In this document: positions 1 to 64,000 of the stretch, one piece after another
How positions within the stretch are numbered: position 1 is the stretch's first letter
Layout: every line of letters begins with the position of its first letter
Source: a virus
Taxonomy: Duplodnaviria; Caudoviricetes
Reading direction: 5' to 3' (one strand)
Virus record (IMG/VR): IMGVR_UViG_3300033991_000293
Span: 706-64,705 of that record
DNA: 64,000 nt
Program-made: the position numbers and the translations under genes
Notes under the pieces: generated by a model
The model's input: only the letters and a program-made list of their open reading frames with translations
Database searches by the model: none
Told to the model about the DNA's origin: nothing

Positions 1-15
1 AACATAGGAGGAATC

Positions 16-234
16 ATGCCGACGACACCGCAACTGCCGCACACAGTGGTCCTTACATTCTACCCTGGCCAGCCAGGTAGGATGACCGCCAAAGTGGATG
101 GTATCTCGGGCCCCGCCTGTGCTAATGCCAGTGCATGGTTGGATCGCCTGGGGGATGTCCGGCAAGACCTCAAAACAGGCGAGTATTATCAGGATGGTCA
201 GGAAGTCCAGGCCAGGCAAACTGTGCAGACGTGA
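16..234 (+). CDS. DUF2997-like small protein
   Basis: RBS AGGAGG; motif V.G..G..C...S..L..LG.V.....T.EYYQ typical of DUF2997. Confidence 0.65.
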   Translation: MPTTPQLPHTVVLTFYPGQPGRMTAKVDGISGPACANASAWLDRLGDVRQDLKTGEYYQDGQEVQARQTVQT

Positions 235-312
235 CCTGAGATTTCCTCCTGGGGGATGGGCCACAGGTTGCAACCTGTGGCCCATCGATGTATACTGATA
301 ACAAGGAACCCA

Positions 313-654
313 ATGGGAACAGTCTATATACCGGATACCGCAATCTTGATCAGGGAGTGGCAGGCCCAGGCCACCTTTAAGTCTTATAAGTGGTTGGGTA
401 CAGGCCAGATCGCACTTCTGCCGGAACCTGCCCTGGACTACGCCACCCATCGCCCCGATCAACCCCTGATGATCGGCCACCCAATCATGCTGCGCGATTT
501 GACCATTCGTGTCATCGCCCGGCACCCAGGTCAGCCTGCCTATTTGGTAATGCGGGATGGGTGGAAGGCCCGCCTGCTGGCCTGGTTTCTCCGCAAATTG
601 CTGGAGAACCACAGGCCCCCGCATCCGCCAGAACTTATGCCCATCAAGGAGTAG
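313..654 (+). CDS. hypothetical protein
   Basis: ORF with AAGGA upstream of ATG 313, tightly packed with the next gene. Confidence 0.55.
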   Translation: MGTVYIPDTAILIREWQAQATFKSYKWLGTGQIALLPEPALDYATHRPDQPLMIGHPIMLRDLTIRVIARHPGQPAYLVMRDGWKARLLAWFLRKLLENHRPPHPPELMPIKE

Positions 655-662
655 GGAACAGT

Positions 663-2036
663 ATGGCAGCCCATGACGACAAAGCAGTCCCTGGCCAGCA
701 GTACTCGTTTATTGTCCGCTTTGGGACACCCGCAATCAGTGAGGGAGTCGTCCCCATCCCCAGGATCGTCCTCGACAACTACAGTGCCCTGGGCATCGAC
801 GACCGTACCATGATGTGGGTAGTACATCTCCTGGCGTACAAGTGGTCTGCGGATTCACCTTTCCCAAAAAGGGCAAGTCTGCATTGCACGGCAGGGGAAG
901 CAAGCCAGAAACGCTATGCCCGCCGTCTGCGCGAAAAGGGAGTGCTGTTTACCAGCCGCCGTTTCCAGAAGGGCAGAGTCGTCAGCCTGGTGTATGATCT
1001 CGATAGCCTGTTGCATAATTGTGTCCGTCTCCATCAGGCCACCAATGCCAGGATCGACGAGTATCTCGCCGAGAACATGTCAACCCTGGACCCCCTGGAT
1101 CGCTACCTGCGCGCCCACGTTCGTACCATCATCCAGGCCGATGTGCTGGCCATCTTCAAGGTGGAACTCCCACCCGAAGTGGAAACCCGTCTGAAAGCCG
1201 GAGAGTATGACGATGTCCCCCCGCCTTGGGACAAACTCACGCCGGCACCAAAAGAGGGGGAAGCCCTGCTGGACGAATACTTTGGCCCCCGCCAGGAGCC
1301 TATCCCATTGATAACTCAAGGGGATAGCAAGGGCAAGAATTGGGCCGACCCTGCCCAGGCAGGGGGAGCCAGCAGCAGCGCCGAGATAGTGGTTGATGGC
1401 ATCTGCCGATTCAACACCATCCCAGGCATCGAAAGCCTGCCACCTAAAGAACGGACCGCGCTCGTTCGCCACGTCCACGAGATAATCGAAAAGTGGGGCA
1501 GTGCCACGCCCGAACAGGCCAAACTCGCCTGGGAAGCCTGGACAATCCGGTATGGATGGCGTAACCAGTGCAACGCCTTCTATACTAACTTCGCCACCGA
1601 GTATGGGATGCTGCTGATTGCCGTCAAGGAAGGAACCATCACCCTGGAAAGTCTGCAGGAGGAAGATCAGCAGCAGGAACTCAAAGCCAGGAAGGATGAT
1701 CCCCAGGCCCCGCAAAACCGCCAGCACTACCAGAACTGGGCCACGGCACCTGGTAAAGTGATACCGGCACCGCCGACCGTACCGGATTGGTGGAAGCGCA
1801 TCCTGGATGATCTACGCCTGCAGATCACCGAAGCCTCATACAGCACCTGGTTGGCAAATACCAGCGCCACCCGTACTGATGGAGTGATCACCATCTTGGC
1901 AAAGAATGGCTATGGCAAGGATTGGTTGTCCCACCGGCTCCATGCTATCATCCTGCGAACTGCCAGACGTGTGCTGGATGAGGATACCCTGGAGATAGAG
2001 TTTGCCGTAAAGGAACAGCAGGAGGAAACAGCATGA
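663..2036 (+). CDS. replication initiator: N-terminal DnaD-like wHTH plus C-terminal DnaA N-terminal domain
   Basis: N-term VPIPRIVLDNYSALGI...LLAYKW...FP resembles a DnaD/phage-rep wHTH; C-term WKRILDDLRLQITEASYSTWL...NGYGKDWLSHRL is DnaA domain I-like. Confidence 0.75.
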   Translation: MAAHDDKAVPGQQYSFIVRFGTPAISEGVVPIPRIVLDNYSALGIDDRTMMWVVHLLAYKWSADSPFPKRASLHCTAGEASQKRYARRLREKGVLFTSRRFQKGRVVSLVYDLDSLLHNCVRLHQATNARIDEYLAENMSTLDPLDRYLRAHVRTIIQADVLAIFKVELPPEVETRLKAGEYDDVPPPWDKLTPAPKEGEALLDEYFGPRQEPIPLITQGDSKGKNWADPAQAGGASSSAEIVVDGICRFNTIPGIESLPPKERTALVRHVHEIIEKWGSATPEQAKLAWEAWTIRYGWRNQCNAFYTNFATEYGMLLIAVKEGTITLESLQEEDQQQELKARKDDPQAPQNRQHYQNWATAPGKVIPAPPTVPDWWKRILDDLRLQITEASYSTWLANTSATRTDGVITILAKNGYGKDWLSHRLHAIILRTARRVLDEDTLEIEFAVKEQQEETA

Positions 2037-2530
2037 CCACGAAACCGAGACTGAAGCGTGATTGGATAGGACGACGTGACGTGATCCTCCTGCCGATTGA
2101 CTATAGACCAGAAGGGGAGGAAATCTTGCCTGAAGTGTGGATAGGGCAGCAGGAAGTCAGCCAGGAGTTTGATGACCACCTGAAGTCGATGTGTAAACTG
2201 TTAGGTTGCGCCAGCATCGAGGGAGCAGCCAATCCCCGCCTGGCCTTATCGTCCAGGATCGCCCTGGCAATTCTGACCCTACAGGAACGGGCAAACATGC
2301 AGTCTGTGGGACAATGGATTCCTGTGGCCAGTCGTCTGCCGCAGTTTGGCAGCCTCGTCCTGATACGATTTGTTTACCCCGACAGAAGGCCCTACGTCGG
2401 TCTTGGTATTTGCCAGGATGAGGAATATTGGCACAAAGGCGGAGACCCGACCTGGCTCCTTGTACCTCGCCGATTTGTGTCCCATTGGTGTCTCATCCCT
2501 GATTACCTCAAGGTGGAGGGTATGGCATGA
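2033..2530 (+). CDS. DUF551-like phage protein
   Basis: QWIPVASRLP...VLI...VSHWCLIP motif; ATGA overlap. Confidence 0.6.
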   Translation: MTTKPRLKRDWIGRRDVILLPIDYRPEGEEILPEVWIGQQEVSQEFDDHLKSMCKLLGCASIEGAANPRLALSSRIALAILTLQERANMQSVGQWIPVASRLPQFGSLVLIRFVYPDRRPYVGLGICQDEEYWHKGGDPTWLLVPRRFVSHWCLIPDYLKVEGMA

Positions 2531-3063
2531 CAGAGAATGGGAAGTGTGGATTTAAATGCCCAGGCGACCCGCCCTGTTCACAATGGACAGGGACAGGGTG
2601 TGCGCTCGATTCGATAGATTGGGAAGATGCCGAGTGGGATGACGACGAGGAAGATTACAGCAGGGATGACGAAGTATCCTGCCTGAACTGTGGCCCGGAA
2701 TGCCCTGCATGGGTAGGGGATGGCCTCTGTGAGATTGCATTGGCCTGGGAGCAGACCATGCACGATCAGTACATGGATCTCCATTCAGGCCAGCAACCTT
2801 GTCCTGTGTGTGGGGCGATGCTCATATCCTACGAAATTGCCACCGATCAACTCTGGATCTGGCCAGGAGGGGATTGGCCTTATTCGCCCATGGTCGGCCT
2901 GGAGATTTATGCTATCCTCGCCGCCCCGAAGGGTGAGATTCATCGGCAGGCCGACGTCGTCCACATCTTTGTGGGGGATGGGGAACTCCGGAGAGAATGT
3001 TTGATCATCCTCGACCCTGACTGCATCGAGAAGGATCGCGAGTTTGTCAGGGAGAGCCAATGA
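2527..3063 (+). CDS. Cys-rich acidic hypothetical protein
   Basis: ATGA-coupled ORF with several CxxC motifs and a D/E tract. Confidence 0.65.
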   Translation: MTENGKCGFKCPGDPPCSQWTGTGCALDSIDWEDAEWDDDEEDYSRDDEVSCLNCGPECPAWVGDGLCEIALAWEQTMHDQYMDLHSGQQPCPVCGAMLISYEIATDQLWIWPGGDWPYSPMVGLEIYAILAAPKGEIHRQADVVHIFVGDGELRRECLIILDPDCIEKDREFVRESQ

Positions 3064-3254
3064 TCATCTCTGCCATCAGGCAGGAAGAAAGATGCTGGCG
3101 TAAGGGACGGCATTCAAAGTACCGTCACCTCTATGTGAACAAAAGCGCATGCTGTGGGAGCAAGGTGAGTCCTCTTCCGGCATGGACGGAGCAGGAAGTT
3201 TATATTAGATGGGCCCCCCAGTGCCCAAAGTGTTTGAGGATTGCTAAGCAATGA
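3060..3254 (+). CDS. small zinc-finger-like hypothetical protein
   Basis: ATGA overlap; H...CCG...CPKC. Confidence 0.55.
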   Translation: MIISAIRQEERCWRKGRHSKYRHLYVNKSACCGSKVSPLPAWTEQEVYIRWAPQCPKCLRIAKQ

Positions 3255-3260
3255 TCACTT

Positions 3261-3497
3261 TTGGAGTCCATAACCTCCAACATGCTCGACCTGCAGATGA
3301 AGATCGCCGACGATATGCAGGCAGAGGGATGGGCAGACAAGACGGATGGCGAACGCATCGAGGAAGCCTCGCGCCGCTTGACTGAAGCCATCCGCCAGAT
3401 TTACCAGGAAAGCCTGGGAGCAGACATCACCCAGGATACTATCCCACCTGGCCAGCGCCAAACCTGCACCGGTCAACTGCTGCTGCCAGGGGTTTAA
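3261..3497 (+). CDS. hypothetical protein (start uncertain)
   Basis: ORF ends just before the convergent tail fibre stop. Confidence 0.45.
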   Translation: MESITSNMLDLQMKIADDMQAEGWADKTDGERIEEASRRLTEAIRQIYQESLGADITQDTIPPGQRQTCTGQLLLPGV

Positions 3498-3520
3498 CCA
3501 AAGTCGCACAGACTGTACCG

Positions 3521-5872
3521 TCAGGCTGTTCTTGCCAAAGCCCCGCAGTTAAAGTGCTGATAGAGTGGCCCTGACGCCCCAGGGTTGCTTGTACCGAGTG
3601 CCGCCCCCGAATTCTGGAATACGAAAATCTCTATATACTCGCCAACCGCCATGTAGAACATTGCCGCCGTAGCCGTCAACACCGTTACACTGGCAGGGGA
3701 TGCTCCGTGGTAAGACATTGCAAGGAACGTATTCCCATTTTTAACAACCGCCAGTGCTCTGTTGCCGGTAGCATTGGAGTCAAATTGCACGTTACCCTGT
3801 GCCATATAGTACCCTGCGACTTGGGCAGTTAGTCTGGTTGGGGACCCGATAGCCCATCCCCCCATCGTGTCCCAAAGTTCTGTGTCCCAACTAAGAAAAT
3901 TCCAGGCATTGTTAGAGATAGACTGCGCGTTAGATCGGTAAGCCCTGCATCCAAGTGCTATGCTGCCATAGACTGAACCCCCTACATTAATACTGCCAGG
4001 GAATACTCCAGTCTGTGTACCGTTGGGAATGTACAGCACCCAACTCCCTACATTATTCAGCAGGCCGAAGTTGTTGCCGTCAGAGTAGATGAATCCCAGG
4101 CTAACACCGGCAGCCGAAATGATATGGATGTTACCAGCCACGCACATGGCCTGATCAGGAGCAGCATCACGCCCCACCATGAGTGATGCCAAAGCGTAGA
4201 CATTGTTGGTAAACTTTTGGGTTTGGCTTGCTGCGCCTGTCCGTGCACCTGACGCCAAGAGATATATTGTATGGTCATCATCGCCCAAGCCATTCAGCGC
4301 CAGACCGTGATCCAACTTGCCACAGGATGCAGCCGCTTGGTGGGTATGCTCAGGAGTTTCAGCCGCAGTGCCCCCGCTCGCTTTTTCCTTCAAGTATTGG
4401 GCATGATCATCATCCGCCAAACCATCCAGTGCCAGACCGTGATCCAGTTTGCTGCCCTGGCCTGCAGCACCTGTGTGCACGTGTGACCCTACGTCTACAC
4501 CATCCACCGTTTTGCTGGCTGCCACCGCCACATTCTCATCGAATGTCCATGCCCCTGTGACCGTTTCGGCCTTCGCCAGGCCCGCACGGTCACCGCCTAG
4601 ATGAGTGATTGTTCCTGCCCCCGCTGTGCTGGTGTACTTCGTAGCATAAAGCGCCGCCACGGCATTAGTGTAGACATATAGGTCTGCTGTGGCCCCCGTT
4701 AACTGGCAGTGGTACAGGTAATTGGTTGCTGCGTAAATGTAGGCTCCATAACGTGATCCGAGAATCCCGCCAGCCTCGAATTGGCAGTGAAAGGTTGGAG
4801 TCGTAGATGCTGCGAATAAGCCTGTCACGTAGACACCCGACCCGCTCGTCAATTCTGCCCATCCGTAACAGAAATACAATGTGCCCGCTAGGGACAGGAT
4901 ACCGATAGCATGGCAGTTTGATCCACTGGCGTGTGTGTAAGCAAAGCACTGGTAAACCTCTCCCCCTATGGCGTAGATCGCAGCCCCCTGCTGGCTCCCT
5001 GATGCTGCCGATACTGTCCAGTCCACGATCACATTCCGCGCTACGTTCCCTGTGTTGAGTACCAGCGCCGACATGGTCCCCAATTCAGCAGTTAGACTGG
5101 CCACAATCTTGATACTCTGGATGACCCCAGTCCCTGACGACAGTTGGATGACGCTATTTCCAACGCCAGGGGCAGAGAGAATACAAGCCTCGGCAGGCCC
5201 GCCCACGCCTGCGATGGAGACACCAGCCGCAACAGTATGCCGGTCAGACAGAGTCCATGTCCCAGGAGGAACCAGGATCACGTCTCCCGATGTATCAGCA
5301 GCAGTGAAGGCATCGTCAGGATCAGCGTATACGGTCACCACGCCACTACGCAGCCGTGCAACGCCAGTGAGATTCAGGTATTGCGTATGGTCATTGTCCA
5401 GCAGGCCATCCAGCGCCAGACCATGATCCAACTTGCCACAGGATGCTGCCGCCTGGTGAGCATGCTCAGGAGTCTCAGCCGCAGTGCCACCGGACCCCTT
5501 TTCTTTCAAGTATTGGGTATGATCATCGTCTCCCAGGCCGGTCAGTATCCCGTGGTCTACGACACCGCCATCCCCAGGATCGCCCTCGTGGTCATGATCC
5601 GGCAGGTCTGTAGAGAATTCAAGCCCCTCTTCAGCCGCATTGACCCTGACCCCTTTCAGTCCCTCATCCACATAGGAATCGGGAGTGTCGAGCAAATCGA
5701 GGAAGGTGGAAGCACCGGCAGTACCGCTGATCCAGGCAGTGCCATCCCAAAAGTACTCAGCCGACAAGTCTGTGTCGAGGAAGTGTGCCCCTGCTGCATC
5801 CTCTGGCAGAACCAGCGCCACCCGCTCGGCAGTCGTCCCGATGTAGTATGACCTCGGATGGATCGTGATCAT
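3521..5872 (-). CDS. tail fibre / receptor-binding protein (His-Asp repeats, beta-helix, C1q-like C-terminus)
   Basis: Last gene of the tail operon; repeated DHGL.LDGL.DDDH.QYL; G/A/S/T-rich beta-helix-like middle; C-term CRAYRSNAQSI...FLSWDTELWDT...TRLTAQVAGYY. Confidence 0.8.
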   Translation of the reverse strand: MITIHPRSYYIGTTAERVALVLPEDAAGAHFLDTDLSAEYFWDGTAWISGTAGASTFLDLLDTPDSYVDEGLKGVRVNAAEEGLEFSTDLPDHDHEGDPGDGGVVDHGILTGLGDDDHTQYLKEKGSGGTAAETPEHAHQAAASCGKLDHGLALDGLLDNDHTQYLNLTGVARLRSGVVTVYADPDDAFTAADTSGDVILVPPGTWTLSDRHTVAAGVSIAGVGGPAEACILSAPGVGNSVIQLSSGTGVIQSIKIVASLTAELGTMSALVLNTGNVARNVIVDWTVSAASGSQQGAAIYAIGGEVYQCFAYTHASGSNCHAIGILSLAGTLYFCYGWAELTSGSGVYVTGLFAASTTPTFHCQFEAGGILGSRYGAYIYAATNYLYHCQLTGATADLYVYTNAVAALYATKYTSTAGAGTITHLGGDRAGLAKAETVTGAWTFDENVAVAASKTVDGVDVGSHVHTGAAGQGSKLDHGLALDGLADDDHAQYLKEKASGGTAAETPEHTHQAAASCGKLDHGLALNGLGDDDHTIYLLASGARTGAASQTQKFTNNVYALASLMVGRDAAPDQAMCVAGNIHIISAAGVSLGFIYSDGNNFGLLNNVGSWVLYIPNGTQTGVFPGSINVGGSVYGSIALGCRAYRSNAQSISNNAWNFLSWDTELWDTMGGWAIGSPTRLTAQVAGYYMAQGNVQFDSNATGNRALAVVKNGNTFLAMSYHGASPASVTVLTATAAMFYMAVGEYIEIFVFQNSGAALGTSNPGASGPLYQHFNCGALARTA
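4262..4452. repeat. copy 2 of an internal direct repeat in the tail fibre gene
   Basis: Shares e.g. CAGCGCCAGACC.TGATCCAACTTGCCACAGGATGC and TTCAAGTATTGGG with 5377-5540. Confidence 0.85.
5377..5540. repeat. copy 1 of an internal direct repeat in the tail fibre gene
   Basis: Direct repeat of 4262-4425 encoding DDDH.QYLKEK.SGGTAAETPEH.HQAAASCGKLDHGLAL. Confidence 0.85.
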
Positions 5873-5882
5873 ACCCCACCGC

Positions 5883-6260
5883 CTAGTCGTAGATGCCGGT
5901 CACGTAGATGGTGCCACCGCTGATGGTAACATCGATGTAGATGTCAGTCGCAAAGGTGATGGGATGGGGGAAATTCAGCGCCCCCGTCTCGTTGACCGCC
6001 CCGAATACGTAGGTGATCTTGATCGTCCCACCTGCCCCGCCATCTTTGACATCGACAGTGTCGCCAGCGGTCATGCCCTTGCCCGCGATCACCAGGCCAT
6101 AGAGAACCCCTGCCGATGCTTTGACCTGGCCATCGCCGGTCAACCGCACCGCCGTGTGACCACTGGCCTTAGCGACCCTGATCAGTGTGTTACCATCAGC
6201 ATCGCACAAGTCAGCGTAGTTGGTACCAGACCAGTCCTTTGCAGTATTTTGCCAACCCAT
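5883..6260 (-). CDS. small virion beta-sandwich protein (putative)
   Basis: RBS GGAGG; beta-rich; lies in the tail-tip cluster. Confidence 0.65.
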   Translation of the reverse strand: MGWQNTAKDWSGTNYADLCDADGNTLIRVAKASGHTAVRLTGDGQVKASAGVLYGLVIAGKGMTAGDTVDVKDGGAGGTIKITYVFGAVNETGALNFPHPITFATDIYIDVTISGGTIYVTGIYD

Positions 6261-6274
6261 CGAAATGCCTCCTT

Positions 6275-7360
6275 CTAACGATTCACTGTGATATGGCCAC
6301 TAAGGCCCAAATCCAAAGCGGAGTCTACCGCCACGATAGCCGTCTCCAGCGCCGCAAGACGCCGGAAGATCAGCCCGAACGTAAGTCCAATGTCTGGATC
6401 ATCCCCTGCAACGATAGCCAGTTGTAATGCTGTAAATCGCCCAAAGATCAGCCCCAGGGTAAGATCATCGTCGAGATTTTCACTTGCCGCTATGATTGCC
6501 CGCCCCTGGCCCTCGCTCCGCCTTACCAGTTGAGTCTCGGCCAGGTCAAATTCATTCGCCAGTGCAGCCACAGCGTCAAGCATAGGTTGGGCATTCATGA
6601 TAGTGACCTGTGGCCAGCGCAGATCTCTAATGTCATATTGCAGACTGGAGTCCCGAATTGTGGACTGGACACCGTAGATCGCAACAGCCGCCAGGGGCAT
6701 TTCATTGAGACCGCAACCTGGGCAGGATGCTAATGTCAGGTTTTCAGGGGGAGTGACCACTTCCCCTGGGTATGCCTTTGCCACGCCATCCTGGTCAAGT
6801 ACCACTAGGCAGTATCGTGCAAAGTATCCCACGGGTTTGTATGGCAGCAAATCCAATTCCTGCATTGCTACCCACACCCATCCACCTCGCCAGATGATGC
6901 CTGGTTGAACGTTGATCTCCAGCCCAATCCCCGTAGCCCCGACCCGAAAAGGCATCCACTGCCGCAACTGGACGAATACCGGATCATCGCCCCCGTCTGG
7001 ATCAGCCCATTGGTGAGTCGAAGCATGGGCCACGACTTCAGGGATAGGGGTTGCATCCGTACCCGCGTAGACCTCTCTCTGGCAGAGAACCTGGAACAGT
7101 GCCGGTTGTTCAGGCCGGTAGCCAACAGTGATCGCCAGGCCATCGCGCAGCGAGACCTTTTGATTCCAGGCCATCGTGACCCCATCTTCGCCTTCAGCGC
7201 CAAGTCGAACCCAAACAAAGCCAGGTTTGTCGGAGACCTTCACAATGTCATTGCCCAGGCCCAACAGTGCAGGGAACCGTGGTTGTACTTGCTCATACGC
7301 CTGCAAAGTCTGACGTAGGAGCCCTTGAAGCCTGGCGAGTCCTGGTGGAAACCCATTCAT
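6275..7360 (-). CDS. minor tail protein (putative)
   Basis: Position after the tail hub; RBS GAGGTG; C-terminal coiled repeats. Confidence 0.65.
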   Translation of the reverse strand: MNGFPPGLARLQGLLRQTLQAYEQVQPRFPALLGLGNDIVKVSDKPGFVWVRLGAEGEDGVTMAWNQKVSLRDGLAITVGYRPEQPALFQVLCQREVYAGTDATPIPEVVAHASTHQWADPDGGDDPVFVQLRQWMPFRVGATGIGLEINVQPGIIWRGGWVWVAMQELDLLPYKPVGYFARYCLVVLDQDGVAKAYPGEVVTPPENLTLASCPGCGLNEMPLAAVAIYGVQSTIRDSSLQYDIRDLRWPQVTIMNAQPMLDAVAALANEFDLAETQLVRRSEGQGRAIIAASENLDDDLTLGLIFGRFTALQLAIVAGDDPDIGLTFGLIFRRLAALETAIVAVDSALDLGLSGHITVNR

Positions 7361-7369
7361 AGGTCACCT

Positions 7370-10300
7370 CTATGGCAAGTGGCAAACGAACACAGACGCC
7401 CCGACATTGTCGCATCCTGCCGCCCACGGATCAGCCGCCGTGACTGTCCCTGACCCGTACCAGATAGGGATGACAGATAATAAGTTACCTGTCTTATCGT
7501 GCGCCGACCCATCCCACCAGTAGATGGCTTGTTTGTTTGGATTGACCGCATGCGGTTTGTCTTTCCGTAGGATGATCAGCCCATCGCCCCCTTCCATTGC
7601 AACAGCCCCGATGTATCCGATTCGCCCAGGTTGCGACCCGCCGCCGAAAAGATCATCGCTGTTAATACCAATGTCTGCCCCATCACGTAAGACGTGGTTG
7701 GTATTATCCCCCAGGTCACGTGCTGGACACCAGTACACGCCATCGTTCCCCGCCGTGAGATTCACGTAAGATGCCTCTCTGTGCACGTGGTCCTCGATCA
7801 ACCCAAGTGGCCCCCACAGTGCCCCGTCAGCATCGATGCCATTTGCCGCATCCTCAGTGGAAACGTAAACCTCGCTACCAAACAGCGCCACATGGTGTAC
7901 CCCATTTCTGTGTACATCCTCATAGCCAGGGAGCAGCCCCCCTGGTGACCAGGTTATTGTCCTATAGGCTGATGGGGATGGGCAGTCCAGAATTGGTGTC
8001 GGGCATTGGGGAATGCGCAGGAAACAGAAACTGGTGCCTGAAATCTCGAAGTACCAACCACAAGGAAATGGTATCCCCCCATATACCCCGAATTGCTTTG
8101 TACCCACTTTGAAGTGCTGTCCAATGTAGAAAGTTCCAGCACAGTATCCAATCCCCGCATGACAATATCGCTGAGAGTATGGTGGTTGTGGGCATTGTTG
8201 TGAATAACACAGGCCACATGCACCGCCCCCGCCGGTCACCTCACCTCCGCCGTAAGCCGTGATCCGGTAGAACGTTGACCCGACCCGGGCCCCAGTTTCG
8301 GTATACCCCACGCTCGGCAGGATCGCCGCCCCCGTGCTGGCCTCACCTGGCCCCGACGATACCAGACTGCGCAACTGACCCCAGAAATCGTCATAGTGAT
8401 ACGTCCCACAGTCACCGGCAGGTACACGCGCAGCGTAGGCATCGGCCTGGCTATAGACCAGCCGCCAGATGGGAGAAACGTCGAAAATGTTGTCACAACG
8501 CCAGACCCCAACGTTGGCAGCCGTATCTGTCACGGTTTGTCCCGATGTACCCGTGACCGCCCAGGCCCCCTTGCCATCGTACATGTCCAGTCGCGCAGTC
8601 CATAGCACGCCGTAGATGCTACCCCGTACATTCCGCCAGGTAGGGGAGTCTGATTGGAAGTTCTCTGTCAGCACCAGGTTGATCCGGTCATGGGCCAAAA
8701 CCACGTCTGGAGCAGGGACTGCTGGCGGTAGTGGGGGAGGGGGAGGGGGAGGGGGAGGGGGGGGAAGGGCAGGGGATGGAGGGGAAGCAGGTATGTCACC
8801 ATCGCATGCTGTCTCCTGCACAGTGTAGCCTTCGAAGTCCACGTCGACCAGCAACACGCCACCATCCTCGCCACCCTGGAGTGAATAGGAGACCCGCCTG
8901 GGGATGAGTTTGAAATCGGTCAGCGTCACGCCCCTGGGATTGTCCCCTGCTGCAATGCTGATAGTCGCATATTGCCAGGGGCAGATGTCCAGCACCCGCA
9001 AATTCATGCCGAACCGTACCAGCATCGAGGGATAGGGATTGTTGGCATGCCCCATGATCAGGCCCGCCAGGAGATTGGCCTGGGCCTGGGATGTCAGTGC
9101 CAGGCGGTCTTCTGCCTGTACTCCGCCGTACTGCTTCATCACGTGTCCAGGGGCAAGCGAGAAATAGGGTGTGCCTTTCTGGGTCACGTTTGACCAGGCC
9201 ACGCCCGCCAGGTCAATCCGCCCCACTGCTGCCAGCACCTGCCGCTCGATCTGGACATTATCGCGCCAATAGTCAGGTTGGATACTCAAGATGGTAATGC
9301 CCGACCTGCTGCCCACAGGGACGAACTGACTGTCGGTCTGGATATATAGCCGCCCAAGATGATCGCAACGGGCAGCCGCCTTAATCGTCCGGTCAGCGAT
9401 CTCCTGCAACTGCTGCCAGAGAGTGGCCAGGCCGGAATTGATCATCCCGATGGGAACGTTTGTCCCAGGGGGAAAGATATCCATCATCCGCGTACAGGTA
9501 GACCGCCAGTGGAGGAAGTGCCAAAGTGCATCCTCCACCTTCATGTTTTGCATCTCCAGCCAGGTAGCAGGAGTGGCAGGCCCGACGTCCTTGACCCCTG
9601 ATGGGAACCCCGTAACTTTGCTGATCAGGGACTGTGGTCCTTCGGCCAGAAATTCGACAGTTCCGTGCGCAGGATCGTAGATGATGGATTCCCCCACAAT
9701 CCAGCCGATGGCCAGGATGTTTTCGCGCTCTTTGACAATACCGACCGACCCCTCCGCCGGCCCGTAGGCATCCTCGGCGAACAGGATTACCAGCGCCCGA
9801 TTTCGGATCTCCGCCAGCGTAGCATTGGCATGGGCAGTAACACGGAAACTCCAGCCGCCACGTCCGCTGTCCCCCTCACAGGAACCCATCTCGACCGCCC
9901 ATAGGGGGGGATGGGCATCGTCGTAGATGTATACATAGCGGTAGCCCGTGAAAGTCTTAGTATTGGCAGCCATCACCGTGCAGGAGACCCGATACCAACC
10001 AGCCGCATTGTAAGTGATGGTGGGAGTCGCCGTGGTCATCCCCGATGTCGCCGATGCCCCAGGAGCAGCCCACGACCATCCCGTGATTGTGGACCCCCTT
10101 ACCCAGGAGTCTGTCCCATCGAAGCCGGTCACCTGCACTGTAGCCCCCGTCAATTTCTTGACCACGTGTGGCCCCAAGACAGGGACTGGATCGCAGGTCA
10201 AGTGCTGTGTACCATAGGCCACGTCCCAATCCATGTACACCACGAATGGATCGCGCCCAACAATCCGCAAGTGCTTGGCCCAAATCCCAAAGTCCTCGAT

Positions 10301-10654
10301 CACGGTCAGCCATTGGCCGACCGCCCAGACCACGTCGGAACATTCCGAAACGTAGAGAATTGAGGAAGTGGCAGCCTTCCGTATCCGTACAATCCCGATG
10401 TCGTAGCCCCCTGCGCCCCCACCCGCCGACCCGACCAGTAGAGTCATATCGGGCAAGATACTTCCCCAAGCAGGCCCGTCAGAGTAAGAGATCTGCACCA
10501 CCCGATCATTGGATGAGGGGAGTGGAGCAGCAACCCTGCCGGAGAAAATCACCTTGACTGGTTGGATGGCCAGGCCCACCCGCGAGACCTGCCCATCGGT
10601 CACCAGTTTCGTCAACTCGCCCCCATCTAGCGCCCGCAAAGCCCATCCCGCCAT
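7370..10654 (-). CDS. tail tip / baseplate hub protein with PKD-like domain, poly-Pro linker and Cys-rich C-terminal region
   Basis: Second gene after tape measure; FDGTDSW...ITGWSW...TITYNAAGWYRVSCTV PKD-like motif. Confidence 0.7.
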   Translation of the reverse strand: MAGWALRALDGGELTKLVTDGQVSRVGLAIQPVKVIFSGRVAAPLPSSNDRVVQISYSDGPAWGSILPDMTLLVGSAGGGAGGYDIGIVRIRKAATSSILYVSECSDVVWAVGQWLTVIEDFGIWAKHLRIVGRDPFVVYMDWDVAYGTQHLTCDPVPVLGPHVVKKLTGATVQVTGFDGTDSWVRGSTITGWSWAAPGASATSGMTTATPTITYNAAGWYRVSCTVMAANTKTFTGYRYVYIYDDAHPPLWAVEMGSCEGDSGRGGWSFRVTAHANATLAEIRNRALVILFAEDAYGPAEGSVGIVKERENILAIGWIVGESIIYDPAHGTVEFLAEGPQSLISKVTGFPSGVKDVGPATPATWLEMQNMKVEDALWHFLHWRSTCTRMMDIFPPGTNVPIGMINSGLATLWQQLQEIADRTIKAAARCDHLGRLYIQTDSQFVPVGSRSGITILSIQPDYWRDNVQIERQVLAAVGRIDLAGVAWSNVTQKGTPYFSLAPGHVMKQYGGVQAEDRLALTSQAQANLLAGLIMGHANNPYPSMLVRFGMNLRVLDICPWQYATISIAAGDNPRGVTLTDFKLIPRRVSYSLQGGEDGGVLLVDVDFEGYTVQETACDGDIPASPPSPALPPPPPPPPPPPLPPAVPAPDVVLAHDRINLVLTENFQSDSPTWRNVRGSIYGVLWTARLDMYDGKGAWAVTGTSGQTVTDTAANVGVWRCDNIFDVSPIWRLVYSQADAYAARVPAGDCGTYHYDDFWGQLRSLVSSGPGEASTGAAILPSVGYTETGARVGSTFYRITAYGGGEVTGGGGACGLCYSQQCPQPPYSQRYCHAGIGYCAGTFYIGQHFKVGTKQFGVYGGIPFPCGWYFEISGTSFCFLRIPQCPTPILDCPSPSAYRTITWSPGGLLPGYEDVHRNGVHHVALFGSEVYVSTEDAANGIDADGALWGPLGLIEDHVHREASYVNLTAGNDGVYWCPARDLGDNTNHVLRDGADIGINSDDLFGGGSQPGRIGYIGAVAMEGGDGLIILRKDKPHAVNPNKQAIYWWDGSAHDKTGNLLSVIPIWYGSGTVTAADPWAAGCDNVGASVFVCHLP

Positions 10655-11037
10655 CAGGTGACCTCCACCATATCACGGAACGTGACCACGAAGTCCAGCA
10701 CCCGACCTGCCGTGACCTCCTCCTCTTCAGGCCAGATCATGACCGCCTCGAACACCGTATACTCCTCAGTGTCATCCCGCTGTTTGGTTTGGATATAGAC
10801 CCTGGCTGATGCATTGGGGCAGAATTCCTTCAACTGGTCACGTTGTGCTAAAGACAGGAAACCCCATCGCCAGGTAGCAGATGGACGCCCGAACCCGCGA
10901 ACAGTAAGATCGCCCAGGTCAACCTCGACCTGGTAACGCTTATAGGTTGACTTGGGAGCGAATACTGGGACCGTCAACTCCTCCACGTTGACCATGCCCA
11001 CTTCCGTCTCGCCGATCTCAAACTCGTACACCGCCAT
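10654..11037 (-). CDS. distal tail protein (putative)
   Basis: Directly follows tape measure, translationally coupled; size and position typical of Dit. Confidence 0.6.
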   Translation of the reverse strand: MAVYEFEIGETEVGMVNVEELTVPVFAPKSTYKRYQVEVDLGDLTVRGFGRPSATWRWGFLSLAQRDQLKEFCPNASARVYIQTKQRDDTEEYTVFEAVMIWPEEEEVTAGRVLDFVVTFRDMVEVT

Positions 11038-14000
11038 TACTGCACCGCCCCACGCAAGACCTGCGTGAATTGATCCTGTGCCTCCTCAGCCGCCACGCGC
11101 CGGAACCATTGCCGCTCGGCCTCGGAAAACCCCCCGTGAAACTCATACTGCTGCACCAGATGAAGAACGGCCGTTTTTTGTACAGGCCGACCGGCAGCCC
11201 CATCCACTAATCGCGCCTGAGTCAATGGCCCTAAACCGCGCTCGAGTGCACGTGCTGTGTTAGCAGCCAACACGAACTCCCCTCGATGCATCCGATAGGC
11301 ATCGGTGTCGTAGATGTAGCCACCTGCCTGCCGCCTACGAGGGGTAGGGACAACTGTAGTCGATGGAGTGGGCAGATTCCGCACATAGTCCAGCCACAGT
11401 TGGCGTTTGCTGGCCAGCCACGTCTCTGCATCCTTCAGCATGGCCTGGTGGTACAGCGCCTGGCGTAACTGGCTTTGAGTATAGTACTTCAACTCGGCAT
11501 TGATTTTGTCGAAGTACTCTTTATCGAGTCTGTCCATATTGGCCTGATGTTCAGCCGTAAGTTTCTCGACCTGCTCGGTATGCTGTGCAATCCGCTCAGC
11601 CTTTTGGGCCTCGTACTGCGCCCGCATATCATCCATCTCGGCCTGATGTTGTCTGGCCCGTTCGACTTGGGATTCTGCGAAGTCTGCATCGGCCTGGGAT
11701 TGCCGACGAGCGAAATCTTCTTCTGTACGAGTCCGTTGGAGATTGTAGGATTCCTGCTCGCGTAGCATGCCCATCGCATCACGATCACGCGCCAGGTCAT
11801 CCATGCGCAGAAGGTGATCCTCTTCCATGCGCCGCATCTGGATTAAATGATCCTGCAACTCCTTTTCACGCTGACGCCGGTATTGCGCCTCGGCCTGGGT
11901 CTGCTCCTGATTGAACTGTGCCTCGGCTTTTGCCCACCGTTCAGCGAATTCTCGCCCCATCTTGTCTAGTTCAGCATTGAGGGAGTCCAGTGCAGACGTC
12001 ACTGCATCGTTAAAGCGGTCAGTTTCCTCGGTCTGTTTGCGCAGCAACTCAATGTACAGATCAACTGCCTTAGACTGCTCGTCTGTAAGCGGAGTGACCT
12101 GGGTGAGTGCATCAGGCAGTTTATACAGGGAAGCCGCCAGGTCATTGGTGGACGCCGTAGCCGCATCAGCCGCAGTCGCCTCGGCATCCATCGCCACCAG
12201 TGCCTGCTCCAGCGCCCCTTCCGTGGTTTGCAGTTCGGCCAATTTGTCTGAAACTGCCGTAGCCGACAGGAGCCTCATCCGCCCACCCATGATCTCGATC
12301 ATCTTCTGGTAGTCGGACGGCTCTGTGAGAGTTTGTCCGAACAGTAACTCCAATTGCCGACCGTAGAAATCGACAGTGCTTGTGGTTTGGGAAGCATAGC
12401 GGGAGACAACCTCGACGTCCTGGCGTATCTGCGCCAGCGCCGCCTCCATCTCCGCCCTGGCCTGTTGCGACAGTTCAGCCGCCCGCGCCTCGCCCGCAGC
12501 CTGGCCCTCAGCCGTAGTGAACCATCCAGCCAGGCCCTGGCCGGTCAAGCCCCGCGATAGCAACTCGCCGACCCCTGCAGCCAACAATGCACGTCCCAGG
12601 AAACCGGCAGCCGCACTAGCGAATGTAGCCGCCCCCGTCTTTTCGATAGCCGTCTCTTCGACGGCCCCCGCCTTTTCGATGCTCGTTTCTTCGACGGCTC
12701 CCGCCTTTTCGATACCAGCCGCCTGTTCAGCAGCGCCGGTCACGATAGCCGCAAACCGCTCGCCCGCCGAGACCACCTGGCCCTGGAATTGTGTCCCTGC
12801 CGCCCCCTGCGCCGCCATTGTCCTCTGCAAAGCGGTCCCCATCGTCTGGACAGACGTGACCAGCCGCATGGTCGAAATGACTGTGCGCAGGATAGTCGCC
12901 GCGATCGTTCCGCCTGCCGCCACCGCCACCAGCGTCCCGATCTCAGGATGTGCAGAGACCAGGTCAGTGATCTCGCGCATGTATGCTGCGCCCTTTTCAA
13001 TGTAGGGCAAGGCAAAGTCCAGCGCCGATTCCCCGATCTTCAGCCAGAAGCCCTTCCAACGCATCTCAGCCTGCTGGACGCGATAGACGTCCGACTGCTC
13101 CCAATCCGACAACTGCTTGTTCCATAAGTCCATCGCGCCCATCATCGAGACCGAGACCCCCTCCGTCTCCAGCCGCAGTTGGGCATAAGCCTCGACCTCG
13201 TCGTCTATGACGCCCGCCAGCAGTTTGGATTCCGCCCGCACGATGTTGATACCCTTTTTCCTGGCCTCGATCTGTTGGTTAACCAGCGCAGTAACAGCAG
13301 GCATGGCGTTAGCCGTGAACATAGTCGCCAACAGTTCTTCCCTCTGTTGCTCGGTAGAATTCTCGGCAGCCGCAGCCAGCATGTCAATCACGTTAGCCAG
13401 GCCGATAAATGTACCCTCGGCAGTGTAGAATGGCTGATCCGTACCGAAAGCCGCCTCGAGTGCCTTCTTTGTCTTGTCCGTTGGCTCAATGAGGGATAGC
13501 AGCATCTGGCGGTATGCCCGACCCGCCTGGGAGCCCCGAATATTCTCGTTAGCCATGATGCCCAACATGGCAGCCGTGTCCTCGATGGATTCCCCCATCG
13601 TATGGGCCTGGGGACCAACGAACTTGAAAGCCTCGGCCACATCCCCCACAGTCGCCAGGGTATCATCTGAGACCTTCATGAAGATAGAAGTAACTCGACT
13701 GGTGTCGTCGAGGGTAAGGGCATATTGCCGGAGTGCAGCCGCAGTCCCATCGGTCACGGATGTCGCCTGGGTTTGAGTAAGCGCCGCCAATTGCTGGATG
13801 GGGATGGTCTGTGTCAGAATGCGGTTTAGATCGCTTTCCTGCTCGACCTGTTGGCCGGTAGCCTGCGCCCATTTCGTGATTGCCTCTGCCGTCTCCTGCG
13901 GAGTGATCAGCCCCAACTCCGCCGACATAGCGATCACCTCATCCCGCATTTGATGGGTCATCTCCTGGCTGAGCAGCAGGGAACGTGAAGCGATGTCGGT

Positions 14001-17000
14001 TTGCCTGGCCAAGTCCAGGTAGGATTTAGCAGCCATCGTCAGGGAGCCCGCCAGCGCAGCCGACGTGTACTGGATCGTCCTGGTCACATTTGAGATATCG
14101 CCCATGACCATGAAAAGGCCATGCGATTCCATTCTCGCCCGTGACAATTCACGCCCATATCGCCCCAAGACACCGAAAGCCCCCTTCGACGTAGCCGCAT
14201 ACTGCCCTGTACGCCGGTTAAGTTCGCTCTGCTCTTTGGAAATCCTCTGGAGAGTCCCGACGATAGTCTGGAGGGGAACACCCGCCTCGATAGCCTTCTG
14301 GATATAGTTGTCCCATTGGATACCCAATTGAGCAGCCATTTGCTTGGCCTGGCCTTCCAACGCCAGCGCCCGCTCTTTTTCTTTCGATAGCCGTTCTTGA
14401 TCCTTGATTTGGGCCTTTGCACCGGCAGTGGTACGCCGCTCGGCCTCAATCATCACAGCAGCCGCAGCCTTCGCCTGCTGCACCTCGGCCTCGCGTAAAG
14501 CCTTCGCTTTGAGGGTAGCACGCTCGGCAGCCTCGGCCTTTTGGGCCTGCCGTGTTTTGGCCTGCGCCACCGTCTCCGCCGTCAGCCGTTTCTCCTCCTC
14601 GATCTGGGCCTGGGTAGTGGCCCTGGCCTGAGCGATGGTCTGCTCGGCCAGCGCCCGCGCAGCCTGCGCTCGCTCGGCAGCCTCGGCCTTCGATGCCGCC
14701 ACCAGGCCCTGCCCCTCTGCGCCGGTCACGAATTTGCGCGCCTCGGCCTGGATGCGCTCGGTTTCACGTTGTGCCTCCAGTGTCACCATCTGGCCGACTT
14801 GGTCAGCCGCCTGTAGCAATTGCTGTTCGGAAACCGCAACTTGGTTGTAAGTATTCGCCACCTGATCGGCCAATACTGCCTGCTGGCCAGGATCAGTGGG
14901 GGGAGCCTGGGCCAGCATACGTTCGTAGACCTCGACATCCTGAAGCAGTTGGGCATGTTGCAACGCCGCCAATTGCGCCTGCTTTTGGACAATGGCATTG
15001 GCAATCCTGTCCATCTCAGTGGCATCCTGTCGGGCAACTTCCTCGATGCCGGTCTTCAGCGCCTGATACCACCGATCTCCCTCGCGCTCGAGTGCACCAT
15101 AACGCTCCCTGGCCTCGCCACCGCCCTTCTGCCATATACTCTCGCCGGCTCCAACCTTGAACCCGACAGGTAGCATCCCCTGGGCAAGTTTGGCCTGGAC
15201 TTCTGCCGTCTCCCCTAGAACCCGCCTGACCTCGTTGGCAGCCTCTTCGAAGCCCAGACGATACCGCTCGCCCGCCTCCGACCCCCGAACTGAAGCCCGT
15301 TCGAACTCGGCCTCGAGTGCACGGATCTCCTGCTTCAGCATCATAGTCTGTGAAGCCACCTGCTCGGCAGGGAATGCAGCCGCGATCTCCGCGAACGCTT
15401 TGACTAGCCGGTCAGCCGCCACCTCGCCCTGACTGGCCAGGGAAGCAAAAACAGGTTGCTGGCCAATGGATGCCAACCAGACCTCGATCTCCTGTACCAT
15501 CTCAGGGATGATAGACCGACCGACCAGCCGTTGACGTACCCATTCCCAAATCCCGACGATTCCCCGACCAGTCCGCTCGGCTGCCGCTCGCGCCTCTTCG
15601 CCCTCCATCGCCTGCAGGATACCAGCATGGAGTTTTTGCGCCTCGACGGTCAGCCTGGCCATGACCTCGGTGACCCCTGCTGCCGCCACCTCGAGTGGGA
15701 TACCCGCCCGCGTTTCTGTCCGGATCTCGCGCCTGCCCACGGCCTCGATCTGTGCCAGTGCATACCGTTCGGTCTTACCCAGGCCACTGGCAGCCAGGGA
15801 AGCCTCGTCCATGACCCTGACCAGTCCACCAATAGCCGCCTGCTGATCTTTCAGGATCGCCGTGGTCTGGCCCGCCACCTGCTCCAGCGCACGCTCGGCA
15901 GTGATGAAGTCAACCATCGTACCCTGCGCCTCTTTGGGTAACTCAACCTCGCCGCCCTTGATCATCCCGCCGAAAGCACGTTTTAACTGAGTCTGTAGCC
16001 GTTTGCGCTCTTCGAAGATTGCCTGCATCTCCTGAAGCGCCTGGCCTGCCGCACTTTGCCCCGCAGCCCGCAGATCTGCGGAGATTTGCTCCACTGACCC
16101 CGTAGACCATTCACGCCAGAATGCGAACTCCTCACGCAAAGGTTGCTGGAGCAGGGTACGCCGTAGAGCCATCTGCTGCTTCAAATCCTCCGCATCGCCG
16201 GTCATGGCCTGGGTACGAACAGTGTCGTATTCCTGCGTCAGCGCCATGTATTTCTGTTCCAATTCGGAGAAGCCTTGCTCCCAGGCTTTCTCCTCCTCTG
16301 TAATTGCCCCGTAGATACTGGTCAGGGTAGGTGGGCGTTTGGCAAGTTGGGCCTGCATCTGCTCCTGCATCTGGGCGATGGCCTCGGCGAGGGGAGCAGC
16401 CCTCTCCCGTGCAGCAGCAGCCGCAGCGTCCATCCGCTGACTGACCTGCTTTTCCAGGGGAGCCAATTCTGCATCGATACCCGCGATGGCTTTACGAATT
16501 TTGTCTCGATGGTATGGCTCCTCTAGCCCTTTGAACATTTCAGACAGTGTGGCCAGTGGCCCGCCACCCAGGGGTTGCACCTTTACCCGACCCAACTCAG
16601 CGAAAGCCTGGTTTAACTGCGTGATCCTGGCCTGCAATTCCTGCATGCGCAGGGATAGATCGAGAGTCCGTTTATCCTGGGCCGAAAGCGCCTGTTCCAG
16701 TTCAGGCATACCCTCAAGCAGGTCAGGGGCAAAGTGGGCAGCCTGCCCCACGTGCACCAAGCCCGTGATCTTGCTTTGCAAGTCGACGAGTTTCTCTTCC
16801 AGGTAGACCCACTGCCGCCCCAGGCCAGTGGCGATGGCCCGCCCCAGTGCACCAGCATCCTCACGCATCTCGTGCACCAGGTCATGCGCCCGTAGCAGGC
16901 CCTGGACATCTACCGTACCCTGGATGAGGATACGTTGGCCCGCCTCCTCTTTGAGCAGCCGGAGTGCAGCCTCGGCCTGGTCAAGCCCCGTGATCTGCAC

Positions 17001-17186
17001 CATGCCCTGGATGGCCACCTGCTGGCCTTTGGCAGCCAGCAGTTTCTCCAGGCCGGAGATATCGAACTGAATGGCGCCTGCGCCCGCGATCTGCGCCTCG
17101 ATAACCTGGCGGAGTCTCTTGGCCTCGGCCTCGGCCTCTCGCCCGTCTATGGTAATTTTGATCTCGTATCTGTCGGCCACCGGCAC
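11037..17186 (-). CDS. tail tape measure protein (TP901-type core)
   Basis: 2049 aa helical A/E/Q-rich; VAEAFKFVGPQA...SIEDTAAMLGIMANENIRGSQAGRAYRQML core motif. Confidence 0.95.
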   Translation of the reverse strand: MPVADRYEIKITIDGREAEAEAKRLRQVIEAQIAGAGAIQFDISGLEKLLAAKGQQVAIQGMVQITGLDQAEAALRLLKEEAGQRILIQGTVDVQGLLRAHDLVHEMREDAGALGRAIATGLGRQWVYLEEKLVDLQSKITGLVHVGQAAHFAPDLLEGMPELEQALSAQDKRTLDLSLRMQELQARITQLNQAFAELGRVKVQPLGGGPLATLSEMFKGLEEPYHRDKIRKAIAGIDAELAPLEKQVSQRMDAAAAAARERAAPLAEAIAQMQEQMQAQLAKRPPTLTSIYGAITEEEKAWEQGFSELEQKYMALTQEYDTVRTQAMTGDAEDLKQQMALRRTLLQQPLREEFAFWREWSTGSVEQISADLRAAGQSAAGQALQEMQAIFEERKRLQTQLKRAFGGMIKGGEVELPKEAQGTMVDFITAERALEQVAGQTTAILKDQQAAIGGLVRVMDEASLAASGLGKTERYALAQIEAVGRREIRTETRAGIPLEVAAAGVTEVMARLTVEAQKLHAGILQAMEGEEARAAAERTGRGIVGIWEWVRQRLVGRSIIPEMVQEIEVWLASIGQQPVFASLASQGEVAADRLVKAFAEIAAAFPAEQVASQTMMLKQEIRALEAEFERASVRGSEAGERYRLGFEEAANEVRRVLGETAEVQAKLAQGMLPVGFKVGAGESIWQKGGGEARERYGALEREGDRWYQALKTGIEEVARQDATEMDRIANAIVQKQAQLAALQHAQLLQDVEVYERMLAQAPPTDPGQQAVLADQVANTYNQVAVSEQQLLQAADQVGQMVTLEAQRETERIQAEARKFVTGAEGQGLVAASKAEAAERAQAARALAEQTIAQARATTQAQIEEEKRLTAETVAQAKTRQAQKAEAAERATLKAKALREAEVQQAKAAAAVMIEAERRTTAGAKAQIKDQERLSKEKERALALEGQAKQMAAQLGIQWDNYIQKAIEAGVPLQTIVGTLQRISKEQSELNRRTGQYAATSKGAFGVLGRYGRELSRARMESHGLFMVMGDISNVTRTIQYTSAALAGSLTMAAKSYLDLARQTDIASRSLLLSQEMTHQMRDEVIAMSAELGLITPQETAEAITKWAQATGQQVEQESDLNRILTQTIPIQQLAALTQTQATSVTDGTAAALRQYALTLDDTSRVTSIFMKVSDDTLATVGDVAEAFKFVGPQAHTMGESIEDTAAMLGIMANENIRGSQAGRAYRQMLLSLIEPTDKTKKALEAAFGTDQPFYTAEGTFIGLANVIDMLAAAAENSTEQQREELLATMFTANAMPAVTALVNQQIEARKKGINIVRAESKLLAGVIDDEVEAYAQLRLETEGVSVSMMGAMDLWNKQLSDWEQSDVYRVQQAEMRWKGFWLKIGESALDFALPYIEKGAAYMREITDLVSAHPEIGTLVAVAAGGTIAATILRTVISTMRLVTSVQTMGTALQRTMAAQGAAGTQFQGQVVSAGERFAAIVTGAAEQAAGIEKAGAVEETSIEKAGAVEETAIEKTGAATFASAAAGFLGRALLAAGVGELLSRGLTGQGLAGWFTTAEGQAAGEARAAELSQQARAEMEAALAQIRQDVEVVSRYASQTTSTVDFYGRQLELLFGQTLTEPSDYQKMIEIMGGRMRLLSATAVSDKLAELQTTEGALEQALVAMDAEATAADAATASTNDLAASLYKLPDALTQVTPLTDEQSKAVDLYIELLRKQTEETDRFNDAVTSALDSLNAELDKMGREFAERWAKAEAQFNQEQTQAEAQYRRQREKELQDHLIQMRRMEEDHLLRMDDLARDRDAMGMLREQESYNLQRTRTEEDFARRQSQADADFAESQVERARQHQAEMDDMRAQYEAQKAERIAQHTEQVEKLTAEHQANMDRLDKEYFDKINAELKYYTQSQLRQALYHQAMLKDAETWLASKRQLWLDYVRNLPTPSTTVVPTPRRRQAGGYIYDTDAYRMHRGEFVLAANTARALERGLGPLTQARLVDGAAGRPVQKTAVLHLVQQYEFHGGFSEAERQWFRRVAAEEAQDQFTQVLRGAVQ

Positions 17187-17189
17187 CGC

Positions 17190-17450
17190 CTACTGTCCTG
17201 TTGACAAGTCAACGCCATTACCTGCATCCTGGAAGATGGCCACGCAAGCCTCGATCTGTTCAGGAGTCAGAAAAGCCGCCATTTGCCCCATCAACTGCTC
17301 GAGTTTGTCAATGATGATCATCAGCGCATGCCCAGGTAGACCAGCAGGGGCATTGCAAGCATACCCCTGGCAGTTGGCAATCAAAGCCAATTCCCGCTCG
17401 GTGAAGATAACCCCAGGAGTCCACAGTTTGTCGAAAGCCTCGCCCATCAT
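17190..17450 (-). CDS. hypothetical protein
   Basis: Coupled ORF in the late operon. Confidence 0.6.
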   Translation of the reverse strand: MMGEAFDKLWTPGVIFTERELALIANCQGYACNAPAGLPGHALMIIIDKLEQLMGQMAAFLTPEQIEACVAIFQDAGNGVDLSTGQ

Positions 17451-17794
17451 ATCACCGCCCGCAGGATCACGGTAAAGACCCGCTCGGCCTCCTGCTCGAT
17501 GTCCACGTCCCCCGCTGTGCGGCTCCAGAGTTTGATGAAGCCGGCACCGACGATACTGGCAGGGGCCACCTGGACCCCATCGACCTGGAGCGTGATCCCG
17601 ACCCGATCACCCGCTGTGTCGTAGGGGGGAACGAATGTCCCCGTGAGGGTGGGGGAGACCTTGAAGCCCAAGACCGCATCAGTCCATTCGGCAGGCATCA
17701 CGAACCAGATGCCTGTCACCTTCCGCACGTCCAGGATGTTCGACAGACTTGCCTCCTCGGCGATGGTCATTGTTTGCGTCTCGTACCAGACCAT
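17447..17794 (-). CDS. virion-associated hypothetical protein, paralogue A
   Basis: RBS GAGGTGG; similar to 17806-18150 (P..WT.AVLGFKV.PT..GTF; VGAGF.KLWS). Confidence 0.75.
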   Translation of the reverse strand: MVWYETQTMTIAEEASLSNILDVRKVTGIWFVMPAEWTDAVLGFKVSPTLTGTFVPPYDTAGDRVGITLQVDGVQVAPASIVGAGFIKLWSRTAGDVDIEQEAERVFTVILRAVI

Positions 17795-17805
17795 GATACC
17801 ACCTC

Positions 17806-18150
17806 TCAACCCGCCCGCAGGATCACGGTGAATGTCCGTGCAGCCGCCTGGTTGACGTTTGCGCCTGCACCATCATGGCTCCAGAGTTTGACGAAGCCGG
17901 CTCCAACTACTCCAGCAGGGACAGGTTGCTGGCCACCGGTCACCAGCGTCTCCCCGATCAATGCCCCCGCAGCATCCGAGAGTGGAGCGAATGTCCCACC
18001 GGCAGTGGGGCAGACCTTGAAACCCAACACTGCTGCAGTCCATGCAGCCGGAGTGACCAGCCAAATCTCGGTCACCTGCCGAGTGTCGAAAGCGCCCGAT
18101 AATGCCGTATCTTTGGCGATGGTGACTGTCAGCGTATCATATCCGCTCAT
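17806..18150 (-). CDS. virion-associated hypothetical protein, paralogue B
   Basis: RBS GGAGGT; tandem paralogue of 17447-17794. Confidence 0.75.
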   Translation of the reverse strand: MSGYDTLTVTIAKDTALSGAFDTRQVTEIWLVTPAAWTAAVLGFKVCPTAGGTFAPLSDAAGALIGETLVTGGQQPVPAGVVGAGFVKLWSHDGAGANVNQAAARTFTVILRAG

Positions 18151-18359
18151 CCTGCTACCTCCTGGAGGGGAGCAGACCAGTGGGCAAGATTGCCCTGCAC
18201 CTCCATCTCGCCATAGCAGTCCATACCCCAACCCTCAGTCTTGACCGCACCTGACTCGATTTGCCGCAGGATGTCGGCCAATATCTCGACGGCAGCCGCC
18301 TGGCCACGTATCTTCAAGGTGATGGTCACCGTGAATAGTTCTTCACCATCTGTGCCCAC
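18147..18359 (-). CDS. hypothetical protein
   Basis: RBS AGGAGG; ATGA coupling. Confidence 0.6.
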   Translation of the reverse strand: MGTDGEELFTVTITLKIRGQAAAVEILADILRQIESGAVKTEGWGMDCYGEMEVQGNLAHWSAPLQEVAG

Positions 18360-18368
18360 TGTAGCCTC

Positions 18369-18977
18369 CTATAACCTCTCTAACCTCTGGTGCAGGATTC
18401 TGACCACCTGCTCGTCCAATTGTGTAAGTGCCCCCGCCGAAAGCCCCACGAACGGACGAGGGGGAACGGGAGCCCCCTGGGTGGGTATCCTCAGATTTGC
18501 CCACCCAGGCCCTGTGACCTTTGCCCAGGATACCTGGCGCACGAACCCGCCCGCATGCAGGGTTGCGATTCGGTCTGGAGTCCTCGGATCATCCTCTGCG
18601 CTCAGGGTAATGAAAGTCGCCCCCATCTCCCGCTCAATCTCGGTGATGTTCCTGGGATGTCTAGGATCGGTGAAGGACAACTTCAAATCCTGAGTCCGAA
18701 CCAGAATGGGATGGGCAGCACCCACCCGAAATGGTATGCCACGTTCGTCGATGCCCTTTTTCCTCTGTTTCTGTGTCCGCTCGGCCAGGGGTACCCAGGG
18801 AACACCCTCGGGTGACCGTTCGCGCTCGAAGTTCTGCGCGATTCCCCGCCGACCGGTATCCGCCACGATCTCAGCCTCCCGCTTGCCCAATTCACCCAGG
18901 GAGCCCAGGCCCTCCCAAAGTGCATCCCAATCGGCCTGGGAACTCTCCGAAAGCCCAAAGGAAAATGGTATGCCCAT
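18369..18977 (-). CDS. phage virion morphogenesis / tail completion protein (Mu gpG / P2 gpS-like)
   Basis: QNFERERSPEGVPWVPLAERT...IL..T..L..S...PPRPFVGLS motifs; TGATG coupling. Confidence 0.8.
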   Translation of the reverse strand: MGIPFSFGLSESSQADWDALWEGLGSLGELGKREAEIVADTGRRGIAQNFERERSPEGVPWVPLAERTQKQRKKGIDERGIPFRVGAAHPILVRTQDLKLSFTDPRHPRNITEIEREMGATFITLSAEDDPRTPDRIATLHAGGFVRQVSWAKVTGPGWANLRIPTQGAPVPPRPFVGLSAGALTQLDEQVVRILHQRLERL

Positions 18978-19450
18978 CACCAAACCCCTGCAAGTTTCAG
19001 AACAGCCGCAATGACGGCCAACGCCTCGCCGATCTTGAACACCTTCTGAGTGATGTCCCATAGCCGGCTCCAGAGTGCAGCCTGGCCCGCTTTCATTTCC
19101 GCCTCCACGTGATTGGCCTTTGCCAGTGCCCGTTGTTCCCCCTTTTCCAATTCCTGCTGGAGCCTGGCACGTTCGGCCTGATACCATTGCTCGCGTACCT
19201 GGTTGATGGCCTCCAGTTCGGCCAACTTTGCCACGTGTGCCCCAACAACGCCCCGCAAGTCGTCCAGGTCTTTCGAGTGGGAGTCTGACCGATCTTCAAC
19301 GTGTCGCACCCGACCATTGATCTGCCCGACCTGCAATGCCAGTGCATTGATTGCCGCTTGCAGATTCGCAAAGCCCGTCTCAATGCTGGTACGGATTTGC
19401 TCGACGCAAGTCCGCAAACTGTCCAGGCCCATTTCCCATGTATCCACCAT
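18977..19450 (-). CDS. coiled-coil protein with C-terminal membrane helix (XhlA/holin-like)
   Basis: Heptad region QINGRVRHVE followed by hydrophobic ALAVIAAVLKLAGVW. Confidence 0.55.
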   Translation of the reverse strand: MVDTWEMGLDSLRTCVEQIRTSIETGFANLQAAINALALQVGQINGRVRHVEDRSDSHSKDLDDLRGVVGAHVAKLAELEAINQVREQWYQAERARLQQELEKGEQRALAKANHVEAEMKAGQAALWSRLWDITQKVFKIGEALAVIAAVLKLAGVW

Positions 19451-19546
19451 AATGTTCTCTCCTGCAGCAAAACGGCGAGAAAGGAAAGCCCCCTCTCGCC
19501 GCCACAATCAAGTGCCCCGTAGGGGCATCGGCCAAAGCCTGCCTTC

Positions 19547-19789
19547 CTACGTAGCCGCTATGGTGTGCCAGTCCGTGGTGTATACCGCCAGGTAATACTT
19601 CGAGTCCCCGCTGTTGTAGTAAGTGACGTGATCACCCAGGCCGACTGACCGCCCTGACGCCGCCAACCATGCAGCCGTTAGAGCAGCAGAATCCGGATTC
19701 GCCAGCGTCCCCAGGTAGATGGGACCGTGATATTCTGGATGAGCCAACAACACGCCAGGCCGAATTTCTGGAACCATATCCACCGGCAT
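19547..19789 (-). CDS. hypothetical protein
   Basis: RBS GGGGGT; in the late operon. Confidence 0.6.
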   Translation of the reverse strand: MPVDMVPEIRPGVLLAHPEYHGPIYLGTLANPDSAALTAAWLAASGRSVGLGDHVTYYNSGDSKYYLAVYTTDWHTIAAT

Positions 19790-19799
19790 CGCGTACCCC

Positions 19800-20060
19800 C
19801 TATGATTTGTCCAGGCCCATGTCCCGCCTGATCATCCGATTCAACCATTCGAGAATAGCCAAATCGTGCAGGAACCAGTCAGGCCAGTCCACCAGTCCGC
19901 CCCCGAACAGGGGCAATTGCCAATCGAACCGTTTGCCGAGTTTCCACAAGGAAAAAGATAACTCAGGTTTGACTAATTCCCAACCAGCGTCCTCCTCCAG
20001 CATCCCTGGATCACTGGAACGTTCCAGTTGGCGATTGTAGTCGATCAGCCAGACCCGCAC
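19800..20060 (-). CDS. tail assembly chaperone, frameshift extension (gpT-like)
   Basis: In the -1 frame of the upstream gene, with no stop between the slippery site and this ORF; LPLFGGGLVDWPDWF motif typical of TAC extensions. Confidence 0.75.
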   Translation of the reverse strand: MRVWLIDYNRQLERSSDPGMLEEDAGWELVKPELSFSLWKLGKRFDWQLPLFGGGLVDWPDWFLHDLAILEWLNRMIRRDMGLDKS

Positions 20061-20077
20061 CTGCTGCTGGTGACCAT

Positions 20078-20569
20078 CTAGGCTTTTTTTTGGGCCCCTT
20101 CATCCTCGGCAGGCCCGGGCCCCGCCAGCCAGTGGGGATTCAAATCGTAGACGGCAGTCTCCCATGCGCCGACCAGCCGCTCGTCCAGTGCAATGAAGTC
20201 GTCGATGCTGAGAGTCCCCACGTTCAGCCCACTGGCCTCGATTGTCGCCGAGATAAGGTCAGGGTAGACCACCTGGGCCAGAATCGCGACTGCCGACATC
20301 GTCACTGGATCGGTTGGCCTCTCCTCCGTCTTTTGTCCCGCAACTTCCGTGCTTTCCTCCGCCTGTGGCTCCCCTTCTTCCTGGTCACCTGCACCTCCGG
20401 CAGTAGAAACAGGGACAAGACCTGTCTGCGCCTGGCGGTATCTTTCTACGAAAACCATACCTGTACCGCGCAGGAGAGTCCTCTTCATGGCCACCAGCGC
20501 AGTCGCCTCAGTGATGACCAGGCGATAGGTCTTGTCCCCGTCTTGGTATTCGACTATCTTCGTCAGCAT
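20078..20569 (-). CDS. tail assembly chaperone (gpG-like)
   Basis: Follows the major tail gene; ends CAA AAA AAA GCC TAG. Confidence 0.75.
   Translation of the reverse strand: MLTKIVEYQDGDKTYRLVITEATALVAMKRTLLRGTGMVFVERYRQAQTGLVPVSTAGGAGDQEEGEPQAEESTEVAGQKTEERPTDPVTMSAVAILAQVVYPDLISATIEASGLNVGTLSIDDFIALDERLVGAWETAVYDLNPHWLAGPGPAEDEGAQKKA
20084..20091 (-). other. programmed -1 ribosomal frameshift site (A8 run)
   Basis: A AAA AAA heptamer; the -1 frame reads SLDGHQQQVRVW into the next ORF. Confidence 0.75.
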
Positions 20570-20574
20570 TGCGC

Positions 20575-21429
20575 CTACTGGATATCCGCGATCTCGTAGA
20601 AGGCAATGACGATATCCCCGTCTGCTGGCGCAACGGTGAAGGTGATGCTGTCCACGGTGATGGTGACTGTTGCGGTCACGTCGGTCACCACGCCAGTCGC
20701 AGCCACCCAGTGGTACACCTTCACACGATCAGCAGCCGCAGCCTTGAAGCCAGTGGAGAAAAGAAACGCTGTCTCAGCGCCCTCGCCTTCCCAATAGGCC
20801 AGATGCGGACGGTACCGCGAGATACCACGGATGATCTGCGCCTCGAGACATCCATCGTTGGCCAGCGTGAAAGGCAGGCCCCAGGGGTATTTGTTAAATA
20901 CCCTGGGTTGCAGCGTATATGTGTTCTCGTCTGCCCCGCCCTCCTCGAAGGGCCCCCATTTGGGGAAGATCAGCGCCTTCGTGAGCAGCACCCAAAGCCA
21001 GTTACGCTGTCCCTTGTTGGTCGATACCTCGTCAGCATCCACGCTCTGGCGATAGCCCAGGATAGCAATGTCTGGCTCCATGCCCTGCTGGTCAGTGCCC
21101 ATGACGCCCGCCTGCATTTCCTCCAGCGCCCTGACTTTCGTGTTAGTCAGAAGGGCATCGAGCGTCAGGTCTGTGCGCCCTGTGCGAATCTCGCCGGTCA
21201 CTGCCTCCGTTGGGGGGAGTAGGTCAACTGCTCCGACCCGATCATCGCCGGTATGGGAGATAATGGTTGGATCTGGGACCGTGAGAGTCAGTGCCTTTGC
21301 CAGTGCCACGCGAAACCCATCGTATCCATCCTCCCCAGGGGTAGGGACCACGCCGAATCCATCGGAATTCAGCGCATATACTCGCAGGTTGCGAAAACCT
21401 GCACCCGAAACCTTAGTTGTTGCTACCAT
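20575..21429 (-). CDS. major tail (tube) protein
   Basis: Position between terminator and chaperone; 284 aa with a C-terminal Ig-like beta domain. Confidence 0.7.
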   Translation of the reverse strand: MVATTKVSGAGFRNLRVYALNSDGFGVVPTPGEDGYDGFRVALAKALTLTVPDPTIISHTGDDRVGAVDLLPPTEAVTGEIRTGRTDLTLDALLTNTKVRALEEMQAGVMGTDQQGMEPDIAILGYRQSVDADEVSTNKGQRNWLWVLLTKALIFPKWGPFEEGGADENTYTLQPRVFNKYPWGLPFTLANDGCLEAQIIRGISRYRPHLAYWEGEGAETAFLFSTGFKAAAADRVKVYHWVAATGVVTDVTATVTITVDSITFTVAPADGDIVIAFYEIADIQ

Positions 21430-21441
21430 AGGAAAGCCTCC

Positions 21442-21921
21442 TTACATGTATTCGTCGTGTTCTGCCGTGAGCAGCCCCCCGAAGTCCAGCCGCTCTGCAT
21501 CCACGTCAAACTCTTCGAGAATCCAATGACCACTGCGCCCGATGTGGCGAATGTGGTTGACCATCGCCCCGCGAACCAGTAACACGCATTGCCCGACCAG
21601 TGCAGTGATCACCGCCTCGCGCATAACCCTGATGTTCGAATATCCCTTACCCCTGTCGTAGATCAAGACAGAGACGTAAGCAGTTCGTGTTCTCTCGCGC
21701 TCGCCCTCCCCTTTTTCCCAAACTACGATGGCCAGCACCTGGCCCGCGTTATCCTCATCCTCCCGCCGTGTAGCCTGCGCCGCCTGCAGTGCCTGCGCGC
21801 TCAGTTGGCCGGTTTCCAGGATACCATCCGCGCCCCCGACCACCAGATCACAGACCTCGTCGGAATCCTTCAGTACCGCAAGCGCCCAGGTAGCAAGGTC
21901 ATTGTACTCTGTCTCTGCCAC
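21442..21921 (-). CDS. tail terminator protein (putative)
   Basis: Size and position upstream of the tail tube; VLKDSDEVCDLV N-terminus. Confidence 0.55.
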   Translation of the reverse strand: MAETEYNDLATWALAVLKDSDEVCDLVVGGADGILETGQLSAQALQAAQATRREDEDNAGQVLAIVVWEKGEGERERTRTAYVSVLIYDRGKGYSNIRVMREAVITALVGQCVLLVRGAMVNHIRHIGRSGHWILEEFDVDAERLDFGGLLTAEHDEYM

Positions 21922-21932
21922 AGGCCAGTCCC

Positions 21933-22154
21933 CTAACCGAATTTGTCCAGACTAACGTCCTTTGCTGGCGTACCGGCACCCACCTGTTGCAGGCAGGCCC
22001 CGACCAACCGTAGCAGTTCTATGACTGCCTCCTCCGGCATGTTGATGGACAAGGTGGGCGATTCGCATGCCCCCTGGAGTTTTCCTCCTGCGTCCAGGGA
22101 GATAAAGACGACGATTCTCAGTTCGTTTGCCCTCTGGTCAGTCGCCGACGGCAT
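21933..22154 (-). CDS. hypothetical protein
   Basis: Coupled small ORF. Confidence 0.5.
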   Translation of the reverse strand: MPSATDQRANELRIVVFISLDAGGKLQGACESPTLSINMPEEAVIELLRLVGACLQQVGAGTPAKDVSLDKFG

Positions 22155-22557
22155 CAGGAACCCCTGTCTCGATCTCGCGCAGGGTTACACTGGCCTGCGC
22201 GATCGCAGCCTCAGCCTCGACAGGCCCAATCTCTGTCGTAGCAGGAGGGGAAGCGATCTTTTTGCGTCTGCGCCGACGAGTGGCCGGCACCGCCTCGGCC
22301 TGGGCCGGCACCTGCTCGGCCATCTCCGCAACCATCTCGTAGTGGATGTCCCACCGGTCATCCAGCGCCGATGGGTGAATGGCCACGATCTGACCGATTT
22401 CTGCATCGCCGATCACAACTCGGGCCCCGACCGTGAAGGGCAACGTTCCCATGATCCTATTGGTCACGAACATGCCCTGGCCGAAGTGTGTCTCCGGAAT
22501 CCCACAATCCAGCCGCACTTCGTCCCCTACTGAAATGACCACGTGTCTGTTTGCCAT
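22138..22557 (-). CDS. hypothetical protein
   Basis: RBS GGAGG; in the late operon. Confidence 0.6.
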   Translation of the reverse strand: MANRHVVISVGDEVRLDCGIPETHFGQGMFVTNRIMGTLPFTVGARVVIGDAEIGQIVAIHPSALDDRWDIHYEMVAEMAEQVPAQAEAVPATRRRRRKKIASPPATTEIGPVEAEAAIAQASVTLREIETGVPDAVGD

Positions 22558-22566
22558 AGCGCCTCC

Positions 22567-22905
22567 CTACTGGAGCATAAAAAGTGTAGCCTGTGCCTCG
22601 TGAGGAAAGATGTCGATGCTAACCACCCGATACCGCACACCCCCTGTCCAGATTTCATCTCCCACCTGCAGGTTAGTCCCACAGGCAAAGGCCATCGTAT
22701 AGTACTGGGGCGATACTGCCCCCTGTACCGACCCATCGTCACGTCCCTGGACTGCCCTGGTGGTTTGGGCGATTCGCACCTGGAGAGTGCCCACTGCCGT
22801 CTCGGTCCCATCGACCATACGCCAGACTGTGGCACCGACGAAATTGTCGCCTGCGATGGTGCCCATTGTAGCCGCCATCAGGCCAGCATTTAGGACACCT
22901 GGCAT
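22567..22905 (-). CDS. head closure (stopper) protein (putative)
   Basis: GTNLQVGDEIWTGGVRYRVVSI motif; follows the adaptor. Confidence 0.65.
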   Translation of the reverse strand: MPGVLNAGLMAATMGTIAGDNFVGATVWRMVDGTETAVGTLQVRIAQTTRAVQGRDDGSVQGAVSPQYYTMAFACGTNLQVGDEIWTGGVRYRVVSIDIFPHEAQATLFMLQ

Positions 22906-23456
22906 TAGAGTGCCTCCGCCGAAGTGATGAATGGAGCCATCAAAGCCTCGCGCTCTACTGTGTCCGCTTTGACCAGCCCCACGGGAGCCCCGCTGATTGT
23001 CTGTAGACGGCCCTGGAGGAATTGCAGCGCATCACGAGAACTGGAACGGTCAACCGATTCCTGGCCGAATGTGTACTTCAGGAAGCGGTCAGCGTCGGCC
23101 AGCAGCCAGGTAATTATCTCCAGCGCCGCAGCGTCGAGGGATGGGAAACGGTCAAGGGCATCCTGCAGTTCATCGTCGGAGAAAGCCACCCAGGAGTAAC
23201 CCGCAACGATGGCAGCACCGGCAGTGGGAGCAGTGGCGAACGTAAGCACGCCCAGGCCAGGGACAATGGTATAATCCTCGTCCCTCTCTTGCACTACCCC
23301 ACCGACCAGTACCACGTCGGAATCTTCCACGACAGGGGCAATCCGAATGCGAAACTGCACCGATTCCCCATCCCCTACTCCAACAGGATCATTGAGTAGG
23401 AGCCTGGGCCGGTCAGCGATCTTGAGTCTGAGCCTTTCCAGGTCTGTCAGCGCCAT
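22905..23456 (-). CDS. head-tail adaptor with inserted beta domain
   Basis: LERLRLKIAD...FSDDELQ adaptor-like; insert GVGDG...F...DYTI...G.LTFATAP. Confidence 0.65.
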   Translation of the reverse strand: MALTDLERLRLKIADRPRLLLNDPVGVGDGESVQFRIRIAPVVEDSDVVLVGGVVQERDEDYTIVPGLGVLTFATAPTAGAAIVAGYSWVAFSDDELQDALDRFPSLDAAALEIITWLLADADRFLKYTFGQESVDRSSSRDALQFLQGRLQTISGAPVGLVKADTVEREALMAPFITSAEAL

Positions 23457-23500
23457 TGCACCACCTATCAGGTTGACAAGTCAGGCCAACAGTATCAGGA

Positions 23501-24217
23501 TCAGTCGTTGATCAGCCTGACGTATAGGGTAGGGGTATACCATAGGCCACCGCTCGATTGCATCTTGAAGCGCATGCACTGCCCCATGATGGGGAAATCA
23601 CGCGCCACCGCTGATGGCGCAATACCCTCCAGCCGGAACAGCATCGAGACTGAGGATAGCGTCAACTCAGTGGTTTGCCCTGCTGTGTCCACCGTGGTGG
23701 TTGATGTCACCGTGTCGCCCGTACCTGCCGACCCGACCGTCACGACCGTTGACGTGATCGTCTCTGTTTCACCCGCTGATGCATCGAGGGTGACCGTAGA
23801 CGTGATGGTCTGAGTCGTCGTCCCTGACCGAACCACTGTAGCCGTGGATGTAGACGTATATGTGTCGAGGGGAGCCAACTCCAGCACTGCACCATCGAAC
23901 CAGGCGGTGATTGCCCCGCAACTGTTGGCTTGATTCGAGAACTGCGGAGTAACAGACAACACGTGAGTGACAGTGGGTGATGTGGTGGAAGCCTGCAGTT
24001 GAAAGTGGCTATAGTAACCCGCGATCATCGGACTGGAGTACTCTGTGGCGGTCAGCGCCTCCGTACCATCGTAGACAGTCACCTGCGCAGACGCTTGCAC
24101 GGTTTGGGCCTCGGCATCTTTGGGTTGATTGAATTTCAGCACTGTCCCGACCATCAGGCCCAATAGACAGGCAACCAGCATCGACAGGCCAACTTGAACG
24201 TACCTGTTTCTCAACAT
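23501..24217 (-). CDS. Thr-rich protein with N-terminal signal/anchor
   Basis: RBS GGAGGT; hydrophobic VGLSMLVACLLGLMVGTVL then AEA; T-rich repeats. Confidence 0.7.
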   Translation of the reverse strand: MLRNRYVQVGLSMLVACLLGLMVGTVLKFNQPKDAEAQTVQASAQVTVYDGTEALTATEYSSPMIAGYYSHFQLQASTTSPTVTHVLSVTPQFSNQANSCGAITAWFDGAVLELAPLDTYTSTSTATVVRSGTTTQTITSTVTLDASAGETETITSTVVTVGSAGTGDTVTSTTTVDTAGQTTELTLSSVSMLFRLEGIAPSAVARDFPIMGQCMRFKMQSSGGLWYTPTLYVRLIND

Positions 24218-24240
24218 AGGAAACCTCCCTCGAAACTTTG

Positions 24241-24618
24241 CTATGCGCCGACCTGGATCACCCTGGGACCGAGTGCATCTTGAACCCGCTGACGGGCAGT
24301 GACCCGTCTCTGCGCGATTGCTTCCTCTGCGGTCATCTCGTGAGATTCCCCGCATTTGTCCCTTTGCCATTCCTCCAGGAAGCACCGCCCGCACGTACCG
24401 CAGACCGGCAGCGCCTCTAGCGCCGCTTTCTTGGGTTGCGGCTCCAGCAGGGATACCAGATTATGCTTGACGAGTAGGGCATCATTGGGATGCCCCTGCA
24501 GTTGGAATATCTGACCGAGTTTGACGTCCCCGATTTTCCCATCGTCATAACTGAAGTCACGTCCCGCCATGACGTAGGAGCCTGGCCCGACGTTAGCCAT
24601 AGTGGTAGGGTTGCCCAT
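24241..24618 (-). CDS. hypothetical protein with C2HC-like zinc finger
   Basis: CGTCGRCF......KCGESH; follows the capsid gene. Confidence 0.65.
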   Translation of the reverse strand: MGNPTTMANVGPGSYVMAGRDFSYDDGKIGDVKLGQIFQLQGHPNDALLVKHNLVSLLEPQPKKAALEALPVCGTCGRCFLEEWQRDKCGESHEMTAEEAIAQRRVTARQRVQDALGPRVIQVGA

Positions 24619-24626
24619 CGTCCCCC

Positions 24627-25607
24627 CTAATCCACTGCATCTGACAGGAACAGGCCAGCGTCAGCAGCAATGACTTTTGGATCCATGTATTGGTAGCATT
24701 CTACCAAGTCGCCCTTATCAGAGACAGGATCGCGCCGCCTCTTGATGTAGCGCGGACCCCCAAAAGCGGTCTTCCAGACGAAGTTATATCCCGCGCTCGG
24801 CACGAACAGCCCAGGGTTAGGGGCGACGTATGCCAACCACGCATCGTCATCCCAGTTAGGAGCGTATGATACCGACCCCTCTGATGTGCCCTCTGGACTG
24901 GCAGTGTACATGGATAGGCCGACCGGTACACGCGCCAGGCCAAGCAGTTGGGCGATCAGGTTGGGAGTCACCATCGCCGGCTCCGTAGACGAAGCCCCAT
25001 ACTTGATCCTGTCGAGCAGGATGGGATGATCGGCCAACACGTCGAACGTCAGGTCACCCAACACCAGTGTATTGGCATTCAGCCCACCCAGTGCACGCCG
25101 GATCGTCCGCATGTCGCCCCGCAACTCCAACAGTGGGTTGCTGGTTGCATAGAGCGACCACTTGATGAAGTCCACCGTACCCTGCCGGTCAGTGCCCCAA
25201 ACCCCTGTCTTCCAGAAGTTGTTGACCCACAGGCGCTCTTCCTTCATGAGCATTTTGTCGGTCACCCACCGCGTACCATCACGGTCTGCATCGAAAGGTT
25301 GATCCGTATTTGCCCTGCGCGCATCGCCGATAAAGTGGCCCACGCCATATTCCCTACAGAAATATGTGTGGGAAGTATCTACGCCGTAGCCGGAGATAGG
25401 CGCAGCCTCGCGCTCGCTCAACTCCTGCGCCTCGTCCCTGAACCACGCCGACTTCGTATACCACGGGATGATGTCCGACCGCTTGACCACCATCACTGTC
25501 GGGAACAACGCTCCCGCGATATACAGCGTATTGATGTATCCGACTGACATGTTCGTCATGAGCATGTTGACGTGTACATCACCTGAACCTGGCATGTCCA
25601 TTGCCAT
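24627..25607 (-). CDS. major capsid protein
   Basis: DVHVN..MTNMSVGY.N..YIA..LFP.V.V.K.SD N-terminal motif; position after protease and cement genes. Confidence 0.85.
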   Translation of the reverse strand: MAMDMPGSGDVHVNMLMTNMSVGYINTLYIAGALFPTVMVVKRSDIIPWYTKSAWFRDEAQELSEREAAPISGYGVDTSHTYFCREYGVGHFIGDARRANTDQPFDADRDGTRWVTDKMLMKEERLWVNNFWKTGVWGTDRQGTVDFIKWSLYATSNPLLELRGDMRTIRRALGGLNANTLVLGDLTFDVLADHPILLDRIKYGASSTEPAMVTPNLIAQLLGLARVPVGLSMYTASPEGTSEGSVSYAPNWDDDAWLAYVAPNPGLFVPSAGYNFVWKTAFGGPRYIKRRRDPVSDKGDLVECYQYMDPKVIAADAGLFLSDAVD

Positions 25608-25634
25608 GTTTGCATTCCTCCTGACTGTGAAGCC

Positions 25635-26030
25635 CTATGAAGCCCTATGGGGAGCCACGCACTCCACAACTGCTTCGATCAGCAAGTCCCCGGCACCGGC
25701 AGCCGACCAGACAGTCCCTGCTACATACTCCGTAGTATCAGTCCCTGGAGTCTTGCCGTCTGCCCGACCATTGGCCGATGGGCCGATCAGGTCACCCACC
25801 GACAGGGAACCAGCCGATTTGATCTTCGTAGGCCCGCTGACGACGATCTCCGCCCTGCGTCCTGAAACCACGGCCTCCTGAAGGACGCCCGCCGGAACGT
25901 CAGTGGCAGCCGCTATGTGTACCAGTTTGCCCGCATTGAACTTCACGAAGTGCCACTGGTAAAGCAGCAGGTCTTCACCTGCCTCGAAAGAACGACGAAT
26001 TTCTGCACCCTGAGAAATGGCAGCCATCAT
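25635..26030 (-). CDS. capsid cement/decoration protein (DUF2190-like)
   Basis: AGVLQEAVVSG..AEIVVSG..KIKSAGSLSVGDLI...ANGRA motif. Confidence 0.75.
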   Translation of the reverse strand: MMAAISQGAEIRRSFEAGEDLLLYQWHFVKFNAGKLVHIAAATDVPAGVLQEAVVSGRRAEIVVSGPTKIKSAGSLSVGDLIGPSANGRADGKTPGTDTTEYVAGTVWSAAGAGDLLIEAVVECVAPHRAS

Positions 26031-26037
26031 ACACCCC

Positions 26038-27648
26038 CTAGCCGACCATCTCGCATTCCTGGTTGTAGAGTTGATACAACTCAGGATGCGCATGGAACAC
26101 TTCCGACAAGGCAGTGGTATAGTCCACGCCCGTGTGTTCCTTCTGGTACGCGGTCACCAGTACCTCAATACGCTCCAGCGCCGACCCGCCCAGGGTTTGG
26201 GAGTGCCCGCGCTCAGTGAAAGCCCTGGCGAACTGCGTATCCGCCTGCCGCAACAGGCCAGCGAAGTAACCCGCATGGGGTTGATCTTTCTCGGTGTCGG
26301 CCTTATAGAGCCAGGCCAGTTGACTGGCCAGGTCAGCCGCAGTGCCAGGTAGATGGCTGAATTGCTCGCCCGCCATCTGCGTAAACCTTTCCAGGGTACG
26401 CGCCGCCTGCTCGATGGCCAATGCTTGCTCCAGGGATTGCACCCGCACAGCGAACGTGTCGCGCTCGGTCTGCAGAGTCCCGACCTGGGTGGTCAGGGTA
26501 TCCACCTGAGTCAACCTGGCACGAGTGGCCTCATCCAATATGACATCAACTGCTCCAGTGCCCGCGCCAGCAGGAGTGCCAACGCCTGCACCTGGAGCAG
26601 CCTGTGGCGGAGTCCCGCCACTACGCGAGAAAAAGTCTGCCAGCGCCTGAAGCCAGGCAGGAGTCTCGCCCGCTTGTCCGGTCATACCGTCACCTCCGTT
26701 GTCTTGAGTAAAGTCAAGGCCCTCGCTCTCATACAATGCCTTGAGTTTCTTGATAGCCACCTGCTTTTCGGGCCCTGCGTATGGGCGACCACGATGGCCA
26801 CCTTCAGAAGTCAATGCGGCTTTCGCGCCGCCCATCAAGCCGTGATCTAAGACCAACTTGCCTGACTTGAACGAGTAAACCCGTAGATGCCACGTGGTAG
26901 GTTTCTCTGGATCTTCGACGACCAGGTAAGCCCGTGCAGGATACTCTACGCCTCCCTCGCTTTTGGTGATCGCGTACCAGATAGCGCCCCCACCTGGTAG
27001 AGCAGAAGCCTGCATGTTGTATAGCGCAGTCGCCTCGCCAAAGAAGGGATAGTTGGTCAGTGCCCCACCACCGACCTGATTCTCGACCGTTTGACCCTGG
27101 GCATCTTCCTGCCACCAGTACACAGTGGGGGAAAAGTATGCATACTCCCCCTCCTGGAGCATTTCACGCCCTCGTTTGTTCCAACGGAATTTAGCACCGA
27201 CCCCATCGAGGGGCAGAACTTCCGTGAACCAGCCGACTGCCCGACCATCATGATCGACGTCGACGGCCAACTGCCTGCGCCGAATACCGCGATCCAGGCG
27301 ATGCGCCCAGTTGTCCACAAACTGCCCGATCACGTCGTCAGTGATATCCCGTGTAACGCCACCGCGCACAAAAGGCCCTTTAGGGATAATCGTAATTGGC
27401 TCCCCCGCCAGTACCCTCTGCGTGATTGCTGCATCGGTCAGCAGGTCAAGGAAGAAGCCCTGGTCAATGAAGCGCCCGCCATCCCCACTAAAGAGTCCTG
27501 CATCCATAGCCGCATCCTCCACGTGAACGTATAACGCCCGTAGGTGAGCCAGTGCCTGGCCATAGGTGGGATGGCATTTCACCACCGTACCGGAGTCTGA
27601 TTTGAGTACACAGAACTCATCGCCACGCTTGCCGATCTTATATGGCAT
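26038..27648 (-). CDS. Mu gpI-like prohead protease / scaffold
   Basis: VDVDH, AVGWF, WNKRGREMLQEGEYAYFSP and ALTNYPF motifs; C-terminal coiled scaffold. Confidence 0.9.
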   Translation of the reverse strand: MPYKIGKRGDEFCVLKSDSGTVVKCHPTYGQALAHLRALYVHVEDAAMDAGLFSGDGGRFIDQGFFLDLLTDAAITQRVLAGEPITIIPKGPFVRGGVTRDITDDVIGQFVDNWAHRLDRGIRRRQLAVDVDHDGRAVGWFTEVLPLDGVGAKFRWNKRGREMLQEGEYAYFSPTVYWWQEDAQGQTVENQVGGGALTNYPFFGEATALYNMQASALPGGGAIWYAITKSEGGVEYPARAYLVVEDPEKPTTWHLRVYSFKSGKLVLDHGLMGGAKAALTSEGGHRGRPYAGPEKQVAIKKLKALYESEGLDFTQDNGGDGMTGQAGETPAWLQALADFFSRSGGTPPQAAPGAGVGTPAGAGTGAVDVILDEATRARLTQVDTLTTQVGTLQTERDTFAVRVQSLEQALAIEQAARTLERFTQMAGEQFSHLPGTAADLASQLAWLYKADTEKDQPHAGYFAGLLRQADTQFARAFTERGHSQTLGGSALERIEVLVTAYQKEHTGVDYTTALSEVFHAHPELYQLYNQECEMVG

Positions 27649-27681
27649 GGGCAACCTCACGGGTTACACAGGTCAGCCGCA

Positions 27682-28158
27682 TCACCCGCCAGGCCGGTCT
27701 GTCTGCATACGTTTGATGAAATCGCCCATCGCTTTGGTGCCTGCCCTGGATGCCAGGTCACGGGAAAAGTCGACGATCCCGCTCGCGAGTACCCCATAGA
27801 GCAGTCTCACGACCAGCACAACCCATCCTGCCACATCTGATGGGAAGCCCTGGGTGGATTGCCAGAGAACCGCGAACAGGATGCCCAGACCCAGGGAGAT
27901 ATAGCGTAGTGTGTTGCCCTGTACCCCGAACCAGGTCTTGGCGATCTGTACCAAAATGATGATCAACACCATGACGTTGACCCCGCCAATGAACATGTCC
28001 TTCAAGGTTGGCGGCTCCTCCTGCTGGAGCAGGCCGGCACCGGTAGGGGCAGCCCCAGGTAGAGCAGGCCGACTGGCAAGGACCGGGTTGACCACGAACA
28101 GCACCAGAATCAGCAGGCCGACCAGCACCAGGTAGATTTGAAACTTGCGATCCTTCAT
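27682..28158 (-). CDS. holin-like membrane protein
   Basis: Four hydrophobic segments; adjacent to the amidase. Confidence 0.65.
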   Translation of the reverse strand: MKDRKFQIYLVLVGLLILVLFVVNPVLASRPALPGAAPTGAGLLQQEEPPTLKDMFIGGVNVMVLIIILVQIAKTWFGVQGNTLRYISLGLGILFAVLWQSTQGFPSDVAGWVVLVVRLLYGVLASGIVDFSRDLASRAGTKAMGDFIKRMQTDRPGG

Positions 28159-28248
28159 CGAACACCTCCGTTCAGACTGATGAGAAACCGTTACCGATTG
28201 GGAAAGCCCCTTGCCTGGGGGGAGAGTAAACTGCTCGATAGCCACCTC

Positions 28249-28938
28249 CTACAACGCCAATAACTCCTGAATGCGCGCATACAGCGCCGGTTTCCACTTG
28301 CCGCTCTGAGCCACCAACCAACCTGGGCAATCTGTGCCATAGGTTTGTCCAGGTTGACTTTTGGGATAATCCTGGTGCCCGAGTATCTGAGCAGGGGATT
28401 TGACGAGGGGGAGCAGGGGGGATTTGATGGCCCAAACTGCCATCCGCGCAGCAGCATCTAACTGCAGTGCTGAAGGCGGATAGATTGCGCGATTGCCTGC
28501 CAATCCAACTGACAAGTCAAGATTCTCGTGACCCTGGTAATTGTGCCAAACCCCATCTTCCAGGTCACCGCACAGGAGAATCTCGCCCGTCTCGCTGATC
28601 CATACGGTATAGCACGTCGAGGGACGGCCACCTTCTTTCGTGATATACCATTTTGCGAAGTCTGCAGGGGATTGGGAAAGAGTGTGGTGAAAACATAAGG
28701 TCTTGATGTCCTCGACCTGTCTGCGCCACCAGCCGTTTTTCAGCAGCCCTGGGCAGCCGGTTTTCTTGGGCATCAACGCACGGATATCCCGTGTCCAGGG
28801 GAAGGCAACCTCTTCTGGCTTGAAGCAATCTAGCCGCCTTTGTAATTCAGCCGCCATCACCTGGCTTGATATAACCGCTTGTTCGACGGTAACGATCAGT
28901 GCTTGCACCTGGATTGGATCATACCCTGGATCGGTCAT
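28249..28938 (-). CDS. endolysin, N-acetylmuramoyl-L-alanine amidase (Amidase_2)
   Basis: FHHT, WH...N, ILGHQD and T.CPG zinc-amidase motifs. Confidence 0.85.
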   Translation of the reverse strand: MTDPGYDPIQVQALIVTVEQAVISSQVMAAELQRRLDCFKPEEVAFPWTRDIRALMPKKTGCPGLLKNGWWRRQVEDIKTLCFHHTLSQSPADFAKWYITKEGGRPSTCYTVWISETGEILLCGDLEDGVWHNYQGHENLDLSVGLAGNRAIYPPSALQLDAAARMAVWAIKSPLLPLVKSPAQILGHQDYPKSQPGQTYGTDCPGWLVAQSGKWKPALYARIQELLAL

Positions 28939-28948
28939 TGTCTCCCTA

Positions 28949-28990
28949 CAAATAAAAACACGGGCAACCGCTCGACGGTAGCCCGTGTTT
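28949..28990 (-). terminator. intrinsic terminator directly upstream of the endolysin RBS
   Basis: Stem AAACACGGGC/GCCCGTGTTT followed on the - strand by TTATTTG. Confidence 0.65.
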
Positions 28991-29402
28991 CTCTGGTCCT
29001 GGGCCAGTCCCTGCACGTCGGCCAGTGGCCCGTGCAGGGACAGGTATAGATTTCTCTGGAGGGGCAGGAGTCAAACCCTGCAGTGGCCCTGATTCGACGT
29101 CGGCAGGATACTGACACCCTGCCCCTCCCACCTGGGCAGGTCAACCCCCCACCCGCTGTGGGTAGAAGACCCGCCAAAAAATGATAGCGTGTCTCGGCTA
29201 TGGGCAGGGGAAGGAATCCGGCAGCCAACTGGAGTCCGGAAGGGAAATCGGCAGGCCGACTGGCGAGATTCCCCTCCCCTGCCACACCGCAGCATCGGAA
29301 CAAGAAGGAAAAGTGCTGGCCGGAGTCTGGGCCCGCACCCCTCCTCCGGCATGCGCCATTTTCCACGTAAACAGAGACCCAGGAGGGTTAATGGCACATC
29401 TG
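28991..29402 (-). ncRNA. structured late leader / candidate ncRNA
   Basis: No credible ORF; stems 29007-29041, 29058-29128 and 29202-29283 between a perfect promoter and a terminator. Confidence 0.5.
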
Positions 29403-29408
29403 CCCATC

Positions 29409-29437
29409 ATTATACACCGAAAGTACAATCGTGTCAA
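29409..29437 (-). promoter_or_regulatory. sigma70/sigmaA promoter for the lysis-head-tail operon
   Basis: TTGACA-17 bp-TATAAT, exact consensus. Confidence 0.85.
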
Positions 29438-29820
29438 TTAGGACAAGAGTACCATCTGTGCAGGGGAGATTCGAGTCTGGCCAGTGGCCAGCGAAAAGGT
29501 CATACACCCGCAAGGGTGTATAAACTCGGGTAGCACTTTGGCTTTACAGCCATTCAGCGCGATGGTGGGTAGAGTCGAGCAGCCCAGGATGGGGTAAAGC
29601 CGTCAGGTAATGACTACACGAAACTACTGCCTTGACAAGTCAATTCGATAGGGTAACAGGGAATACAGGAAGTGGAGTGGGGTGGGGGAGCCTGCCATCC
29701 AAAGGGGGGAACTCTCCAGGCCGGCATCTGCAATCGCAATGCTCACCATAGCCCAATGTAGGGCATAATCATTTTCCAGGGAATTTTTAGGAGTTTCTTT
29801 ACCAGTTATTAACCTTCGCA

Positions 29821-29829
29821 TGGTATACT
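29821..29829 (+). promoter_or_regulatory. extended -10 promoter for the accessory island
   Basis: TGGTATACT after an AT-rich stretch; no clear -35. Confidence 0.45.
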
Positions 29830-29834
29830 TATAG

Positions 29835-30290
29835 ATAGTAGGATGGTACGCACGAAGGGGAAGCAGCCCCACCGGTAGCCTGGCAAAATAGAGGGAGCCC
29901 CCGCCCGCAGGGGGGAAACCTGACCAGAGTAGCACCAGAACAAACTAGCCGAGTAGAGCGAAGTAAGCCAAGACTAGGGACAAGCACCACGGGAAAAGGG
30001 GCAGGATGAACGGAGAAACCTGAACCCAGGGTGAGACTAACCGACGAGTAAGCCGAAAAGCGAAACTCAAAGCCAAAGCCCGACAGTGAAAATCTGGCAT
30101 AGGGAGCGAGTCGAAACCTGGGAAGGTGAGACTGGCCGACGAAACGCAAGGTTGGTGAGAAACTCCTGGATCACAGCGAAAGCGAAAAGACCTGGCGGAG
30201 AAAAACAAGAGGGTTAAAAGGCAAAGGGTACTACCCCACCAGCAGCAGGCCAACAAGAGATTGACAGGTTGCTGGTGCAGCAGTACCGCA
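29835..30290 (+). ncRNA. candidate large structured ncRNA / leader
   Basis: No + ORF; strongly A/G-rich and U-poor; recurring GCGAAA and GTGAGA loops; 5' GTAGGATGGTAC can pair with 3' GTACTACCCCAC. Confidence 0.5.
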
Positions 30291-30328
30291 CTGAATGGAT
30301 TCACATAACTCCACAGGAGGATTTGACG

Positions 30329-30532
30329 ATGGACGAGCAGCAGAGAATCAAGGAACTGGAAGCCGCCCTGAGTGAACTGGAAAGCGCCTCGGTAAACTTC
30401 GGTTTGGCAGTGATCGAAACGCTGAAGTTTGACCTTGCTGGCCAGGCTTACCTGCAGAAGGGTTACTTGCCCAACTTGACCCGCGCAGTTCGCAAGGCCC
30501 GCCTGACCCTGGGCCTGGATCATTCCGAATAG
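30329..30532 (+). CDS. hypothetical protein (island gene 1)
   Basis: RBS CAGGAGG. Confidence 0.7.
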   Translation: MDEQQRIKELEAALSELESASVNFGLAVIETLKFDLAGQAYLQKGYLPNLTRAVRKARLTLGLDHSE

Positions 30533-30534
30533 AA

Positions 30535-30616
30535 TAAGGTAGGGGGAGAGTGAACTCCCCCCTTACCACTAGCCCAGGCCACCGCCTGGGTTAGTGGTAG
30601 GGAGACACAGAATCCC
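30535..30616 (+). repeat. four-arm hairpin element E1
   Basis: Overlapping stems AGGGGGAG/CTCCCCCC and CCTTACCACTAGCCCAGGC/GCCTGGGTTAGTGGTAGGG. Confidence 0.6.
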
Positions 30617-30812
30617 TGGTGCAGGAGTAAGCCACGATAGCCCTGCACTGGATACCCTGAGCAAAGCACGAACCGACGTGCAAGGGTTTGCCTCAACCCT
30701 GGACGGGCAAGGGGAGTGGGATTGGAGTCCACGAGATTGTGAGGGAGCCTGGCCAGGCCGAGTGGCCGAAAGCCTGGTCAGGCGATAGCAACCAAAACCC
30801 CAGGAGGATAAA

Positions 30813-31223
30813 ATGTACCCCGCAATTGACCTGAACAAAGTGATTGGCTTGACCGACGAGGAACGCGCTCTGGCAGCAGGTATCATCAACAAACAGACAG
30901 GTTGCCTGCGCGCAAGCAAGCCGAAGGTCACCTTCCGCCGTACAGGGAAGTATGACCAGTTTGGGAACGCAGAAGTCGATGCCGACCTCATAACGGAAGG
31001 CGGAGACACCGCCTACATTTGGCGCATGGTAGCCTTTTTCACGAGTAGCAACCGGCAGCACCAGTGCATGCCCTGCACTGCAGATTTTGACCTGAACGGT
31101 AACACTGCCGAACGGATGGCACGCGCCAAGTACCTCGACACCATTGTCGACAGGATTGTGGACAGTATCCCAAAGAACGAGTGGCACGGTGTACGCCGTT
31201 GGGCCCATGCCTTTGGGTACTAG
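30813..31223 (+). CDS. hypothetical protein (island)
   Basis: RBS CCCAGGAGGA; 136 aa. Confidence 0.8.
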   Translation: MYPAIDLNKVIGLTDEERALAAGIINKQTGCLRASKPKVTFRRTGKYDQFGNAEVDADLITEGGDTAYIWRMVAFFTSSNRQHQCMPCTADFDLNGNTAERMARAKYLDTIVDRIVDSIPKNEWHGVRRWAHAFGY

Positions 31224-31229
31224 CAGAGA

Positions 31230-31353
31230 CAGGAGGGGATGGTACCCATCCAGGAGGGTGGGACCAGCCATTACCATCCCCCCCTGCTGTAACCCCAAAC
31301 CCACCCAGGGATTGGGGTTACAGCAGGGAACTGCAAGCGAGTAAAGCCCTGCT
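31230..31353 (+). repeat. four-arm hairpin element E2
   Basis: GGGGATGGTA/TACCATCCCC; CCCTGCTGTAACCCCA/TGGGGTTACAGCAGGG; downstream CCCTGCT. Confidence 0.8.
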
Positions 31354-31376
31354 AACATACCCCAGGAGGAAGTACA

Positions 31377-31865
31377 ATGAAAACCGTGATGATTCTCTTC
31401 CGGCATTTTGGCGAAGTTTGCTACACGCCCAAGTCCCCCACCCGCGAGTGGTTGGGTGATGCCGACGACGTAGACCTGACTGAGCAGAAGGATTGCATCC
31501 TCTCGAGTGATGATTTCAGGCCGGTCAAGGTGAACAAGTGGGATGTCCAGCCCGTGGAAGTCCCTGACTGGATGGAGGGTGACGACTACGCCGCTAACGC
31601 CTTCAAGTGGGAAAGCCTCTGGACAACCTCTGGAGCCAAGACCTTCCCCGAAGATTGGCAGGTTTACCTGGCGCTCTACGTCGACGAACCGAAAGAACGT
31701 CATGCCCTGGCCAAACTGCTCGCGGTCAAGAACTTCCGCTCGGAATTCCGCCAGAGTCTGCGTGACCAGGTAGTCGCCTTCATCGAGACCCCGCCCGACC
31801 AGCGCAAGTATGACAAGCCGTTATCCTGGAAGCAGATGAGTGCCCTTCTGCGATGGGAACGGTAG
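31377..31865 (+). CDS. hypothetical protein (island)
   Basis: RBS CCCAGGAGGA; 162 aa. Confidence 0.8.
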   Translation: MKTVMILFRHFGEVCYTPKSPTREWLGDADDVDLTEQKDCILSSDDFRPVKVNKWDVQPVEVPDWMEGDDYAANAFKWESLWTTSGAKTFPEDWQVYLALYVDEPKERHALAKLLAVKNFRSEFRQSLRDQVVAFIETPPDQRKYDKPLSWKQMSALLRWER

Positions 31866-31875
31866 CAACCGCCGA

Positions 31876-32008
31876 CAGTGGAGGGGGGATGGCCATACCA
31901 TCCTCCCCTGCTGTATCTCCAGAACCTGCACGGTCACCCAGGAATTGCCCTGGCTGACCACCCCAGGCCCTGGAGATACAGCAGGGGAACAACTGAGCAG
32001 ACCCTGCT
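31876..32008 (+). repeat. four-arm hairpin element E3
   Basis: CCCCTGCTGTATCTCCAG/CTGGAGATACAGCAGGGG stem shared with E5. Confidence 0.8.
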
Positions 32009-32034
32009 AGATTCTACCCCAGGAGGAAAGTACA

Positions 32035-32748
32035 ATGAAAGCCCATTATTTCTACAATGTCACCGTTGACAACCCCGACAAGTATGCCAAGTATGCCCAT
32101 CTGACGCTCGAGATTCGCAGCAGCACGAACAGCGGTCAGCCCCTGGCAACCTTAGCCTGGCAGTGCAACCGGATGGACGACACCAGCACCGCCCAGGAAG
32201 GGACCTGGTTGAAGGGATGGTCAGATTGGTATGGTTGCGACATTCGTGTCGAGGGACGGTCATTGAGTGACATCCAGGAGTCCGCAGCCGCCGTTCGTAG
32301 TGCATTGGGAAGCCAGGAGCCCTGGCAGATGCCCGATGTCGCTACAATTCTGCTGCGCTTGGCACGGAAGAAGGCCACCTTCACCGAAGTTCTGTATGAT
32401 GCCCGCCTGCATCAGTATGTGCCAATCGACGAACTCCAGCCGGAAGGGTATGAAGCCTGGCTGGATGACGCCAAAGCGATGGGCAGGTCATACCCGACTA
32501 CATCGGTACTCGCTCGCCATCAGGATGAAGCGCAACGCAAGATGGTCATCGCCCTGGCTGAAGGCGGATATGATGCAGTCTTGGAGGAATTCGTGAAGGC
32601 AGGGAAACCCGTATACCGTAGTTACGAGAAAGCCCCTGCCGATCCTCGCCATGCCATCGCCCGCCTGGGCATCACCAAGTCGCCGCAGATGGATATGGAT
32701 CAGGCCATGCACATGCTCGACACCATCGCCGAGTCCATAGAGGAGTAG
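32035..32748 (+). CDS. hypothetical protein (island)
   Basis: RBS CCCAGGAGGA; 237 aa. Confidence 0.8.
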   Translation: MKAHYFYNVTVDNPDKYAKYAHLTLEIRSSTNSGQPLATLAWQCNRMDDTSTAQEGTWLKGWSDWYGCDIRVEGRSLSDIQESAAAVRSALGSQEPWQMPDVATILLRLARKKATFTEVLYDARLHQYVPIDELQPEGYEAWLDDAKAMGRSYPTTSVLARHQDEAQRKMVIALAEGGYDAVLEEFVKAGKPVYRSYEKAPADPRHAIARLGITKSPQMDMDQAMHMLDTIAESIEE

Positions 32749-32762
32749 ATGCTCCTCCCACA

Positions 32763-32849
32763 GGTTGAGCAGGAGGGAACAGGAGCCCTCCTGCCCAACC
32801 AAAACCCCAGGTAACACAACCTGGGGTTTTGGTTGGGATATACCCAATC
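32763..32849 (+). repeat. four-arm hairpin element E4 (divergent sequence)
   Basis: GGTTGAGCAGGAGGG/CCCTCCTGCCCAACC; CCCAACCAAAACCCCAGG/CCTGGGGTTTTGGTTGGG; TTGGG/CCCAA. Confidence 0.7.
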
Positions 32850-32886
32850 CGATTGATAAGTCAAGTCAGTAGCCCAGGAGGAAAGT

Positions 32887-33177
32887 ATGACCAGACAGGA
32901 ACTGATCCAGCGCATCAATGCAAGCGCAAGCGCCTTCCTCGGATTCCAAACTCAGATGGCCGGTCTGTCCAGCAAGAACAAAGCCCACCTCGAAGTGATG
33001 GCAACCGCCTACGAGAGAATGGTGGAACTCCGACAGAAAGCCGAAACAGTGCTCGGCCAGTATAGTAACATCGACAGGTTGGGATGGGATTTCTATCCGG
33101 AGCAGAAACCGGAAGAAGTCACAATCGCTGAACAATTGGCCAAGCAAGCCCTCACGATATGGGACACCAGATTCTAA
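32887..33177 (+). CDS. hypothetical protein (island)
   Basis: RBS CCCAGGAGGA. Confidence 0.75.
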   Translation: MTRQELIQRINASASAFLGFQTQMAGLSSKNKAHLEVMATAYERMVELRQKAETVLGQYSNIDRLGWDFYPEQKPEEVTIAEQLAKQALTIWDTRF

Positions 33178-33194
33178 TCCAGGAGGATTACACA

Positions 33195-33626
33195 ATGAAA
33201 GATCATACGTTCATCTGGCCAGCAGGGACATTGGCCCGCTGTAACAGGGGATGCCCGAACGCGCAGCCCCTGCTCCGCGAAGTCGAAGCCCTGGTGACCA
33301 ACAAGCGCCATGCTCGCATCGCCGAACCCATCATGCTGGACTGCGGTCATCTGGATTGGCATGACATCTATCGCGCCGACAACGTCGAGCAGACCTGGCC
33401 TGTGGACCCCGCCCCTAACATTCTCATCGCCGATGGGTACGCCGCCTTCCAGACTGACTACTGGAAGGTCACCAACGACAGTGGGGAATTTTGGGGCGAA
33501 GTGATGGCCATCAACCTGGCTGATGCCCGATACCAGTTTGAGGAACGCCTCAAGCAGCAGCAGAATTATGATGGCCTCGACCTGCTCCGCCAGGGGGGAT
33601 TCACCTTCAAGATTCACCAATATTGA
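33195..33626 (+). CDS. hypothetical protein (island)
   Basis: RBS CCAGGAGGA; C..GC...CGH. Confidence 0.75.
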   Translation: MKDHTFIWPAGTLARCNRGCPNAQPLLREVEALVTNKRHARIAEPIMLDCGHLDWHDIYRADNVEQTWPVDPAPNILIADGYAAFQTDYWKVTNDSGEFWGEVMAINLADARYQFEERLKQQQNYDGLDLLRQGGFTFKIHQY

Positions 33627-33635
33627 CCGCCCAGG

Positions 33636-33725
33636 GTAGGGGGGATGGCCACCGCACCATCTCCCCTGCTGTATCTCCAGAACCTGCGCCCAGGCCCTGG
33701 AGATACAGCAGGGAACTGACCCTGC
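33636..33725 (+). repeat. four-arm hairpin element E5
   Basis: Same central stem as E3, followed by AACTGACCCTGC. Confidence 0.8.
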
Positions 33726-33752
33726 GCAAACTATAGACAGGAGGAAAAGCCA

Positions 33753-33983
33753 ATGGTCACCTATCAGGAACGCCAAGTGTTTATAGTCCACGTCATCCAG
33801 CGCAAAACACGGTACTCGCCTGCGGTAGAACCACCAGCCGAAGTCGAAGTGCAGTTTGTGAATGACGACGGCTCCCTCATCCAGGGGGAACGGCCTCGCT
33901 TGGTACTCGTCACCGAACTGGATGAGACTATCGAGGGTGAGATTCAACTCAACGTTGACACCGCCGATGTCGTGCAAGGATGA
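33753..33983 (+). CDS. hypothetical protein (island)
   Basis: RBS CAGGAGGA. Confidence 0.7.
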   Translation: MVTYQERQVFIVHVIQRKTRYSPAVEPPAEVEVQFVNDDGSLIQGERPRLVLVTELDETIEGEIQLNVDTADVVQG

Positions 33984-33990
33984 AGGACAG

Positions 33991-34067
33991 GCAGGGGGGA
34001 TGGCCAGCATCCCCCCTGCGGTAGACCCAGGTCAACCGACCTGGGTCTACCGCAGGGAAAATACCTG
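33991..34067 (+). repeat. hairpin element E6
   Basis: GCAGGGGGGATG/CATCCCCCCTGC then CCCTGCGGTAGACCCAGGTC/GACCTGGGTCTACCGCAGGG. Confidence 0.85.
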
Positions 34068-34092
34068 AAGTTTTGCCTGCGAGTTTCGTTAT
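34066..34092 (+). promoter_or_regulatory. phage-sigma-type promoter motif 1
   Basis: TGAAGT-15 bp-CGTTAT. Confidence 0.65.
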
Positions 34093-34130
34093 ACTGGTAC
34101 GCAGCATCTTATAGACAGGAGGAACAAAAA

Positions 34131-34622
34131 GTGGATGAGATACAGATTGGTGCATGGTTTCTGTTCGTAGGCGAGAATCCCGCTTACCTCAAGGATCAGC
34201 CGGTTTTGCTCTGCGGAGTCCGCAAGGCATGGGCCAACGAGGATTCTGACGAAGCAGACATCCGCCACGACGTCAACCTCGCCAAAGTGGGGGGGATGGA
34301 AGTGGGCGACCGCGCATTTATCAAGATGTGGCTCCAGGCGAAACAGCGCCCTTCTTGGATCGAAGATGAATGTGCAGCCAGTGACCTGCAGCCCCTGCCG
34401 CAGGAACAGTGGCCCGACCGGAACCCGCAACCACTGATCACCTACCACGCTGTGGATACCGACGACAACGTCTTGGCAACCATCGAAGCCTACAACGTCA
34501 AGCGCGCCGAGACCCGCCTGTCGGAGTGGTTGCTCATGCCCGACAAGCGTCCGCAGTATGCAGCCTGGGCAAAGGCAAACTATAAGATTCAGCCCATGCC
34601 TGCATGCGACTGCGCAGTCTAG
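34131..34622 (+). CDS. hypothetical protein (island)
   Basis: RBS CAGGAGGA, GTG start. Confidence 0.75.
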   Translation: MDEIQIGAWFLFVGENPAYLKDQPVLLCGVRKAWANEDSDEADIRHDVNLAKVGGMEVGDRAFIKMWLQAKQRPSWIEDECAASDLQPLPQEQWPDRNPQPLITYHAVDTDDNVLATIEAYNVKRAETRLSEWLLMPDKRPQYAAWAKANYKIQPMPACDCAV

Positions 34623-34627
34623 CAGCC

Positions 34628-34716
34628 CAGGGGGAGAATGCCCCGCGCAGTATTCTCCCCCTGCGGTAGACCCAGGTCAGCCGACCTGAGTCTACCGCAG
34701 GGAACCTGAACCCTGC
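34628..34716 (+). repeat. four-arm hairpin element E7
   Basis: CAGGGGGAGAATG/TATTCTCCCCCTG; core shared with E6 and E8. Confidence 0.85.
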
Positions 34717-34744
34717 ACGATACCATATCCCAGGAGGAATAAGC

Positions 34745-35377
34745 ATGTGTAATCAAACTGTCCACATTGGCCCCGTGATCTATTTCACGGGCAACTTCGC
34801 CCGCGCTCGCATCGTCCGCCAGGATGTCAAGGGCAGGCCAATCTGCATCGAATTGGTGACCGCCAGTGGTCAGGCGATGGTCACTGAGTATGATGAGGAA
34901 GCCATGACCCTGTGGGATTTCCTGTGCAGGGATAGCATCGATGGCTCTGCCATCCTGCTGCATCATCAGGCAGAGACACAGGCCGAATTCGACGAGATAG
35001 TCCGCGACGAAGCAGCGCAGGAACATCCGCCCCTCGGCCAGCGCGATCACTATACCGCCGACGACGTCATTACCTACTTCCAGGTCAGCCGTGCGCTTGA
35101 TAAGGTTAACCGTGAAGTCGATACGCTGATCAGTGAGGAATGGGTTACACCCACCGAACTGAAGGTCTGGAGTGTAGTCGCCCACGCCCTGGGTGATGCC
35201 AGCGATCGCATCAAGATTGTCGACTGGGACCGCGACCGTGTCGAAGTTCATCGTTTCGCAGGGGAAACTCCACATGGTCATTGGCAGGAGTGGATGCCTG
35301 ATCAGGAAGCAGCCGACCTGGTTGCCACCGCTCTCAATGACGCCGCATACCAGAAGGCTTACTGGGCCGACGATTGA
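34745..35377 (+). CDS. acidic hypothetical protein (island)
   Basis: RBS CCCAGGAGGA; 210 aa. Confidence 0.8.
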   Translation: MCNQTVHIGPVIYFTGNFARARIVRQDVKGRPICIELVTASGQAMVTEYDEEAMTLWDFLCRDSIDGSAILLHHQAETQAEFDEIVRDEAAQEHPPLGQRDHYTADDVITYFQVSRALDKVNREVDTLISEEWVTPTELKVWSVVAHALGDASDRIKIVDWDRDRVEVHRFAGETPHGHWQEWMPDQEAADLVATALNDAAYQKAYWADD

Positions 35378-35387
35378 GCCAGCACAG

Positions 35388-35466
35388 GCAGGGGGGATGG
35401 CCAGCATCCCCCCTGCGGTAGACCCAGGTCAGCCGACCTGAGTCTACCGCAGGGAACTGACCCTGC
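35388..35466 (+). repeat. four-arm hairpin element E8
   Basis: Near-identical to E6 over about 70 bp. Confidence 0.85.
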
Positions 35467-35493
35467 ACGATATCAGTCCAGGAGGAAAATACC

Positions 35494-35838
35494 ATGAAAC
35501 CGATTGAAGTCGAAGCCTTACTCGCCCCCTACTTCAAGAAGAAGATAGGGCAGAAGGTCTGCCGGAGAGTCCGCACGGCCAATGATCTGGCCTTCCAGGT
35601 TTGGGCCCGTGACTATCAGGCCGAAGTCCTGGCGGTAGATGGTAATACCGCCTACGTGCAACTGACGTCGATTGACCTGGCACCATCGGAGAGCCATCGC
35701 GCAGGAAGTGACCGTGTGCTTGGGGATTACCAGATTGACTTGACCGGCATGGCCGGTCTAGACCCATTCTGGCGGAAACTCCTGGGGTTTGCCGACCCGC
35801 AGTGGGCGAAACTCATCACCCCGTCAGGCAACATCTAG
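35494..35838 (+). CDS. hypothetical protein (island)
   Basis: RBS CCAGGAGGA. Confidence 0.75.
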   Translation: MKPIEVEALLAPYFKKKIGQKVCRRVRTANDLAFQVWARDYQAEVLAVDGNTAYVQLTSIDLAPSESHRAGSDRVLGDYQIDLTGMAGLDPFWRKLLGFADPQWAKLITPSGNI

Positions 35839-35848
35839 GAGGAAACCC

Positions 35849-36370
35849 ATGATTACCATTGCCGATCTACTGGATGCGCTCAAGGACATTGAGTGCACGG
35901 CCACCCACTTTGCCCTGGCAGTGGCGACACAAGGAAGCAGGCCCGCCAATGCAGGAACAAGTCAGCCGGTCATTGATGAACAGCGCAAGCGCCTCGACGA
36001 CCTGTTGGTCAGCCTGAATACCAAAGTCCGCCCCTGCCTGGATGAAGCGCAGCAGCAGCCGCCTTTCGATGTCATCGCCGCCCTGGAGTGGGCGACTAAC
36101 CGCCTCGCCGCTGTGATCACCACCATGCCCGATGCCACCGAGTATTATGATCGTACCTGCCTGGCCAAAGCCCTGGAAGTACTCACGCATGCCAAGCATA
36201 CCAGGGACACCAACTTGCTGGCAGCCGCCCGCGCAGCCCTGGCCCTGTGGGATAAGTATGGCCTGGGGGATGAGGATAGTGAGTCAGAACCTGTCTATCA
36301 TATCCTCAAGGACGCTGTGGAGGGTTATGACTATTCGCGCTCGAAGCACGACAGGCCCTGCCCCTTCTAG
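35849..36370 (+). CDS. hypothetical protein (island)
   Basis: RBS AGGAGGA. Confidence 0.7.
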   Translation: MITIADLLDALKDIECTATHFALAVATQGSRPANAGTSQPVIDEQRKRLDDLLVSLNTKVRPCLDEAQQQPPFDVIAALEWATNRLAAVITTMPDATEYYDRTCLAKALEVLTHAKHTRDTNLLAAARAALALWDKYGLGDEDSESEPVYHILKDAVEGYDYSRSKHDRPCPF

Positions 36371-36635
36371 CGCCCAGGCCGGCACCACCATACCTGGGGG
36401 AAATGAGGAATCCCCCAGGTATGGCCTGGGGAATATCATTACCTTCCGTCTGCACGACGGCAGACTGGTCACCGGAGAAATCAGTACCATGAATCAGGAT
36501 GCCAGTGAACCTCAGTATCACGTCAGGATCGAACACGATTCAATGTACTCCAGTGGCTATTGGGTATGGGAACAGGAAGTGGTCAGCCAGGGAGTGCAAC
36601 TTTCCCTCTTTCCGCCAGATGCAGATGTGCTATAA
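36327..36635 (+). CDS. SH3/KOW-like hypothetical protein
   Basis: RBS GGAGG; RYGLGNIITF...G.I...YHV...WVWEQEV pattern. Confidence 0.6.
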   Translation: MTIRARSTTGPAPSSAQAGTTIPGGNEESPRYGLGNIITFRLHDGRLVTGEISTMNQDASEPQYHVRIEHDSMYSSGYWVWEQEVVSQGVQLSLFPPDADVL

Positions 36636-36672
36636 ACAATCCCCCCACCCAAGATGGGTGGGGGGATTGTTT
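36634..36672. terminator. bidirectional terminator between the island and the portal operon
   Basis: AAACAATCCCCCCACCC/GGGTGGGGGGATTGTTT perfect stem. Confidence 0.8.
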
Positions 36673-36733
36673 GCGTCCCTGCGACCCGATCTCCCCCACC
36701 GATGTGGGGGAGCCAATGTGGTACAATGGAGGG

Positions 36734-36952
36734 TTACTCAGCCGGCACCGCCTCCGCCCCCTGTTCTTCACGAACCAGCAACACGCCCCTCGGCTCCAGC
36801 GCCGCCTGGATCACCGCCCAGGTCAGGATACCATCGCCACCGGTCTTACCTTTGATGACCACGACGATGTGCAGCCCGGGCCCCAGGCCCGCCAGGCGAT
36901 TCAGTATGTCGTTCAGGGGGGAGCCAGGTTTGCCCTGCCGGTCATTGTTCAT
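36734..36952 (-). CDS. hypothetical protein
   Basis: ATGA-coupled to the portal stop. Confidence 0.5.
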   Translation of the reverse strand: MNNDRQGKPGSPLNDILNRLAGLGPGLHIVVVIKGKTGGDGILTWAVIQAALEPRGVLLVREEQGAEAVPAE

Positions 36953-39177
36953 AGCCAAACCCAGGCCCCATTTGTCAATCGTTCAAGGTGACATCGGCAT
37001 CGACCGTTACATTCGGTCCCCTGGCCAGGTAGGATACCGCCAGTGAAGGCGATCAGCGCATCGATAGATGTGTATTCGCGCCCAGGGGGATTTGCCCCAA
37101 AGATGGGACACATTCGGCAGTGTTTGGCAATGACGTCCAGTACCCATCGCACGGGCGATGGGTATCCTTGTTCCAAATCATCCAGCCGCCCGCGCTCAAT
37201 GGCGCCTGACCAAATCGAGTGCCAGACCTCGCCCGCGTATAACTCCGCCCGTGCAAACCCCTGCGTAGCCGCCTCGACCGCCTGGTGCACCAGAATCCAT
37301 GCCTCGTCCTCGCGCCCCGCTTTGAGCAATAGCAGGATCGCCGCGATCTGTCCTTCCAATTCCCCTTTGATGTCCCCGAATAGACTTGACTTACCAGCCG
37401 GATTGGTTACAGCCAGGCGACCATCGCCCCCGTACCCAATCCAGGCATCTGCCCTCGCGATCTCCGACCGCAACGCCTGCTGGATTCTGGCATCCCCTGT
37501 TGGGGGACCGAACCCCAACCAGAATGCAGCAGCCAAATCTAAGGCAGACTTTTCACGAAACAGCAGGAGCCCCACCAGGAGCAAATCGTCCAACTTGCTG
37601 CGCAGAGTCACCTCGTCCACGCCAGTCCCCAGGCCCGCCACTTCAGTGGACAGTTGATCAGCCCAGGCCGAGAGATTCTGCCTCTGTGCCTCGGCATTGG
37701 CATCGACGAAAGCCACGTACCGCGCAGGCCGATCTTCAGGGGCAGCAGGCCCAAAATGCTCAGCGCCTCGCGCCAGGAATTGCTCGCGCCGCCTGACCGG
37801 CACCCGTATCCTCGAGTATCCCTCGCTCTCCGTACCTGGCTCTCCCTCGCCGCTTTCAGGTTTGGGTTGCTCTTCCTCAGCGCCACCCGCCCGCCGACCT
37901 TCATCATTGCCTTCATCACCGACCGGCTCCTCCTCTTCCTCTGGCGCCTCGGGCATCCCCGGCACCTGCGCCCGCAGGAAATTCTCAGTGGGCATGTCCA
38001 TCGAGAAAGCCCCGGCACCAGATAGTGCAGTGATATACTGCCCAAGTCTCTGTAAATCCAGTGCCCTGGGTGATGTATGTGTCAGAGTGGGGTAGCCGGT
38101 CAGCCCTGGCCAGGGATTGAAACTGAACAGGTAGGGGATGGCATAGCGATTCAACTCGTCAGTGATGATCTGCAGGTATGCCTCGACCGCCAGCGCGAAA
38201 GATTCCTGGAGGGTTTGCGCCAGGGAACGAGTCCCTACCTCGCGCAGGCCCAGAAGGAGCCATTGGGCCAGAATCGACCTGGCCATTTCTGAATCCTTGC
38301 GTATAATCGTGTCCGACATCGTCCGATCAATCGTTCCCTCCGGACCCCCTAATTCCAAGTCCCAGGAGTGGGGGATGTATGACCCCATCATCCTGTCCTC
38401 GTAGATGGCCTGGACTAATTCCTGCGCCCGCTGTTCGTCTGATACCTCACCCTCTGCTACCTCAGCCCTCGCAGTCGCCCCATCTGGCAGTTTGAGCAGG
38501 GGGAAGCCTGCCCATCGCCGGTACAGGCCGATACCCTCGATCTGTTCCAGTCGCCGCTTGTATTTGTATGGCCGAACGGCAGGCCGGAAGATCGACAGGC
38601 CCTCCGGATTGTCTCCCTCCCTCGACGTCCGAAACAGCAGAGATTCATTCAGGGGGATAAAGATGACATTGCCCGTTTTGATCTGGTACTGCCACAAACC
38701 CAGGATGTCGCCCGATTCCTCGTCAAACTCCCAGTGATCCAGGGTAAGTGGAGACCGGAAGGCAATCTTCCGAAAGCCGATTAAATCGTCGTCGAACTGG
38801 CTCTTGTTTTTGCCCTTCTGGCCTCTGCGTCTCTTCATGACCATGTGGAAGTAAGTCCACCCATAGACAAACATCAGGCAGGCATCGGCGATCAGGTCAT
38901 TGAATGAGTGGGATGTGTCGCTGAAGGCCGACCATGCAAAAGTGGCAGCCTCTTCATCCCGCGCAGAAGGCCCGCCAGGCAGACAACTCCACTGCACGCG
39001 CCGGATTGGGAGCGTTAGGACGAGATACATCGCAATCCCTGTCGGATCTTGCGTCCGGATCTCGTCGAAAACCCGATAGCCCAATTGCCCGCGCAGAGTA
39101 ACGTCCGGCTCCACCATGACGACCCCGCCCCACTGCTGCAAGCCAGTGGAGCCCAACTCTTTAAATGGTGATGACAT
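36949..39177 (-). CDS. portal protein (DUF935/Mu gp29-like) fused to a MuF-like head morphogenesis domain
   Basis: ELGSTGL, YGW.YF, NPEG.SIFR and DSEMARSILAQWL portal motifs; C-term WVL...HCRMC...PGQGTECNGRCRC. Confidence 0.85.
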   Translation of the reverse strand: MSSPFKELGSTGLQQWGGVVMVEPDVTLRGQLGYRVFDEIRTQDPTGIAMYLVLTLPIRRVQWSCLPGGPSARDEEAATFAWSAFSDTSHSFNDLIADACLMFVYGWTYFHMVMKRRRGQKGKNKSQFDDDLIGFRKIAFRSPLTLDHWEFDEESGDILGLWQYQIKTGNVIFIPLNESLLFRTSREGDNPEGLSIFRPAVRPYKYKRRLEQIEGIGLYRRWAGFPLLKLPDGATARAEVAEGEVSDEQRAQELVQAIYEDRMMGSYIPHSWDLELGGPEGTIDRTMSDTIIRKDSEMARSILAQWLLLGLREVGTRSLAQTLQESFALAVEAYLQIITDELNRYAIPYLFSFNPWPGLTGYPTLTHTSPRALDLQRLGQYITALSGAGAFSMDMPTENFLRAQVPGMPEAPEEEEEPVGDEGNDEGRRAGGAEEEQPKPESGEGEPGTESEGYSRIRVPVRRREQFLARGAEHFGPAAPEDRPARYVAFVDANAEAQRQNLSAWADQLSTEVAGLGTGVDEVTLRSKLDDLLLVGLLLFREKSALDLAAAFWLGFGPPTGDARIQQALRSEIARADAWIGYGGDGRLAVTNPAGKSSLFGDIKGELEGQIAAILLLLKAGREDEAWILVHQAVEAATQGFARAELYAGEVWHSIWSGAIERGRLDDLEQGYPSPVRWVLDVIAKHCRMCPIFGANPPGREYTSIDALIAFTGGILPGQGTECNGRCRCHLERLTNGAWVWL

Positions 39178-39186
39178 AGCAACCTC

Positions 39187-40938
39187 CTAATTCCAGACTG
39201 AAGATTCTAATTTGAGTTTGGACTGATCTGGTAGGGGCGATGGATGAGGAAGTGTCCAGGCAACGCAACAATAGTTCTCAGCATGGGCAAAGTGATCTGC
39301 CCCCGCCGAGATATACACTGCAACTGTCCTGCCGACGTGGTCCTCCAGGATGCGTATCATACTCTTTAGGTGAGCATAATAGTCAGGGATGCCACGCGCA
39401 TGGCAGGGGAGTGAGAAAGTTGTCTGCGCCGGCTCCAGCCCACCAGTGGCAGCCGCCAACAACCGCGCATACATTTCATCGATTGTCCGTGTCCGATCTA
39501 AATCGAGGAAGCCTTCCTCTAAATTTAGTCTGACAGGCTCTTCGATCTTCAGGCCGGTCTTTTGCGTCACGTAATAGGCCCGCCAGATTCGCCCAGGGGG
39601 AAATGAATCCTGAAAGCGCCTGGCCTCCCGCGTTTCTGGCAATGCATCGACCACACAAACTTCGCAGTTGTACAGCCGCATCAGTTGGGCCACGTCCGCA
39701 AACTCCGCGACTGCACCTGCGTACCGCTGTGGGTAATCCCCCGTCTCGGATTGTGCAGGCCCACGGATGATCACGTGCAGCAAGTCGCCGACGTCTACGC
39801 CCATCCGGCACCGCTCGCCCACCACAGGCCCATGCGAGTATGCCCGTGTCGCCGCATCGAGGATATCGTCGGTCAATTGCCCGCCCCTGGGGATGTATGG
39901 CTCTCCCCAGTCCTGATTGGTAGCCTCCCGCCTGGCCGTCTCGTCCACCGCCTGGAGCCCTTGCAGCATCGCCCCGACGTCAGCCAGGGGCGAGAATAAC
40001 TTCGAAAGATGATAGCCGACCGGCAGCCGCCCAGGATAGGCCGGCACCCATTCTCCCTGCGCAAGCCGCTTTAGTCTGCCACCGCATTTCCGACAGGCAG
40101 GCCAGGCCGCCCCCGTCTCCATGCCGTACCAGCCAACAGGCCGACCCAGGGAGTCCTCCTCCAGGATGACCGACGATCTGTCCATGTACTGCCGCTCGCC
40201 ACAGTGTGGGCAGGCCACGAACCATTCACGCTGATCCGACCTCTCCCATAGGGCATGGATGCCAATCCCTCGATAGGTGGGAGTGCTCACTGTACGCTCC
40301 TCGGCCAGCATCGAGTGGCCGAGTCGTTTACGAGCGATCTCAGGAGCCCGCGAATCCATCTCATCCAACTCATCCAGCAGCAGGATGTCAGCCGCGATCG
40401 CTTTCAGTTGGGGAGCCAGGCCATCGGGCGATACCTTGGCCCCCCGAAAGTACAGGAAGCGGTCACGGATTCTCTTTAACCGAACACGATCAGCCCCCCG
40501 TGATCGCCCACCAGCATCGACCACGATTGAAGTCAGATATGGACTGGCCTCGATTGCAGGCCCGACCCGACCGGAAGAAAAGTCAGAAAGGTGTACATCA
40601 GTGGGAAAGACGTATAGCACGGTAGCCGCCCGTTGATCAGCCCCGTGCAGTGCATAGGAGACCAGATATTCTGAAGCGCCCATTTGTGAACTTTTGTAGA
40701 TGATCATCCAGGGGGAAGTTTCTTGGTAGATTGGAATCAGATAGTGATGGGACACAAAGTCGAGGGGTTGACCTGGCACGAGGAACGGGCGATGTTTGAT
40801 TGTCCACGATAGCAAGTCCTCCGGTAGGGATACCCTGCGCAGTGCCGCCAACACCGCCACTTTGCGATCTACTGACCACAACGTGAAATGACCGCTCAGC
40901 AGGTCATCCAGGATGCCAGGCCCGACCCCGATTGTCAT
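39187..40938 (-). CDS. terL: terminase large subunit, lambda GpA family
   Basis: KSSQMGASE Walker A variant, LLLDELD, STPT, SDQREWFVACPHCG, GVDVG and DHFAHA. Confidence 0.9.
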   Translation of the reverse strand: MTIGVGPGILDDLLSGHFTLWSVDRKVAVLAALRRVSLPEDLLSWTIKHRPFLVPGQPLDFVSHHYLIPIYQETSPWMIIYKSSQMGASEYLVSYALHGADQRAATVLYVFPTDVHLSDFSSGRVGPAIEASPYLTSIVVDAGGRSRGADRVRLKRIRDRFLYFRGAKVSPDGLAPQLKAIAADILLLDELDEMDSRAPEIARKRLGHSMLAEERTVSTPTYRGIGIHALWERSDQREWFVACPHCGERQYMDRSSVILEEDSLGRPVGWYGMETGAAWPACRKCGGRLKRLAQGEWVPAYPGRLPVGYHLSKLFSPLADVGAMLQGLQAVDETARREATNQDWGEPYIPRGGQLTDDILDAATRAYSHGPVVGERCRMGVDVGDLLHVIIRGPAQSETGDYPQRYAGAVAEFADVAQLMRLYNCEVCVVDALPETREARRFQDSFPPGRIWRAYYVTQKTGLKIEEPVRLNLEEGFLDLDRTRTIDEMYARLLAAATGGLEPAQTTFSLPCHARGIPDYYAHLKSMIRILEDHVGRTVAVYISAGADHFAHAENYCCVAWTLPHPSPLPDQSKLKLESSVWN

Positions 40939-41663
40939 GCGCTTTCTGGACCCCCATCAGCAGGAGACTGGCCATCGGGAGCAGGAGATTGCTCGGCAGG
41001 GGGAGTTAATCTCAACCGCGCTAACTCTGCCCGTAACTCCTGGTCAATTGCATCCAACCCCTGTACCTCAACCAACGTCCGCGAAGTGGGAGAAACTGCA
41101 GTTGACGGCTCCGCCAGACGATACAGAGTGACTGCTGCCTCGATGCGGTCACCTGCACGCTCGGCAGGATTTGCCATGACACTGGCCAGTGCCACCGGCA
41201 CCTGCGATGTGAAACGCGCCAGGTTGCGCCGCCTCAAGCGCAGGAAATGTTCCTCGATGGTTGCGGTTTCCGTGTCCAAGTACTCCAGGCATGCTCTGAG
41301 ACAAGCCAGGTAAGCCGCCCAGACCTGGGGGATATACTGCCATTTTGCATACCAGATTCTGGCACTACAAAGCCCCTGTTCTGCTGCCTTCCTGAACAAT
41401 GCCCGCCAGGATTCCTGATTAGCCCTGGCGAAAGCCAGAACAACGACGGTCTGGCGTTTTTTACGCTGATGTGGCCCTGGGATGGCATTCAGCAGCCCCA
41501 GGATTTCAGGGGTTAGCCAGTGATAGGTATCCTGGGGATATTCCACGTCAGTCGTGTCCCAGGCATCCATAAAGTCTGCCCCCTCTGGAATGGGAAGCCC
41601 AGGGGGAGCCCCAGGGAATCCCCCGACCGGATCGCCGAATTCATTAACTCGTCTCTGAATCAT
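40935..41663 (-). CDS. terminase small subunit (putative)
   Basis: Directly upstream of and coupled to terL; helical. Confidence 0.55.
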   Translation of the reverse strand: MIQRRVNEFGDPVGGFPGAPPGLPIPEGADFMDAWDTTDVEYPQDTYHWLTPEILGLLNAIPGPHQRKKRQTVVVLAFARANQESWRALFRKAAEQGLCSARIWYAKWQYIPQVWAAYLACLRACLEYLDTETATIEEHFLRLRRRNLARFTSQVPVALASVMANPAERAGDRIEAAVTLYRLAEPSTAVSPTSRTLVEVQGLDAIDQELRAELARLRLTPPAEQSPAPDGQSPADGGPESA

Positions 41664-41676
41664 AGTGCCCTCCACC

Positions 41677-41703
41677 TGAAGTTTTCAAGCCGAACTTCGT
41701 TAT
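41677..41703 (+). promoter_or_regulatory. phage-sigma-type promoter motif 2
   Basis: TGAAGT-15-CGTTAT upstream of the RBS of 41726. Confidence 0.7.
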
Positions 41704-41725
41704 ACTACCCAGGAGGATAGAGTAA

Positions 41726-41926
41726 ATGGATATAAGGTTAATCGTTGAAGCCCCACCTGAATGCGAGACAACGCTCGCCGATATCGTCCGCTGTGAAGAT
41801 CGAGACACCCTGGAGCCCGCGATGGATCTGGGCCTCGCAATTGGGCAGATCATTACCACTTTCCTGATCACGGTCATGCACCTGCCCGAAGCCCCGCCAG
41901 TCCAGGTTGTCTTGACCCCAATGTAA
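41726..41926 (+). CDS. hypothetical protein
   Basis: RBS CCCAGGAGGA. Confidence 0.65.
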   Translation: MDIRLIVEAPPECETTLADIVRCEDRDTLEPAMDLGLAIGQIITTFLITVMHLPEAPPVQVVLTPM

Positions 41927-41940
41927 CAGGAGGAAAACCC

Positions 41941-42681
41941 ATGAGTGTGATTTATGTGCCCAGTGGTAGGGCAGGCGAGTATTCCGCCCTCGCCGCCAAC
42001 CTCTACAGGGGATGTGCGCATGGATGTCGGTATTGCTATGGCCCGCGCATCCTGCACATGCCCAGGCAGGAATTTGTCAATGATGCCCGATCTCGTACCG
42101 ACATCGTGACCCGCCTGAAGGCCAGCGCCACCGACCGTCAGCGCAAGGGCAAGGCAGGCGATGTCCTCCTCTGCTTTGTTTGTGACCCGTACCAGCCCCT
42201 GGAGAGCATGCATGGCATCACCCGCGCAGCCATCCAGATTCTGCACGACACCGGTCATACCGTCACGATCTTGACCAAAGCAGGTCAACTGCCCCGCCGA
42301 GACTTCGATCTCTTGGGCAAGGGGGATTCCTTCGCTGTGACCCTGACCTGCTGGACACCCCAGGATCAGACCTATTGGGAAGCCAATGCCGGCTCCACGC
42401 CGGAACGGATCGACCTGCTCAAGGAAGCCCACGACAGGGGCATCTATACCTGGGCATCCTTCGAACCGGTCATCTATCCTTACCAGACCCTGATGCTGAT
42501 CGAGACAGTCTGGCCCTGGATCAGGGAAGCCAAGATTGGCAAACTGAACTACCATCTGTATGCGAAACAAGTCGATTGGGCCAGGTTTGTGGAAGATGCC
42601 ACCCGCCTGCTCCAGAAATTGGGCATCCCATACCTGATCGAGAGGGATACCCTGGATGCCGCAAGGGAAAGGGGGAAGTAA
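41941..42681 (+). CDS. radical SAM protein, SplB-like family
   Basis: NLYRGCAHGCRYCY, DPYQPLE, ILTK and SFEPV motifs. Confidence 0.85.
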   Translation: MSVIYVPSGRAGEYSALAANLYRGCAHGCRYCYGPRILHMPRQEFVNDARSRTDIVTRLKASATDRQRKGKAGDVLLCFVCDPYQPLESMHGITRAAIQILHDTGHTVTILTKAGQLPRRDFDLLGKGDSFAVTLTCWTPQDQTYWEANAGSTPERIDLLKEAHDRGIYTWASFEPVIYPYQTLMLIETVWPWIREAKIGKLNYHLYAKQVDWARFVEDATRLLQKLGIPYLIERDTLDAARERGK

Positions 42682-42682
42682 G

Positions 42683-42880
42683 ATGATCATCACCGTCAAG
42701 ATAGCCATTGATCCATACAACACCGAACTGCGTGTGGAGCATGATGCCATCGAAAAGGCAGGGGCAGAACAGGCCAACTTGGTGACCAAGTTAGAGGAAG
42801 GCATCCGGCAGTTTATCGCCGACGAGTATGGCGAGAAAGTCGCAAAAGACCTGGTCAATGTCTTTGTGACCATCCAGTAA
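42683..42880 (+). CDS. hypothetical protein
   Basis: Closely packed ORF. Confidence 0.6.
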   Translation: MIITVKIAIDPYNTELRVEHDAIEKAGAEQANLVTKLEEGIRQFIADEYGEKVAKDLVNVFVTIQ

Positions 42881-42893
42881 CACAGGAGGGACG

Positions 42894-43205
42894 ATGTCCA
42901 AGAGAGCGAGCGTGACCAGAAAAACAAGTGGGAATTGGGTAATGGCACGTACCCTGCATGCGAATACCATCGTGCAACTTGAAGATGGGAGAGTGGGTAT
43001 CCTCGTGAGAAACACAGGGGACCCGAAAACGTATTGGGTGAGAGTATCCTATGAACAGGCAGTCGGCATAACGCCCACCACGTCGATCTTGTTGGTTGCC
43101 AGTCACATCTATCTCGCCCAGGAGTGGTTGGGCAAGTATCTGAAATCTGGCCCCGAAGAACAAGACCTGATGGTGCAGCATGGGAAAGCCTACAGCCGAT
43201 CATGA
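42894..43205 (+). CDS. hypothetical protein
   Basis: RBS AGGAGG. Confidence 0.65.
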   Translation: MSKRASVTRKTSGNWVMARTLHANTIVQLEDGRVGILVRNTGDPKTYWVRVSYEQAVGITPTTSILLVASHIYLAQEWLGKYLKSGPEEQDLMVQHGKAYSRS

Positions 43206-43665
43206 GTGTATCCTGTGTGGCCAGCCGGCACCGGATTACACCACCAGTGTGCTGATCAATAAGGGACGGCAGTACTTTGGCCACACAGTGGTCAATGTCC
43301 ATATAGAATGCCTGCTCACCATCACGCATGGTACATTCTGCCAACTGGATGATCTGCCCAAATTGAAATACAACTCTGCCTTCCTGGAGGGTATCCGGCA
43401 GTGGGATGATGGCATTTGCCTCGAACACTTCATCAACGACGAGCAGAGATTTCGCAAGCACTTTCCTCACCTCGTGAATGAAATCTGGCAATTGCATGAC
43501 CTGCTCAAGAAAGCAGGGGCAGATGTCCTTATCAGTCGCAGTTGTTGGTTAGGGACATATAGGCCGGTAGACCGCCTGGCTAAACTCCGCCAGCAATGGC
43601 AGGAACTCATAGCCAGGAAACCTCACCTCGCCTATGTCCAGGCCACCTTCGACCTATCGAGTTGA
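43180..43665 (+). CDS. hypothetical protein with N-terminal CxxC...HxxC
   Basis: Overlapping ORF at the operon end. Confidence 0.6.
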   Translation: MGKPTADHECILCGQPAPDYTTSVLINKGRQYFGHTVVNVHIECLLTITHGTFCQLDDLPKLKYNSAFLEGIRQWDDGICLEHFINDEQRFRKHFPHLVNEIWQLHDLLKKAGADVLISRSCWLGTYRPVDRLAKLRQQWQELIARKPHLAYVQATFDLSS

Positions 43666-43971
43666 CAACTCAGGTTGACAGGGTACTGCTGGCGGCTCCA
43701 CCGCATCTGCACATAATTTGTGACCCACCGGAACCCGCAGGCCATACTCCCAATCGGCCATTAGCCCTCTCCCTCCCTGCTGGCCAGGGGGAGAAAAGAA
43801 TCTAGTCCAAGAACCATAATGCCAGCAGAGAATCACGAACGGAGTCCAGCGCCCACGCCAGTAAATCCGCCTGGCCACAAACCAGCGCCCGCCAGCTTTG
43901 CTACCCCTTCCAACTTCCGACAAGAGTCATTATGTCAAATTACCCCTTCCAACTCGACATAATCTGTAGCA

Positions 43972-44241
43972 CTACACGCAATGATGTCGTTTCTTGCCCA
44001 CGCGCCTGCGCCGACCCCGCGAACTCTTCACAGGGGGAAGATCGACCAAGCGCGCCATTTGCACGGAATCAGGCTCTAACGCGATTGCAGGCTTTAGGAC
44101 AATTGTCGTCCGATTGATGCGAATGACGACGAATGTAAAGCCTTTGATCTCCACCGATTCCCCGACCCTGAGTATAGGCCATCCTGCTGGAGCAGCCTCC
44201 CCAGGAGCCAACTCAGAAAATCGACCAGTATTTGGATTCAT
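43972..44241 (-). CDS. hypothetical protein
   Basis: RBS AAGGGGG; ILRVGESVEIKGFTFVV. Confidence 0.6.
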   Translation of the reverse strand: MNPNTGRFSELAPGEAAPAGWPILRVGESVEIKGFTFVVIRINRTTIVLKPAIALEPDSVQMARLVDLPPVKSSRGRRRRVGKKRHHCV

Positions 44242-45061
44242 AGAAACCCCCTTTTACCATTGCCAGGCCGACCAGCCACGTGATCACAGTCAGCCCAATC
44301 AGTACCCAGGCCCGCTCGCGCCGATAGATGAAAGCCAATACCGGCACCAAGTGGTAAATCAGGAGATACGGCGATGTGAGCAGGCCAAGCGCCAACCATT
44401 CAGCCTGGCCCATTGGGCCAGCACCCACCAGCAGGATCGCCCCGACAATCCCGACCTGGCTGATGCTGTGGGAAGTTTGCCAGTTTACCGCTTGGGTAGA
44501 GACCGGCACCCTGGCAGGCCAAAAACCCCAAACCAGAAAAGAACACAGTGTCACCGCCACCACCGGCAGGAACATCCGGACCCCGCCCCGCCAGGCCCTG
44601 GCCAATGCCCACCAGCACAGGATGTGTGGTTTGCAGGCCACCAATAGCAATGACCACTGTGGAGGAAGCAGGAAGGCCAGGGGCAGGAACACATCGATCT
44701 GGCCATAGTGCAGCGCCGCCAGCACCGGCATGGACAGTGCCAGCAGCAACACGCGCCACCAATCACGGCAGTAGACCGCAAGGACTGCAAAGCCCAGGGA
44801 GATAAAAACCCCGTAGCCTACAAGGGGGGGAAGAATTGCGATGGGATGAAGCAGCACAAATAGCCAGGGGGGATAACACGCCCAGGCAAAGCGATATGGA
44901 TCGTCGAGGGGATGGAGTGCAGCAGGCCGGAAGTACCGCATCCAATCTGAATCTGCGATGTCTCCAGGAGCCAGTGATGCCCCGAAGATGGCCACCAGCA
45001 GGAAGGCCACCAGAACAGCCGCCATACCGACTGCACGACTGGCCTGGATTTTAGGCATCAT
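44213..45061 (-). CDS. polytopic membrane glycosyltransferase, GT87/DUF2029-like
   Basis: Multiple TM helices; D...Y, YPPW, GQID and KPH motifs. Confidence 0.7.
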   Translation of the reverse strand: MMPKIQASRAVGMAAVLVAFLLVAIFGASLAPGDIADSDWMRYFRPAALHPLDDPYRFAWACYPPWLFVLLHPIAILPPLVGYGVFISLGFAVLAVYCRDWWRVLLLALSMPVLAALHYGQIDVFLPLAFLLPPQWSLLLVACKPHILCWWALARAWRGGVRMFLPVVAVTLCSFLVWGFWPARVPVSTQAVNWQTSHSISQVGIVGAILLVGAGPMGQAEWLALGLLTSPYLLIYHLVPVLAFIYRRERAWVLIGLTVITWLVGLAMVKGGFYESKYWSIF

Positions 45062-46499
45062 GCACCTCGCCATTTGCAGTCTGCACCAGCCTGGGTTGCA
45101 GGCCCATCAACGCCAGACGCTCGAGTGTAGCCGCGCAGTATTTAGGCTCAATGTCCTGCCCAAAAACAACGCGCCCCATGCGCTCGCCTGCTACGATAGT
45201 CGCCCCCAGGCCCACAAACGGATCAAGCCCTAGTGATCCAGGTAGTGATGAGTTTTTGATGTGCGCCGCCACCAGTTCCGGCGGTTTGGCGGTAGGATGA
45301 TAAATCGACCGTTTTGGCCGACTGACGACGATCACCGATGTCTGATTCCTACCACCATACCATGACCGCCTGTGCCCCTGTGTCCAGCCGTAGAGGATAG
45401 CCCCATGTTCTTCTGCATAATGCAGGCCGGCATCGATATCGGGAGCAGCCTCGCCTTCTTCTTCCATGCCACCGTACCACGGAACTTCACCGCCCTGAGT
45501 CCAGCCATAGAGGATTGGCTCATGGCGGTAGTGATAGTCTGAGTGGCCAAGCACCATGCTATCCTTGACCCAAACCAGGTCTTGGTGCAGGAGCCACCCC
45601 GCCTCACGAAAACAGCGCATAAAGATCTCGGTCAGTGGTCCCCCTGGGTGACACACATAGATGGGACATCCCTTCACGAGAAATGGGGATATCGCCGCGA
45701 ACGATTCTGAAAGAAGCGTCTCGATCTCCTCCGGAGAGTCCCCCTGAAGCACCAGCGCATCCTTTGTGCGCCCCGCATAGTCTGCCCCATAAGGCGGATC
45801 TGTCCATACCCATGCTGCCAGGTTGTCAGCCATGAGATTAGCCAAGTCGTACCGACTTCGGGAGTTTCCACAACGCAGGCAGTGCCATCCACCTCGTACA
45901 GTCCTGGAGGGGATAGCCCATAACTGGCCAATCTCAACTTGCCAGATATCCAGCAGCCGTTCAGGGGCATCGCCGCCCTGTGGTCCTGGATCGTCCCCCA
46001 CCTCAGCCCCAGGCAGTTGATCAAGATTCAGACTGGCAAACATCTCGGCCAACCGCTCTTCAGTACCAGCCGCCAGCGCCGCCAATTCCTGGCCCGCCTG
46101 CTGGTGGATATCCACCAGCAGGAGTCCCAATTGTTCCTGGTCTGGATCTGAGAGTCTAGCCATTTCATTGTCGACCGCCAGGTAAGCCATGACCTCGACC
46201 TGGCTCCAGGTAACAGGCAGGATATCGGCCTTCAGAGTTTGCCAACGTTCTAGCACCATCGCCCGCCAGACCCCCTCGCCTGCCACGATCAGGAATGCCC
46301 CATCGCCCCGATCTTGTAGCACGAGGGATTTGACCTGGCCAAAGCGCCGCAGGGAATAGCGCAGCCTGGCAATCTGAGTGGGACCGTGTTTGTTGTAATT
46401 TTGGGGATGTGGTACACAAGCGGAGATAGGGACATCGTCCCGATGGATGACCTCGCCCACCGGTAGATTATCTGCCGATGGAGCAGCCTTCTTTTTCAT
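45051..46499 (-). CDS. ParB-like domain fused to an N6A/N4C DNA methyltransferase
   Basis: PHPQNYNKH...GQ...IVAGEG..RA...DN ParB-N; TDPPYG, HPTAKP and DPFVGLGAT. Confidence 0.9.
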   Translation of the reverse strand: MKKKAAPSADNLPVGEVIHRDDVPISACVPHPQNYNKHGPTQIARLRYSLRRFGQVKSLVLQDRGDGAFLIVAGEGVWRAMVLERWQTLKADILPVTWSQVEVMAYLAVDNEMARLSDPDQEQLGLLLVDIHQQAGQELAALAAGTEERLAEMFASLNLDQLPGAEVGDDPGPQGGDAPERLLDIWQVEIGQLWAIPSRTVRGGWHCLRCGNSRSRYDLANLMADNLAAWVWTDPPYGADYAGRTKDALVLQGDSPEEIETLLSESFAAISPFLVKGCPIYVCHPGGPLTEIFMRCFREAGWLLHQDLVWVKDSMVLGHSDYHYRHEPILYGWTQGGEVPWYGGMEEEGEAAPDIDAGLHYAEEHGAILYGWTQGHRRSWYGGRNQTSVIVVSRPKRSIYHPTAKPPELVAAHIKNSSLPGSLGLDPFVGLGATIVAGERMGRVVFGQDIEPKYCAATLERLALMGLQPRLVQTANGEVHDA

Positions 46500-46558
46500 T
46501 CAGCCTCCAATCCGATTGACAACTCAGCCGCACAATTGCTCGCCCTGCCCTGCCGTAC

Positions 46559-46587
46559 AGTATAGCAGAGAAATCGAGAAAAGTCTA
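46559..46587 (-). promoter_or_regulatory. sigma70-type promoter for the methylase operon
   Basis: TAGACT-17-TATACT with TG extension. Confidence 0.6.
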
Positions 46588-46621
46588 GCCCCATTGGGTA
46601 CTATGTTCACCGATTTACTAC

Positions 46622-46650
46622 TTGACACCAATTCACAGAAGGTGTATAAT
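46622..46650 (+). promoter_or_regulatory. sigma70-type promoter for the partition operon
   Basis: TTGACA-17-TATAAT, exact consensus. Confidence 0.85.
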
Positions 46651-46685
46651 ACCTGTACATTTGTCTTATAGAAGAAAGGAGTCCG

Positions 46686-46949
46686 ATGGACACACCAGAA
46701 CCGACAACAGTACAGGCAGATTTCACGTCCAGTGCTAAGGCCGACCCCGACCCCATCCTCGTCTCGGTCACCGATCTGCGCCGAGATATGGCGAAGTATT
46801 TCGGCCTGGCCTCCAGGGGTGAGATTGTGGTGATCACGAAAGAGGGAGTGCCCTACCTTCAACTTGTCCCTGTCCGCTATAGGTATTACATCCCCGATGT
46901 GCTGGAACAGTCTGTCCCTCGCGCCACGCCCGCTGTGGCCAGCGAGTAA
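46686..46949 (+). CDS. Phd/YefM-like DNA-binding protein
   Basis: VSVTDLRRDMAKYF....RGEIVVITKEG.P...LVP. Confidence 0.7.
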   Translation: MDTPEPTTVQADFTSSAKADPDPILVSVTDLRRDMAKYFGLASRGEIVVITKEGVPYLQLVPVRYRYYIPDVLEQSVPRATPAVASE

Positions 46950-46979
46950 GTCCTCAAGAAATCCCAGGAGGGTTGACCC

Positions 46980-47744
46980 ATGATCACATTTTGTGTAGTG
47001 AATCAAAAGGGTGGGACAGCGAAAACCACGACCGCCGTCACGATGGCCCATGCCCTGGCGCTCGAGGGACGACGAACCCTTATCGTCGACACCGACCCCC
47101 AGGGGCATGTGGCTGTGGCCCTGGGAAAGGATAAGGCCCCAGGTATCCGCGCATTGATTGAGCAGCCCCATAACCTGCCGCTCGTGCAGGCCCGCCCCAA
47201 CCTGTGGATGCTGCCGAGTGACAAATCCACCGAACAGGCCAAGTGTATCCTGACCGGTATGCCATTTAGGGAGACTATCCTGCGTAGAGCCCTGGCCAAC
47301 CTAGACTTTGATGTCACCGTGATTGACTGTGCCCCAAGTCTAGATGTCCTGCACCTTGCCGCTATGATCGCCGCCAACTGGATGATCATCCCGACCCGTC
47401 TGGATTTCCTGGCAGTGGACGGAGTGAATGAAGTCCTCCGTACACTGACCACAGTCCGCCAGGCCGGCACCGCCCCGCGAGTCTTGGGTATCTTGCCGAC
47501 CTTTCTCGACCGGCAGACCTCCGAGACAGTTGTCCAACTCCGTACTTTGGCCAGCGCCTTTGTCAGTCTGGTCCTCCCACCCATCCCTGTGGATACCAAA
47601 CTGCGTGAAGCGCCAGCACATGGCTTGACGATCTGGGAGTATGCTCCCACGTCTCGCAGTGTTGTGGGTACACAAACCGGAAATGGACGCAAGGTTGGAG
47701 GATATCTGGAATTCATGGCACGAGTGAGGAGAGTCCTGAAATGA
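46980..47744 (+). CDS. parA: ParA/Soj partition ATPase
   Basis: NQKGGTAKTTT, DTDPQG, IDCAPS and KLREAPAHG. Confidence 0.95.
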   Translation: MITFCVVNQKGGTAKTTTAVTMAHALALEGRRTLIVDTDPQGHVAVALGKDKAPGIRALIEQPHNLPLVQARPNLWMLPSDKSTEQAKCILTGMPFRETILRRALANLDFDVTVIDCAPSLDVLHLAAMIAANWMIIPTRLDFLAVDGVNEVLRTLTTVRQAGTAPRVLGILPTFLDRQTSETVVQLRTLASAFVSLVLPPIPVDTKLREAPAHGLTIWEYAPTSRSVVGTQTGNGRKVGGYLEFMARVRRVLK

Positions 47745-48175
47745 GTAAGCACCTGGGCCCCAATGTTGTGGATGCCGCTCAGGTCATCCCTGAACCTGAA
47801 CTATCTCGTGTGCGCCGACCATCAGTTGATCCGGCAGTCGCCGCTCTCCTCGGCCAGGATGATCAGCGTCAGGCCATGCAGATTATGACACCGGCAGGCC
47901 GCAGGAAGTGGAAGCGGGAGCAGGCCCGAACTCGCGCAACGTATGACCTGCCGCAGGCCCTGCTCGATGCTGTCCGGCAGGTAGGAGAGCAGGAAGCCCT
48001 GCCCAATAGTGCAGTCGTAGCCGCCCTCGTAGCCCAGGGGTTACATCATCTCCAGGCCGGCACCTGGAGCCTGGAGGGAGCAAAGTCAATGGCCCGCTCG
48101 CCGCTTTTCGAGTACCTGGTGGATGAAGAAACAGTGCTGGCCATTTTGACCGGAAAACTGAGTTTACAGATTTGA
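47741..48175 (+). CDS. putative centromere-binding protein (RHH/ParG-like)
   Basis: Coupled to parA; RATYDLPQALLDAVRQ...SAVVAALV ribbon-helix-helix pattern. Confidence 0.6.
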   Translation: MSKHLGPNVVDAAQVIPEPELSRVRRPSVDPAVAALLGQDDQRQAMQIMTPAGRRKWKREQARTRATYDLPQALLDAVRQVGEQEALPNSAVVAALVAQGLHHLQAGTWSLEGAKSMARSPLFEYLVDEETVLAILTGKLSLQI

Positions 48176-48209
48176 GGGAAATCCTGCCGACAGGCCAGAA
48201 TGTGGCCGA

Positions 48210-48291
48210 ACGGCACCGTTATACGGCACCCACTATGGTGCCCCTGATGGCACCCTGGACGGCACCCTGGATGGCACCGTTATACGGCACC
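48210..48291 (+). repeat. array of AYGGCACC 8-mers
   Basis: Copies at 48210, 48223, 48247, 48259, 48271 and 48284, plus a variant at 48235; 12-13 bp period. Confidence 0.9.
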
Positions 48292-48405
48292 GCCTGATGC
48301 CCTACGATGGCAGGAGAGTCCTGAAAAGTCCTATGCTGGACAACTCTACGTGTAGGCGATTTCTGACCCTAGAATCGCCTCCTACGGAATTGAGCAGGAG
48401 GAAAT

Positions 48406-50508
48406 GTGAGAAAGAAAATCGAATTCATGGCAGACCGGATCGAAGCCCTTTTGTCTCTGCATAAAGTGCCCGCCAGGGTTGCAGGGGGAACACTAACCCC
48501 GCGATGGATACGCTTTCAGGTCTTGCCGCAACCTGGCTATAAGATCAGCCGCATCAAGGGATTGACAGAGGAACTCGCAGCCGCTTTGGATGTACCCAAC
48601 GTCCGAGTGGCACGCATGGGAGCAGCGATCACCATCGAAGTGCCACGGGATGACCAGCAGCCGGTCAGGTTTGTCCCGCTCATGGCATATCTGGCTGAGG
48701 AGGGGGGATTTGTCCATAGCAATGCCCTAATTGGCCTATGTGAAGATGGAGCCCCCCTCCTGGTCCGGATTGCTTCCCCCGATGTCGCCCATATTCTGAT
48801 TGCGGGAAACACAGGATCAGGCAAGACCATGCTGATGACGTCCATGATCATGAGTCTGGCCATGACCCATAGGCCCCCCACCCCATCGGAACTGCTTCAA
48901 AGCAGGTATGCGAAACAGGCAAAACCGGAATCTGGTGGGCAGCAGACCCTGGGACTGATTCTGGTTGACCCAAAGGGGCATGCCTTTGCCCCGTTTGTCG
49001 ATCTGCCGCATTTGATCAGACCCATCATCCATGATCACGCTGAAACTACAGAATGCCTGGCCAGTCTTGTCCGCCTGATGGAGAAAAGAAGCGCCTCGCC
49101 CAACTTCACCGACCCCACGATCATCCTCTTTATCGACGAACTCGCCGACTACCTGATGGTGGAAGGCAAACAGGCAAACTTTCTCTTGACCCGCCTGACA
49201 CAAAGGGGAAGGGAAGCAGGTATCCACATTGTTGCTGCGACCCAAAAGCCAACAGCCGCCGTGCTCGGGCCCCTGGTGAAAGCCAACTTCCCTGTGCGTC
49301 TCGTTGGGCGAGTGGCATCCATCGAAGATGCCCGCACAGGGACAGGATGGGCAGGGACAGGAGCAGAAAGATTACAGGGGAGTGGGGATTTCCTGGCGAT
49401 TGGGGAAGGCCGATCTCTGCATTTCCAGTCGCCCCATGTCTCTGTCGAGGAACTAGAACGCATAGTCACCTGGATCTGCAAGACAGGGGGATGGACAAAG
49501 CAGCCCCCCGAACATCAGCAGGGGAAAGATACTCTTGGCAGCAAGGTGATGAGCAGCCTGGACAAGATTGTTGCACTATTCGTGCAGCCGGCTCCAGCAC
49601 CGCAGGAACCACCGCCCCAGGTCAAAGCCCAGGCGACACCTGCCCCCCCATCCTCCGCACTGCTGACCCGCCCCCAGGAAGATATACTGCCGCCTGCGCC
49701 CCCGCCCGCCCCAGATGACGTGGAAGTGCTGGTGCAACGTCTGCAGGCCCTGGATTGGGACCCGAACCGCTCTATCCGCGAAGCCTGTCGCGCCCTGGGC
49801 AAAAGTGAAGGGGGAGCCCCCTACCGTTTGGTTTCACAGGCAGTCGAACGTCTAAGGGCAGCCGCATTGACAAGCCAAGACGACAGTCAAGATGCGCAGC
49901 AGCAGGAGGAACAAGCCACCAGCGCCATCGAATGGCAGGTATATGAATGTCGCCTGCCGGTCAGTGACATCAGCCTGGCACAAGTCCTCATGGGGGATGA
50001 TCAGCCAGGGGATGATCAGCAGGGAAGGGGGGAACAAGTCCAGGAGGGGATGCTGCCTCCCATAGAACTGCCAGCGACTGCGACTGCGACTGCGAACGCT
50101 ACCACCGAGAAAGACCCCGACGCCACGCCAGCGCCGGATCTGCCGCCTTCTTTCGATAGTCGCAGTCGCACAGTCGCAGGGGAAGCAATCGACCCTGCCC
50201 GCATCCCCCCATCCATCTGGCTGGATCGGGAGTGCCTGCACCGCCTCGACCCACTGGCCAGGCTTTGGTTGCAGATACTCCAGCGCCAGGCCGATGCTAC
50301 AATACAACTGGCCCAAATCAGCGCCGACCTGCTGAGACTGACCACTGCTGGCAAGATGCATGGGGATGGTGATCACCTGGAGTTTCTATCCAATGCCCTG
50401 CAGGCCCTGCGCCTCAATATGGAAGCCAGGGACCGTGACCGCACAATCGATGCCTTTGCTGATGTACTCGACGCCGTGTTGATCGGGATAGGGGGAAAGT
50501 CAGAGTGA
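48406..50508 (+). CDS. FtsK/SpoIIIE (TraB-like) DNA translocase without an N-terminal membrane domain
   Basis: FtsK alpha domain, HILIAGNTGSGKT, VDPKG, FIDELAD, GREAGIHIVAATQKP and GAERLQGSGD. Confidence 0.9.
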   Translation: MRKKIEFMADRIEALLSLHKVPARVAGGTLTPRWIRFQVLPQPGYKISRIKGLTEELAAALDVPNVRVARMGAAITIEVPRDDQQPVRFVPLMAYLAEEGGFVHSNALIGLCEDGAPLLVRIASPDVAHILIAGNTGSGKTMLMTSMIMSLAMTHRPPTPSELLQSRYAKQAKPESGGQQTLGLILVDPKGHAFAPFVDLPHLIRPIIHDHAETTECLASLVRLMEKRSASPNFTDPTIILFIDELADYLMVEGKQANFLLTRLTQRGREAGIHIVAATQKPTAAVLGPLVKANFPVRLVGRVASIEDARTGTGWAGTGAERLQGSGDFLAIGEGRSLHFQSPHVSVEELERIVTWICKTGGWTKQPPEHQQGKDTLGSKVMSSLDKIVALFVQPAPAPQEPPPQVKAQATPAPPSSALLTRPQEDILPPAPPPAPDDVEVLVQRLQALDWDPNRSIREACRALGKSEGGAPYRLVSQAVERLRAAALTSQDDSQDAQQQEEQATSAIEWQVYECRLPVSDISLAQVLMGDDQPGDDQQGRGEQVQEGMLPPIELPATATATANATTEKDPDATPAPDLPPSFDSRSRTVAGEAIDPARIPPSIWLDRECLHRLDPLARLWLQILQRQADATIQLAQISADLLRLTTAGKMHGDGDHLEFLSNALQALRLNMEARDRDRTIDAFADVLDAVLIGIGGKSE

Positions 50509-51059
50509 ATTGGACAGAACTGCTCGCCGCCTTCGGGAGCCTATGGGAAGTGCCCCGCCGAGTCCAGGCCATGTTGACTAGGCCCCTGGTAGATATCCCG
50601 ATCTATCGCCTGGCCAATTGGAGTGGATGGGAAGGTGAACGGCTCCTGGCGTATTATGGAGTCCGTACCTACAGCCGTGGTTTTGACCCAATCTTGGGTG
50701 AGTACCGCCAGGATGACCCACACTGCCTCCATCTCTATGTTTCGATCAAGCAGGCAAGATGGGCCGAACATCTGCTGCTCGCCGCCCGGGCCCCATTGGC
50801 CCTCATTCGATGGCATACCTATTATCCGCCCTTCATGCCTGTACCCTGGCATGCACCATTGAAGCCTGCCGGAGTGACCGGTTGGCTCCTGACTGCGCTC
50901 GACGCCCTGACGGGCGACACAGTAACCCGGCACCTGGAGACTTTGCTTCAGGCCGGAGAAAGGACACCACGATGTTTGTACCGCAAATTGTATCCCAGGC
51001 CCCGCAAGCACCGGAAAAGAAACCGAAAGCCCGCCGATGGCCATACGTTTTATTGGTAG
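50505..51059 (+). CDS. hypothetical protein
   Basis: GTGA-coupled to the FtsK gene. Confidence 0.6.
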   Translation: MNWTELLAAFGSLWEVPRRVQAMLTRPLVDIPIYRLANWSGWEGERLLAYYGVRTYSRGFDPILGEYRQDDPHCLHLYVSIKQARWAEHLLLAARAPLALIRWHTYYPPFMPVPWHAPLKPAGVTGWLLTALDALTGDTVTRHLETLLQAGERTPRCLYRKLYPRPRKHRKRNRKPADGHTFYW

Positions 51060-51448
51060 TGCCCCTGGCAGTCTTCGGCATTACCCTCGCAGTGATAGTG
51101 GCCAGGCATCTGACGCCTGAAGCCCAGGCAGTGCTGGCAGGAGCAGCCTGTGGCTTAGTGGCCGCTGTCCCTGTCAGCCTGGCCATTGTCGCGGTCACTG
51201 GCAGGATGCGATCTCGGAAAGAAGATAAAGAGCAGCCTGCTGCTCTCCCAGGATATCCCATGCCATACGGCCAACCATACGGCCAACCGCCCATCGTCAT
51301 CCAGACCACGGCAGCCCCATCACCACAACCGCCCTGGACCCCCCCACCTGCAGAGTGGGGAACACAAACCCAACGCAAATTTACCGAGATAGGGGCAGGC
51401 CACGGTTTGGGAGTGGGTGATTTGCTCGATCTGGAACCGGATGGCTGA
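50972..51448 (+). CDS. two-TM membrane protein with Pro-rich tail
   Basis: RBS AAGGA; two hydrophobic helices; C-term RKFTEIG. Confidence 0.7.
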   Translation: MFVPQIVSQAPQAPEKKPKARRWPYVLLVVPLAVFGITLAVIVARHLTPEAQAVLAGAACGLVAAVPVSLAIVAVTGRMRSRKEDKEQPAALPGYPMPYGQPYGQPPIVIQTTAAPSPQPPWTPPPAEWGTQTQRKFTEIGAGHGLGVGDLLDLEPDG

Positions 51449-51458
51449 AAATTGGGAC

Positions 51459-51487
51459 TTGACAAGTCTGAAACTCTGATGTATAAT
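51459..51487 (+). promoter_or_regulatory. sigma70-type promoter for the phage sigma gene
   Basis: TTGACA-17-TATAAT, exact consensus. Confidence 0.85.
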
Positions 51488-51534
51488 TAGTGTACCGACT
51501 GAGACCGACCGAGAGAAACCCAGGAGGAAACAGG

Positions 51535-52101
51535 ATGGACAATCAGAGTATACCCGCAGAATTGACAGACCTGGCCACGGGCATCCGCCGCATCGCAGGG
51601 AGCCTGACCGCTCATTACCAGGGAAGCCTCGAGTTTGATGATCTGGAGCAGCAGATGTGGTTGGTATACTGTGAGCAGGCCGACACCGACTTTATCAACC
51701 GCCCACTTCCATATCAACTAAACCGCCTGGCCTGGCGTACCCGTGATTGGGCCCGTCATGAACTGGCTAAAATGAACCACATCGCCATCGAAGTTGAACT
51801 CGATGGCCTGGATGAGTGGGAATATCTGGCCTTACCAGTTTACATCACCGACACCGACGACGACCCGCTCGCTAAGATGATCGCCCAGGAGACTGACCGA
51901 GACCTGGTGCAGATGATCACCCAGGCCCTGGCGATTTTGGAATCCCACAACCCACGCACGGTCACCGTAGCCCAGGAACTGATGACCGGAAAAGAAAAGT
52001 GCCAGATCGCCCGTGACCTGGGCATCGGCCAAAGTGCTGTCTCCGGTCATGTGCAACTTCTACGAACGACCCTTACCACTGTGCTTTCGCAGGTTGCATG
52101 A
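51535..52101 (+). CDS. sigma-70/ECF-like sigma factor
   Basis: IRRIA...EFDDLEQQMWL region-2-like; GKEKCQIARDLGIGQSAVSGHV region-4 HTH. Confidence 0.7.
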   Translation: MDNQSIPAELTDLATGIRRIAGSLTAHYQGSLEFDDLEQQMWLVYCEQADTDFINRPLPYQLNRLAWRTRDWARHELAKMNHIAIEVELDGLDEWEYLALPVYITDTDDDPLAKMIAQETDRDLVQMITQALAILESHNPRTVTVAQELMTGKEKCQIARDLGIGQSAVSGHVQLLRTTLTTVLSQVA

Positions 52102-52180
52102 TTGGCCTGCTGGCAGGGGCAAGGGGGGAGAGAAACCTGCCCACTTCCCCCGCCCCTGCCTCCCTCCCCCCACTGAAAAT

Positions 52181-52267
52181 ATAACCGGATCAAAATGACC
52201 GGTTATAATAACCGGTCAAATTTGACCGGTAGAGTCATAATATAACCGGTACAATTTGCACCGGTCA
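52181..52267. repeat. ACCGG(T) iteron cluster, putative replication origin
   Basis: Six ACCGG copies (52184, 52198, 52211, 52225, 52245, 52260) in AT-rich DNA; 20-bp perfect palindrome at 52211-52230. Confidence 0.7.
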
Positions 52268-52318
52268 TGAAGAAGAATCATGTTCTTGAAGAAGAAGAAA
52301 AGAGAATCAGATTCTAAC

Positions 52319-52345
52319 TGAAGTTTTGGCCTCGAACTTCGTTAT
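52319..52345 (+). promoter_or_regulatory. phage-sigma-type promoter motif 3
   Basis: TGAAGT-15-CGTTAT. Confidence 0.7.
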
Positions 52346-52362
52346 ATACGTAGGAAGAAAAG

Positions 52363-52617
52363 ATGGACGAGAACAGGTTAAAACGATACTTCTGGCTGGA
52401 TATGAACCGTTGTCTAGCCAATTGCAAGGATGGCACCCGCTGTGGCAACTATCGCCTCCTCCCATACGAACGACGGCCAGGTGATCTCGTGTTCCCTGAA
52501 TTTTGCTGGGCCCACCGCAACCAGGAGCAGCCGACCGAGAAGTTAGCCAAACATAATCTGCAACTCGATACGAGATATCGGCCAATACCCATCCACAAGC
52601 CAACAGCAGGCAAATAG
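52363..52617 (+). CDS. small Cys/His zinc-finger protein
   Basis: RCLANCKDGTRCGN...FCWAH. Confidence 0.65.
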   Translation: MDENRLKRYFWLDMNRCLANCKDGTRCGNYRLLPYERRPGDLVFPEFCWAHRNQEQPTEKLAKHNLQLDTRYRPIPIHKPTAGK

Positions 52618-52646
52618 TTGACCAAGAGACAAGACTGATGTACAAT
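52618..52646 (+). promoter_or_regulatory. sigma70-type promoter
   Basis: TTGACC-17-TACAAT. Confidence 0.6.
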
Positions 52647-52655
52647 AGGAGCAGC

Positions 52656-53336
52656 ATGCCGAACGATGGGTTGATTCACTACAACAGAATCGTCGAGGGG
52701 AGCCTGACCGATGGGCCTGGTATCCGCACAGTGCTCTTTATGCAGGGATGTACTATCCACTGCCCAGGATGCCAGAACCAACACCTGTGGGAACAGGATG
52801 GAGCCCTGGTGGAAGCACCATTCCAAGTGGCCGAGAAACTTCTGGCCACAGGCCAGGCGATTACCCTCACAGGGGGGGAACCGACTGACCAGCCGCTCGC
52901 ACTTTACACGTTGATCATCACGCTCAAGCGCCACCAGCCGGCACCGCATATCATCGTCTACACAGGCCGAACCCTCGACGATGTGGCAGGCGATAAAAGT
53001 GAAGCAGGCCGACAGGCCCTGGCAGCATTGATCTCCACCGACGTCGTGGTGGATGGCCCATTTATCGCCGCCCAGGATGATGACATGCTGCAGTGGAAAG
53101 GATCGGGCAATCAGCGCCCGATCGACATGCAGGCAACACTGTGGGCGATGTTCCAGGCCGAAGATAACAGGTTGGATCAGATTGCTCACTACATTGTGCC
53201 TGCTGAATGTTGGGACACCATGACCCTGATTATCACGCCCAGGGGAGTGGTTGGCCCTGCCGGATTGATCGAAAAGATAGCCCAGGAGGGAGATTGTGTT
53301 GTCGACCATCGACCATGTGGCAGCACCCGCACCTGA
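52656..53336 (+). CDS. NrdG-like radical SAM protein
   Basis: DGPGIRTVLFMQGCTIHCPGCQN, TGGEP, YTG, DVVVDGPF and GSGNQR. Confidence 0.85.
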   Translation: MPNDGLIHYNRIVEGSLTDGPGIRTVLFMQGCTIHCPGCQNQHLWEQDGALVEAPFQVAEKLLATGQAITLTGGEPTDQPLALYTLIITLKRHQPAPHIIVYTGRTLDDVAGDKSEAGRQALAALISTDVVVDGPFIAAQDDDMLQWKGSGNQRPIDMQATLWAMFQAEDNRLDQIAHYIVPAECWDTMTLIITPRGVVGPAGLIEKIAQEGDCVVDHRPCGSTRT

Positions 53337-53649
53337 CCTGAAAACAGTACTGGAGGAAGAAATGTCCGCCCTGGCTGTTCTCCTCGACGAACTCGTCGGA
53401 CGAGGGGGAGAAGTGCAGATCAAGCGAACTCGCGCCCGCTTTGGGTTTGGGTTTGGCTCTACATGGGAACTCACCCTGTGGAGCCCGACACCAGGGAGCG
53501 ATTACCCGCATATCGATGCGCGCATCCATGCGACGACATCGCTCGATCTGCTCCGCCAGTTAGAAACCTACTTGGAACTGAAGCAGGAACGGGAGCAGGC
53601 CCTTGTCGCACTTGGTCGTCGGCCAGCGGTACAAAGCACAACTGCCTAA
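53296..53649 (+). CDS. hypothetical protein
   Basis: RBS AGGAGG. Confidence 0.6.
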   Translation: MLSTIDHVAAPAPDLKTVLEEEMSALAVLLDELVGRGGEVQIKRTRARFGFGFGSTWELTLWSPTPGSDYPHIDARIHATTSLDLLRQLETYLELKQEREQALVALGRRPAVQSTTA

Positions 53650-53878
53650 TCGAATCATCGTCAGCGGTATAATGGCCGGAACGACCGCAGGCGATGGAGT
53701 GATTCTCGAAGTGGACTGCCGTACCCTGCCTCAGAGCAGTTGGCAAGCGGGAGCAGGCCAGGGAGTGCAGCCTGTAGAACCACCGTACCGGATGTGTGTC
53801 CAGCCAGAGTGGATATTAGACATAGAGCAGACCCAGGAGGAATCCCATGTCCAAGATAGTGTCACCCGCACAGATTGA
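53603..53878 (+). CDS. hypothetical protein
   Basis: Fills the operon gap; TTG start. Confidence 0.5.
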   Translation: MSHLVVGQRYKAQLPNRIIVSGIMAGTTAGDGVILEVDCRTLPQSSWQAGAGQGVQPVEPPYRMCVQPEWILDIEQTQEESHVQDSVTRTD

Positions 53879-54188
53879 CACCGAGACAACGGAACCAACC
53901 GTGGTCTTTGATGTCACTGCCCGCATCGAAAAGTGCTGGCGGATTAGTATCCCTACAGCGGTCATCCGCCGTCTATGTGATGAATACCGCCAGGCAAATA
54001 ATATCTCTCCATATCGTCCTCTCTACGCCGAGACCATACTCAATCTGGTCAGAGAGCAGGGGGGAGAATGGTCAGAATATATCCCCGACCGTGAACCCTG
54101 GAACGAATTCGCCGTCATCCCGTTTCAGGTCTTTGGCAGTGCCCTCCTCGCTGTCGAGGAAGAGTGGCACGCGAAGAATGATGACTGA
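53847..54188 (+). CDS. hypothetical protein
   Basis: RBS CCCAGGAGGA. Confidence 0.7.
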   Translation: MSKIVSPAQIDTETTEPTVVFDVTARIEKCWRISIPTAVIRRLCDEYRQANNISPYRPLYAETILNLVREQGGEWSEYIPDREPWNEFAVIPFQVFGSALLAVEEEWHAKNDD

Positions 54189-54201
54189 TCGGAGAAATCC
54201 C

Positions 54202-54624
54202 ATGCGAGACCCCGCCGATCGCTTTCTCGAAGAAGATGGTGATCACCCAAGCCCCGAACCCGCCTGGCTCCAGGAAATGGCTAACCTGCCGGTCTTTGTG
54301 GTTGTAGCACAGGATGATGCCGTGCTTGGATTCCCTGCCCCTGGGCCTGATAGGCTCCCAGGTATTTTAGCCTTCGACAACTTTGCAATGGCCAGCGCCC
54401 TGGCCCTGGCCCTGGAAGGTAAGATTTTAAGTATGCGATTGGCCGATGCCGCCGCCAGTGCAATCAGCAAGGGAGCGAGTCTGTGTGTCATGGATGTGGT
54501 AAACGGCATCTATTGGGAACTCAAGCCCGATGCCCCCGTTACTTTATCTCTGCGGGACCAGCCAATCACGGCAGAACAACAGGCCATCATGCAGGCCATC
54601 ACCAGGCCATGCGGTGTAGGATAA
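54202..54624 (+). CDS. hypothetical protein, paralogue of 54626-55006 (start uncertain)
   Basis: PGILAF...ASALALAL and C-terminal RPCGVG. Confidence 0.65.
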   Translation: MRDPADRFLEEDGDHPSPEPAWLQEMANLPVFVVVAQDDAVLGFPAPGPDRLPGILAFDNFAMASALALALEGKILSMRLADAAASAISKGASLCVMDVVNGIYWELKPDAPVTLSLRDQPITAEQQAIMQAITRPCGVG

Positions 54625-54625
54625 C

Positions 54626-55006
54626 ATGGACATTCCTGACGATATGGCCGAGTGCTACGTGTACATCGTCTTGATGTCTCTGGATGATGGAACCGTTCTC
54701 TCAATGCCTGCTACACCACCCACCCGACCCGCAGGAGTCCTCGCCTTCATGACCCCTGAAATCGCCCTGGGTTTGGCAAGTGCCCTGGGAGTCGCCGGAG
54801 TGGTACGGGCAAAAGTGAAGGAAGCCATCCGCCTGGCCCATGATCATGGCCTCGCCTTATATCTGCTCGATCATACTGAAGGCAAGTACCACGAACTCAC
54901 AGGCCGCACAGACTGTATGGGGCAGCCTGAACCCCTCGCCCTCATCACGGGCAAGCCCGCGATGGAAATCGGGATAGCCCTCAGCAGGCCCACTGGCTAT
55001 GGATAA
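54626..55006 (+). CDS. hypothetical protein, paralogue of 54202-54624
   Basis: AGVLAF...ALGLASAL and C-terminal RPTGYG. Confidence 0.65.
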   Translation: MDIPDDMAECYVYIVLMSLDDGTVLSMPATPPTRPAGVLAFMTPEIALGLASALGVAGVVRAKVKEAIRLAHDHGLALYLLDHTEGKYHELTGRTDCMGQPEPLALITGKPAMEIGIALSRPTGYG

Positions 55007-55742
55007 CTGGTTGGGACCATATCACCTGGGCCCTGATGATAGGGAGACCTTTGGCATCTACCACGGTGATTGCCGAGATTTGACCACGGCCATCCCCGAC
55101 CATAGTATCCAGTGCATCTTTACTGACCCACCATATCAAAAAGTCTTTTTACCGCTCTATGCATGGTTGGCCCAGGAAACGCCCCGCCTCCTCACGCCAG
55201 ACGGGTTTCTACTCGTCTACTCAGGAGGGTATTGGAAGGACGTGATCATGGCCATGATGCGGGAGACCCTCGAATACTGGTGGGATTACCAGACGAAATC
55301 GACCGAGTCGCCCGTGATCTGGCAGCGCATGACTGTGGCCAAAGTCAAAAGTATCCTCGTCTATCGCCCCCCAGGGGGAATCGGTCAACCGCAATTCGGG
55401 ATGGTCCTCGGTCTGTGGGAAGGTGGAACCCAGGATAAAGCATACCATACCTGGTCCCAACCGGAATCTACTCAACGCTATTTCACCCAGGCTTTTGCAG
55501 CCCCCACCGGCATCGTTTTGGATCCATTTTGTGGAGGGGGAACTTGCCCTGCGATCTGCGCGGTCACTGGCCACCGATGGTTGGCCTTCGATAATGATAC
55601 CGATGCTGTGGAGCGAAGCCGTCTCCGTGTAAGCCGCCAACTCGATGCCCCACCACCCGCTTGTAATAATAGCCCTGTGGTACAGATTCGCCTCCCCTTT
55701 GCTGTACCAACCCCTGCCGACCTGACTAATCAAGCCAACTGA
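54999..55742 (+). CDS. N6A/N4C DNA methyltransferase
   Basis: IYHGDC, FTDPPY and VLDPFCGGGT. Confidence 0.85.
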   Translation: MDNWLGPYHLGPDDRETFGIYHGDCRDLTTAIPDHSIQCIFTDPPYQKVFLPLYAWLAQETPRLLTPDGFLLVYSGGYWKDVIMAMMRETLEYWWDYQTKSTESPVIWQRMTVAKVKSILVYRPPGGIGQPQFGMVLGLWEGGTQDKAYHTWSQPESTQRYFTQAFAAPTGIVLDPFCGGGTCPAICAVTGHRWLAFDNDTDAVERSRLRVSRQLDAPPPACNNSPVVQIRLPFAVPTPADLTNQAN

Positions 55743-55766
55743 AGTTCTGACAACGAATTGCGTTAT
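55740..55766 (+). promoter_or_regulatory. phage-sigma-type promoter motif 4
   Basis: TGAAGT-15-CGTTAT. Confidence 0.7.
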
Positions 55767-55797
55767 ATAGGTAGATGGATCAACCCAGGAGGAAGAT

Positions 55798-57117
55798 ATG
55801 ATGAATCCACTACCTGACGAAACAGAAACTCTTACCCTGCCAGGGATGCCAGGGGAACTGACCCTGGAAACCAAGACATCCCTGCTGGAGCAAGCCCAAC
55901 AGGAGACTGATAGTGACCACGTCTCCACCGTTGTGTTTCAGTTACGGAAACTGCGCGAAAGAGGAATCCTGGTGGATGTGGATATCCACGGAGTCACGCT
56001 TTTCTCGCGCAGGATTGGCCTGGCTGAATTGGGAATCCCTATGGGTAGCATGAGGGGGAAAACCATCACCCCAGGGATAAAATATATGGCCCCCCGCGAT
56101 TTCTGCCGCAAGTTGGCGACCGTCAGCCAGCGCCTGCGGGATGTCCTCGACAAGGCATCGGACGACGTCACAGGATTCCGCCCCTTCCGGTATATGTTCT
56201 ATAAAGGTTGGCCGAAGTTCATCGAGAAGTGGAACGACGTCCATGATGAATTCGAGACCCTCAAGCAGCAGGCCCTGGATAGCAGGGATTTGTGGGAGCG
56301 TGAATACCTGGATGAATGCGCTCACCGTGCTGCAGAAGCCTGGGAAGCGATCATGGCCACCAATGGTCAGGATCGTGTGCTGATCCTCGAACTCCCTAAT
56401 AGCACTAAGGTCTTCGGAACTGTCGAGGAATTCATGAACTGGATCGTCGAGATTGGCAGGGGGAACTTCCCATCCAGCGATAACATCTCCCGCAACCTGC
56501 GCGCCGATTTCTATACCGCTGTGCTGATCTCGACCGCCGACATCCAGGCCGAAACGACCCGTGAGCAGGAGCAGCAGGCCCTCGAACTCCTGGCGCATAC
56601 AAGAAAAGAAGAAGCCCATGCCAGGAGAGCAAAGGCAGAGCAGCAGCAGCGAGTCGCCGAGAGTGAAGCAGACCTGGCAATGAAAGCCATCTATGATGCG
56701 CAGTTGGAACATGCCCGCCATCAACTGCGCACGACAGTATCCCCATTCGAGGAACTGTTCCAGAACCTGCGCTCTCAGATTTACCATGACGCCAGGGAAA
56801 TGGCCGACAGTATCCGCCGGAATGGGTTTCTCAATCCCCAGGTAGGGAAGCGCATCCACAACCTGATCGATCTCTTCAAGATGAAGGATGCTGTGGGAGA
56901 TATGGAACTCGACCGCCTACTTCATACAGTGGAGGAATGGGCGAACCAGACCCCCAAGCAAACAGGCAAGGCAGGCGAAGTGATGCCCGCCGACCGAGTC
57001 GCCCTGGCCCAACTCGGTACTGCATTGGATGACGTGGTCACCGCCACCCACGAAGCCGCCCGCGCAGTGGCCGAACGCCTCGAAAGGGGAGCAGATATCG
57101 CCGCAGTGGAAATCTAG
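55798..57117 (+). CDS. helical protein, DUF3150-like (tentative)
   Basis: GILVDVDIHG..LFSRR...ELGI...G.KY.AP architecture; coiled C-terminus. Confidence 0.55.
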   Translation: MMNPLPDETETLTLPGMPGELTLETKTSLLEQAQQETDSDHVSTVVFQLRKLRERGILVDVDIHGVTLFSRRIGLAELGIPMGSMRGKTITPGIKYMAPRDFCRKLATVSQRLRDVLDKASDDVTGFRPFRYMFYKGWPKFIEKWNDVHDEFETLKQQALDSRDLWEREYLDECAHRAAEAWEAIMATNGQDRVLILELPNSTKVFGTVEEFMNWIVEIGRGNFPSSDNISRNLRADFYTAVLISTADIQAETTREQEQQALELLAHTRKEEAHARRAKAEQQQRVAESEADLAMKAIYDAQLEHARHQLRTTVSPFEELFQNLRSQIYHDAREMADSIRRNGFLNPQVGKRIHNLIDLFKMKDAVGDMELDRLLHTVEEWANQTPKQTGKAGEVMPADRVALAQLGTALDDVVTATHEAARAVAERLERGADIAAVEI

Positions 57118-57126
57118 GAGAGTAAG

Positions 57127-57798
57127 ATGACAACGAAACGCTACAGAAAATCCATTCAGGTTGATACCGTGACCTATAAGCCTGCAGGGATAACGGCCAG
57201 CATCTATCTCGACCGGAACACCCTGACCTTCTACGCTGACTTCATGGATCAGCACTTCAGCAGTACCACCGCTGAAGAAGTCAAGACCCAGGTATATCAG
57301 GTTATGGTCAGGGTTGCAGACCTGGTGTGGCAGCCTGTGATCGAAGTCGAGAAACTCTCGCCGTTCCACGGAGGAAACGCTCCCTTTGTGGGGTTTGTCG
57401 TAGATCGTTTCTATGTGGCCAGACGGCATGATGGGACTTATGCCAAAGTCCAGTGGCATAGGCCAATACCCATGACGGGAATTTCATCTGCTGACGACGA
57501 CGATGGGCAGGGTAATTGGTTACAATGGTCTGAAACCTTCTACTGGACAAAAGACCAGGGGGAATTCAATCCCCCAACTTTCTTTGATCGCGCAGGGGAT
57601 AGGGGCAGGTATTATCTGCCCTACACCGACCCGCTGTGGGAAGGACTGCAGCATCTCCAGCAGGCCATTGGGGAATTGGATGACCGCCTGGATGGTCTGT
57701 TGGGAACACCGGAAGGATTGAAAGCCCTGGCCACCATTGGTCGACACCTACTGCTGGCCCTGCCTGAACCAGGCGAACCAGCCCAGGAGGGGGAATAA
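57127..57798 (+). CDS. hypothetical protein
   Basis: RBS AGGAG; 223 aa. Confidence 0.75.
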   Translation: MTTKRYRKSIQVDTVTYKPAGITASIYLDRNTLTFYADFMDQHFSSTTAEEVKTQVYQVMVRVADLVWQPVIEVEKLSPFHGGNAPFVGFVVDRFYVARRHDGTYAKVQWHRPIPMTGISSADDDDGQGNWLQWSETFYWTKDQGEFNPPTFFDRAGDRGRYYLPYTDPLWEGLQHLQQAIGELDDRLDGLLGTPEGLKALATIGRHLLLALPEPGEPAQEGE

Positions 57799-57800
57799 CC

Positions 57801-58043
57801 ATGCTCACAATGACCGATTTTCTACTGCTGATCATAGGTGGTTTGCTCGGTCTGCTGGTGATCAATACCTATGTGCTATACAAGATTTGGCAGTCCCGCG
57901 TCAAAGAAGTCCGTGAGATTCCACGCATCCCCCGTGAGGGTTTGTCTGCCATGTTGACCAACATGGTACAAATGGGGATGAAAGTTGTCCACATGCAGGA
58001 GACCGTCACCGGTATATGGAGCATTTGGGTACAGAAGGGATGA
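57801..58043 (+). CDS. small membrane protein
   Basis: N-terminal TM helix; RBS GGAGG. Confidence 0.65.
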   Translation: MLTMTDFLLLIIGGLLGLLVINTYVLYKIWQSRVKEVREIPRIPREGLSAMLTNMVQMGMKVVHMQETVTGIWSIWVQKG

Positions 58044-58048
58044 TCACC

Positions 58049-58075
58049 TGAAGTCTTTGGCACCAATTCCGTATA
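58049..58075 (+). promoter_or_regulatory. phage-sigma-type promoter motif 5
   Basis: TGAAGT-15-CGTATA. Confidence 0.6.
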
Positions 58076-58164
58076 TAGTCCAGCAGGAGATTGACATCCG
58101 CCTCTGTTCTAGGATTTACCAACCAATCTCCTGTCTCTCTCTAAACTGAAACAAGGAGCAAACC

Positions 58165-58419
58165 ATGCCGAACATCGACAGATTCTGGATCATCGCCGCA
58201 TCCAGCGGGAACTTTGAAGTTGTGGTCTTGCTGGATGCTGAGACTGCTGAGGATATGGGCATCGATGTCAATCACATTGAGGAACCCGAAGTCCGGCAGC
58301 AGGTTAGTGAAGCCTTCCTGCCTCCAGGGTATACCGTCTCAGCCATCGTCACTGTCGATATCGTAGCAGGAGAGTCCTGGCTTTTGCCTTTTGGGACCGC
58401 ATTGAAACCGGAGTTGTGA
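58165..58419 (+). CDS. acidic hypothetical protein
   Basis: RBS AAGGAG. Confidence 0.7.
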   Translation: MPNIDRFWIIAASSGNFEVVVLLDAETAEDMGIDVNHIEEPEVRQQVSEAFLPPGYTVSAIVTVDIVAGESWLLPFGTALKPEL

Positions 58420-58697
58420 TGATCGCCATCTTGGTATCCACAGAGAACTTTATCCTGGCAGTTCGCCATCGGGCAACCGGTAGGGATTTCTGGCTCCCGA
58501 TGTGGACAAATCCCGCCCAGGCGGAGAAAATCCGCCAACACCTTGGGCCCGAGTGGGTGATGATCATCTGTCAGAATCCCAACCCCACCATGCTCTGTCA
58601 ACTCCTGGCCAGCATGGTGCAGCAGGCCATTCGAGGGTATGTCTTCGACCCTGGCCCGCGAGAGAGTCGTGTCCCGATCAGCCAATGCATCCAGTGA
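58416..58697 (+). CDS. hypothetical protein
   Basis: Coupled ORF; WLPMWT.P..AE...YVFDPG. Confidence 0.6.
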   Translation: MMIAILVSTENFILAVRHRATGRDFWLPMWTNPAQAEKIRQHLGPEWVMIICQNPNPTMLCQLLASMVQQAIRGYVFDPGPRESRVPISQCIQ

Positions 58698-58706
58698 GGA
58701 ATCAAA

Positions 58707-59060
58707 ATGCGCCACCCCATCCTTGACCAAGACCCGACCAGTGTAACACTAGCCTATGCCCACCATGCCGATAGTGCCAAAGTTACAGTGTACCACCACG
58801 GAACCCTGGCCCTCAAGGGGCAGACCCTGGAGAGTCTGGCCCTGGCCATAATCGAAGTGGCCAGGGAGACCTGGCAGGAACTGGCCTGTGTCCCGATCAT
58901 CACCAGGCCCCAGGAGGGGGAATTGCACATAGCCGTCTATGGCCTGGCCGACACAGAACAACAGGAATTCGAGACCTGGTTGTGGCGATTGAATGCCGCA
59001 CAGGTTTTGACCAGTCTTGGCCTCGAGTGCCCACCCAATACCCTGGATGTTGTACAATGA
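58707..59060 (+). CDS. hypothetical protein
   Basis: RBS GAGGA. Confidence 0.65.
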   Translation: MRHPILDQDPTSVTLAYAHHADSAKVTVYHHGTLALKGQTLESLALAIIEVARETWQELACVPIITRPQEGELHIAVYGLADTEQQEFETWLWRLNAAQVLTSLGLECPPNTLDVVQ

Positions 59061-59443
59061 GTCACGATACCTTCATGCAGGAGTGGGAAGCCTCTGTTAC
59101 TGCCTATATGCGAGAGTGGGAAGCCTATGTCACCAGCGCCAAGCAGGAGTGGGAAGCCGAAGTGATCTCTGCTCTAGCAGAGTGGGAAGCCGCTATGTCT
59201 GCCCTGCCCGATGGAGCCCCCCACCTGATCCATACCCCACCAACAGTCACGGCAGAAACAGTCTTTAACCACCATACTCCACCTGCCCTGCCCGACCTGG
59301 ACCCCCTCGATCTGGAACCGCCACCGATCGGTACTTCCTGGAAGCCCAAGAAAGTCGTAATCAAACTGAAAAGTCAAGCCGATAGCACGCCAGCGCCACC
59401 GGAGTCCCCCGACCGAGATCCCCTGGATATGATCGAAAAGTGA
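59057..59443 (+). CDS. hypothetical protein with 11-residue EWEA repeats
   Basis: ATGA coupling; four GAGTGGGAAGCC at 33-bp period. Confidence 0.65.
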   Translation: MSHDTFMQEWEASVTAYMREWEAYVTSAKQEWEAEVISALAEWEAAMSALPDGAPHLIHTPPTVTAETVFNHHTPPALPDLDPLDLEPPPIGTSWKPKKVVIKLKSQADSTPAPPESPDRDPLDMIEK

Positions 59444-59448
59444 CCACC

Positions 59449-59475
59449 TGAAGTTTTTGCGATCAACTTCGTTAT
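59449..59475 (+). promoter_or_regulatory. phage-sigma-type promoter motif 6
   Basis: TGAAGT-15-CGTTAT. Confidence 0.7.
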
Positions 59476-59510
59476 ATAGGTAGACCATGATCATACCCAG
59501 GAGGAAACAG

Positions 59511-61103
59511 ATGACAGATTTAGCCGACCGCAGCATAAGTACCGCCCTTCGTGCACGTGTCCCTGTTGTCGCAGTGGAAACGCACGAGGAAGATCGTATC
59601 CTCAGCATGCTCAGGGAACTGAGTGTCAACCCGCGATTCCCTGACCCGCGCAAGCCTGACGATGCGACCCGACCGATCTATGGGTGGAGCCTGGCACGTG
59701 GTATTGCCGAGATAGCCTCGACCGGCAGCCAGGTCATGATCCCGCCCGACCTGACTGACCCCATTGCCGCCCTGCAGTGGTTTCTCGATTGGGGCAAGAC
59801 CAACATTGATACCCCCGCGATCTTGGCGATGTTTGACCCCTGCCCCGCATTTGCCAAAGCCATCTTTACTCGCCTGGTACGCGAAGCCGCCATCGCCCTG
59901 CGCTCGCGTAAGCAGAACCTCTTCCTGGTAGCACCCAGCATTGACTTGCCTGCCGACTTGCGCCACGACGTGACCCTCATCACGTACCCCCTACCGACCT
60001 TCGAGGAATTGGTGCATCTCGTCAGCGTCAAGGTGGACACGATGCGAGATAAGGATGTGGCCACGGATCTGAAACAGGTTGACATCGAGACTGCCGCTCG
60101 CGCCCTGACGGGCATGACCATGATGAAGGCAGAAGAAGCCATGCGCCTGGCCATTGCCTCGACCGGCAGGTTTTATCTGGAGCAGGCCCTGCCCATTTTG
60201 CTCCAGCAGAAAGCGCAGATGTGCAAGGCCAGCGGAGCCCTCGAATATTTCCATACCCAGGCATCCTGGAGCGACATTGGTGGATTGGATCTCCTGAAGC
60301 AATATGCCGCCAAGTGCCTGCGCACATTCGAACCGGCAGCCGCCAGATTCGGAGTCCATCGCCGCAGGGGGATTCTCCTGGTTGGTTTGCCTGGGTGTGG
60401 TAAGAGTCTATCGGCCAAAGCCATCGCAGGCAACCGTCTGCCTCTGTTGCGCCTCAACGTTGGGGCATTGTTTGGGGAATTGGTGGGGCAGAGTGAACGG
60501 CAGACCCGCCAGGCCCTATCCATCGTAGATGCTATTGATCAATGCGTCCTACATGTGGATGAGATTGACAAGGGATTGGGTGAGTCTGCCGGGGACCGCG
60601 ATGGAAATACCAGCCAAAGAGTCTTTGGAACGTTCCTCACATGGATGGAGGAAACTTCCTCCCATGCCTTCGTGGTTGCTACGGCCAACCGCATCAGCGT
60701 CCTGCGTCCCGAACTCGTCCGGCGATTCGATACAGTCTTTTTCATAGATTTGCCCGACCCCATCTCCCGCAAGCAGATTCTCGAAATTCACCTGCGCAAG
60801 CGCAAGCAAGACCCGACCTGCTTTGATCTGGCGCATCTGGTGTCCCTGACGGAATGGTTTGTGGGAAGCGAGATTGAGCAGATCGTCGAGGATGCGGTCA
60901 TGGAAGCCTACTGCAGCGATCAGCAGGTCACCACCGATATCCTCATCGCCCAGGCCGAACAGAAGCAGGGGAATAAACTGACCACGATCATGGGTGAGGA
61001 ACTTGATGAAATGCGCCAGTGGGCAAGTCGCGCCCGCGCAGCCTCCAGCGCCCAGGCGACCGGTATCCGCACGGTCAGCGCCGAAGATGCGATGGAACTG
61101 TAA
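59511..61103 (+). CDS. Ycf46-like AAA+ ATPase
   Basis: ETHEEDR N-domain, DIGGLDLLK, GLPGCGKSLSAKA, HVDEIDK, FLTWMEE, ATAN and RFD..FFIDLP. Confidence 0.9.
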   Translation: MTDLADRSISTALRARVPVVAVETHEEDRILSMLRELSVNPRFPDPRKPDDATRPIYGWSLARGIAEIASTGSQVMIPPDLTDPIAALQWFLDWGKTNIDTPAILAMFDPCPAFAKAIFTRLVREAAIALRSRKQNLFLVAPSIDLPADLRHDVTLITYPLPTFEELVHLVSVKVDTMRDKDVATDLKQVDIETAARALTGMTMMKAEEAMRLAIASTGRFYLEQALPILLQQKAQMCKASGALEYFHTQASWSDIGGLDLLKQYAAKCLRTFEPAAARFGVHRRRGILLVGLPGCGKSLSAKAIAGNRLPLLRLNVGALFGELVGQSERQTRQALSIVDAIDQCVLHVDEIDKGLGESAGDRDGNTSQRVFGTFLTWMEETSSHAFVVATANRISVLRPELVRRFDTVFFIDLPDPISRKQILEIHLRKRKQDPTCFDLAHLVSLTEWFVGSEIEQIVEDAVMEAYCSDQQVTTDILIAQAEQKQGNKLTTIMGEELDEMRQWASRARAASSAQATGIRTVSAEDAMEL

Positions 61104-61106
61104 AGA

Positions 61107-61140
61107 AGGATGGGCCCGGGCCCCTGCCCAGGCCCATCCT
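61107..61140. terminator. GC-rich hairpin after the AAA gene
   Basis: AGGATGGGCC/GGCCCATCCT stem; no U-tract. Confidence 0.4.
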
Positions 61141-61168
61141 ATGATCATCATAGACTGGAGGAAGTGGC

Positions 61169-61327
61169 ATGGAGAATTACGAACTTATCGCCGGAACGCT
61201 CATAATCACGGTAGATCGTTTTTTCACTATCGGTCTTCTACCGCGTATCCTGAGTGAGATTCTGTTGGAACTGCTGCTCGTCGATGCCGAAAGCATCGAG
61301 AGCATCGAACTGGTCAAGGTAAAGTGA
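61169..61327 (+). CDS. small hypothetical protein (52 aa, below the track cut-off)
   Basis: RBS GGAGG; GTGA-coupled to the next ORF. Confidence 0.5.
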   Translation: MENYELIAGTLIITVDRFFTIGLLPRILSEILLELLLVDAESIESIELVKVK

Positions 61328-61563
61328 CGTCCATTAACAGGGAAGTTCTCTATGATATAGCAGATGATCTGCAAGGAACCTGCCAGACCCTGGAAAGGAT
61401 GATTGAGAAATACGATCTGCACATATCGCCTGTTCAACTCAGGGATGCCCTGCTCGATACAAATACCGAACAGTGCTCCAAGTGCAAGTATTGGTTTGAA
61501 AGTTGTGAATTGGTAGACGACGAGGGAAACTTGGTGGGATGCGATCAATGCCGAAAGCATTGA
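61324..61563 (+). CDS. zinc-finger hypothetical protein
   Basis: CSKCKYWF...CDQC. Confidence 0.65.
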   Translation: MTSINREVLYDIADDLQGTCQTLERMIEKYDLHISPVQLRDALLDTNTEQCSKCKYWFESCELVDDEGNLVGCDQCRKH

Positions 61564-61585
61564 CACAATCGAAATGGAGCCACGC

Positions 61586-61795
61586 ATGGCCAATAAGGTG
61601 ACCAAAGCCGAACGCATGAGAATACAGAACCGTGCAAGCCAACTCGTCCATCTGGATGCCGATACCCAGGTAATCGACCGTGTGGGAGTGATCCAGCAAC
61701 TGGTGGATGAATTTGACATCAGCCGTGACCGCGCACAAACCGCGATCTCCCGTGTCGCCATGCGCGAACGCGCCAGGAAAGGGGCAGGATCGTGA
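61586..61795 (+). CDS. hypothetical basic helical protein
   Basis: RBS GGAG. Confidence 0.6.
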   Translation: MANKVTKAERMRIQNRASQLVHLDADTQVIDRVGVIQQLVDEFDISRDRAQTAISRVAMRERARKGAGS

Positions 61796-62031
61796 TCAAG
61801 GCCCACTTTTTTGCATCTCATAAAAGGAAAAGATACAGTCATCGTCGTGTTAGTATCTACGCATTTAACGATGGCGGTCACATGGTACTCATCAAGGCAT
61901 CCTCAATGAAGCAAGCCGCCAGTGGCATGGGAGTTTCGCTATCTACCTTCAGCAGATGGGGCAGTAAGACCAACAAGCCCGATACTGTGCAAGTAGACCA
62001 TGATTTTACAGCCAGGAGGAACCATGAGTGA
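61792..62031 (+). CDS. hypothetical protein with HTH-like segment
   Basis: SMKQAASGMGVSLSTFSRW. Confidence 0.55.
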   Translation: MIKAHFFASHKRKRYSHRRVSIYAFNDGGHMVLIKASSMKQAASGMGVSLSTFSRWGSKTNKPDTVQVDHDFTARRNHE

Positions 62032-62305
62032 AGCAATCCGCAGCATCAAGCACGTCCGCCTCTACATTCGAGAGCAGCCCGCCGGTCACCTGCGATTGAT
62101 CACCTTCGCCTGCCGTGAATTGATCGCAGTGCTGATCACTGCCTTGTTGACTGGCCTGTATGAAGCCGCCAGCACATTTGTCACCGCGATGGATCTCGAG
62201 TGTTATCTGCAAGTTTGGGCCGAGACAGTCCGGCACACTGCTCAGGGGGGGGAAGTTTGGATTGATCACCGGATTATCCTTTGGCCGGTCAAGAAGGAGT
62301 CTTGA
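62024..62305 (+). CDS. hypothetical protein
   Basis: RBS CCAGGAGGA. Confidence 0.65.
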   Translation: MSEAIRSIKHVRLYIREQPAGHLRLITFACRELIAVLITALLTGLYEAASTFVTAMDLECYLQVWAETVRHTAQGGEVWIDHRIILWPVKKES

Positions 62306-62725
62306 ATGGATGATATCGTACCACGCACGAGATTTGTCTACATGATGCGCAACCGCCCGCCAGGTATAGGGTGTCAGCCGGATGGTTTTCTGTGGGATGA
62401 GACCGAAACCTGGATACCCATGCGGGAGCATCCCTATCCGCCCCGCCACCTGGTGGGTTTGCGATTCCTGGGTAAAGCCGTCTACCCGCAGGCCCTGACC
62501 TTCGAGCAAATCTGGCAATATGAACTGTGGCCGGAAGACCCCCTCGAGTGGGCAGAGTACACGTTCTGGAGGGAAGGGGAAGATGGTGCCTGGTTGCGCA
62601 AAGACTACCTGGAGCAGTCTGTGGAATTCCTGCAGGAGCAGGCCAAGCGTGACCATAAGGCAGTCGCCGCCCTGATCATCAAGGAGTGGGAAGGTATCCA
62701 TCCGTTGGAGGATAGGGATGAATGA
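62306..62725 (+). CDS. DarA C-terminal-domain-like protein (tentative)
   Basis: YMMRNRPPGIGCQP...G...Y...LTFEQIWQYEL pattern. Confidence 0.5.
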   Translation: MDDIVPRTRFVYMMRNRPPGIGCQPDGFLWDETETWIPMREHPYPPRHLVGLRFLGKAVYPQALTFEQIWQYELWPEDPLEWAEYTFWREGEDGAWLRKDYLEQSVEFLQEQAKRDHKAVAALIIKEWEGIHPLEDRDE

Positions 62726-62930
62726 TGGATGGTTTGCAGGAGCAGACTACCCCTGGACTTTGCATTATTTCCGCAATGGCCAGGCCATCTGTGGGAGTCA
62801 GGATACTGCCTTTGCCGTCATAGGCCGGAGAATCTGTGCCGAGTGCACGGTCATAGTCCAGGCCGGAGTCAGGCAACAGGAGCAGCAATATAGGAAACTG
62901 CAAACTACATCATCAATAAGGACAAGATGA
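62718..62930 (+). CDS. small zinc-finger hypothetical protein
   Basis: LHYF....AICG...CAEC. Confidence 0.6.
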   Translation: MNDGWFAGADYPWTLHYFRNGQAICGSQDTAFAVIGRRICAECTVIVQAGVRQQEQQYRKLQTTSSIRTR

Positions 62931-62946
62931 ATCACAAACAGCCTCC

Positions 62947-62973
62947 TGAAGTTTTCACGATGTACTTCGTTAA
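62947..62973 (+). promoter_or_regulatory. phage-sigma-type promoter motif 7
   Basis: TGAAGT-15-CGTTAA. Confidence 0.6.
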
Positions 62974-63027
62974 TGTGGTGGGCAGCCTCCCAGGAGGGGG
63001 AGCCCTAGACTACAGGAGGAACAGATT

Positions 63028-63837
63028 ATGACAGACAAGACATTAGTTAACCGGAACATGCAACCCTGGGGAAGCAGCGCAGTCCTCGATGCCCTGGCTG
63101 ACCGATGGAAGCGCCTCGTCCCAGGAGGGGATGAACTGTCCCATGATCAGGCCCTGGCAGCCGCCCAGGCCGCCCTGTTGTGGGGAGCGAATCCCTTTAG
63201 TGGCCAGATTCGCGCCTGGATCACGAAAGAGGGGAAACTGATCATTATGCCAGGATATACCCTCATCGTGAATTGGGCGAACACAAAAAGTCCATTCATC
63301 CGCAAGTTTGAGAAAGTGACTGGCCACGGAGTGCCAAAGAGAGCCATCGCCTACAAATGCAGCATTCTCCGTGTGGATACCATGCCGGTCTTTAACGCAT
63401 TCACGGCAGGGGGAGCAGATTATCTGGCTGCCTTTGACTTGTGCGCGATCAGCGCCATAGGGATGGTCAAGCCGGATGAAATGTTCGACGAGGAAGGCAA
63501 TCCCATCCCCACCGGTCTGATCAACTGGTCTTGGGATGATGCAGCACAGAAACGCGCACTACTCAAGGGTATTCGGCAGGCTTATGGGTACCCGACCATC
63601 GCCGAGATTGCAGTGATGTCCTGGGGAGTTGAGGGAACTGAGACTGATGAAGATGATTGGGAGACTGCCTGGGAAGAATATCCAGCCGGCACCGACGACG
63701 ACCGCGCCCAGGTAGCCGCCCTCAGTGCCCGCACCCGCCAGGCCCTGGAGAAATTGGCCGAACTCAGTCCAGAACAACTGGCGCAGGAACTCGCTAATGC
63801 AAACCTGATGCTGCACCCTGCCCCTGCCGACATATAG
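63028..63837 (+). CDS. RecT/Red-beta-like single-strand annealing protein
   Basis: GANPFSGQI.AW...MPGY...WDDAAQKRALLKGIRQAYG. Confidence 0.65.
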   Translation: MTDKTLVNRNMQPWGSSAVLDALADRWKRLVPGGDELSHDQALAAAQAALLWGANPFSGQIRAWITKEGKLIIMPGYTLIVNWANTKSPFIRKFEKVTGHGVPKRAIAYKCSILRVDTMPVFNAFTAGGADYLAAFDLCAISAIGMVKPDEMFDEEGNPIPTGLINWSWDDAAQKRALLKGIRQAYGYPTIAEIAVMSWGVEGTETDEDDWETAWEEYPAGTDDDRAQVAALSARTRQALEKLAELSPEQLAQELANANLMLHPAPADI

Positions 63838-63852
63838 AGAGTGAGGAACACC

Positions 63853-64000
63853 ATGCCTATGACAGTGACAGTGAGGATCGACGACGATGGTCAAATCACT
63901 GAGTGTGTCGTTCCCCTGCCAGATATCCAGGCCCTGGAACTCCGCATCGCTACAGAGACCCAACAGCCGAAGATGCCACTGGCTTGGGTATTTCTGAGAA
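63853..64000 (+). CDS. hypothetical protein (truncated by the window end)
   Basis: RBS GAGGA; open to the end of the window. Confidence 0.5.
   Translation, partial: MPMTVTVRIDDDGQITECVVPLPDIQALELRIATETQQPKMPLAWVFLR

Follow-up and report, generated by a model that had tools for sequence, protein, structure and literature searches.

The genome analysed here carries dozens of short, asymmetric, G+C-rich words in one orientation only, and this polarity is attached to the genome strand rather than to gene direction; it probably records how the phage has escaped, one after another, many restriction systems whose cleavage depends on inverted pairs of sites. The window, that is, the whole stretch of DNA analysed (64,000 nucleotides), covers positions 706-64705 of a genome that is 64,705 bp long and has overlapping ends. 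It is a complete tailed-phage genome with a long tape measure gene and plasmid-type partition and initiator genes. The features referred to below are as follows, and the major capsid gene served both as the query for relatives and as the basis of the tree.

390..2036, + strand, candidate replication initiator (DnaA_N PF11638, E 5e-9, above the Pfam cutoff; DnaD_N PF21984, E 2.6e-5, 24.8 bits, slightly under the cutoff of 27)
11037..17186, - strand, tape measure gene (PHROG tape measure matches, best E 1.6e-34)
24627..25607, - strand, major capsid gene (phrog_1005, E 7e-65)
34014..34057, no strand assigned, perfect 20-bp hairpin (a repeat present in three copies)
36949-39177, - strand, portal gene (phrog_113, E 8e-51)
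39187-40938, - strand, large terminase gene (phrog_675, E 2.3e-88)
45051..46499, - strand, ParB-domain DNA methyltransferase gene (phrog_498, E 7e-73; PF01555, E 2.2e-18)
46980..47744, + strand, ParA-type partition ATPase gene (PF13614, E 6.5e-33)
48406..50508, + strand, FtsK/SpoIIIE-like gene (PF01580, E 1.1e-24)
54999..55742, + strand, second DNA methyltransferase gene (PF01555, E 4.1e-7, 30.6 bits, cutoff 26.7)
59487..61103, + strand, AAA ATPase gene (PF00004, E 2.9e-25)

The original prediction that GAGGY is missing from the + strand across the window agrees with the counts, which were 0 on the + strand and 208 on the - strand (140 GAGGC and 68 GAGGT). All 156 GAGG tetramers of the + strand continue with A or G (81 GAGGA, 75 GAGGG, 0 GAGGC, 0 GAGGT), and the complements are frequent there, with 5 GCCTC within 14401-14760. 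The suspected depletion of GCGGC and CGGGG on the + strand was also observed (5 versus 182 and 1 versus 134 on the - strand, respectively). The extent of the phenomenon is much wider than had been reported, as GAGGC (0 on +, 140 on -), GAGGT, GGGCT (0 and 147), GGTTC (0 and 84), CGGGG, CACTC, GACTC, GGGTC and GGTCG are all purged or nearly so from the + strand, and the hexamers CGATGA, GAGATG, GGTCTC and CGGTGG are likewise gone from it. Copies that remain on the + strand have a T directly 5′ in 4 of 4 GGGTC, 5 of 5 GGTCG and 8 of 8 GCTTC. Around the genome, the polarity has the same sign in every segment; a graded skew switching sign at an origin or terminus was not found in the whole genome taken by segment, and the pattern is all-or-none.

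These absences are far beyond chance. According to the highest-order Markov expectation, 41 GAGGC and 24 GAGGT should occur on the + strand, and neither was observed; altogether, nine pentamers and dozens of hexamers are present at 0-5 copies on this strand where about 8-43 are expected. The complements of the nine pentamers were found at 0.82-1.14 times the expectation, such as GCCTC (140 versus 124) and CGACC (166 versus 166), the observed and expected numbers of the nine being 140/124, 84/97, 145/127, 166/166, 96/88, 68/83, 114/113, 149/166 and 134/128. The retained orientation is thus near the neutral expectation and is not itself selected or over-represented. When polarised words were defined strictly (expected at least 6, observed no more than 12% of this, and a complement reaching 60% or more of the number expected for it), 39 words of 5-6 bases were obtained in this genome, and the same test on 20 synonymous-codon shuffles, which preserve the protein and codon usage of each gene, gave only 0-1 words each. 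The shuffle means on the + strand were 32.6 GAGGC and 24.1 GAGGT within - genes and 12.6 and 7.1 within + genes, and none of 200 shuffles fell to the observed 0 for these words, so that the predicted shortfall of GAGGY against a codon-preserving shuffle was borne out, far from the expected frequency.

It is possible to imagine that such a pattern is a side effect, either of mutation or composition that differs between the strands (through replication in one direction, for example, or deamination of cytosines on an exposed strand) or of selection against hairpins formed by single strands. Along its whole length the + strand has more C than G and more A than T, and the polarisation removes most potential G+C-rich stems, as this explanation would have it. 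Against it stand the zeros beside complements at expectation, where Markov models that hold the lower-order skew predict 16-43 copies, the codon-usage-keeping shuffles described above, and word sets that are lineage-specific and in some cases reversed. Furthermore, runs of G6 and C6 coexist, the palindromes GGGCCC (21) and GCCGGC (23) are present, and perfect 20-bp hairpins are tolerated, one of which (34014..34057) contains one of the four GGGTC remaining on the + strand, at position 34043. This explanation is therefore largely refuted, and we regard it as very improbable.

The outcome that might have been fatal to the original prediction, a bias following gene direction, did not occur. On the + strand, polarised words were observed 0-3 times versus 17-49 expected inside - genes and 0-2 times versus 7-14 expected inside + genes, and in neither case was any of 200 shuffles as low. 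Genes of either direction with Pfam or PHROG support show the same polarity, and the candidate initiator, a + gene, keeps the word ban in its sense strand too. The rule is visible in codon choice, as Glu-Ala pairs are split by strand: five + genes have GAA-GCN in 18 of 18 pairs, and four - genes have GAG-GCN in 47 of 47. In accordance with what had been read from the sequence, the FtsK-like gene (5 of 5), the AAA ATPase gene (3 of 3) and ORF 55798 use GAA-GCN in all 13 pairs taken together, and the tape measure gene on the - strand uses GAG-GCN in 36 of 36 pairs, with GAGGC and GAGGT occurring freely in its sense strand and no GAA-GCN. The ribosome binding site region, taken as the 20 nt 5′ of the start, behaves in the same manner: in + genes the base after GAGG is always A or G (8 of 8 matches in 15 genes), and in - genes it is T or C in 5 of 6 matches (25 genes), as was also anticipated.

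The polarised words are strongly biased to G+C. Among the 22 pure-G/C hexamer pairs that have 20 or more copies, 68% are fully polarised, compared with 0% of pairs with two or fewer G/C. This steep gradient would be expected if one or a few agents with loose, G+C-dependent recognition were responsible, for example one orientation-dependent system, hypervariable or degenerate and encoded by the host or the phage, and such an agent would also account for the rule of no T before and no A after that is common to different core words and for the polarisation of pure-G/C words in all four lineages described below. Nevertheless, GGGGGG and CCCCCC are unpolarised (33 and 29 copies), as are many G+C-rich words built on CCWGG, such as GCCAGG (103) and CCTGGC (122), and contrasts are sharp and all-or-none, both from one lineage to another and where a single base separates two words. 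We consider a loose agent unlikely.

Related genomes were compared by counting each word and its reverse complement on the structural-sense strand. The syndrome is common to four independent related lineages, with pure-G/C words polarised in all four and word sets that partly differ. In rel1, a relative sharing about 72% DNA identity, the polarity is also bound to the genome strand: the FtsK-like and ParA genes of rel1 are opposite in direction to the structural genes, and twelve words gave 0 versus 69 in these two genes and 4 versus 271 in the remaining genes. In its whole 52.5-kb record, GGTGGC occurs 87 times forward and 0 times in reverse. Differences between lineages are clear for GAGGT (68/0 in this genome versus 19/19 in lineage L008), GGTCG (166/5 versus 37/31 in L008) and GGACC versus GGTCC (0/51 in rel1 and 0/67 in L009, but 15/33 here). 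Furthermore, CCGGCC/GGCCGG is 32/1 in this genome and 23/1 in rel1 and is reversed in L009 (0/61) and L007 (0/19), and CGGCTC/GAGCCG, CGACCG/CGGTCG and AGGCCG/CGGCCT are also fully polarised in opposite senses between lineages. These four reversed motifs indicate that it is having a single orientation that matters, not which strand carries it. The reversals are confined to four motif families, and within a narrow G+C-rich word space complementary coincidences may arise by chance.

The comparison bears on an absolute reading of the strand, in which some process sees just one given strand, where these words would block or trigger it. Candidates would be a single-stranded intermediate of replication or entry, a nickase specific for one strand, or a translocase that moves one way, for example the phage's own FtsK-like protein. 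Words shared between relatives have nearly always the same polarity (61 same versus 0 opposite with rel1, 42 versus 3 with L009), the T prefix of the leftover sites suggests a common reader, an FtsK/SpoIIIE-like motor is encoded by the genome, and palindromes are absent too, as a ban on one strand requires. However, the four motifs polarised in opposite senses speak against it, as do the differing word sets of close relatives and the sister lineages without the syndrome. In addition, no dominant skewed KOPS-type 8-mer was found among the commonest 8-mers, and the purged orientation is the cheaper one to lose for 30 of 37 words, which a fixed-strand reader does not predict. An absolute strand reader is accordingly doubtful in our judgement. 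In the capsid tree, the polarised genomes form a single clade (support 97/98), and sister lineages with 70% and 65% capsid identity scored 0 polarised words in the Markov test; one relative avoids nine palindromic hexamers instead. The syndrome is thus not intrinsic to the virus family.

Palindromes are purged from both strands in this genome. AGCT was observed once where about 131 are expected, and AGGCCT (0 versus 34), CCATGG (1 versus 25), AGCGCT (0 versus 12.6) and CGGCCG (1 versus 11.5) are almost absent as well. In all, about 6 purged palindromes were found together with about 12 further depleted asymmetric words, some of which are lost on both strands, such as CCCAGC/GCTGGG (1 and 1). 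Classical Type II-style restriction avoidance is therefore also present.

Escape from orientation-dependent host restriction, as originally proposed, is the best supported kind of explanation because the retained orientation is neutral, gene direction is ignored, and word sets vary between lineages with some polarities reversed. The proposal of one GAGGY-containing site does not hold, since about 39 words are polarised and GAGGY is just one among them. In the mechanism we propose, selection at the DNA level would have stripped the genome of both orientations of several palindromes and, for dozens of short G+C-rich words that are asymmetric, of one orientation. The agent, we infer, would be a large and shifting set of host restriction systems, each methylating a single strand of its asymmetric site, with Type III (m6A and m4C), Type ISP and MANTIS- or BREX-related systems as candidate classes, and these would cleave only where two unmethylated sites face each other. 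When all copies point the same way, no inverted pair exists and no cut is made. For each targeted word, the rarer orientation would usually be the one lost; when the same proteins were recoded in a strand-neutral manner, the purged orientation was the expected minority for the 30 of 37 words mentioned above. As most genes lie on one strand, purging of the rarer orientation would give nearly all words the same polarity and a different codon choice in + and - genes.

Several polarised words have no adenine on either strand, for example the pure-G/C words CGGGG, GCGGC and CCGGCC, so that classical m6A Type III or ISP systems alone are insufficient, and the published m4C Type III class fits. According to the available part of PMC5737866, direct repeats are left uncut by Type III and ISP enzymes, and CglI, a known GCCGC enzyme, cuts head-to-tail sites best; on this account, the polarity of GCCGC (183 versus 5) would give no protection against enzymes of the CglI/NgoAVII type. 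About 39 specificities are very many for one phage lineage, and a G+C bias is unexpected of random restriction motifs, unless the host systems, such as those of the m4C class, are C-rich. The T prefix common to leftover sites, for its part, hints at one agent and not many.

A capsid gene of 65% identity is carried by a contig assigned to a metagenome-assembled genome of the Anaerolineae. This is a weak hint that the host is an uncultured member of the Chloroflexota, and we tentatively suggest that such a host could have an exceptionally large or fast-diversifying set of orientation-dependent, one-strand-methylating defences, many of them cytosine-based, to which the phage may have responded with a nearly one-way genome. 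If this were true, each fully polarised word would be a fossil of one host specificity and the genome a catalogue of defence motifs, and keeping a genome one-way would be a general strategy against defences, able to override codon usage. Orientation-dependent defences may exert selection that purges around a thousand sites (the sum of neutral expectations, an upper-end figure because the words overlap). From phage genomes alone, the specificities of Type III, ISP, MANTIS or BREX-like systems in uncultured hosts could be predicted by looking for words that one strand lacks and whose complements are as frequent as expected, and this signature could aid phage-host matching.

Chi and KOPS are single over-represented, G-rich skewed oligomers whose polarity flips at the origin and terminus and is not absolute. 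The present words resemble them in being short and G-rich with strong strand polarity, and differ in numbering dozens, in having a retained orientation that is not over-represented, and in an exclusion that is absolute and without a switch.

We compared the polarised words with published specificities, given as the methylated-strand motif and its complement on the structural-sense strand. Type III specificities matching fully polarised words are CCACCG (0/60), GCACCC (0/25), GAACCC (0/26), CACCGC (2/49), AGCCGCC (2/44), AGCGCC (3/78) and AGCACC (0/31) in this genome, and GAGCC (1/97) in L009. The m4C-class Type III systems recognise asymmetric C-rich motifs of 4-7 bp and methylate one strand (PMC8259958); 6 of the 17 published motifs are polarised here with minority copies of 0-4%, an overlap not clearly above the G+C-matched background (4 of 6 five-G/C hexamers polarised versus about 29%).

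The evasion principle is already known from T7 and the Type III enzyme EcoP15I, for which all 36 sites are in one orientation, as cited in the accessible portions of 10.64898/2026.09.23.753747 and PMC6286503. Our test recovers this textbook case in T7 (CAGCAG 0 versus CTGCTG 36), and the likeness is that an asymmetric site in a single orientation leaves no inverted pair for the enzyme. T7 gave only 4 polarised words and has all its genes in one direction, so that coding bias is inseparable from selection on the DNA, whereas the present genome has 39 words, genes on both strands and strand-specific codon usage. With genes of both strands under one DNA-strand rule, it is the cleanest natural case in which DNA-level selection is separated from coding bias. 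In Pseudomonas phages, sites of MANTIS and Type III systems are described as depleted with a strand bias (bioRxiv 10.64898/2026.09.23.753747), and the logic in the available text of that study is the same: a hemimethylating system favouring inverted sites selects for site loss on one strand. That text concerns known 6-bp adenine motifs with identified systems and host, whereas here dozens of G+C-rich words of 5-6 bp are involved, some adenine-free. Finally, a 2018 phage survey examined whether Type I and III sites are avoided in a strand-asymmetric way and, in its accessible part, reports no such avoidance as a systematic feature (PMC6286503). The classical palindrome avoidance it describes is shared by this genome, in which the strand-asymmetric class dominates.

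The original prediction held that GAGGY is excluded from the + strand, and the counts bear this out, as they do its other observations: GAGGC and GAGGT were both found 0 times on the + strand, with 140 and 68 copies on the - strand, and the 156 GAGG tetramers of the + strand continue only with A (81) or G (75). GCGGC and CGGGG, suspected of the same depletion, occur on the + strand 5 versus 182 and 1 versus 134 times, and the complement GCCTC is common, with 5 copies within 14401-14760. When every word was counted against its reverse complement over the whole genome, 9 pentamers, 53 further hexamers and 11 further heptamers were polarised, lying at or below 3% on the + strand among words whose complement has at least 20 copies.

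The raw fraction of polarised pentamers could not tell truly polarised loci from short, strongly G/C-skewed loci whose genes run in one direction (14/366 in L026 and 9/464 in L019, two metagenomic loci carrying capsid relatives); it was therefore dropped, and we relied instead on a highest-order Markov expectation for each word on each strand, which takes in all lower-order skew.

Pentamers on the + strand, observed and expected (Markov) counts
GAGGC: 0 observed, 41 expected
GGTTC: 0 observed, 31 expected
GGGTC: 4 observed, 43 expected
GGTCG: 5 observed, 42 expected
GACTC: 1 observed, 30 expected
GAGGT: 0 observed, 24 expected
CACTC: 1 observed, 24 expected
GGGCT: 0 observed, 16 expected
CGGGG: 1 observed, 19 expected

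Hexamers flagged by this test include CGATGA, GAGATG, GAGCCG, GGTCTC, GGGCAC, CAGGTG and CGCTGG, and the complements of the flagged words are at expectation. Under a fixed rule (expected at least 6, observed at most 12% of expected, complement at least 60% of its own expectation) 39 words of the window count as polarised, beside 12 other asymmetric words and 6 palindromes. Synonymous-codon shuffles (n = 20) gave 0-1 polarised words under the same rule; in 3 of the 39 genes, out of frame through overlap trimming, they kept triplet composition and not protein. Palindromes avoided on both strands include AGCT (1 versus 131 expected), AGGCCT (0 versus 34), CCATGG (1 versus 25), AGCGCT (0 versus 12.6) and CGGCCG (1 versus 11.5), and both strands also avoid a small number of asymmetric words, CCCAGC and GCTGGG (1 each) among them.

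The source is a tailed phage. Its record is a single contig of 64,705 bases, of which the window covers 706-64705, and record bases 14-140 are repeated at the record end, indicating a complete genome, either circular or terminally redundant. The main genes are as follows.

390-2036, +, candidate initiator with DnaA_N and DnaD_N domains
11037-17186, -, tape measure gene
24627-25607, -, major capsid gene
36949-39177, -, portal gene
39187-40938, -, large terminase gene
45051-46499, -, ParB-methyltransferase gene
46980-47744, +, ParA
48406-50508, +, FtsK/SpoIIIE-like gene
54999-55742, +, second methyltransferase
59487-61103, +, AAA ATPase

A small helix-turn-helix protein is encoded with the ParA ATPase (46980-48175), and these two together with the DnaA_N/DnaD_N initiator suggest a plasmid-like persistence of the prophage. 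The hypothetical proteins compared with PHROG or Pfam gave no match beyond the initiator and ParA, megablast found no cultured phage or plasmid close to the genome, and identity to cultured phages and plasmids is at most 26% for the terminase and 37% for the capsid. Three tandem 33-nt (11-codon) repeats lie at 12631-12729 inside the tape measure gene, and three more at 59070-59168 in an ORF (58982-59443, +) directly upstream of the AAA gene.

Two kinds of repeated element were also found. The first, about 43 nt long, has the conserved form CTGAAGTTTT-N8-AACTTCGTTATA..., in which a TATA-like hexamer comes after a short inverted repeat, and its seven copies are on the + strand every time; the first listing held six copies, and a stricter pattern gave six matches, one of them before the window. 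Such a motif may serve rightward transcription as a phage promoter or operator. The second is a 76-nt element in which two strong hairpins adjoin, the stem of one being a perfect 20 bp; its copies sit between short genes where gene direction alternates and are probably two-way terminators.

34062-34104, 41673-41715, 52315-52357, 55736-55778, 59445-59487 and 62943-62985, +, copies of the 43-nt motif
genome bases ~234-260, before the window, +, seventh copy of the 43-nt motif
33984-34059, 34629-34704 and 35381-35456, copies of the 76-nt element

The single ARAGORN call, an odd 'tRNA-???' whose anticodon has four bases, falls at 34650-34740 inside one 76-nt copy and is probably an artefact. One copy of the promoter-like motif (+) lies at the 5′ end of a 617-aa - strand ORF (41644-43497) with no Pfam or PHROG match, and a 246-aa + ORF (41941-42681) lies downstream of that copy; the gene call within 41644-43497 is uncertain.

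The bias follows the genome strand, as had been anticipated, since the zero counts on the + strand hold inside both + and - genes and in 6 of 6 window segments, including the + gene block at 47-61 kb. For ten pentamers on the + strand, shuffles keeping protein and codon usage predicted 17-49 copies each in - genes, where 0-3 were observed, and 7-14 copies in + genes, where 0-2 were observed; none of the 200 shuffles went down to the observed value in either set. The cost is visible in Glu-Ala pairs. All 13 pairs of the three + genes named in the original prediction use GAA-GCN, and the tape measure gene uses GAG-GCN freely (36 pairs); extended to five + and four - genes, the counts are 18/18 GAA-GCN and 47/47 GAG-GCN, respectively. 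The switch is complete both ways because the + strand is almost closed to GCTTC too (8 copies, versus 113 of its complement GAAGC). Between - and + genes, the fraction of Ala GCC rises from 0.24 to 0.57, of Glu GAA from 0.33 to 0.62 and of Gly GGA from 0.10 to 0.33, and that of Arg CGG falls from 0.34 to 0.11. This codon usage dependent on gene direction is the price of genome-strand polarity.

Several general causes were considered and rejected. Coding or codon bias does not account for a bias of the same sign in + and - genes that codon-usage-keeping shuffles never reproduced; replication skew does not fit a sign that never switches around the genome; and causes acting on mRNA (ribosome-binding-like sites, RNA-cutting toxins and the like) would track gene direction. 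T7-type primases recognise GGGTC/TGGTC, and such sites would explain two words at most. Avoidance of hairpins or G-quadruplexes is at odds with the coexistence of G6 and C6, the abundance of some G+C palindromes and the presence of 20-bp hairpins. Mutation bias or hairpin avoidance as the source of the polarity is very improbable: zero counts are paired with complements at expectation, G6 and C6 runs coexist, GGGCCC and GCCGGC are common palindromes, and 20-bp hairpins are tolerated.

Relatives found by capsid and terminase searches come from metagenomic collections only, and the syndrome is present in four independent lineages, that of the window genome included.

window genome and L021 (93% capsid identity, 2.7 kb, judged by raw counts)
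rel1, a relative of ~72% DNA identity made up of loci L001 and L006: 25 polarised words in 35 kb
L008 (9 words), L009 (15 words) and L025; L008 and L009 are 99.7% identical and were taken as one lineage
L007: 3 polarised words in 13 kb

Markov scoring left out L003 and L018, which are too short, and L022, L023 and L034, which are copies of L006, L007 and L010. In rel1 the FtsK-like and ParA genes run opposite to the structural genes, and twelve words gave 0 versus 69 in these genes and 4 versus 271 in the remaining ones. Across the whole 52.5-kb rel1 record GGTGGC occurs 87 times forward and 0 times in reverse; in a 4.3-Mb bacterial metagenome-assembled genome it is 1451 versus 1433. The polarised genomes form one clade in the capsid tree (support 97/98). 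The sister lineages L026-L028 (70% capsid identity) and L019 (65%) had 0 polarised words in the Markov test, the other control and distant loci tested had 0-1, and the single match of the genome_contigs search, an Anaerolineae metagenome-assembled genome, has an unpolarised locus. L031, a metagenome contig with a 58% identical capsid, has no polarised words and lacks nine palindromic hexamers (CCCGGG, CCGCGG, CGATCG, CTCGAG, CTGCAG, GAGCTC, GGGCCC, TCGCGA and TGGCCA), a different, classical style of restriction avoidance. T7, the positive control, showed 4 polarised words, including the known CAGCAG (0 versus CTGCTG 36).

The polarised word sets are discrete and vary between lineages. Counted on the structural-sense strand, in which structural genes read as sense, and given as word/reverse complement, GAGGT is 68/0 in the window genome, 36/0 in L006 and 19/19 in L008; GGTCG is 166/5 in the window genome versus 37/31 in L008; and GGACC/GGTCC is 0/51 in rel1, 0/67 in L009 and 15/33 in the window genome. 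With genomes oriented alike, polarity agrees for most shared words, and four duplex motifs, in which G and C are almost equal in number, have opposite orientations fixed in different lineages: CCGGCC/GGCCGG (32/1 in the window genome and 23/1 in rel1 versus 0/61 in L009, 0/45 in L008 and 0/19 in L007), CGGCTC/GAGCCG (0/20 in the window genome versus 25/0 in L009), CGACCG/CGGTCG (0/49 versus 20/0 in the same two) and AGGCCG/CGGCCT (1/26 in rel1 versus 47/0 in L009). When the same proteins were recoded with strand-averaged codon usage, for 30 of 37 words the purged orientation proved to be the one expected to be rarer. Discrete word sets, reversals and this minority rule together indicate selection for one orientation as such, usually by the cheaper route. 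A reader of one fixed strand, be it a single-stranded intermediate, a nickase or the phage FtsK-like motor, would fit the common polarity and the common flanks of leftover copies described below, but it predicts neither the reversals, nor the minority rule, nor that sister lineages should lack the syndrome, and we consider it unlikely.

Selection for one orientation is what one expects from enzymes whose cleavage is confined to pairs of unmethylated sites in inverse orientation, as is that of Type III and Type ISP enzymes (PMC5737866); the BREX-related MANTIS system has the inverse-site preference in graded form (10.64898/2026.09.23.753747). CglI-like enzymes, considered for GCCGC, were rejected, as they prefer head-to-tail sites (PMC5737866). 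Of the earlier proposal, escape from an orientation-dependent defence survives as the best reading, and a single GAGGY site does not, GAGGY being one case among many. We hold with moderate confidence that the genome was polarised by escape from enzymes needing inverted site pairs, an agent that we infer.

Classical m6A enzymes are ruled out for CGGGG, GCGGC and CCGGCC, which contain no adenine. A class of Type III systems recognises C-rich motifs of 4-7 bp and methylates cytosine N4 on a single strand (PMC8259958), and 6 of the 17 m4C motifs published there are polarised in the window genome, with 0-4% minority copies: CCACCG 0/60, GCACCC 0/25, GAACCC 0/26, CACCGC 2/49, AGCCGCC 2/44 and AGCGCC 3/78. 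GAGCC is 1/97 in L009, and the m6A motif AGCACC is 0/31 in the window genome. This overlap shows no more than compatibility, since the background rate of polarisation is itself high among G+C-rich words. The share of fully polarised hexamer pairs is 68% for pure G/C, 29% for five G/C, 7% for four, 2% for three and zero for two or fewer; among A+T-rich pairs with 10-24 copies it is 0 of 335. The G+C bias is real, and restriction motifs drawn at random would not produce it unless the host systems, such as those of the m4C class, were themselves rich in C.

The leftover + strand copies share flanks, with T before GGGTC (4/4), GGTCG (5/5) and GCTTC (8/8), A after GCGGG (10/10) and T after GCGGC (5/5), so that the true words may be hexamers in which one position excludes T, or there may be one reader with a common rule. 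In addition, about 39 specificities is a very large number. The adenine-free words, the G+C bias, the common flanks and the number of specificities keep our confidence in restriction escape moderate, and they lend weight to the two chief alternatives, the fixed-strand reader and one loose or hypervariable agent. The latter, which we also regard as improbable, fits the G+C gradient but must account for GGGGGG/CCCCCC (33 and 29) and CCWGG-type words, all of them unpolarised, and for sharp contrasts between words one base apart. CCAGG (322) and CCTGG (334) are at about 3.5 times the base-composition expectation and unpolarised, and may be 'safe' contexts for coding-required GG and CC, or a methylated site; GATC is likewise common (386).

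Keeping sites in one orientation is a principle known from T7 and EcoP15I (PMC6286503; 10.64898/2026.09.23.753747), and the MANTIS preprint of 2026 describes strand-biased depletion in Pseudomonas phages (10.64898/2026.09.23.753747). A 2018 survey examined Type I and III sites for strand-asymmetric avoidance and, according to its Discussion, did not find it to be systematic (PMC6286503). The main texts of open-access full-text articles and bioRxiv preprints that we searched described neither dozens of polarised words in one phage nor strand-dependent codon usage arising from polarisation. With the principle known and no such phage found in this literature, the window genome would, to judge from its sequence, represent an extreme form of the anti-restriction adaptation known from T7.

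What the first reader, a model, noticed from the sequence alone, without database searches (positions are those of the whole stretch)
30535..35466. Cassette-like array: orphan genes each preceded by a four-arm alternative-hairpin element
Seen: eight intergenic elements (30535, 31230, 31876, 32763, 33636, 33991, 34628, 35388) start just after a stop codon and precede a CAGGAGGA RBS. Arms a-b-c-d allow a:b plus c:d, or a long b:c stem, through a shared block (usually CCCTGC/GCAGGG). E6/E7/E8 share a ~50-bp core and E3/E5 share another, while E1 and E4 keep the topology with unrelated sequence, so structure rather than sequence is conserved. They lack U-tracts and are not plain terminators. Analogues: T7 early RNase III sites, IncN CUP repeats, plasmid leading-region ssDNA hairpins and integron attC (no integrase seen). 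Inference: an undescribed system that processes, switches or shuffles single-gene cassettes, probably early anti-defence or host-takeover genes. This is the best candidate novel system in the window, together with the upstream ncRNA.
Basis: partly seen in the sequence, partly recalled or inferred. Interest (0 to 1): 0.85.

Follow-up and report, generated by a model that had tools for sequence, protein, structure and literature searches.

The report
Hairpin modules between phage orphan genes
A phage of probable Chloroflexota hosts separates a dozen genes of unknown function with conserved two- or three-hairpin RNA-type modules that probably punctuate the messenger and also let genes be lost, gained and reordered, much like elements already described in T4-like and mycobacterial phages.

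Summary
All eight intergenic elements exist at the stated places. Each runs from a stop codon to a CAGGAGGA ribosome site and folds far better than shuffles (z -5.5 to -10.5). Each has a short G/C hairpin (H1), a 16-21 bp hairpin (H2) and a shared block that allows 1:2+3:4 or 2:3 pairing. None has a U-tail, whereas the array ends in a U-tailed terminator.

Relatives carry the same architecture, with compensatory changes and a co-varying block (CCCTGC versus CCCTAC). Gene order and content differ between relatives. H2 copies are homogenised within each genome.

The window is a near-complete siphovirus. The array is an opposite-strand insert between the portal and the lysis/protease genes, and some relatives lack it.

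My best reading (0.45) is non-terminating intercistronic mRNA punctuation: an RNase III-type target plus end-protecting hairpins. As repeated DNA, the same modules would give homology for cassette shuffling.

Described analogues exist: PeSLs of T4-like phages and SAS/ESAS of cluster K mycobacteriophages. No integrase or attC signature was found.

A surplus of A.C over G.U mismatches argues against a simple plus-strand RNA reading and is unexplained. This is a new variant of a known kind, of moderate interest.

The parts
29821..29829 (+). Candidate array promoter, an extended -10 (TGgTATACT), followed by a conserved TATAGATAGTAGG
   Evidence: Read by eye. The equivalent position in L008, L009 and L020 has TATGAT or TATAAT. 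In L009 the scan scores it TAGACA-17-TATAAT, 11 of 12. The window scan did not list it.
29838..30322 (+). Long T-poor, purine-rich leader upstream of the first cassette
   Evidence: Composition is A 0.35, G 0.31, T 0.105. It is conserved in position in L008, L009 and L020, with a shared island at 30079-30099.
30323..36635 (+). Array of 12 co-oriented genes: g0 30323-30532, g1 30813-31223, g2 31377-31865, g3 32035-32748, g4 32887-33177, g5 33195-33626, g6 33753-33983, g7 34131-34622, g8 34745-35377, g9 35494-35838, g10 35849-36370, g11 36327-36635
   Evidence: Pfam matched 0 of 11 scanned. PHROGs gave 1 weak hit of 10. NCBIfam had 0 over cut-off and PADLOC 0 of 10. g11 was not scanned. Ten of the genes have tblastn relatives in L008.
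30533..30812 (+). E1: H1 about 30538-30567, H2 30564-30599, sharing TACC, plus further hairpins to 30783
   Evidence: z -5.45. The ortholog follows g0' in L008 (IG2) and precedes g1 in L024. The covariance model hits 30537-30612.
31224..31376 (+). E2: H1, H2 31282-31328, segment 4 CCCTGCT 31347-31353
   Evidence: z -7.78. Its H2 is 91% identical to L008_IG1, which also follows g1, with a C-G to G-C swap.
31866..32034 (+). E3: H1, H2 31904-31988 with an inserted apical hairpin, segment 4 32002-32008
   Evidence: I5; z -8.46. The ortholog L008_IG3 is 85% identical, with a T-A to A-T swap.
32749..32886 (+). E4: H1 GCAGGAGGG/CCCTCCTGC, H2 32794-32837 (contains UUUU in its 3' arm), 3:4 helix GGTTGGG/CCCAATC
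   Evidence: z -7.95. The ortholog L008_IG4 has compensatory changes. The T run is shown.
33627..33752 (+). E5: H1, H2 33662-33715, segment 4 33720-33725
   Evidence: ddG 0.3; z -6.99.
33984..34130 (+). E6: H1 33991-34019, H2 34014-34057, segment 4 CCTGCG 34076-34081, then a longer spacer with a TATACT box before the SD
   Evidence: z -10.54. The promoter-like box was seen only by eye and is not listed by the scan. The ortholog L008_IG6 has TATAAG at the same place.
34623..34744 (+). E7: H1 34628-34663, H2 34659-34702 (one C.A mismatch), segment 4 34711-34716
   Evidence: z -9.07. Its H1 is orthologous to that of L008_IG7. ARAGORN's odd 'tRNA-???' at 34650-34740(-) is this element.
35378..35493 (+). 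E8: H1 35388-35416, H2 35411-35454, segment 4 35461-35466. It is a mosaic whose 5' half resembles E6 and whose 3' half resembles E7.
   Evidence: (D1: 96% to E6 over 76 nt; I13/I14: arms identical to E7; D14), plus (z -8.53).
36634..36672 (.). Bidirectional terminator-type hairpin closing the array, convergent with the portal gene. It has a G/C core with A/T-rich outer pairs, so either transcript ends in AUUGUUU.
   Evidence: (I18). The scan lists it on the - strand only. The equivalent in L009 is listed on both strands.
29409..29437 (-). Divergent consensus sigma-70 promoter (TTGACA-17-TATAAT) for the amidase/protease/capsid genes
   Evidence: 12 of 12 positions. The same arrangement occurs in L009 and L020.

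Best explanation
The elements are intercistronic structured modules of one accessory operon. That operon is a moron-like, hyperplastic array of genes of unknown function. It is inserted on the opposite strand between the portal gene and the lysis/protease/capsid genes of a siphovirus whose relatives are seen in Chloroflexota genomes.

Shown:
- Each module is H1 (about 8-14 bp, G arm then C arm), abutting H2 (16-21 bp), abutting a 5-7 bp H3.
- H3 is formed by the 3' base of H2 (segment 3) and a downstream copy of the 5' base of H2 (segment 4).
- The four segments can pair as 1:2+3:4 or as 2:3 (often with 1:4), at nearly equal predicted energy.
- The module starts 3-14 nt after the stop codon and ends 9-15 nt before the SD.
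- It lacks a U-tail, whereas U-tailed hairpins close the array.
- It is conserved with compensatory changes, is about as conserved as the genes or more so, and occurs only in these arrays.

Inferred mechanism:
- In the + strand mRNA the modules do not terminate transcription. They punctuate the polycistronic transcript.
- The roughly two-turn H2 is a substrate for host RNase III or a similar double-strand nuclease.
- After a cut, the upstream piece keeps H1 extended by 1:2 as a 3' protective hairpin.
- The downstream piece folds 3:4 as a 5' hairpin at a fixed distance from the SD, so each cistron gets its own stability and translation.

Also inferred: as repeated DNA, the modules and the invariant CCAGGAGGA sites give homology for gene conversion and for loss, gain and reordering of gene-plus-3'-module units.
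For: Structure and significance.

Covariation:
- On alignment A5 (11 of the elements), 91.4% of cells pair and 9 of 20 pairs change on both sides. 0 of 500 shuffles reach this, and slid controls pair at 30-45%.
- On the model-fitted alignment of 29 sense hits, 520 of 576 cells are Watson-Crick and 12 of 20 pairs have at least 2 pair types. That alignment leans towards the structure.
- The 3:4 helix is kept with different sequence in E4, L020, L012 and, around an inserted hairpin, in L009.

Geometry: stop to H1 is 3-14 nt in 16 of 17 elements. H2 is 16-21 bp in 16 of 17. Segment 4 to SD is 9-15 nt in 14 of 16.

Not terminators:
- No + strand terminator-like site was found in 29000-37200.
- 24 of 29 elements have no T-rich window.
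- U-tailed hairpins sit at the array ends in the window, L009, L020 and L041.
- There is a single upstream promoter and no sigma-70 match on the + strand inside the 8 elements.

Composition: unpaired positions are A 43%, C 30%, G 18%, U 9%.

Host enzymes: RNase III and Rho genes are present in both Chloroflexota genomes that hold portal relatives.

Distribution: model R1 gives 29 full-length sense hits (window 8, L008 9, L020 7, L009 3, L024 2). All lie in arrays. There are none elsewhere in the window and none in 19 other loci.

Shuffling:
- Gene order is g0 g1 g2 g3 g4 g5 g6 g7 g8 g9 g10 g11 in the window.
- It is g1 g0' g2 g3 g5 g6 g7 g8 X X g9 g10 g11 in L008.
- It is g1 a b g2 c g3 g7 d e f g6 h g9 g10 in L020.
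- L010, L015 and L016 have no array.
- H2 copies are 95-100% alike among E6, E7 and E8 and 84-96% alike among L008 IG5, 6, 7, 9 and 10, but only 74-80% alike across genomes.
- E8 is a mosaic.
- One low-depth contig joins 33974 to 34657, skipping g7.
Against: - No RNA data exist, so cleavage, ends and conformers are unobserved.
- Mismatches in the stems argue against simple selection for + strand RNA stability. Of 39 isolated 1x1 mismatches, 23 are A.C (a wobble on the - strand), 5 are G.U and 11 are other.
- In the fitted H2 alignment there are 24 A.C against 8 G.U. Only 1 of 20 H2 pairs varies on one side only.
- The - strand folds more stably in 31 of 34 intergenic regions, although that strand is G+T-rich.
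- Synonymous sites show no matching bias (A 0.14, T 0.17).
- Perfect palindromes with double changes can also be kept by DNA-level template switching or conversion, without any RNA function.
- E4 has a U run in its H2 3' arm and could terminate.
- L009_IG1 holds a 12-of-12 sigma-70 promoter after its hairpins, and E6 has a TATACT box, so some modules look like terminator-promoter composites.
- H2 at 16-21 bp is at the lower limit for RNase III. That limit is recalled, not tested here.
- The host assignment rests on two 45-50% identical portal relatives in metagenome-assembled genomes.
Confidence: 0.45

Rival explanations
1. These are terminator/attenuator-plus-promoter composites in the strict PeSL sense. 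The hairpins stop or damp transcription after each cassette, and internal promoters restart it, so each cassette is a moron with its own signals.
For: PeSL stem-loops with polyG then polyC tracts cut reporter expression about as much as rrnB T1 in E. coli (PMC2839356, section 13, read). H1 has the same G-then-C make-up. L009_IG1 carries TTGACA-17-TATAAT after its hairpins. E6, L008_IG6, L020_IG6 and L020_IG11 carry TATA-type boxes, seen by eye. The H2 of E4 has UUUU in its 3' arm.
Against: 0 of 8 window elements has a sigma-70-like site on the + strand. 24 of 29 elements have no T-rich window. The same phages use U-tailed hairpins where termination is expected. With one upstream promoter and efficient terminators, 10 or more downstream genes would be silent.
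Confidence: 0.2
2. This is a four-segment translational coupling switch. A ribosome terminating on the upstream cistron covers segment 1, so 2:3 forms and segment 4 is released next to the SD. Without upstream translation, 1:2+3:4 (or 1:4) holds. Initiation on each cassette therefore depends on translation of the one before.
For: Segment 1/H1 starts 3-14 nt after the stop codon in 16 of 17 elements. Segment 4 ends 9-15 nt before the SD in 14 of 16. The two pairing schemes are within 3 kcal/mol in 16 of 20. The block co-varies in all segments.
Against: Segment 4 does not overlap the SD, so any effect on initiation would be indirect. The ribosome footprint length is recalled, not tested. Near-equal energies partly follow from re-using one block. 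There are no expression data.
Confidence: 0.1
3. These are selfish palindromic repeats (REP- or MITE-like) that spread and homogenise in the non-coding gaps of the array. They would have no function for the phage beyond being tolerated.
For: E6 and E8 are near-identical, and H2 is homogenised within each genome. Stems are perfect with almost no wobble intermediates.
Against: Orthologous modules stay with the same upstream gene across phages whose genes are 55-76% identical at nucleotide level, and they show compensatory changes: E2/L008_IG1/L020_IG1, E3/IG3, E4/IG4, E1/IG2. Spacing to the stop codon and SD is fixed. There are no copies outside the arrays and no transposase.
Confidence: 0.1
4. 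These are recombination sites that fold in single-stranded DNA and act like integron attC sites. The bottom strand of each module folds and is cut and joined by an unidentified recombinase, moving gene-plus-3'-site cassettes.
For: The unit that moves is a gene plus its 3' module. Order and content vary between relatives. The strand opposite the genes has the wobble-compatible mismatches (23 A.C versus 5 G.U), as the recombining strand of attC is the bottom strand (recalled).
Against: 0 of 50 scanned proteins is an integrase or recombinase over its cut-off. Both attC core boxes occur in only 3 of 29 elements, and in E4 they are in the wrong order. Stems are near perfect, without regular extrahelical bases. 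The g4 indel is bounded by SD repeats, not hairpins. The fixed spacing to the SD points to expression.
Confidence: 0.05
5. These are binding sites for a phage or host protein, in the manner of operators or stoperators. The protein would block or time transcription through the array.
For: The sites are repeated, oriented and intergenic. The apical CCAGG...CCTGG is shared by most H2 copies.
Against: The arm sequences differ completely between families while complementarity is kept. That pattern selects for pairing, not for a sequence read by a protein. Arms of 16-21 bp are long for an operator.
Confidence: 0.05

Closest known systems
PeSLs (promoter-early stem-loops) of T4-like phages RB49/phi1, PST and nt-1 (PMC2839356: abstract and section 13 read; PMC4122927: abstract read)
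   Same: Both are small repeated modules that fill the gap from the stop codon of one ORFan to the SD of the next in hyperplastic regions. Both have stable stem-loops with polyG then polyC tracts. In both, indels and replacements between relatives are bounded by the modules.
   Different: Every PeSL is built round a consensus sigma-70 early promoter with an AT-rich upstream region, and its stem-loop acts as a terminator. Here 0 of 8 elements has such a promoter, the elements are T-poor, there are two to three abutting hairpins with a shared block, and there is no U-tail. Mini-circles were not tested. The host phylum and phage type differ.
SAS/ESAS of cluster K mycobacteriophages (PMC3203893 and PMC12699233: passages found by term search read)
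   Same: Both have a conserved SD-containing motif just before the start codons of a subset of non-structural genes, all in one orientation. In about half of the SAS sites it is preceded by an imperfect 17-bp inverted repeat with a short spacer, whose consensus differs between sub-lineages. The function is still stated as unverified in 2025.
   Different: The sequences differ (GGGATAGGAGCCC versus CCAGGAGGA). ESAS is a single inverted repeat, with no H1, no segment-4 copy and no alternative pairing described. It has not been linked to cassette reordering. The host is an actinobacterium.
RNase III processing sites between the early genes of phage T7 (recalled, no paper read)
   Same: Both are hairpins of about two helical turns between cistrons of one transcript, without terminator function. 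Cleavage leaves a 3' hairpin on the upstream message.
   Different: T7 sites have a characteristic internal loop and shared sequence. Here stems are near perfect or carry one A.C mismatch. Cleavage is not shown here.
Integron attC sites (recalled, no paper read)
   Same: Both involve co-oriented, mostly promoterless cassettes, each a gene plus a 3' imperfect palindrome. Structure is conserved more than sequence, and the bottom strand folds better.
   Different: There is no integrase, no R''/R' core boxes (both present in only 3 of 29 elements), no regular extrahelical bases, and a fixed spacing to the SD.
REP/BIME intercistronic stabilisers of enterobacterial operons (recalled, no paper read)
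   Same: Both are U-less palindromes between co-transcribed genes that protect upstream mRNA.
   Different: REPs are host-wide repeats with a transposase-like partner. These modules are confined to one phage locus.

Membership tests
PeSL | Lies between the stop codon of one ORFan and the SD of the next, in a variable region | tested here: met
   8 of 8 elements. The region is absent from L010, L015 and L016 and variable in L008, L009 and L020.
PeSL | Consensus sigma-70 early promoter in each element, with an AT-rich upstream tract | tested here: not met
   0 of 8 elements has a + strand promoter-like site. The elements hold 14.7% T. One relative's element (L009_IG1) has a 12-of-12 promoter.
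PeSL | Stable stem-loop acting as a terminator or attenuator | tested here: inconclusive
   The stem-loops are very stable, but they have no U-tail. Termination cannot be measured here.
PeSL | Recombination between elements gives indels, replacements and mini-circles | tested here: inconclusive
   Order and content differ between relatives, H2 is homogenised within genomes, E8 is a mosaic, and one low-depth contig skips g7. Circles could not be tested.
SAS/ESAS (cluster K mycobacteriophages) | 13-bp motif GGGATAGGAGCCC next to start codons | tested here: not met
   The motif here is CCAGGAGGA. It is analogous, not homologous.
SAS/ESAS (cluster K mycobacteriophages) | Imperfect 17-bp inverted repeat with a 4-13 bp spacer just upstream of the motif, in one orientation, in non-structural genes | tested here: met
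   H2 is 16-21 bp in 16 of 17 elements and lies 9-15 nt plus segments 3/4 upstream of the SD. All are on the gene strand. This is a likeness of form only.
Intrinsic (rho-independent) terminator | G/C-rich hairpin followed directly by a U-tract | tested here: not met
   There is no + strand site in 29000-37200. After H2 come AACTG, AACCTG, AAAATA, ATATAC and GGGAGA. The possible exception is E4, whose U run lies inside its H2 3' arm.
Integron attC | Tyrosine-recombinase integrase IntI beside the array | tested here: not met
   0 of 50 window proteins matched. Small ORFs were not all scanned.
Integron attC | Core sites RYYYAAC ... GTTRRRY at the two ends | tested here: not met
   Both are present in 3 of 29 elements, and in E4 they are in the wrong order.
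RNase III processing site (T7 type) | Double-stranded stem of about two turns within a transcript | tested here: met
   H2 is 16-21 bp in 16 of 17 elements. This is predicted, not probed.
RNase III processing site (T7 type) | Cleavage by RNase III in vivo or in vitro | not testable with these tools
   No RNA run holds the sequence. RNase III genes are present in 2 of 2 candidate host-lineage genomes.
Rfam families | Score at or above a family's gathering threshold | tested here: not met
   There are 0 matches in the window at gathering score. At E up to 1 there are only sub-threshold hits to eukaryotic miRNA-precursor and snoRNA models.

The most novel reading that the evidence does not exclude
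Each module is a portable, bistable four-segment RNA adaptor that travels with its gene. Segments 1-4 always pair, either as 1:2+3:4 or as 2:3+1:4. The switch is flipped by a ribosome terminating 3-14 nt upstream, or by a cut in the two-turn H2. This resets the structure 9-15 nt before the next SD. Any cassette dropped into the array is thereby insulated, stabilised and translationally coupled without a promoter or terminator of its own. The same block supplies the homology, possibly on the folded bottom strand, by which cassettes are exchanged. That would be an integron-like cassette logic in a phage, achieved without an integrase.
Probability: 0.12. Interest if true: 0.8.

Novelty: new variant of a known kind. 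Interest (0 to 1): 0.5.

Why it matters
Variable arrays of small unknown genes are where phages keep much of their counter-defence and host-takeover repertoire. How such genes are plugged in and expressed is poorly understood outside T4-like phages.

Here a distant lineage, siphoviruses linked to Chloroflexota, has reached a similar design: gene plus structured 3' module plus invariant ribosome site. It adds a distinctive alternative-pairing block, clear covariation, and direct evidence that the units are reordered and homogenised.

If the RNA function is confirmed, the modules would be compact, promoter-free insulator and stabiliser parts. They could also help explain the still unassigned ESAS repeats of mycobacteriophages.

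If the function proves to lie only at DNA level, the array is a clean natural case of palindrome-driven modular shuffling.

Tried and rejected
- Rfam: nothing at gathering score over the whole window. At E up to 1 there were only sub-threshold eukaryotic miRNA-precursor or snoRNA models on the hairpins.
- tRNA: ARAGORN's 'tRNA-???' with a 4-base anticodon at 34650-34740(-) is E7 and is rejected as a false positive.
- RNA evidence: no RNA holder is listed among the sequencing runs, so ends and cleavage could not be examined.
- Laid contigs: assembly contigs of the source sample break at E6, E7 and E8, which is a repeat effect. Parts without cover in X3-X5 are not interpreted. The X5 joint 33974>34657 has depth 2.9 in one contig and is treated only as a hint.
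- The exact 20-mer of H2 in viral contigs gave 0 loci.
- The pattern GCAGGG..CCCTGC..CCAGGAGG in viral contigs gave 17 loci, about the chance number by my own rough estimate. None has the H1+H2 arrangement when folded.
- g1 relatives in metagenome contigs: 17 loci. Of the 14 I folded, only L024 carries these modules. I skipped L025, L026 and L038, which are the contigs already held as L018, L019 and L022. The others show ordinary single hairpins or none.
- The strand test by energy and wobble pairs was meant to prove + strand RNA folding. It points the other way or is confounded by the T-poor composition, and is left unexplained.
- MAFFT alignment of whole elements (A3) misaligned H1 and segment 4, so it was not used for counts.
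- For A5 I left out E1, E2, E3, E4, L008_IG2, IG3, IG4 and IG6, L020_IG1, IG5, IG6, IG8 and IG11, and all L009 and L012 elements, because of length differences.
- g1 fold: the model is confident (pLDDT 90.8), but no PDB match reached E <= 0.001, so there is no functional lead.
- The anti-defence guess for the genes found no support and no test.
- Supplementary files of the PeSL and SAS/ESAS papers were not opened. Their figures of element alignments and reporter data may bear on the comparison.

Full report
Context. The window is bases 706-64705 of a 64,705-base IMG/VR virus record rated complete. Pfam places a Mu-type portal at 36949-39177(-) and a gpA-type large terminase at 39187-40938(-). 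It also places a Mu-like prohead protease at 26038-27660(-), a tape-measure-like protein at 11037-17186(-) and an amidase (endolysin) at 28249-29016(-). The + strand carries ParA, FtsK-like, DnaD/DnaA_N-like, radical-SAM and methylase genes.

The finding lies in a block of twelve + strand genes (30323-36635). This block sits between two blocks of - strand structural genes. A consensus sigma-70 promoter at 29437..29409(-) points away from the array. An extended -10 (TGgTATACT, 29821-29829) followed by a 485-nt T-poor leader points into it. An 18-bp hairpin with A/T-rich outer pairs closes the array at 36634-36672.

The observation. Their cores fold with z-scores of -5.5 to -10.5, and 0 of 200 shuffles did as well in any of the eight. 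Of 23 hairpins with at least 11 pairs in the window, 11 lie in this 6 kb. All 7 with at least 18 pairs lie between 31.2 and 36.7 kb.

Each element has three parts.
- H1 is a G-arm/C-arm hairpin.
- H2 is a long hairpin that abuts H1.
- A short block, usually CCCTGC, recurs at three places: the end of H1's 3' arm (which is also the start of H2's 5' arm) and again after H2. Its complement GCAGGG occurs before H1 and at the end of H2.

Forcing 3:4 or forcing 2:3 gave energies within 3 kcal/mol in 16 of 20 elements for which I could name the segments. The 2:3 form often closes with 1:4.

In 17 measured elements of the window and relatives the geometry is tight.
- H1 starts 3-14 nt after the stop codon in 16 of 17.
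- H2 has 16-21 pairs in 16 of 17.
- Segment 4 ends 9-15 nt before the SD in 14 of 16.

A strict automatic test found an exact downstream copy of the H2 base 6-mer in 8 of 29 elements against 0.31 expected. There are no U-tails.

Relatives. A portal search gave ten viral loci. In L010, L015 and L016 the portal gene is followed directly by the protease gene, so the whole block is an insert. L008 (portal 79% identical), L009 (58%) and L020/L023 (about 62%) have the array, with the same divergent promoters and closing terminator. L012 has a short version with two modules of unrelated sequence.

A portal profile found two relatives in genome contigs. Both are in Chloroflexota metagenome-assembled genomes, one of them Anaerolineales. 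That one, L041, has at the same locus an opposite-strand array with a single 12-bp U-less hairpin between genes and U-tailed terminators at unit ends. Both genomes encode RNase III and Rho.

Conservation of structure. Orthologous modules keep pairing through double changes. Examples are CCCC/GGGG to CCGC/GCGG in E2 versus L008_IG1, and TCTCCAG/CTGGAGA to TCACCAG/CTGGTGA in E3 versus IG3. E4 versus IG4 shows several more.

On alignment A5 (11 elements), H2 is 91.4% paired and 9 of 20 pairs change on both sides. 0 of 500 shuffles reach this, and slid controls pair at 30-45%. In L020 the block is CCCTAC/GTAGGG in segments 2, 3 and 4. In E4 it is CCCAAC/GTTGGG with CCCAATC downstream, and in L012 it is CCCCC/GGGGG. 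In L009 an extra hairpin sits between segments 3 and 4, yet the 3:4 complementarity is kept.

Between the window and L008 the modules are 59-72% identical, and the genes are 54.5-76% identical. A covariance model built on A5 found 29 full-length sense-strand hits in 313 kb of held sequence: window 8, L008 9, L020 7, L009 3 and L024 2. All are in arrays. The other 22 hits are the antisense sides of the same palindromes. Nineteen other loci had none. The 11 input sequences match by construction, and one L020 hit lies in a stretch I had called coding.

Cassette dynamics.
- Gene order differs between the window, L008 and L020.
- The module stays with the gene upstream of it. E1 follows g0 in both the window and L008. 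The GTAACCCCA-type H2 follows g1 in the window, L008 and L020.
- g4 is present only in the window, and its indel is bounded by two CCAGGAGGA sites.
- H2 copies are more alike within a genome than between orthologous places. Among E6, E7 and E8 they are 95-100% identical. Among L008 IG5, 6, 7, 9 and 10 they are 84-96% identical. Across genomes they are 74-80% identical. In contrast, E2/IG1 (91%) and E3/IG3 (85%) look vertical.
- E8 equals E6 on its 5' side and E7 on its 3' side.
- One low-depth contig from another study joins 33974 to 34657, skipping g7.

These data show ongoing exchange among modules. That the modules cause the rearrangements is inference.

What they do. Because the same phages place U-tailed hairpins at array ends, the U-less modules are unlikely to be efficient terminators. 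One upstream promoter serves most of the array. I therefore favour mRNA punctuation.
- H2 would be a double-strand nuclease target.
- H1 plus 1:2 would form a 3' cap for the upstream piece.
- 3:4 would form a 5' hairpin at a set distance from the SD.

The A/C-rich, U-poor unpaired positions fit a designed + strand fold.

One finding counts against this reading. Stem mismatches are mostly A.C rather than G.U (23 versus 5; 24 versus 8). Synonymous sites show no matching bias. This would fit folding of the bottom strand, or true mismatches being wanted in the RNA. I cannot decide between these.

Some modules may be terminator or promoter composites: the U run in E4, the TATACT box in E6 and the consensus promoter in L009_IG1.

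Comparison with known systems. PeSLs share the place, the G/C stem-loop, the ORFan context and the shuffling, but they are defined by a sigma-70 promoter that is absent here. SAS/ESAS share the conserved SD motif plus an upstream 17-bp inverted repeat and still have no proven role. attC membership fails on the integrase and on the core boxes. Rfam has no family for the elements. The specific four-segment form was found only in this small clade.

Verdict. This is a real, conserved and lineage-restricted variant of the intergenic stem-loop modules known from other phages. The evidence for structure and for cassette turnover is good. There is no direct evidence for the molecular mechanism.

Noticed in passing
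window 29838-30322 (+): A 485-nt leader lies between the array promoter and g0. It holds only 10.5% T and is purine-rich. It is conserved in position in L008, L009 and L020, with a shared island (CCCGACAGTG.AAATCTGGC, 30079-30099) and repeated GAAACCTG-like units.
   Followed up: partly
window 28249-29437 (-): A perfect TTGACA-17-TATAAT promoter (29437..29409) is followed by a leader of several hundred nt that carries two strong hairpins (29004-29044 and 28956-28990). The second hairpin has A/T tails. An amidase (endolysin) gene follows. This could be a controlled terminator ahead of the lysis/late genes.
   Followed up: no
window 27682-36672 versus L010, L015, L016: The relatives that lack the array also give no hit for the amidase or for the 27682-28245 gene, and there the portal gene abuts the protease gene. 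So the insert seems to be a two-armed block: the array one way and lysis genes the other.
   Followed up: partly
window 30813-31223 (g1): g1 is not a strict orphan. It has 69 relatives in the protein collection, all unnamed and without Pfam domains, some of them in unrelated AT-rich phage contigs. The AlphaFold model is confident (pLDDT 90.8), but no PDB fold matches at E <= 0.001. His83 is invariant and Cys85 nearly so.
   Followed up: partly
window 32870-33195: g4 exists only in the window. Its presence or absence relative to L008 is bounded by two copies of CCAGGAGGA, so the conserved ribosome site itself may act as microhomology for indels.
   Followed up: partly
whole window: CCCAGG occurs 134 times on the + strand against 69.9 expected from a Markov model. 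CCAGG/CCTGG also sit at the apex of most H2 stems and inside the SD context.
   Followed up: no
window 34650-34740 (-): ARAGORN calls a 'tRNA-???' with a four-base anticodon on element E7. This is a false positive caused by the three abutting hairpins.
   Followed up: yes
window 45051-46499, 52656-53336, 55242-55742, 62306-62725: Genes here include a ParB_N-methylase fusion, a radical-SAM (Fer4_12) protein, a second methylase fragment and a weak DarA_C-like protein. Together they suggest DNA modification or anti-restriction functions outside the array.
   Followed up: no
L041 (Anaerolineales genome contig), reverse complement of 12101-22196: At the same portal-protease locus this contig holds a different opposite-strand array. 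One near-identical 12-bp U-less hairpin (GGGCCGGCCCC...) follows each small gene, and U-tailed terminators plus TATAAT promoters sit at unit ends.
   Followed up: partly
window 255-286 and 61107-61140 (+): Single 14-bp U-less hairpins sit in other parts of the + strand; 61107-61140 starts 4 nt after an AAA ATPase gene. Intercistronic hairpins may not be confined to the array, although the four-segment form is.
   Followed up: no

Follow-up and report, generated by a model that had tools for sequence, protein, structure and literature searches.

A ParA-type operon that continues into a short FtsK motor and a two-TM partner in a tailed phage: a putative maintenance module

Introduction

What would an FtsK/SpoIIIE-type ATPase, an array of short repeats and a small membrane protein do side by side on the genome of a tailed phage? 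The question is raised by a locus in a 64-kb stretch of DNA, hereafter the window, that belongs to a viral record of IMG/VR. An earlier note, made from the letters of this DNA, had read the locus as a conjugation-like module. According to two papers on Streptomyces, TraB uses its C terminus to bind clt, a region made up of direct 8-bp repeats, and has Spd membrane proteins as helpers (PMC4447253, PMC3429521). By analogy, a motor anchored by the two-TM protein would read a repeat site and pump the dsDNA genome to neighbouring cells or compartments without virions. As an alternative, the note suggested that the repeats are the centromere of a ParA/RHH system.

Results

A tailed phage with plasmid-type maintenance genes

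The record is that of a tailed phage and carries plasmid-type maintenance genes. It was rated 100% complete by CheckV, encodes a DnaD_N/DnaA_N protein and gave no match to Phage_integrase or Resolvase, which agrees with the phage-plasmid proposed earlier. Nucleotides 17 to 140 of the record are repeated as its last ~124 nt, and contigs from two runs, which are not independent and may be the sample of origin, join its end to its start, with no host sequence at the flanks. Such an overlap is also expected from a packaged, circularly permuted lytic genome through a circular or terminally redundant assembly. The relatives of the phage suggest that its hosts are Chloroflexota of the Anaerolineae/Thermoflexia type, which we take to be filamentous.

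A putative partition cassette followed by a repeat array

The first part of the operon comprises the following features.

46622..46650, + strand: sigma-70-type consensus promoter ahead of the operon (TTGACA, 17 nt, TATAAT; 12/12 matches)
46686..46949, + strand: 87-aa ORF, operon gene 1, weakly Phd/YefM-like (Pfam PhdYeFM_antitox, E 0.0026, below cut-off)
46980..47744, + strand: ParA-type partition ATPase of 254 aa, small and devoid of an N-terminal DNA-binding domain (Pfam AAA_31, 6.5e-33; CbiA, 2e-19)
47741..48175, + strand: 144-aa adaptor, probable centromere-binding protein; its start overlaps the ParA stop (ATGA)
48210..48314, no strand assigned: nine 12- to 13-bp units with the core GGCACC/GGTGCC, a quasi-palindrome (GGYRCC); probably serves as operator as well as partition centromere
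48355..48379, + strand: hairpin GGCGATT-N11-AATCGCC in the gap that separates the array from the FtsK start; conserved in locus L002 (alignment), no T-run after it

The 87-aa ORF also matched NCBIfam phd_fam (E 0.0012), and its homologs (68 to 72% identity) precede ParA in L002 and L102. By its Pfam scores (AAA_31, 114.6 bits; CbiA, 70.2 bits) the ATPase is a deviant-Walker-A ParA; it matched the ParA-like partition proteins of PHROG 164 (4.4e-40) and scored 74.9 bits against NCBIfam ParA_partition, under the equivalog cut-off of 180. Homologs of the adaptor come after ParA in L002, L038, L101 and L103, and none were found in the other FtsK loci. The adaptor family gave a weak match to RHH_5 (E 0.0048, one of three homologs, below the cut-off) and the window's adaptor one to HTH_62 (E 0.0017, below the cut-off), while a PDB sequence search returned no match; an RHH fold is thus weakly indicated.

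The six AYGGCACC copies noticed earlier upstream of the FtsK gene (48210, 48223, 48247, 48259, 48271 and 48284) are present, and form part of the nine-unit array, whose units are spaced by 10 to 13 bp. The other three units are ATGGTGCC, which lies inverted at 48235, and two degenerate ones, at 48297 and 48307. Over the whole window the 8-mer occurs eight times against 6.38 expected, a count reached by 32 of 100 shuffles and thus no enrichment; its clustering is far above chance, with ~0.008 copies expected in 82 bp.

An array with a 12- to 13-bp period stands directly 3' of the adaptor gene in five of five loci (the window, L002, L038, L101 and L103), these being all loci that have an adaptor homolog and also some sequence beyond it. 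In the 8.3 kb of L101, two arrays and a second adaptor paralog accompany ParA and the adaptor, with no FtsK match, and no such array was found among the k-mer clusters of the other phage or par-linked loci scanned (L003 to L009, L057, L071, L074, L076 and L086). The separation of array and FtsK comes from the single locus L101 and from many FtsK loci that have no array; in the remaining four adaptor loci, the array is likewise followed by FtsK or by the end of the contig. L038 has a terminator-like hairpin between its array and FtsK. When the arrays of the window and L002 were aligned in register, the orientation of the core flipped and is hence not conserved. Together with the GGYRCC-like core, this fits symmetric dimers and not a polar loading site. 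By association, the array belongs with ParA and the adaptor, and its occurrence once without FtsK and its unconserved core orientation speak against a clt of the FtsK protein. The alternative that had been offered earlier, a ParA/RHH centromere, is therefore the favored one.

Type Ib partition is exemplified by ParF/ParG/parH of TP228 and delta/omega of pSM19035. The phage cassette resembles such systems in its small ParA lacking a DNA-binding domain, its small basic, translationally coupled adaptor (the C-terminal half of which may be RHH-like, by a weak match), its roughly nine short units at about one helical turn adjoining the operon, and the lack of an integrase on the element. It differs in that its array comes after the adaptor gene, whereas the best-known type Ib systems have their centromere upstream of parA, in that the adaptor has no significant family match, and in that the operon runs on into an FtsK-type pump and membrane proteins.

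Could the array instead be chiefly an operator for the downstream FtsK genes, with the adaptor as repressor and no centromere? RHH-type proteins are common repressors, and the array lies 90 bp 5' of the FtsK start and is followed by the conserved hairpin. However, no promoter-like site was found from the array to FtsK, L101 has arrays without FtsK, and the adaptor is translationally coupled to the ParA ATPase in all loci. We therefore regard this reading as very unlikely; it also overlaps with that of a centromere, since the centromeres of type Ib systems act as operators as well.

A short FtsK motor and its membrane partner

Downstream of the array, the operon continues with the features below, up to the promoter of the next unit.

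48406..49530, + strand: FtsK alpha and beta motor, residues 1 to 375 of a 700-aa protein (Walker A GNTGSGKT, Walker B FIDELAD)
50505..51059, + strand: orf184, translationally coupled to FtsK; its GTG start at 50505 overlaps the FtsK stop (GTGA)
50972..51448, + strand: two-TM Pro-rich partner, 158 aa (hydropathy; alignment of 29 members, A6)
51459..51487, + strand: second consensus promoter, opening the next unit (12/12 matches)

No terminator-like site was predicted on the + strand from the 46622 promoter to 51448, and the FtsK/two-TM pair shares one predicted transcription unit with the par genes. The second promoter is followed by a sigma-like gene (51535 to 52101; weak Sigma70_ECF/GerE and PHROG sigma matches).

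The FtsK-like ORF (48406 to 50508) encodes 700 aa, and its Pfam matches, FtsK_alpha (3.5e-11) and FtsK_SpoIIIE (1.1e-24; PF01580, 87.6 bits; cut-off, 24), identify an FtsK/SpoIIIE-type motor domain. The absence of TM helices described earlier was borne out, as no 19-residue hydrophobic window of at least 1.6 was found in the protein (maximum, 1.31). Its motor shares the RecA-type hexameric pump fold of alpha plus beta with canonical FtsK (PDB 2iut, 3e-36) but is only ~30% identical to it and lacks the N-terminal multi-TM domain and the gamma domain (KOPS/XerD), since PF09397 gave no Pfam match in the 700 aa. For this reason, KOPS reading and XerD activation are not simply transferable to the phage motor, and contact with the membrane is presumably made in trans, via the two-TM protein. 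SftA of Bacillus subtilis is likewise soluble and without a transmembrane domain.

The motor is 44 to 65% identical to 28 short FtsK proteins from the loci collected, whose source MAGs are Anaerolineae, Thermoflexia and Caldilineae. In a quick tree, it nested within an 83-row clade of Chloroflexota short FtsK paralogs (SH-aLRT 94), apart from seven canonical FtsK and from the Tra of one Streptomyces AICE (L099), which sat on a separate, very long branch. The phage copies had long branches and were scattered through this tree, which has many open forks. Each of five host genomes encodes two canonical, gamma-bearing FtsK in addition to the short paralog. The phylogeny thus places the motor among chromosomal Chloroflexota paralogs and far from the Streptomyces AICE Tra, contrary to the kinship with TraB that had been suspected.

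The coupled ORF and the two-TM Pro-rich protein described after the FtsK gene were both found. A search of 1.84 billion representatives gave 13 homologs of orf184 (90% identity for the closest and 33 to 44% for the rest, covering residues ~4 to 142), and Pfam, PHROG, NCBIfam and PDB gave no match; its family is conserved but rare. The two-TM protein has hydrophobic segments at windows 22 to 30 and 51 to 61 and a Pro-rich tail, and its family conserves the motifs RLS/T..A.AVLAG, PP(V/I)V and QR.FT..G; Pfam, PHROGs and NCBIfam returned no match. A homolog of it follows the short FtsK in 54 of the 77 loci with enough downstream DNA (BLAST matches in 60 loci). As to co-occurrence in relatives, the link between FtsK and its membrane partner thus held, while the repeat array went with ParA and the adaptor and not with FtsK. 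Chromosomal short FtsK genes, adjoining lexA, recA or holA, carry the same partner, which hence appears to be a standing companion of the chromosomal paralog rather than a plasmid spread (Spd) protein. These relationships indicate that motor and partner are host-derived.

Chromosomal markers (lexA, recA, holA, sortase, DUF6391) occurred in 37 loci, ParA or ParM/Alp in 11, and both in none. In the 11 mobile loci, the FtsK/two-TM pair stands directly downstream of ParA or ParM cassettes. That two unrelated partition ATPases adjoin one type of pump argues for a shared role in segregation. Compared with the chromosomal short FtsK operon beside lexA, the window's pair belongs to the same motor clade and partner family. 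It differs in being encoded by a phage, with par genes and a consensus promoter of its own ahead of it and no lexA neighbor, and in having a 325-aa C-terminal extension, the intervening orf184 and an inverted hexamer-repeat element. Our literature search found no paper on the chromosomal operon.

The pair could also act on host processes instead of phage DNA inheritance, its position next to par genes being incidental. The motor matched phrog_1358 (1.5e-37), for which PHROGs gives the category "moron, auxiliary metabolic gene and host takeover", and lexA and recA adjoin the chromosomal copies. Temperate phages are reported to have FtsK/SpoIIIE among their accessory genes, one Chloroflexus-associated vOTU being an example (PMC8597652). 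Against this stand the 11 mobile loci and the single predicted transcription unit, and GAACN4GTTC (at most one mismatch), a type of box that may not be that of these hosts, was absent within 46400 to 51600. A role of this kind, for which chromosome clearing after DNA damage, division control and superinfection exclusion would be candidates, appears rather unlikely to us.

Phage-specific C-terminal domains and a hexamer element

The extension of the window's FtsK contains three further features.

49714..49896, + strand: three-helix C-terminal domain, residues 437 to 497, containing SIREACRALG (conserved in 11 of 13 rows of alignment A1 and across alignment A3)
50074..50177, no strand assigned: inverted hexamer-repeat element in the FtsK gene, (GCGACT)x3.7 at 50074 to 50095 and AGTCGC AGTCGC AC AGTCGC at 50158 to 50177
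50227..50508, + strand: C-terminal helical domain, residues ~608 to 700 (shared with P0002 by alignment; helices, pLDDT 72 to 82)

The SIREACRALG segment, pointed out before as HTH-like, thus lies inside a conserved domain, which AlphaFold modeled with pLDDT 96 to 98 in context and 88.9 alone. Its best fold matches were an FF domain (Z 5.1) and GntR-type winged-helix cores (Z 4.0 to 4.7), and Foldseek on the larger model gave nothing at E 0.001 or better. Residues ~608 to 700 gave generic helical fold matches only.

The hexamer element codes for a disordered linker (pLDDT <50), and its tandem form is unique within the window. L003, L004, L007, L038, L053 and L074 have counterparts made of other hexamers at the FtsK 3' end, with the consensus NCNACN, two inverted arrays of three hexamers and arms that co-vary between phages. 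The RNA fold had a z of -3.1, and the element may form a hairpin in RNA or be the DNA site of the pump itself. What is new here is this combination of a phage-form three-helix domain with a unique inverted hexamer array. The extra C-terminal domains and the cis element are present in phage forms and absent from chromosomal copies, which suggests a retargeted function of the phage FtsK and further weakens a role in host takeover.

These additions also recall the TraB/clt/Spd model. The module combines an FtsK-family motor, a membrane protein and a repeated DNA motif, the phage forms appear from their models to have gained a confidently folded small helical C-terminal domain, and this domain, taken with the unique repeats at the gene's 3' end, whose arms are phage-specific, resembles an element-specific protein/site pair such as TraB/clt; the Anaerolineae-type hosts are presumably filamentous. 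The likeness to the Streptomyces system (PMC4447253, PMC3429521) extends to membrane partners, short repeats on the element and a presumably multicellular host. Membership in TraB was nevertheless rejected: NCBIfam NF041214 (plasmid_TraB) gave 19.1 bits against an equivalog cut-off of 800 (E 3.9e-4, no single stretch passing), compared with 104 bits for FtsK (NF007615, cut-off 1566). Moreover, the motor is off the TraB branch and has no membrane segment of its own, the partner is of the chromosomal type and not an identified Spd homolog, the 8-mer array goes with ParA and the adaptor, and there is no GntR-type TraR regulator, unlike in the AICE locus. Partition ATPases are the constant neighbors of the mobile copies, and nothing found in our analysis points specifically to cell-to-cell transfer. 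We thus consider such a transfer module quite improbable.

A bolder idea has two parts. Chloroflexota phages may repeatedly have captured the host's two-part FtsK pump and made it element-specific through a small DNA-reading domain and a cognate hexamer site that varies among phages. The pump would load at this one site to move the plasmid-prophage across septa of the filament that are closing or already closed; we rate this as unlikely. Such a pump would be a sequence-directed segregation device, possibly also used for intercellular spreading, and an analog of TraB/clt arisen independently from a chromosomal paralog, a view that we offer only tentatively and with little confidence.

Discussion

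The reading that we favor, and hold to be somewhat likelier right than wrong, is that of a maintenance operon of a Chloroflexota plasmid-type prophage, in which type Ib-like partition is joined to a host-derived septal DNA pump. It builds on observed gene content, synteny, family membership, the association of the array with ParA and the adaptor, and the lack of an integrase. From these we infer the binding, localization and pumping steps. One consensus promoter would drive six genes, encoding the Phd-like protein, ParA, the adaptor, FtsK, orf184 and the two-TM protein. The nine-unit array after the adaptor gene would serve as partition centromere, and probably as operator too, and adaptor dimers bound to it would link ParA to the DNA. 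Motor and membrane partner would both have been captured from the host, where the chromosomal pair adjoins lexA/recA. The two-TM partner might hold the motor at the membrane or the division septum, so that phage-plasmid DNA would be cleared from closing septa and a copy kept by each cell of the filament. Finally, the phage-specific three-helix domain could give the pump a preference for phage DNA, possibly via the hexamer element in its own gene.

A precedent may be seen in temperate or plasmid-type Bacillus phages, which, according to the accessible parts of two reports, combine an FtsK/SpoIIIE gene with a parABS-type system for plasmid upkeep (PMC11526630, PMC8597652). They differ in host phylum, in FtsK subfamily and in having the FtsK gene in a replication-relaxation operon, and neither a two-TM partner nor a 3' repeat element is described in those parts.

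Plasmid-type prophages are mostly known from Proteobacteria and Firmicutes. If our reading is true, this one belongs to Chloroflexota, for which there is hardly any phage genetics. That a host-derived pump and its partner are regularly paired with ParA or ParM, which are unrelated partition systems, suggests that an active septal DNA pump may join the inheritance kit of such elements, and in multicellular filaments plasmid positioning may not suffice. The phage-specific domain and co-varying repeats would make a compact case of a translocase gaining sequence specificity without gamma. In addition, the phage pump may provide a handle on the role of the chromosomal short FtsK operon beside lexA.

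An apparent operon joins a partition cassette to an FtsK pump

The sequence evidence is best explained by a plasmid-prophage maintenance operon that combines a type Ib-like partition cassette with a host-derived two-part FtsK pump. The conjugation-like module proposed in the earlier note, by analogy with TraB, clt and Spd, held in none of the membership comparisons that could be run, although the phage may still spread without virions. Two sigma-70 consensus promoters (12 of 12 positions each) bracket the region, and no terminator-like site was predicted on the + strand between them, which makes the Phd-like gene, the ParA gene, the gene for the 144-aa adaptor, the AYGGCACC array, FtsK, orf184 and the gene for the two-TM partner look like one transcription unit. 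The ParA ATPase gene lies 5' of the array, and the start of the adaptor gene overlaps the ParA stop. Searched against Rfam at E <= 1, positions 46400-51600 gave no match, and the operon contains no GAACN4GTTC-type (LexA-type) box.

Features of the operon and other genes of the window
390-2036, DnaD_N/DnaA_N protein
45051-46499 (-), DNA methylase of 482 aa, divergent from the par operon
46622, first sigma-70 consensus promoter
48210-48314, array of nine units
48406-50508, FtsK-like ORF of 700 aa
50074-50095, left arm of an inverted hexamer repeat, (GCGACT)x3.7
50158-50177, complementary right arm, AGTCGC AGTCGC AC AGTCGC
51459, second sigma-70 consensus promoter
51535-52101 (+), 188-aa protein, 3' of the second promoter
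52638-53336 (+), radical-SAM protein
54999-55742, another methylase

The divergent methylase matches N6_N4_Mtase (2.2e-18), has a weakly ParB_N-like N-terminal part (ParB_N E 0.0019) and has a 73% identical counterpart in the related phage locus L002. The 188-aa protein, which weakly matches sigma-factor and GerE-type families, may be a phage sigma-like regulator, and the radical-SAM protein resembles an anaerobic ribonucleotide reductase activase (PHROG 626, 2.5e-27).

Because the window encodes a large terminase, portal, head protease, major head protein and tail protein, it belongs to a tailed phage, and CheckV rated the 64,705-nt IMG/VR record 100% complete. A six-frame search of the whole record detected no tyrosine or serine recombinase, while the control searches were positive in 14/14 and 12/14 reference genomes. 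A terminal repeat of about 124 nt was found, the record end (window 63877-64000) being the same as record nt 17-140 (locus L107). In two DNA runs, contigs cross from the record end to the start region without host sequence (by-eye comparison); these runs are possibly the source sample and are thus not independent evidence. A 39-nt near-repeat occurs at record nt 232-270 and window 59446-59484, both times just 5' of a ribosome-binding site.

The motor groups with short FtsK paralogs of Chloroflexota

The 700-aa ORF carries FtsK_alpha and FtsK_SpoIIIE domains and no gamma domain. It has no hydrophobic segment, in line with the initial description of an FtsK/SpoIIIE ATPase lacking TM helices. Of 8000 candidates scored in a homolog search of 5.8 billion proteins, 1804 matched at E <= 0.001; the best 120 of these are mostly 385-495 aa long and about 57-63% identical over the motor, and the named proteins among them are FtsK of Anaerolineae or Chloroflexota MAGs. 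Species genomes yielded 87 stretches with motor relatives (80 kept), all but three from records titled as Chloroflexota lineages. Five host genomes each encode one or two short paralogs besides two canonical FtsK proteins of 737-847 aa that have gamma domains. No relative was found when viral contigs were scanned with the FtsK protein alone.

TraB is described as a membrane channel that binds the direct 8-bp repeats of clt through its C-terminus and interacts with Spd proteins (PMC4447253, PMC3429521). We placed the window's motor in a quick IQ-TREE run of 92 rows. It fell within a clade of 83 short FtsK rows (SH-aLRT 94), the seven canonical Chloroflexota FtsK proteins formed their own clade (99), and the Tra protein of a Streptomyces AICE (locus L099; gene order GntR, Tra, Rep, Xis, Int) sat on a very long separate branch. 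Likewise, NCBIfam scored the motor at 104 bits for FtsK and at 19.1 bits for plasmid_TraB, against a cut-off of 800. The phylogeny suggested as a check of the TraB analogy thus groups the motor with chromosomal short FtsK and apart from the AICE Tra. As a separate observation, L079, from a MAG labelled Candidatus Krumholzibacteriia, and L080, from an Anaerolineae MAG, have nearly identical short FtsK proteins (end branches of 0.009 and 0.017), a likeness that may reflect recent transfer or an artefact of binning.

The AYGGCACC array accompanies the adaptor

The six AYGGCACC 8-mers described upstream of FtsK were recovered as exact copies at 48210-48291, and the whole window holds eight. Read from the sequence, the array comprises nine units at a spacing of 10-13 bp, including one inverted unit, ATGGTGCC, and two degenerate ones. 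Adaptor homologs are encoded 3' of ParA in L002 (69%), L038 (28-32%), L101 (36%) and L103 (29%), and in each of these loci an array with a 12-13 bp period begins no more than about 30-40 bp past the adaptor stop. L101, a metagenome par locus, has tandem adaptor paralog genes (3992-4366 and 5041-5472) and arrays at 4370-4460 and 4550-4640, and its 8.3 kb contain no FtsK homolog. Among the FtsK loci, adaptor homologs were found in L002 and L038 only, and an adaptor scan of viral contigs found a relative only on the contig of L002. When 14 loci, phage or par-linked, were scanned for k-mer clusters, a GGCACC/GACACC-type array appeared in the window and L002 only; the more degenerate array of L038 was found by reading the sequence. 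FtsK and the array of L038 are separated by a GC-rich hairpin that runs into T residues.

The arrays of the window and L002 are in register and share their unit positions, but where one has the core GGCACC the other has GGTGTC or GACACC. The unit is therefore a quasi-palindrome (GGYRCC/GRYRYC) whose polarity is not conserved, which suits a dimeric RHH-type centromere or operator protein. A polar loading site for a translocase, such as KOPS or the TraB recognition repeats, would need the opposite. An RHH fold of the adaptor is weakly indicated (RHH_5, E 0.0048 in one of three homologs), and a PDB profile search with the adaptor alignment (A2) returned nothing meaningful. The alternative already raised in the earlier note, that the repeats are the centromere for ParA and an RHH protein, is favored, since an array accompanies the adaptor in every adaptor locus, including L101 without FtsK. 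The AYGGCACC array is thus best read as the putative centromere of an ordinary type Ib-like partition cassette.

A two-TM protein is the standing partner of short FtsK

A coupled ORF followed by a two-TM Pro-rich protein had been noted 3' of FtsK. Indeed, orf184 overlaps the FtsK stop, and the 158-aa protein has two hydrophobic helices and a Pro-rich tail. Its family is well conserved, with the motifs RLSDEALAVLAG, a second TM helix, RRR, YPPVVVV.PP and QR.FTVVG. The two-TM gene lies 3' of short FtsK in 54 of the 77 loci having at least 600 nt downstream, and BLAST found it in 60 loci. On this recurrent adjacency, the protein is probably a standing partner of the short paralog rather than a plasmid spread protein. 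Complex predictions for the FtsK motor (A5) and the cytoplasmic tail of the partner (A6, residues 76-158) gave scores of 0.42, 0.39 and 0.47, with one control at 0.30. For orf184, 13 homologs were found among 1.84 billion representatives, with the conserved core GWSGWE..LL..YGVR.YGRGFD...QA.WAEYLL. Judged by its sequence, orf184 is a real gene; it matched no known family or structure, and a PDB profile search with its alignment (A7) gave nothing meaningful.

The pump recurs beside partition genes

We surveyed the context of 83 loci in which the FtsK ORF spans 330 aa or more. Chromosomal neighbors were present in 37, namely, LexA (20 loci), DNA polymerase III delta (20), sortase (17), DUF6391 (14) and RecA (8), and a partition ATPase was reported in 11; none of the 83 had both. 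Within L011-L090, the chromosomal pair of short FtsK and two-TM gene adjoins lexA, recA and holA (e.g., L040 1045-1713, L041 4928-6001 and L035 10268-11278).

FtsK loci with a partition ATPase
ParA: L002, L008, L038, L076, L086
ParM/Alp: L004-L007, L057, L071, L074

Co-occurrence in related phages had been put forward as a check of the conjugation module; the pump co-occurs with a partition ATPase in these 11 loci, and the AYGGCACC-type array tracks the adaptor. In the quick IQ-TREE run, mobile FtsK copies are dispersed through the tree on longer branches. From these sequence comparisons, phages or plasmids appear to have acquired the pump and its partner, perhaps on several occasions, and each capture appears to have put the pair beside a partition cassette of one of two unrelated types.

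Earlier studies report FtsK/SpoIIIE genes beside parABS systems in plasmid-type Bacillus phages (PMC11526630) and, as accessory genes, in temperate phages, one of them a Chloroflexus-associated vOTU (PMC8597652). Full-text searches on FtsK with phage-plasmids or partition, Streptomyces TraB/clt and Chloroflexi bacteriophages turned up no account of the pair of short FtsK and two-TM protein, of par linkage of the pair in phages, or of the hexamer element treated below.

Strand asymmetry and site avoidance

Many oligomers of the window are extremely one-stranded (e.g., GCCCTG 110:0, CCCGCC 103:0 and CCGACC 101:1). CCGGCACC, found 26 times on the + strand and never on the - strand, was considered as a KOPS-like signal and dropped, as 97 of 1503 hexamer pairs are equally biased (95% or more on one strand). 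GAGGC, GAGGT, GGGCT and GGTTC occur 0 times on the + strand and their complements 68-147 times. The bias is equal across minus-strand and plus-strand gene regions and recurs in related phage loci (L002 45/393, L004 73/731, L005 42/683); host chromosomal loci lack it (0-4 of about 800-900 hexamer pairs). In T7, according to one study, EcoP15 sites in one orientation allow escape from Type III restriction (PMC3874151); unlike that case, the bias here covers many motifs at once. AGCT is nearly absent from the window (AAGCT, AGCTA, AGCTC, AGCTG, GAGCT and TAGCT are all zero), as if a palindromic restriction site were avoided.

C-terminal additions and an inverted hexamer-repeat element

Beyond the motor, the window's FtsK has a Pro-rich linker and then a 60-residue three-helix domain (pLDDT 96-98 in context, 88.9 alone), followed by a stretch predicted as disordered (pLDDT under 50) and, at the C-terminus, a helical domain common to the homolog P0002. 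Alignment A1 shows the three-helix domain conserved in 11 of its 13 rows, and more divergent forms occur in L005-L007, L038 and L071; a scan of viral contigs with the domain found only the contigs of L002, L003 and L004. Its best structural match had a Z of 5.1, and several GntR-type winged-helix cores scored 4.0-4.7. With the 276-residue C-terminal model, Foldseek found nothing in the PDB at E 0.001 or better, and VIA-align wide found generic helical hairpins only (residues 205-276). A homolog search with residues 425-700, which contain low-complexity words, gave the query alone within its capped candidate set, and the spread of the C-terminal part is seen in the listed motor homologs and the loci. 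Inspected by eye, L008 seems to encode a segment related to the small domain in an ORF of its own (8035-8610), flanked by FtsK (359 aa) and the two-TM gene, an arrangement in which the domain may act in trans.

The inverted hexamer arms code for the disordered stretch, and this is the only occurrence of the tandem hexamer form in the window. The two-armed architecture recurs with other hexamers, GCTACC (L003, L004), GCTACT (L053), TCTACC/TCTACT (L038, L074) and ACTACT (L007), at or just beyond the FtsK 3' end of these six loci; the L002 contig stops within the left arm. L004 keeps the layout of two units, AC and one unit, with both variable hexamer positions altered on both arms. The right arm encodes SRSR in the window, VEVE in L038 and, inferred from aligned homologs, GSGS or GNGN in P0014 and P0010, and it is non-coding in L003, L007 and L074, so that complementarity is kept at the nucleic-acid and not at the protein level. 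Exact arms of at least 12 nt were found in 4 of 7 elements (the remaining three are imperfect) versus 16 of 267 random 750-nt control windows, and the arm comparison list has no tandem-repeat arms in chromosomal-context loci. RNA folds of the elements had z-scores of -3.0 to -5.2. The element may be an intercistronic RNA hairpin, e.g., a processing or stability element just 5' of the ribosome-binding site of the partner gene. Alternatively, and this is the more novel of the two readings, it may be a two-armed DNA site for the added FtsK domain, reminiscent of TraB and clt.

Overall, mainly because of the recurring synteny with partition cassettes, the pump would act in the inheritance of the extrachromosomal prophage rather than in conjugation. 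The interest of the system lies in the apparently repeated recruitment of the pump beside partition genes, in the phage-specific domain and in the repeat element that co-varies.
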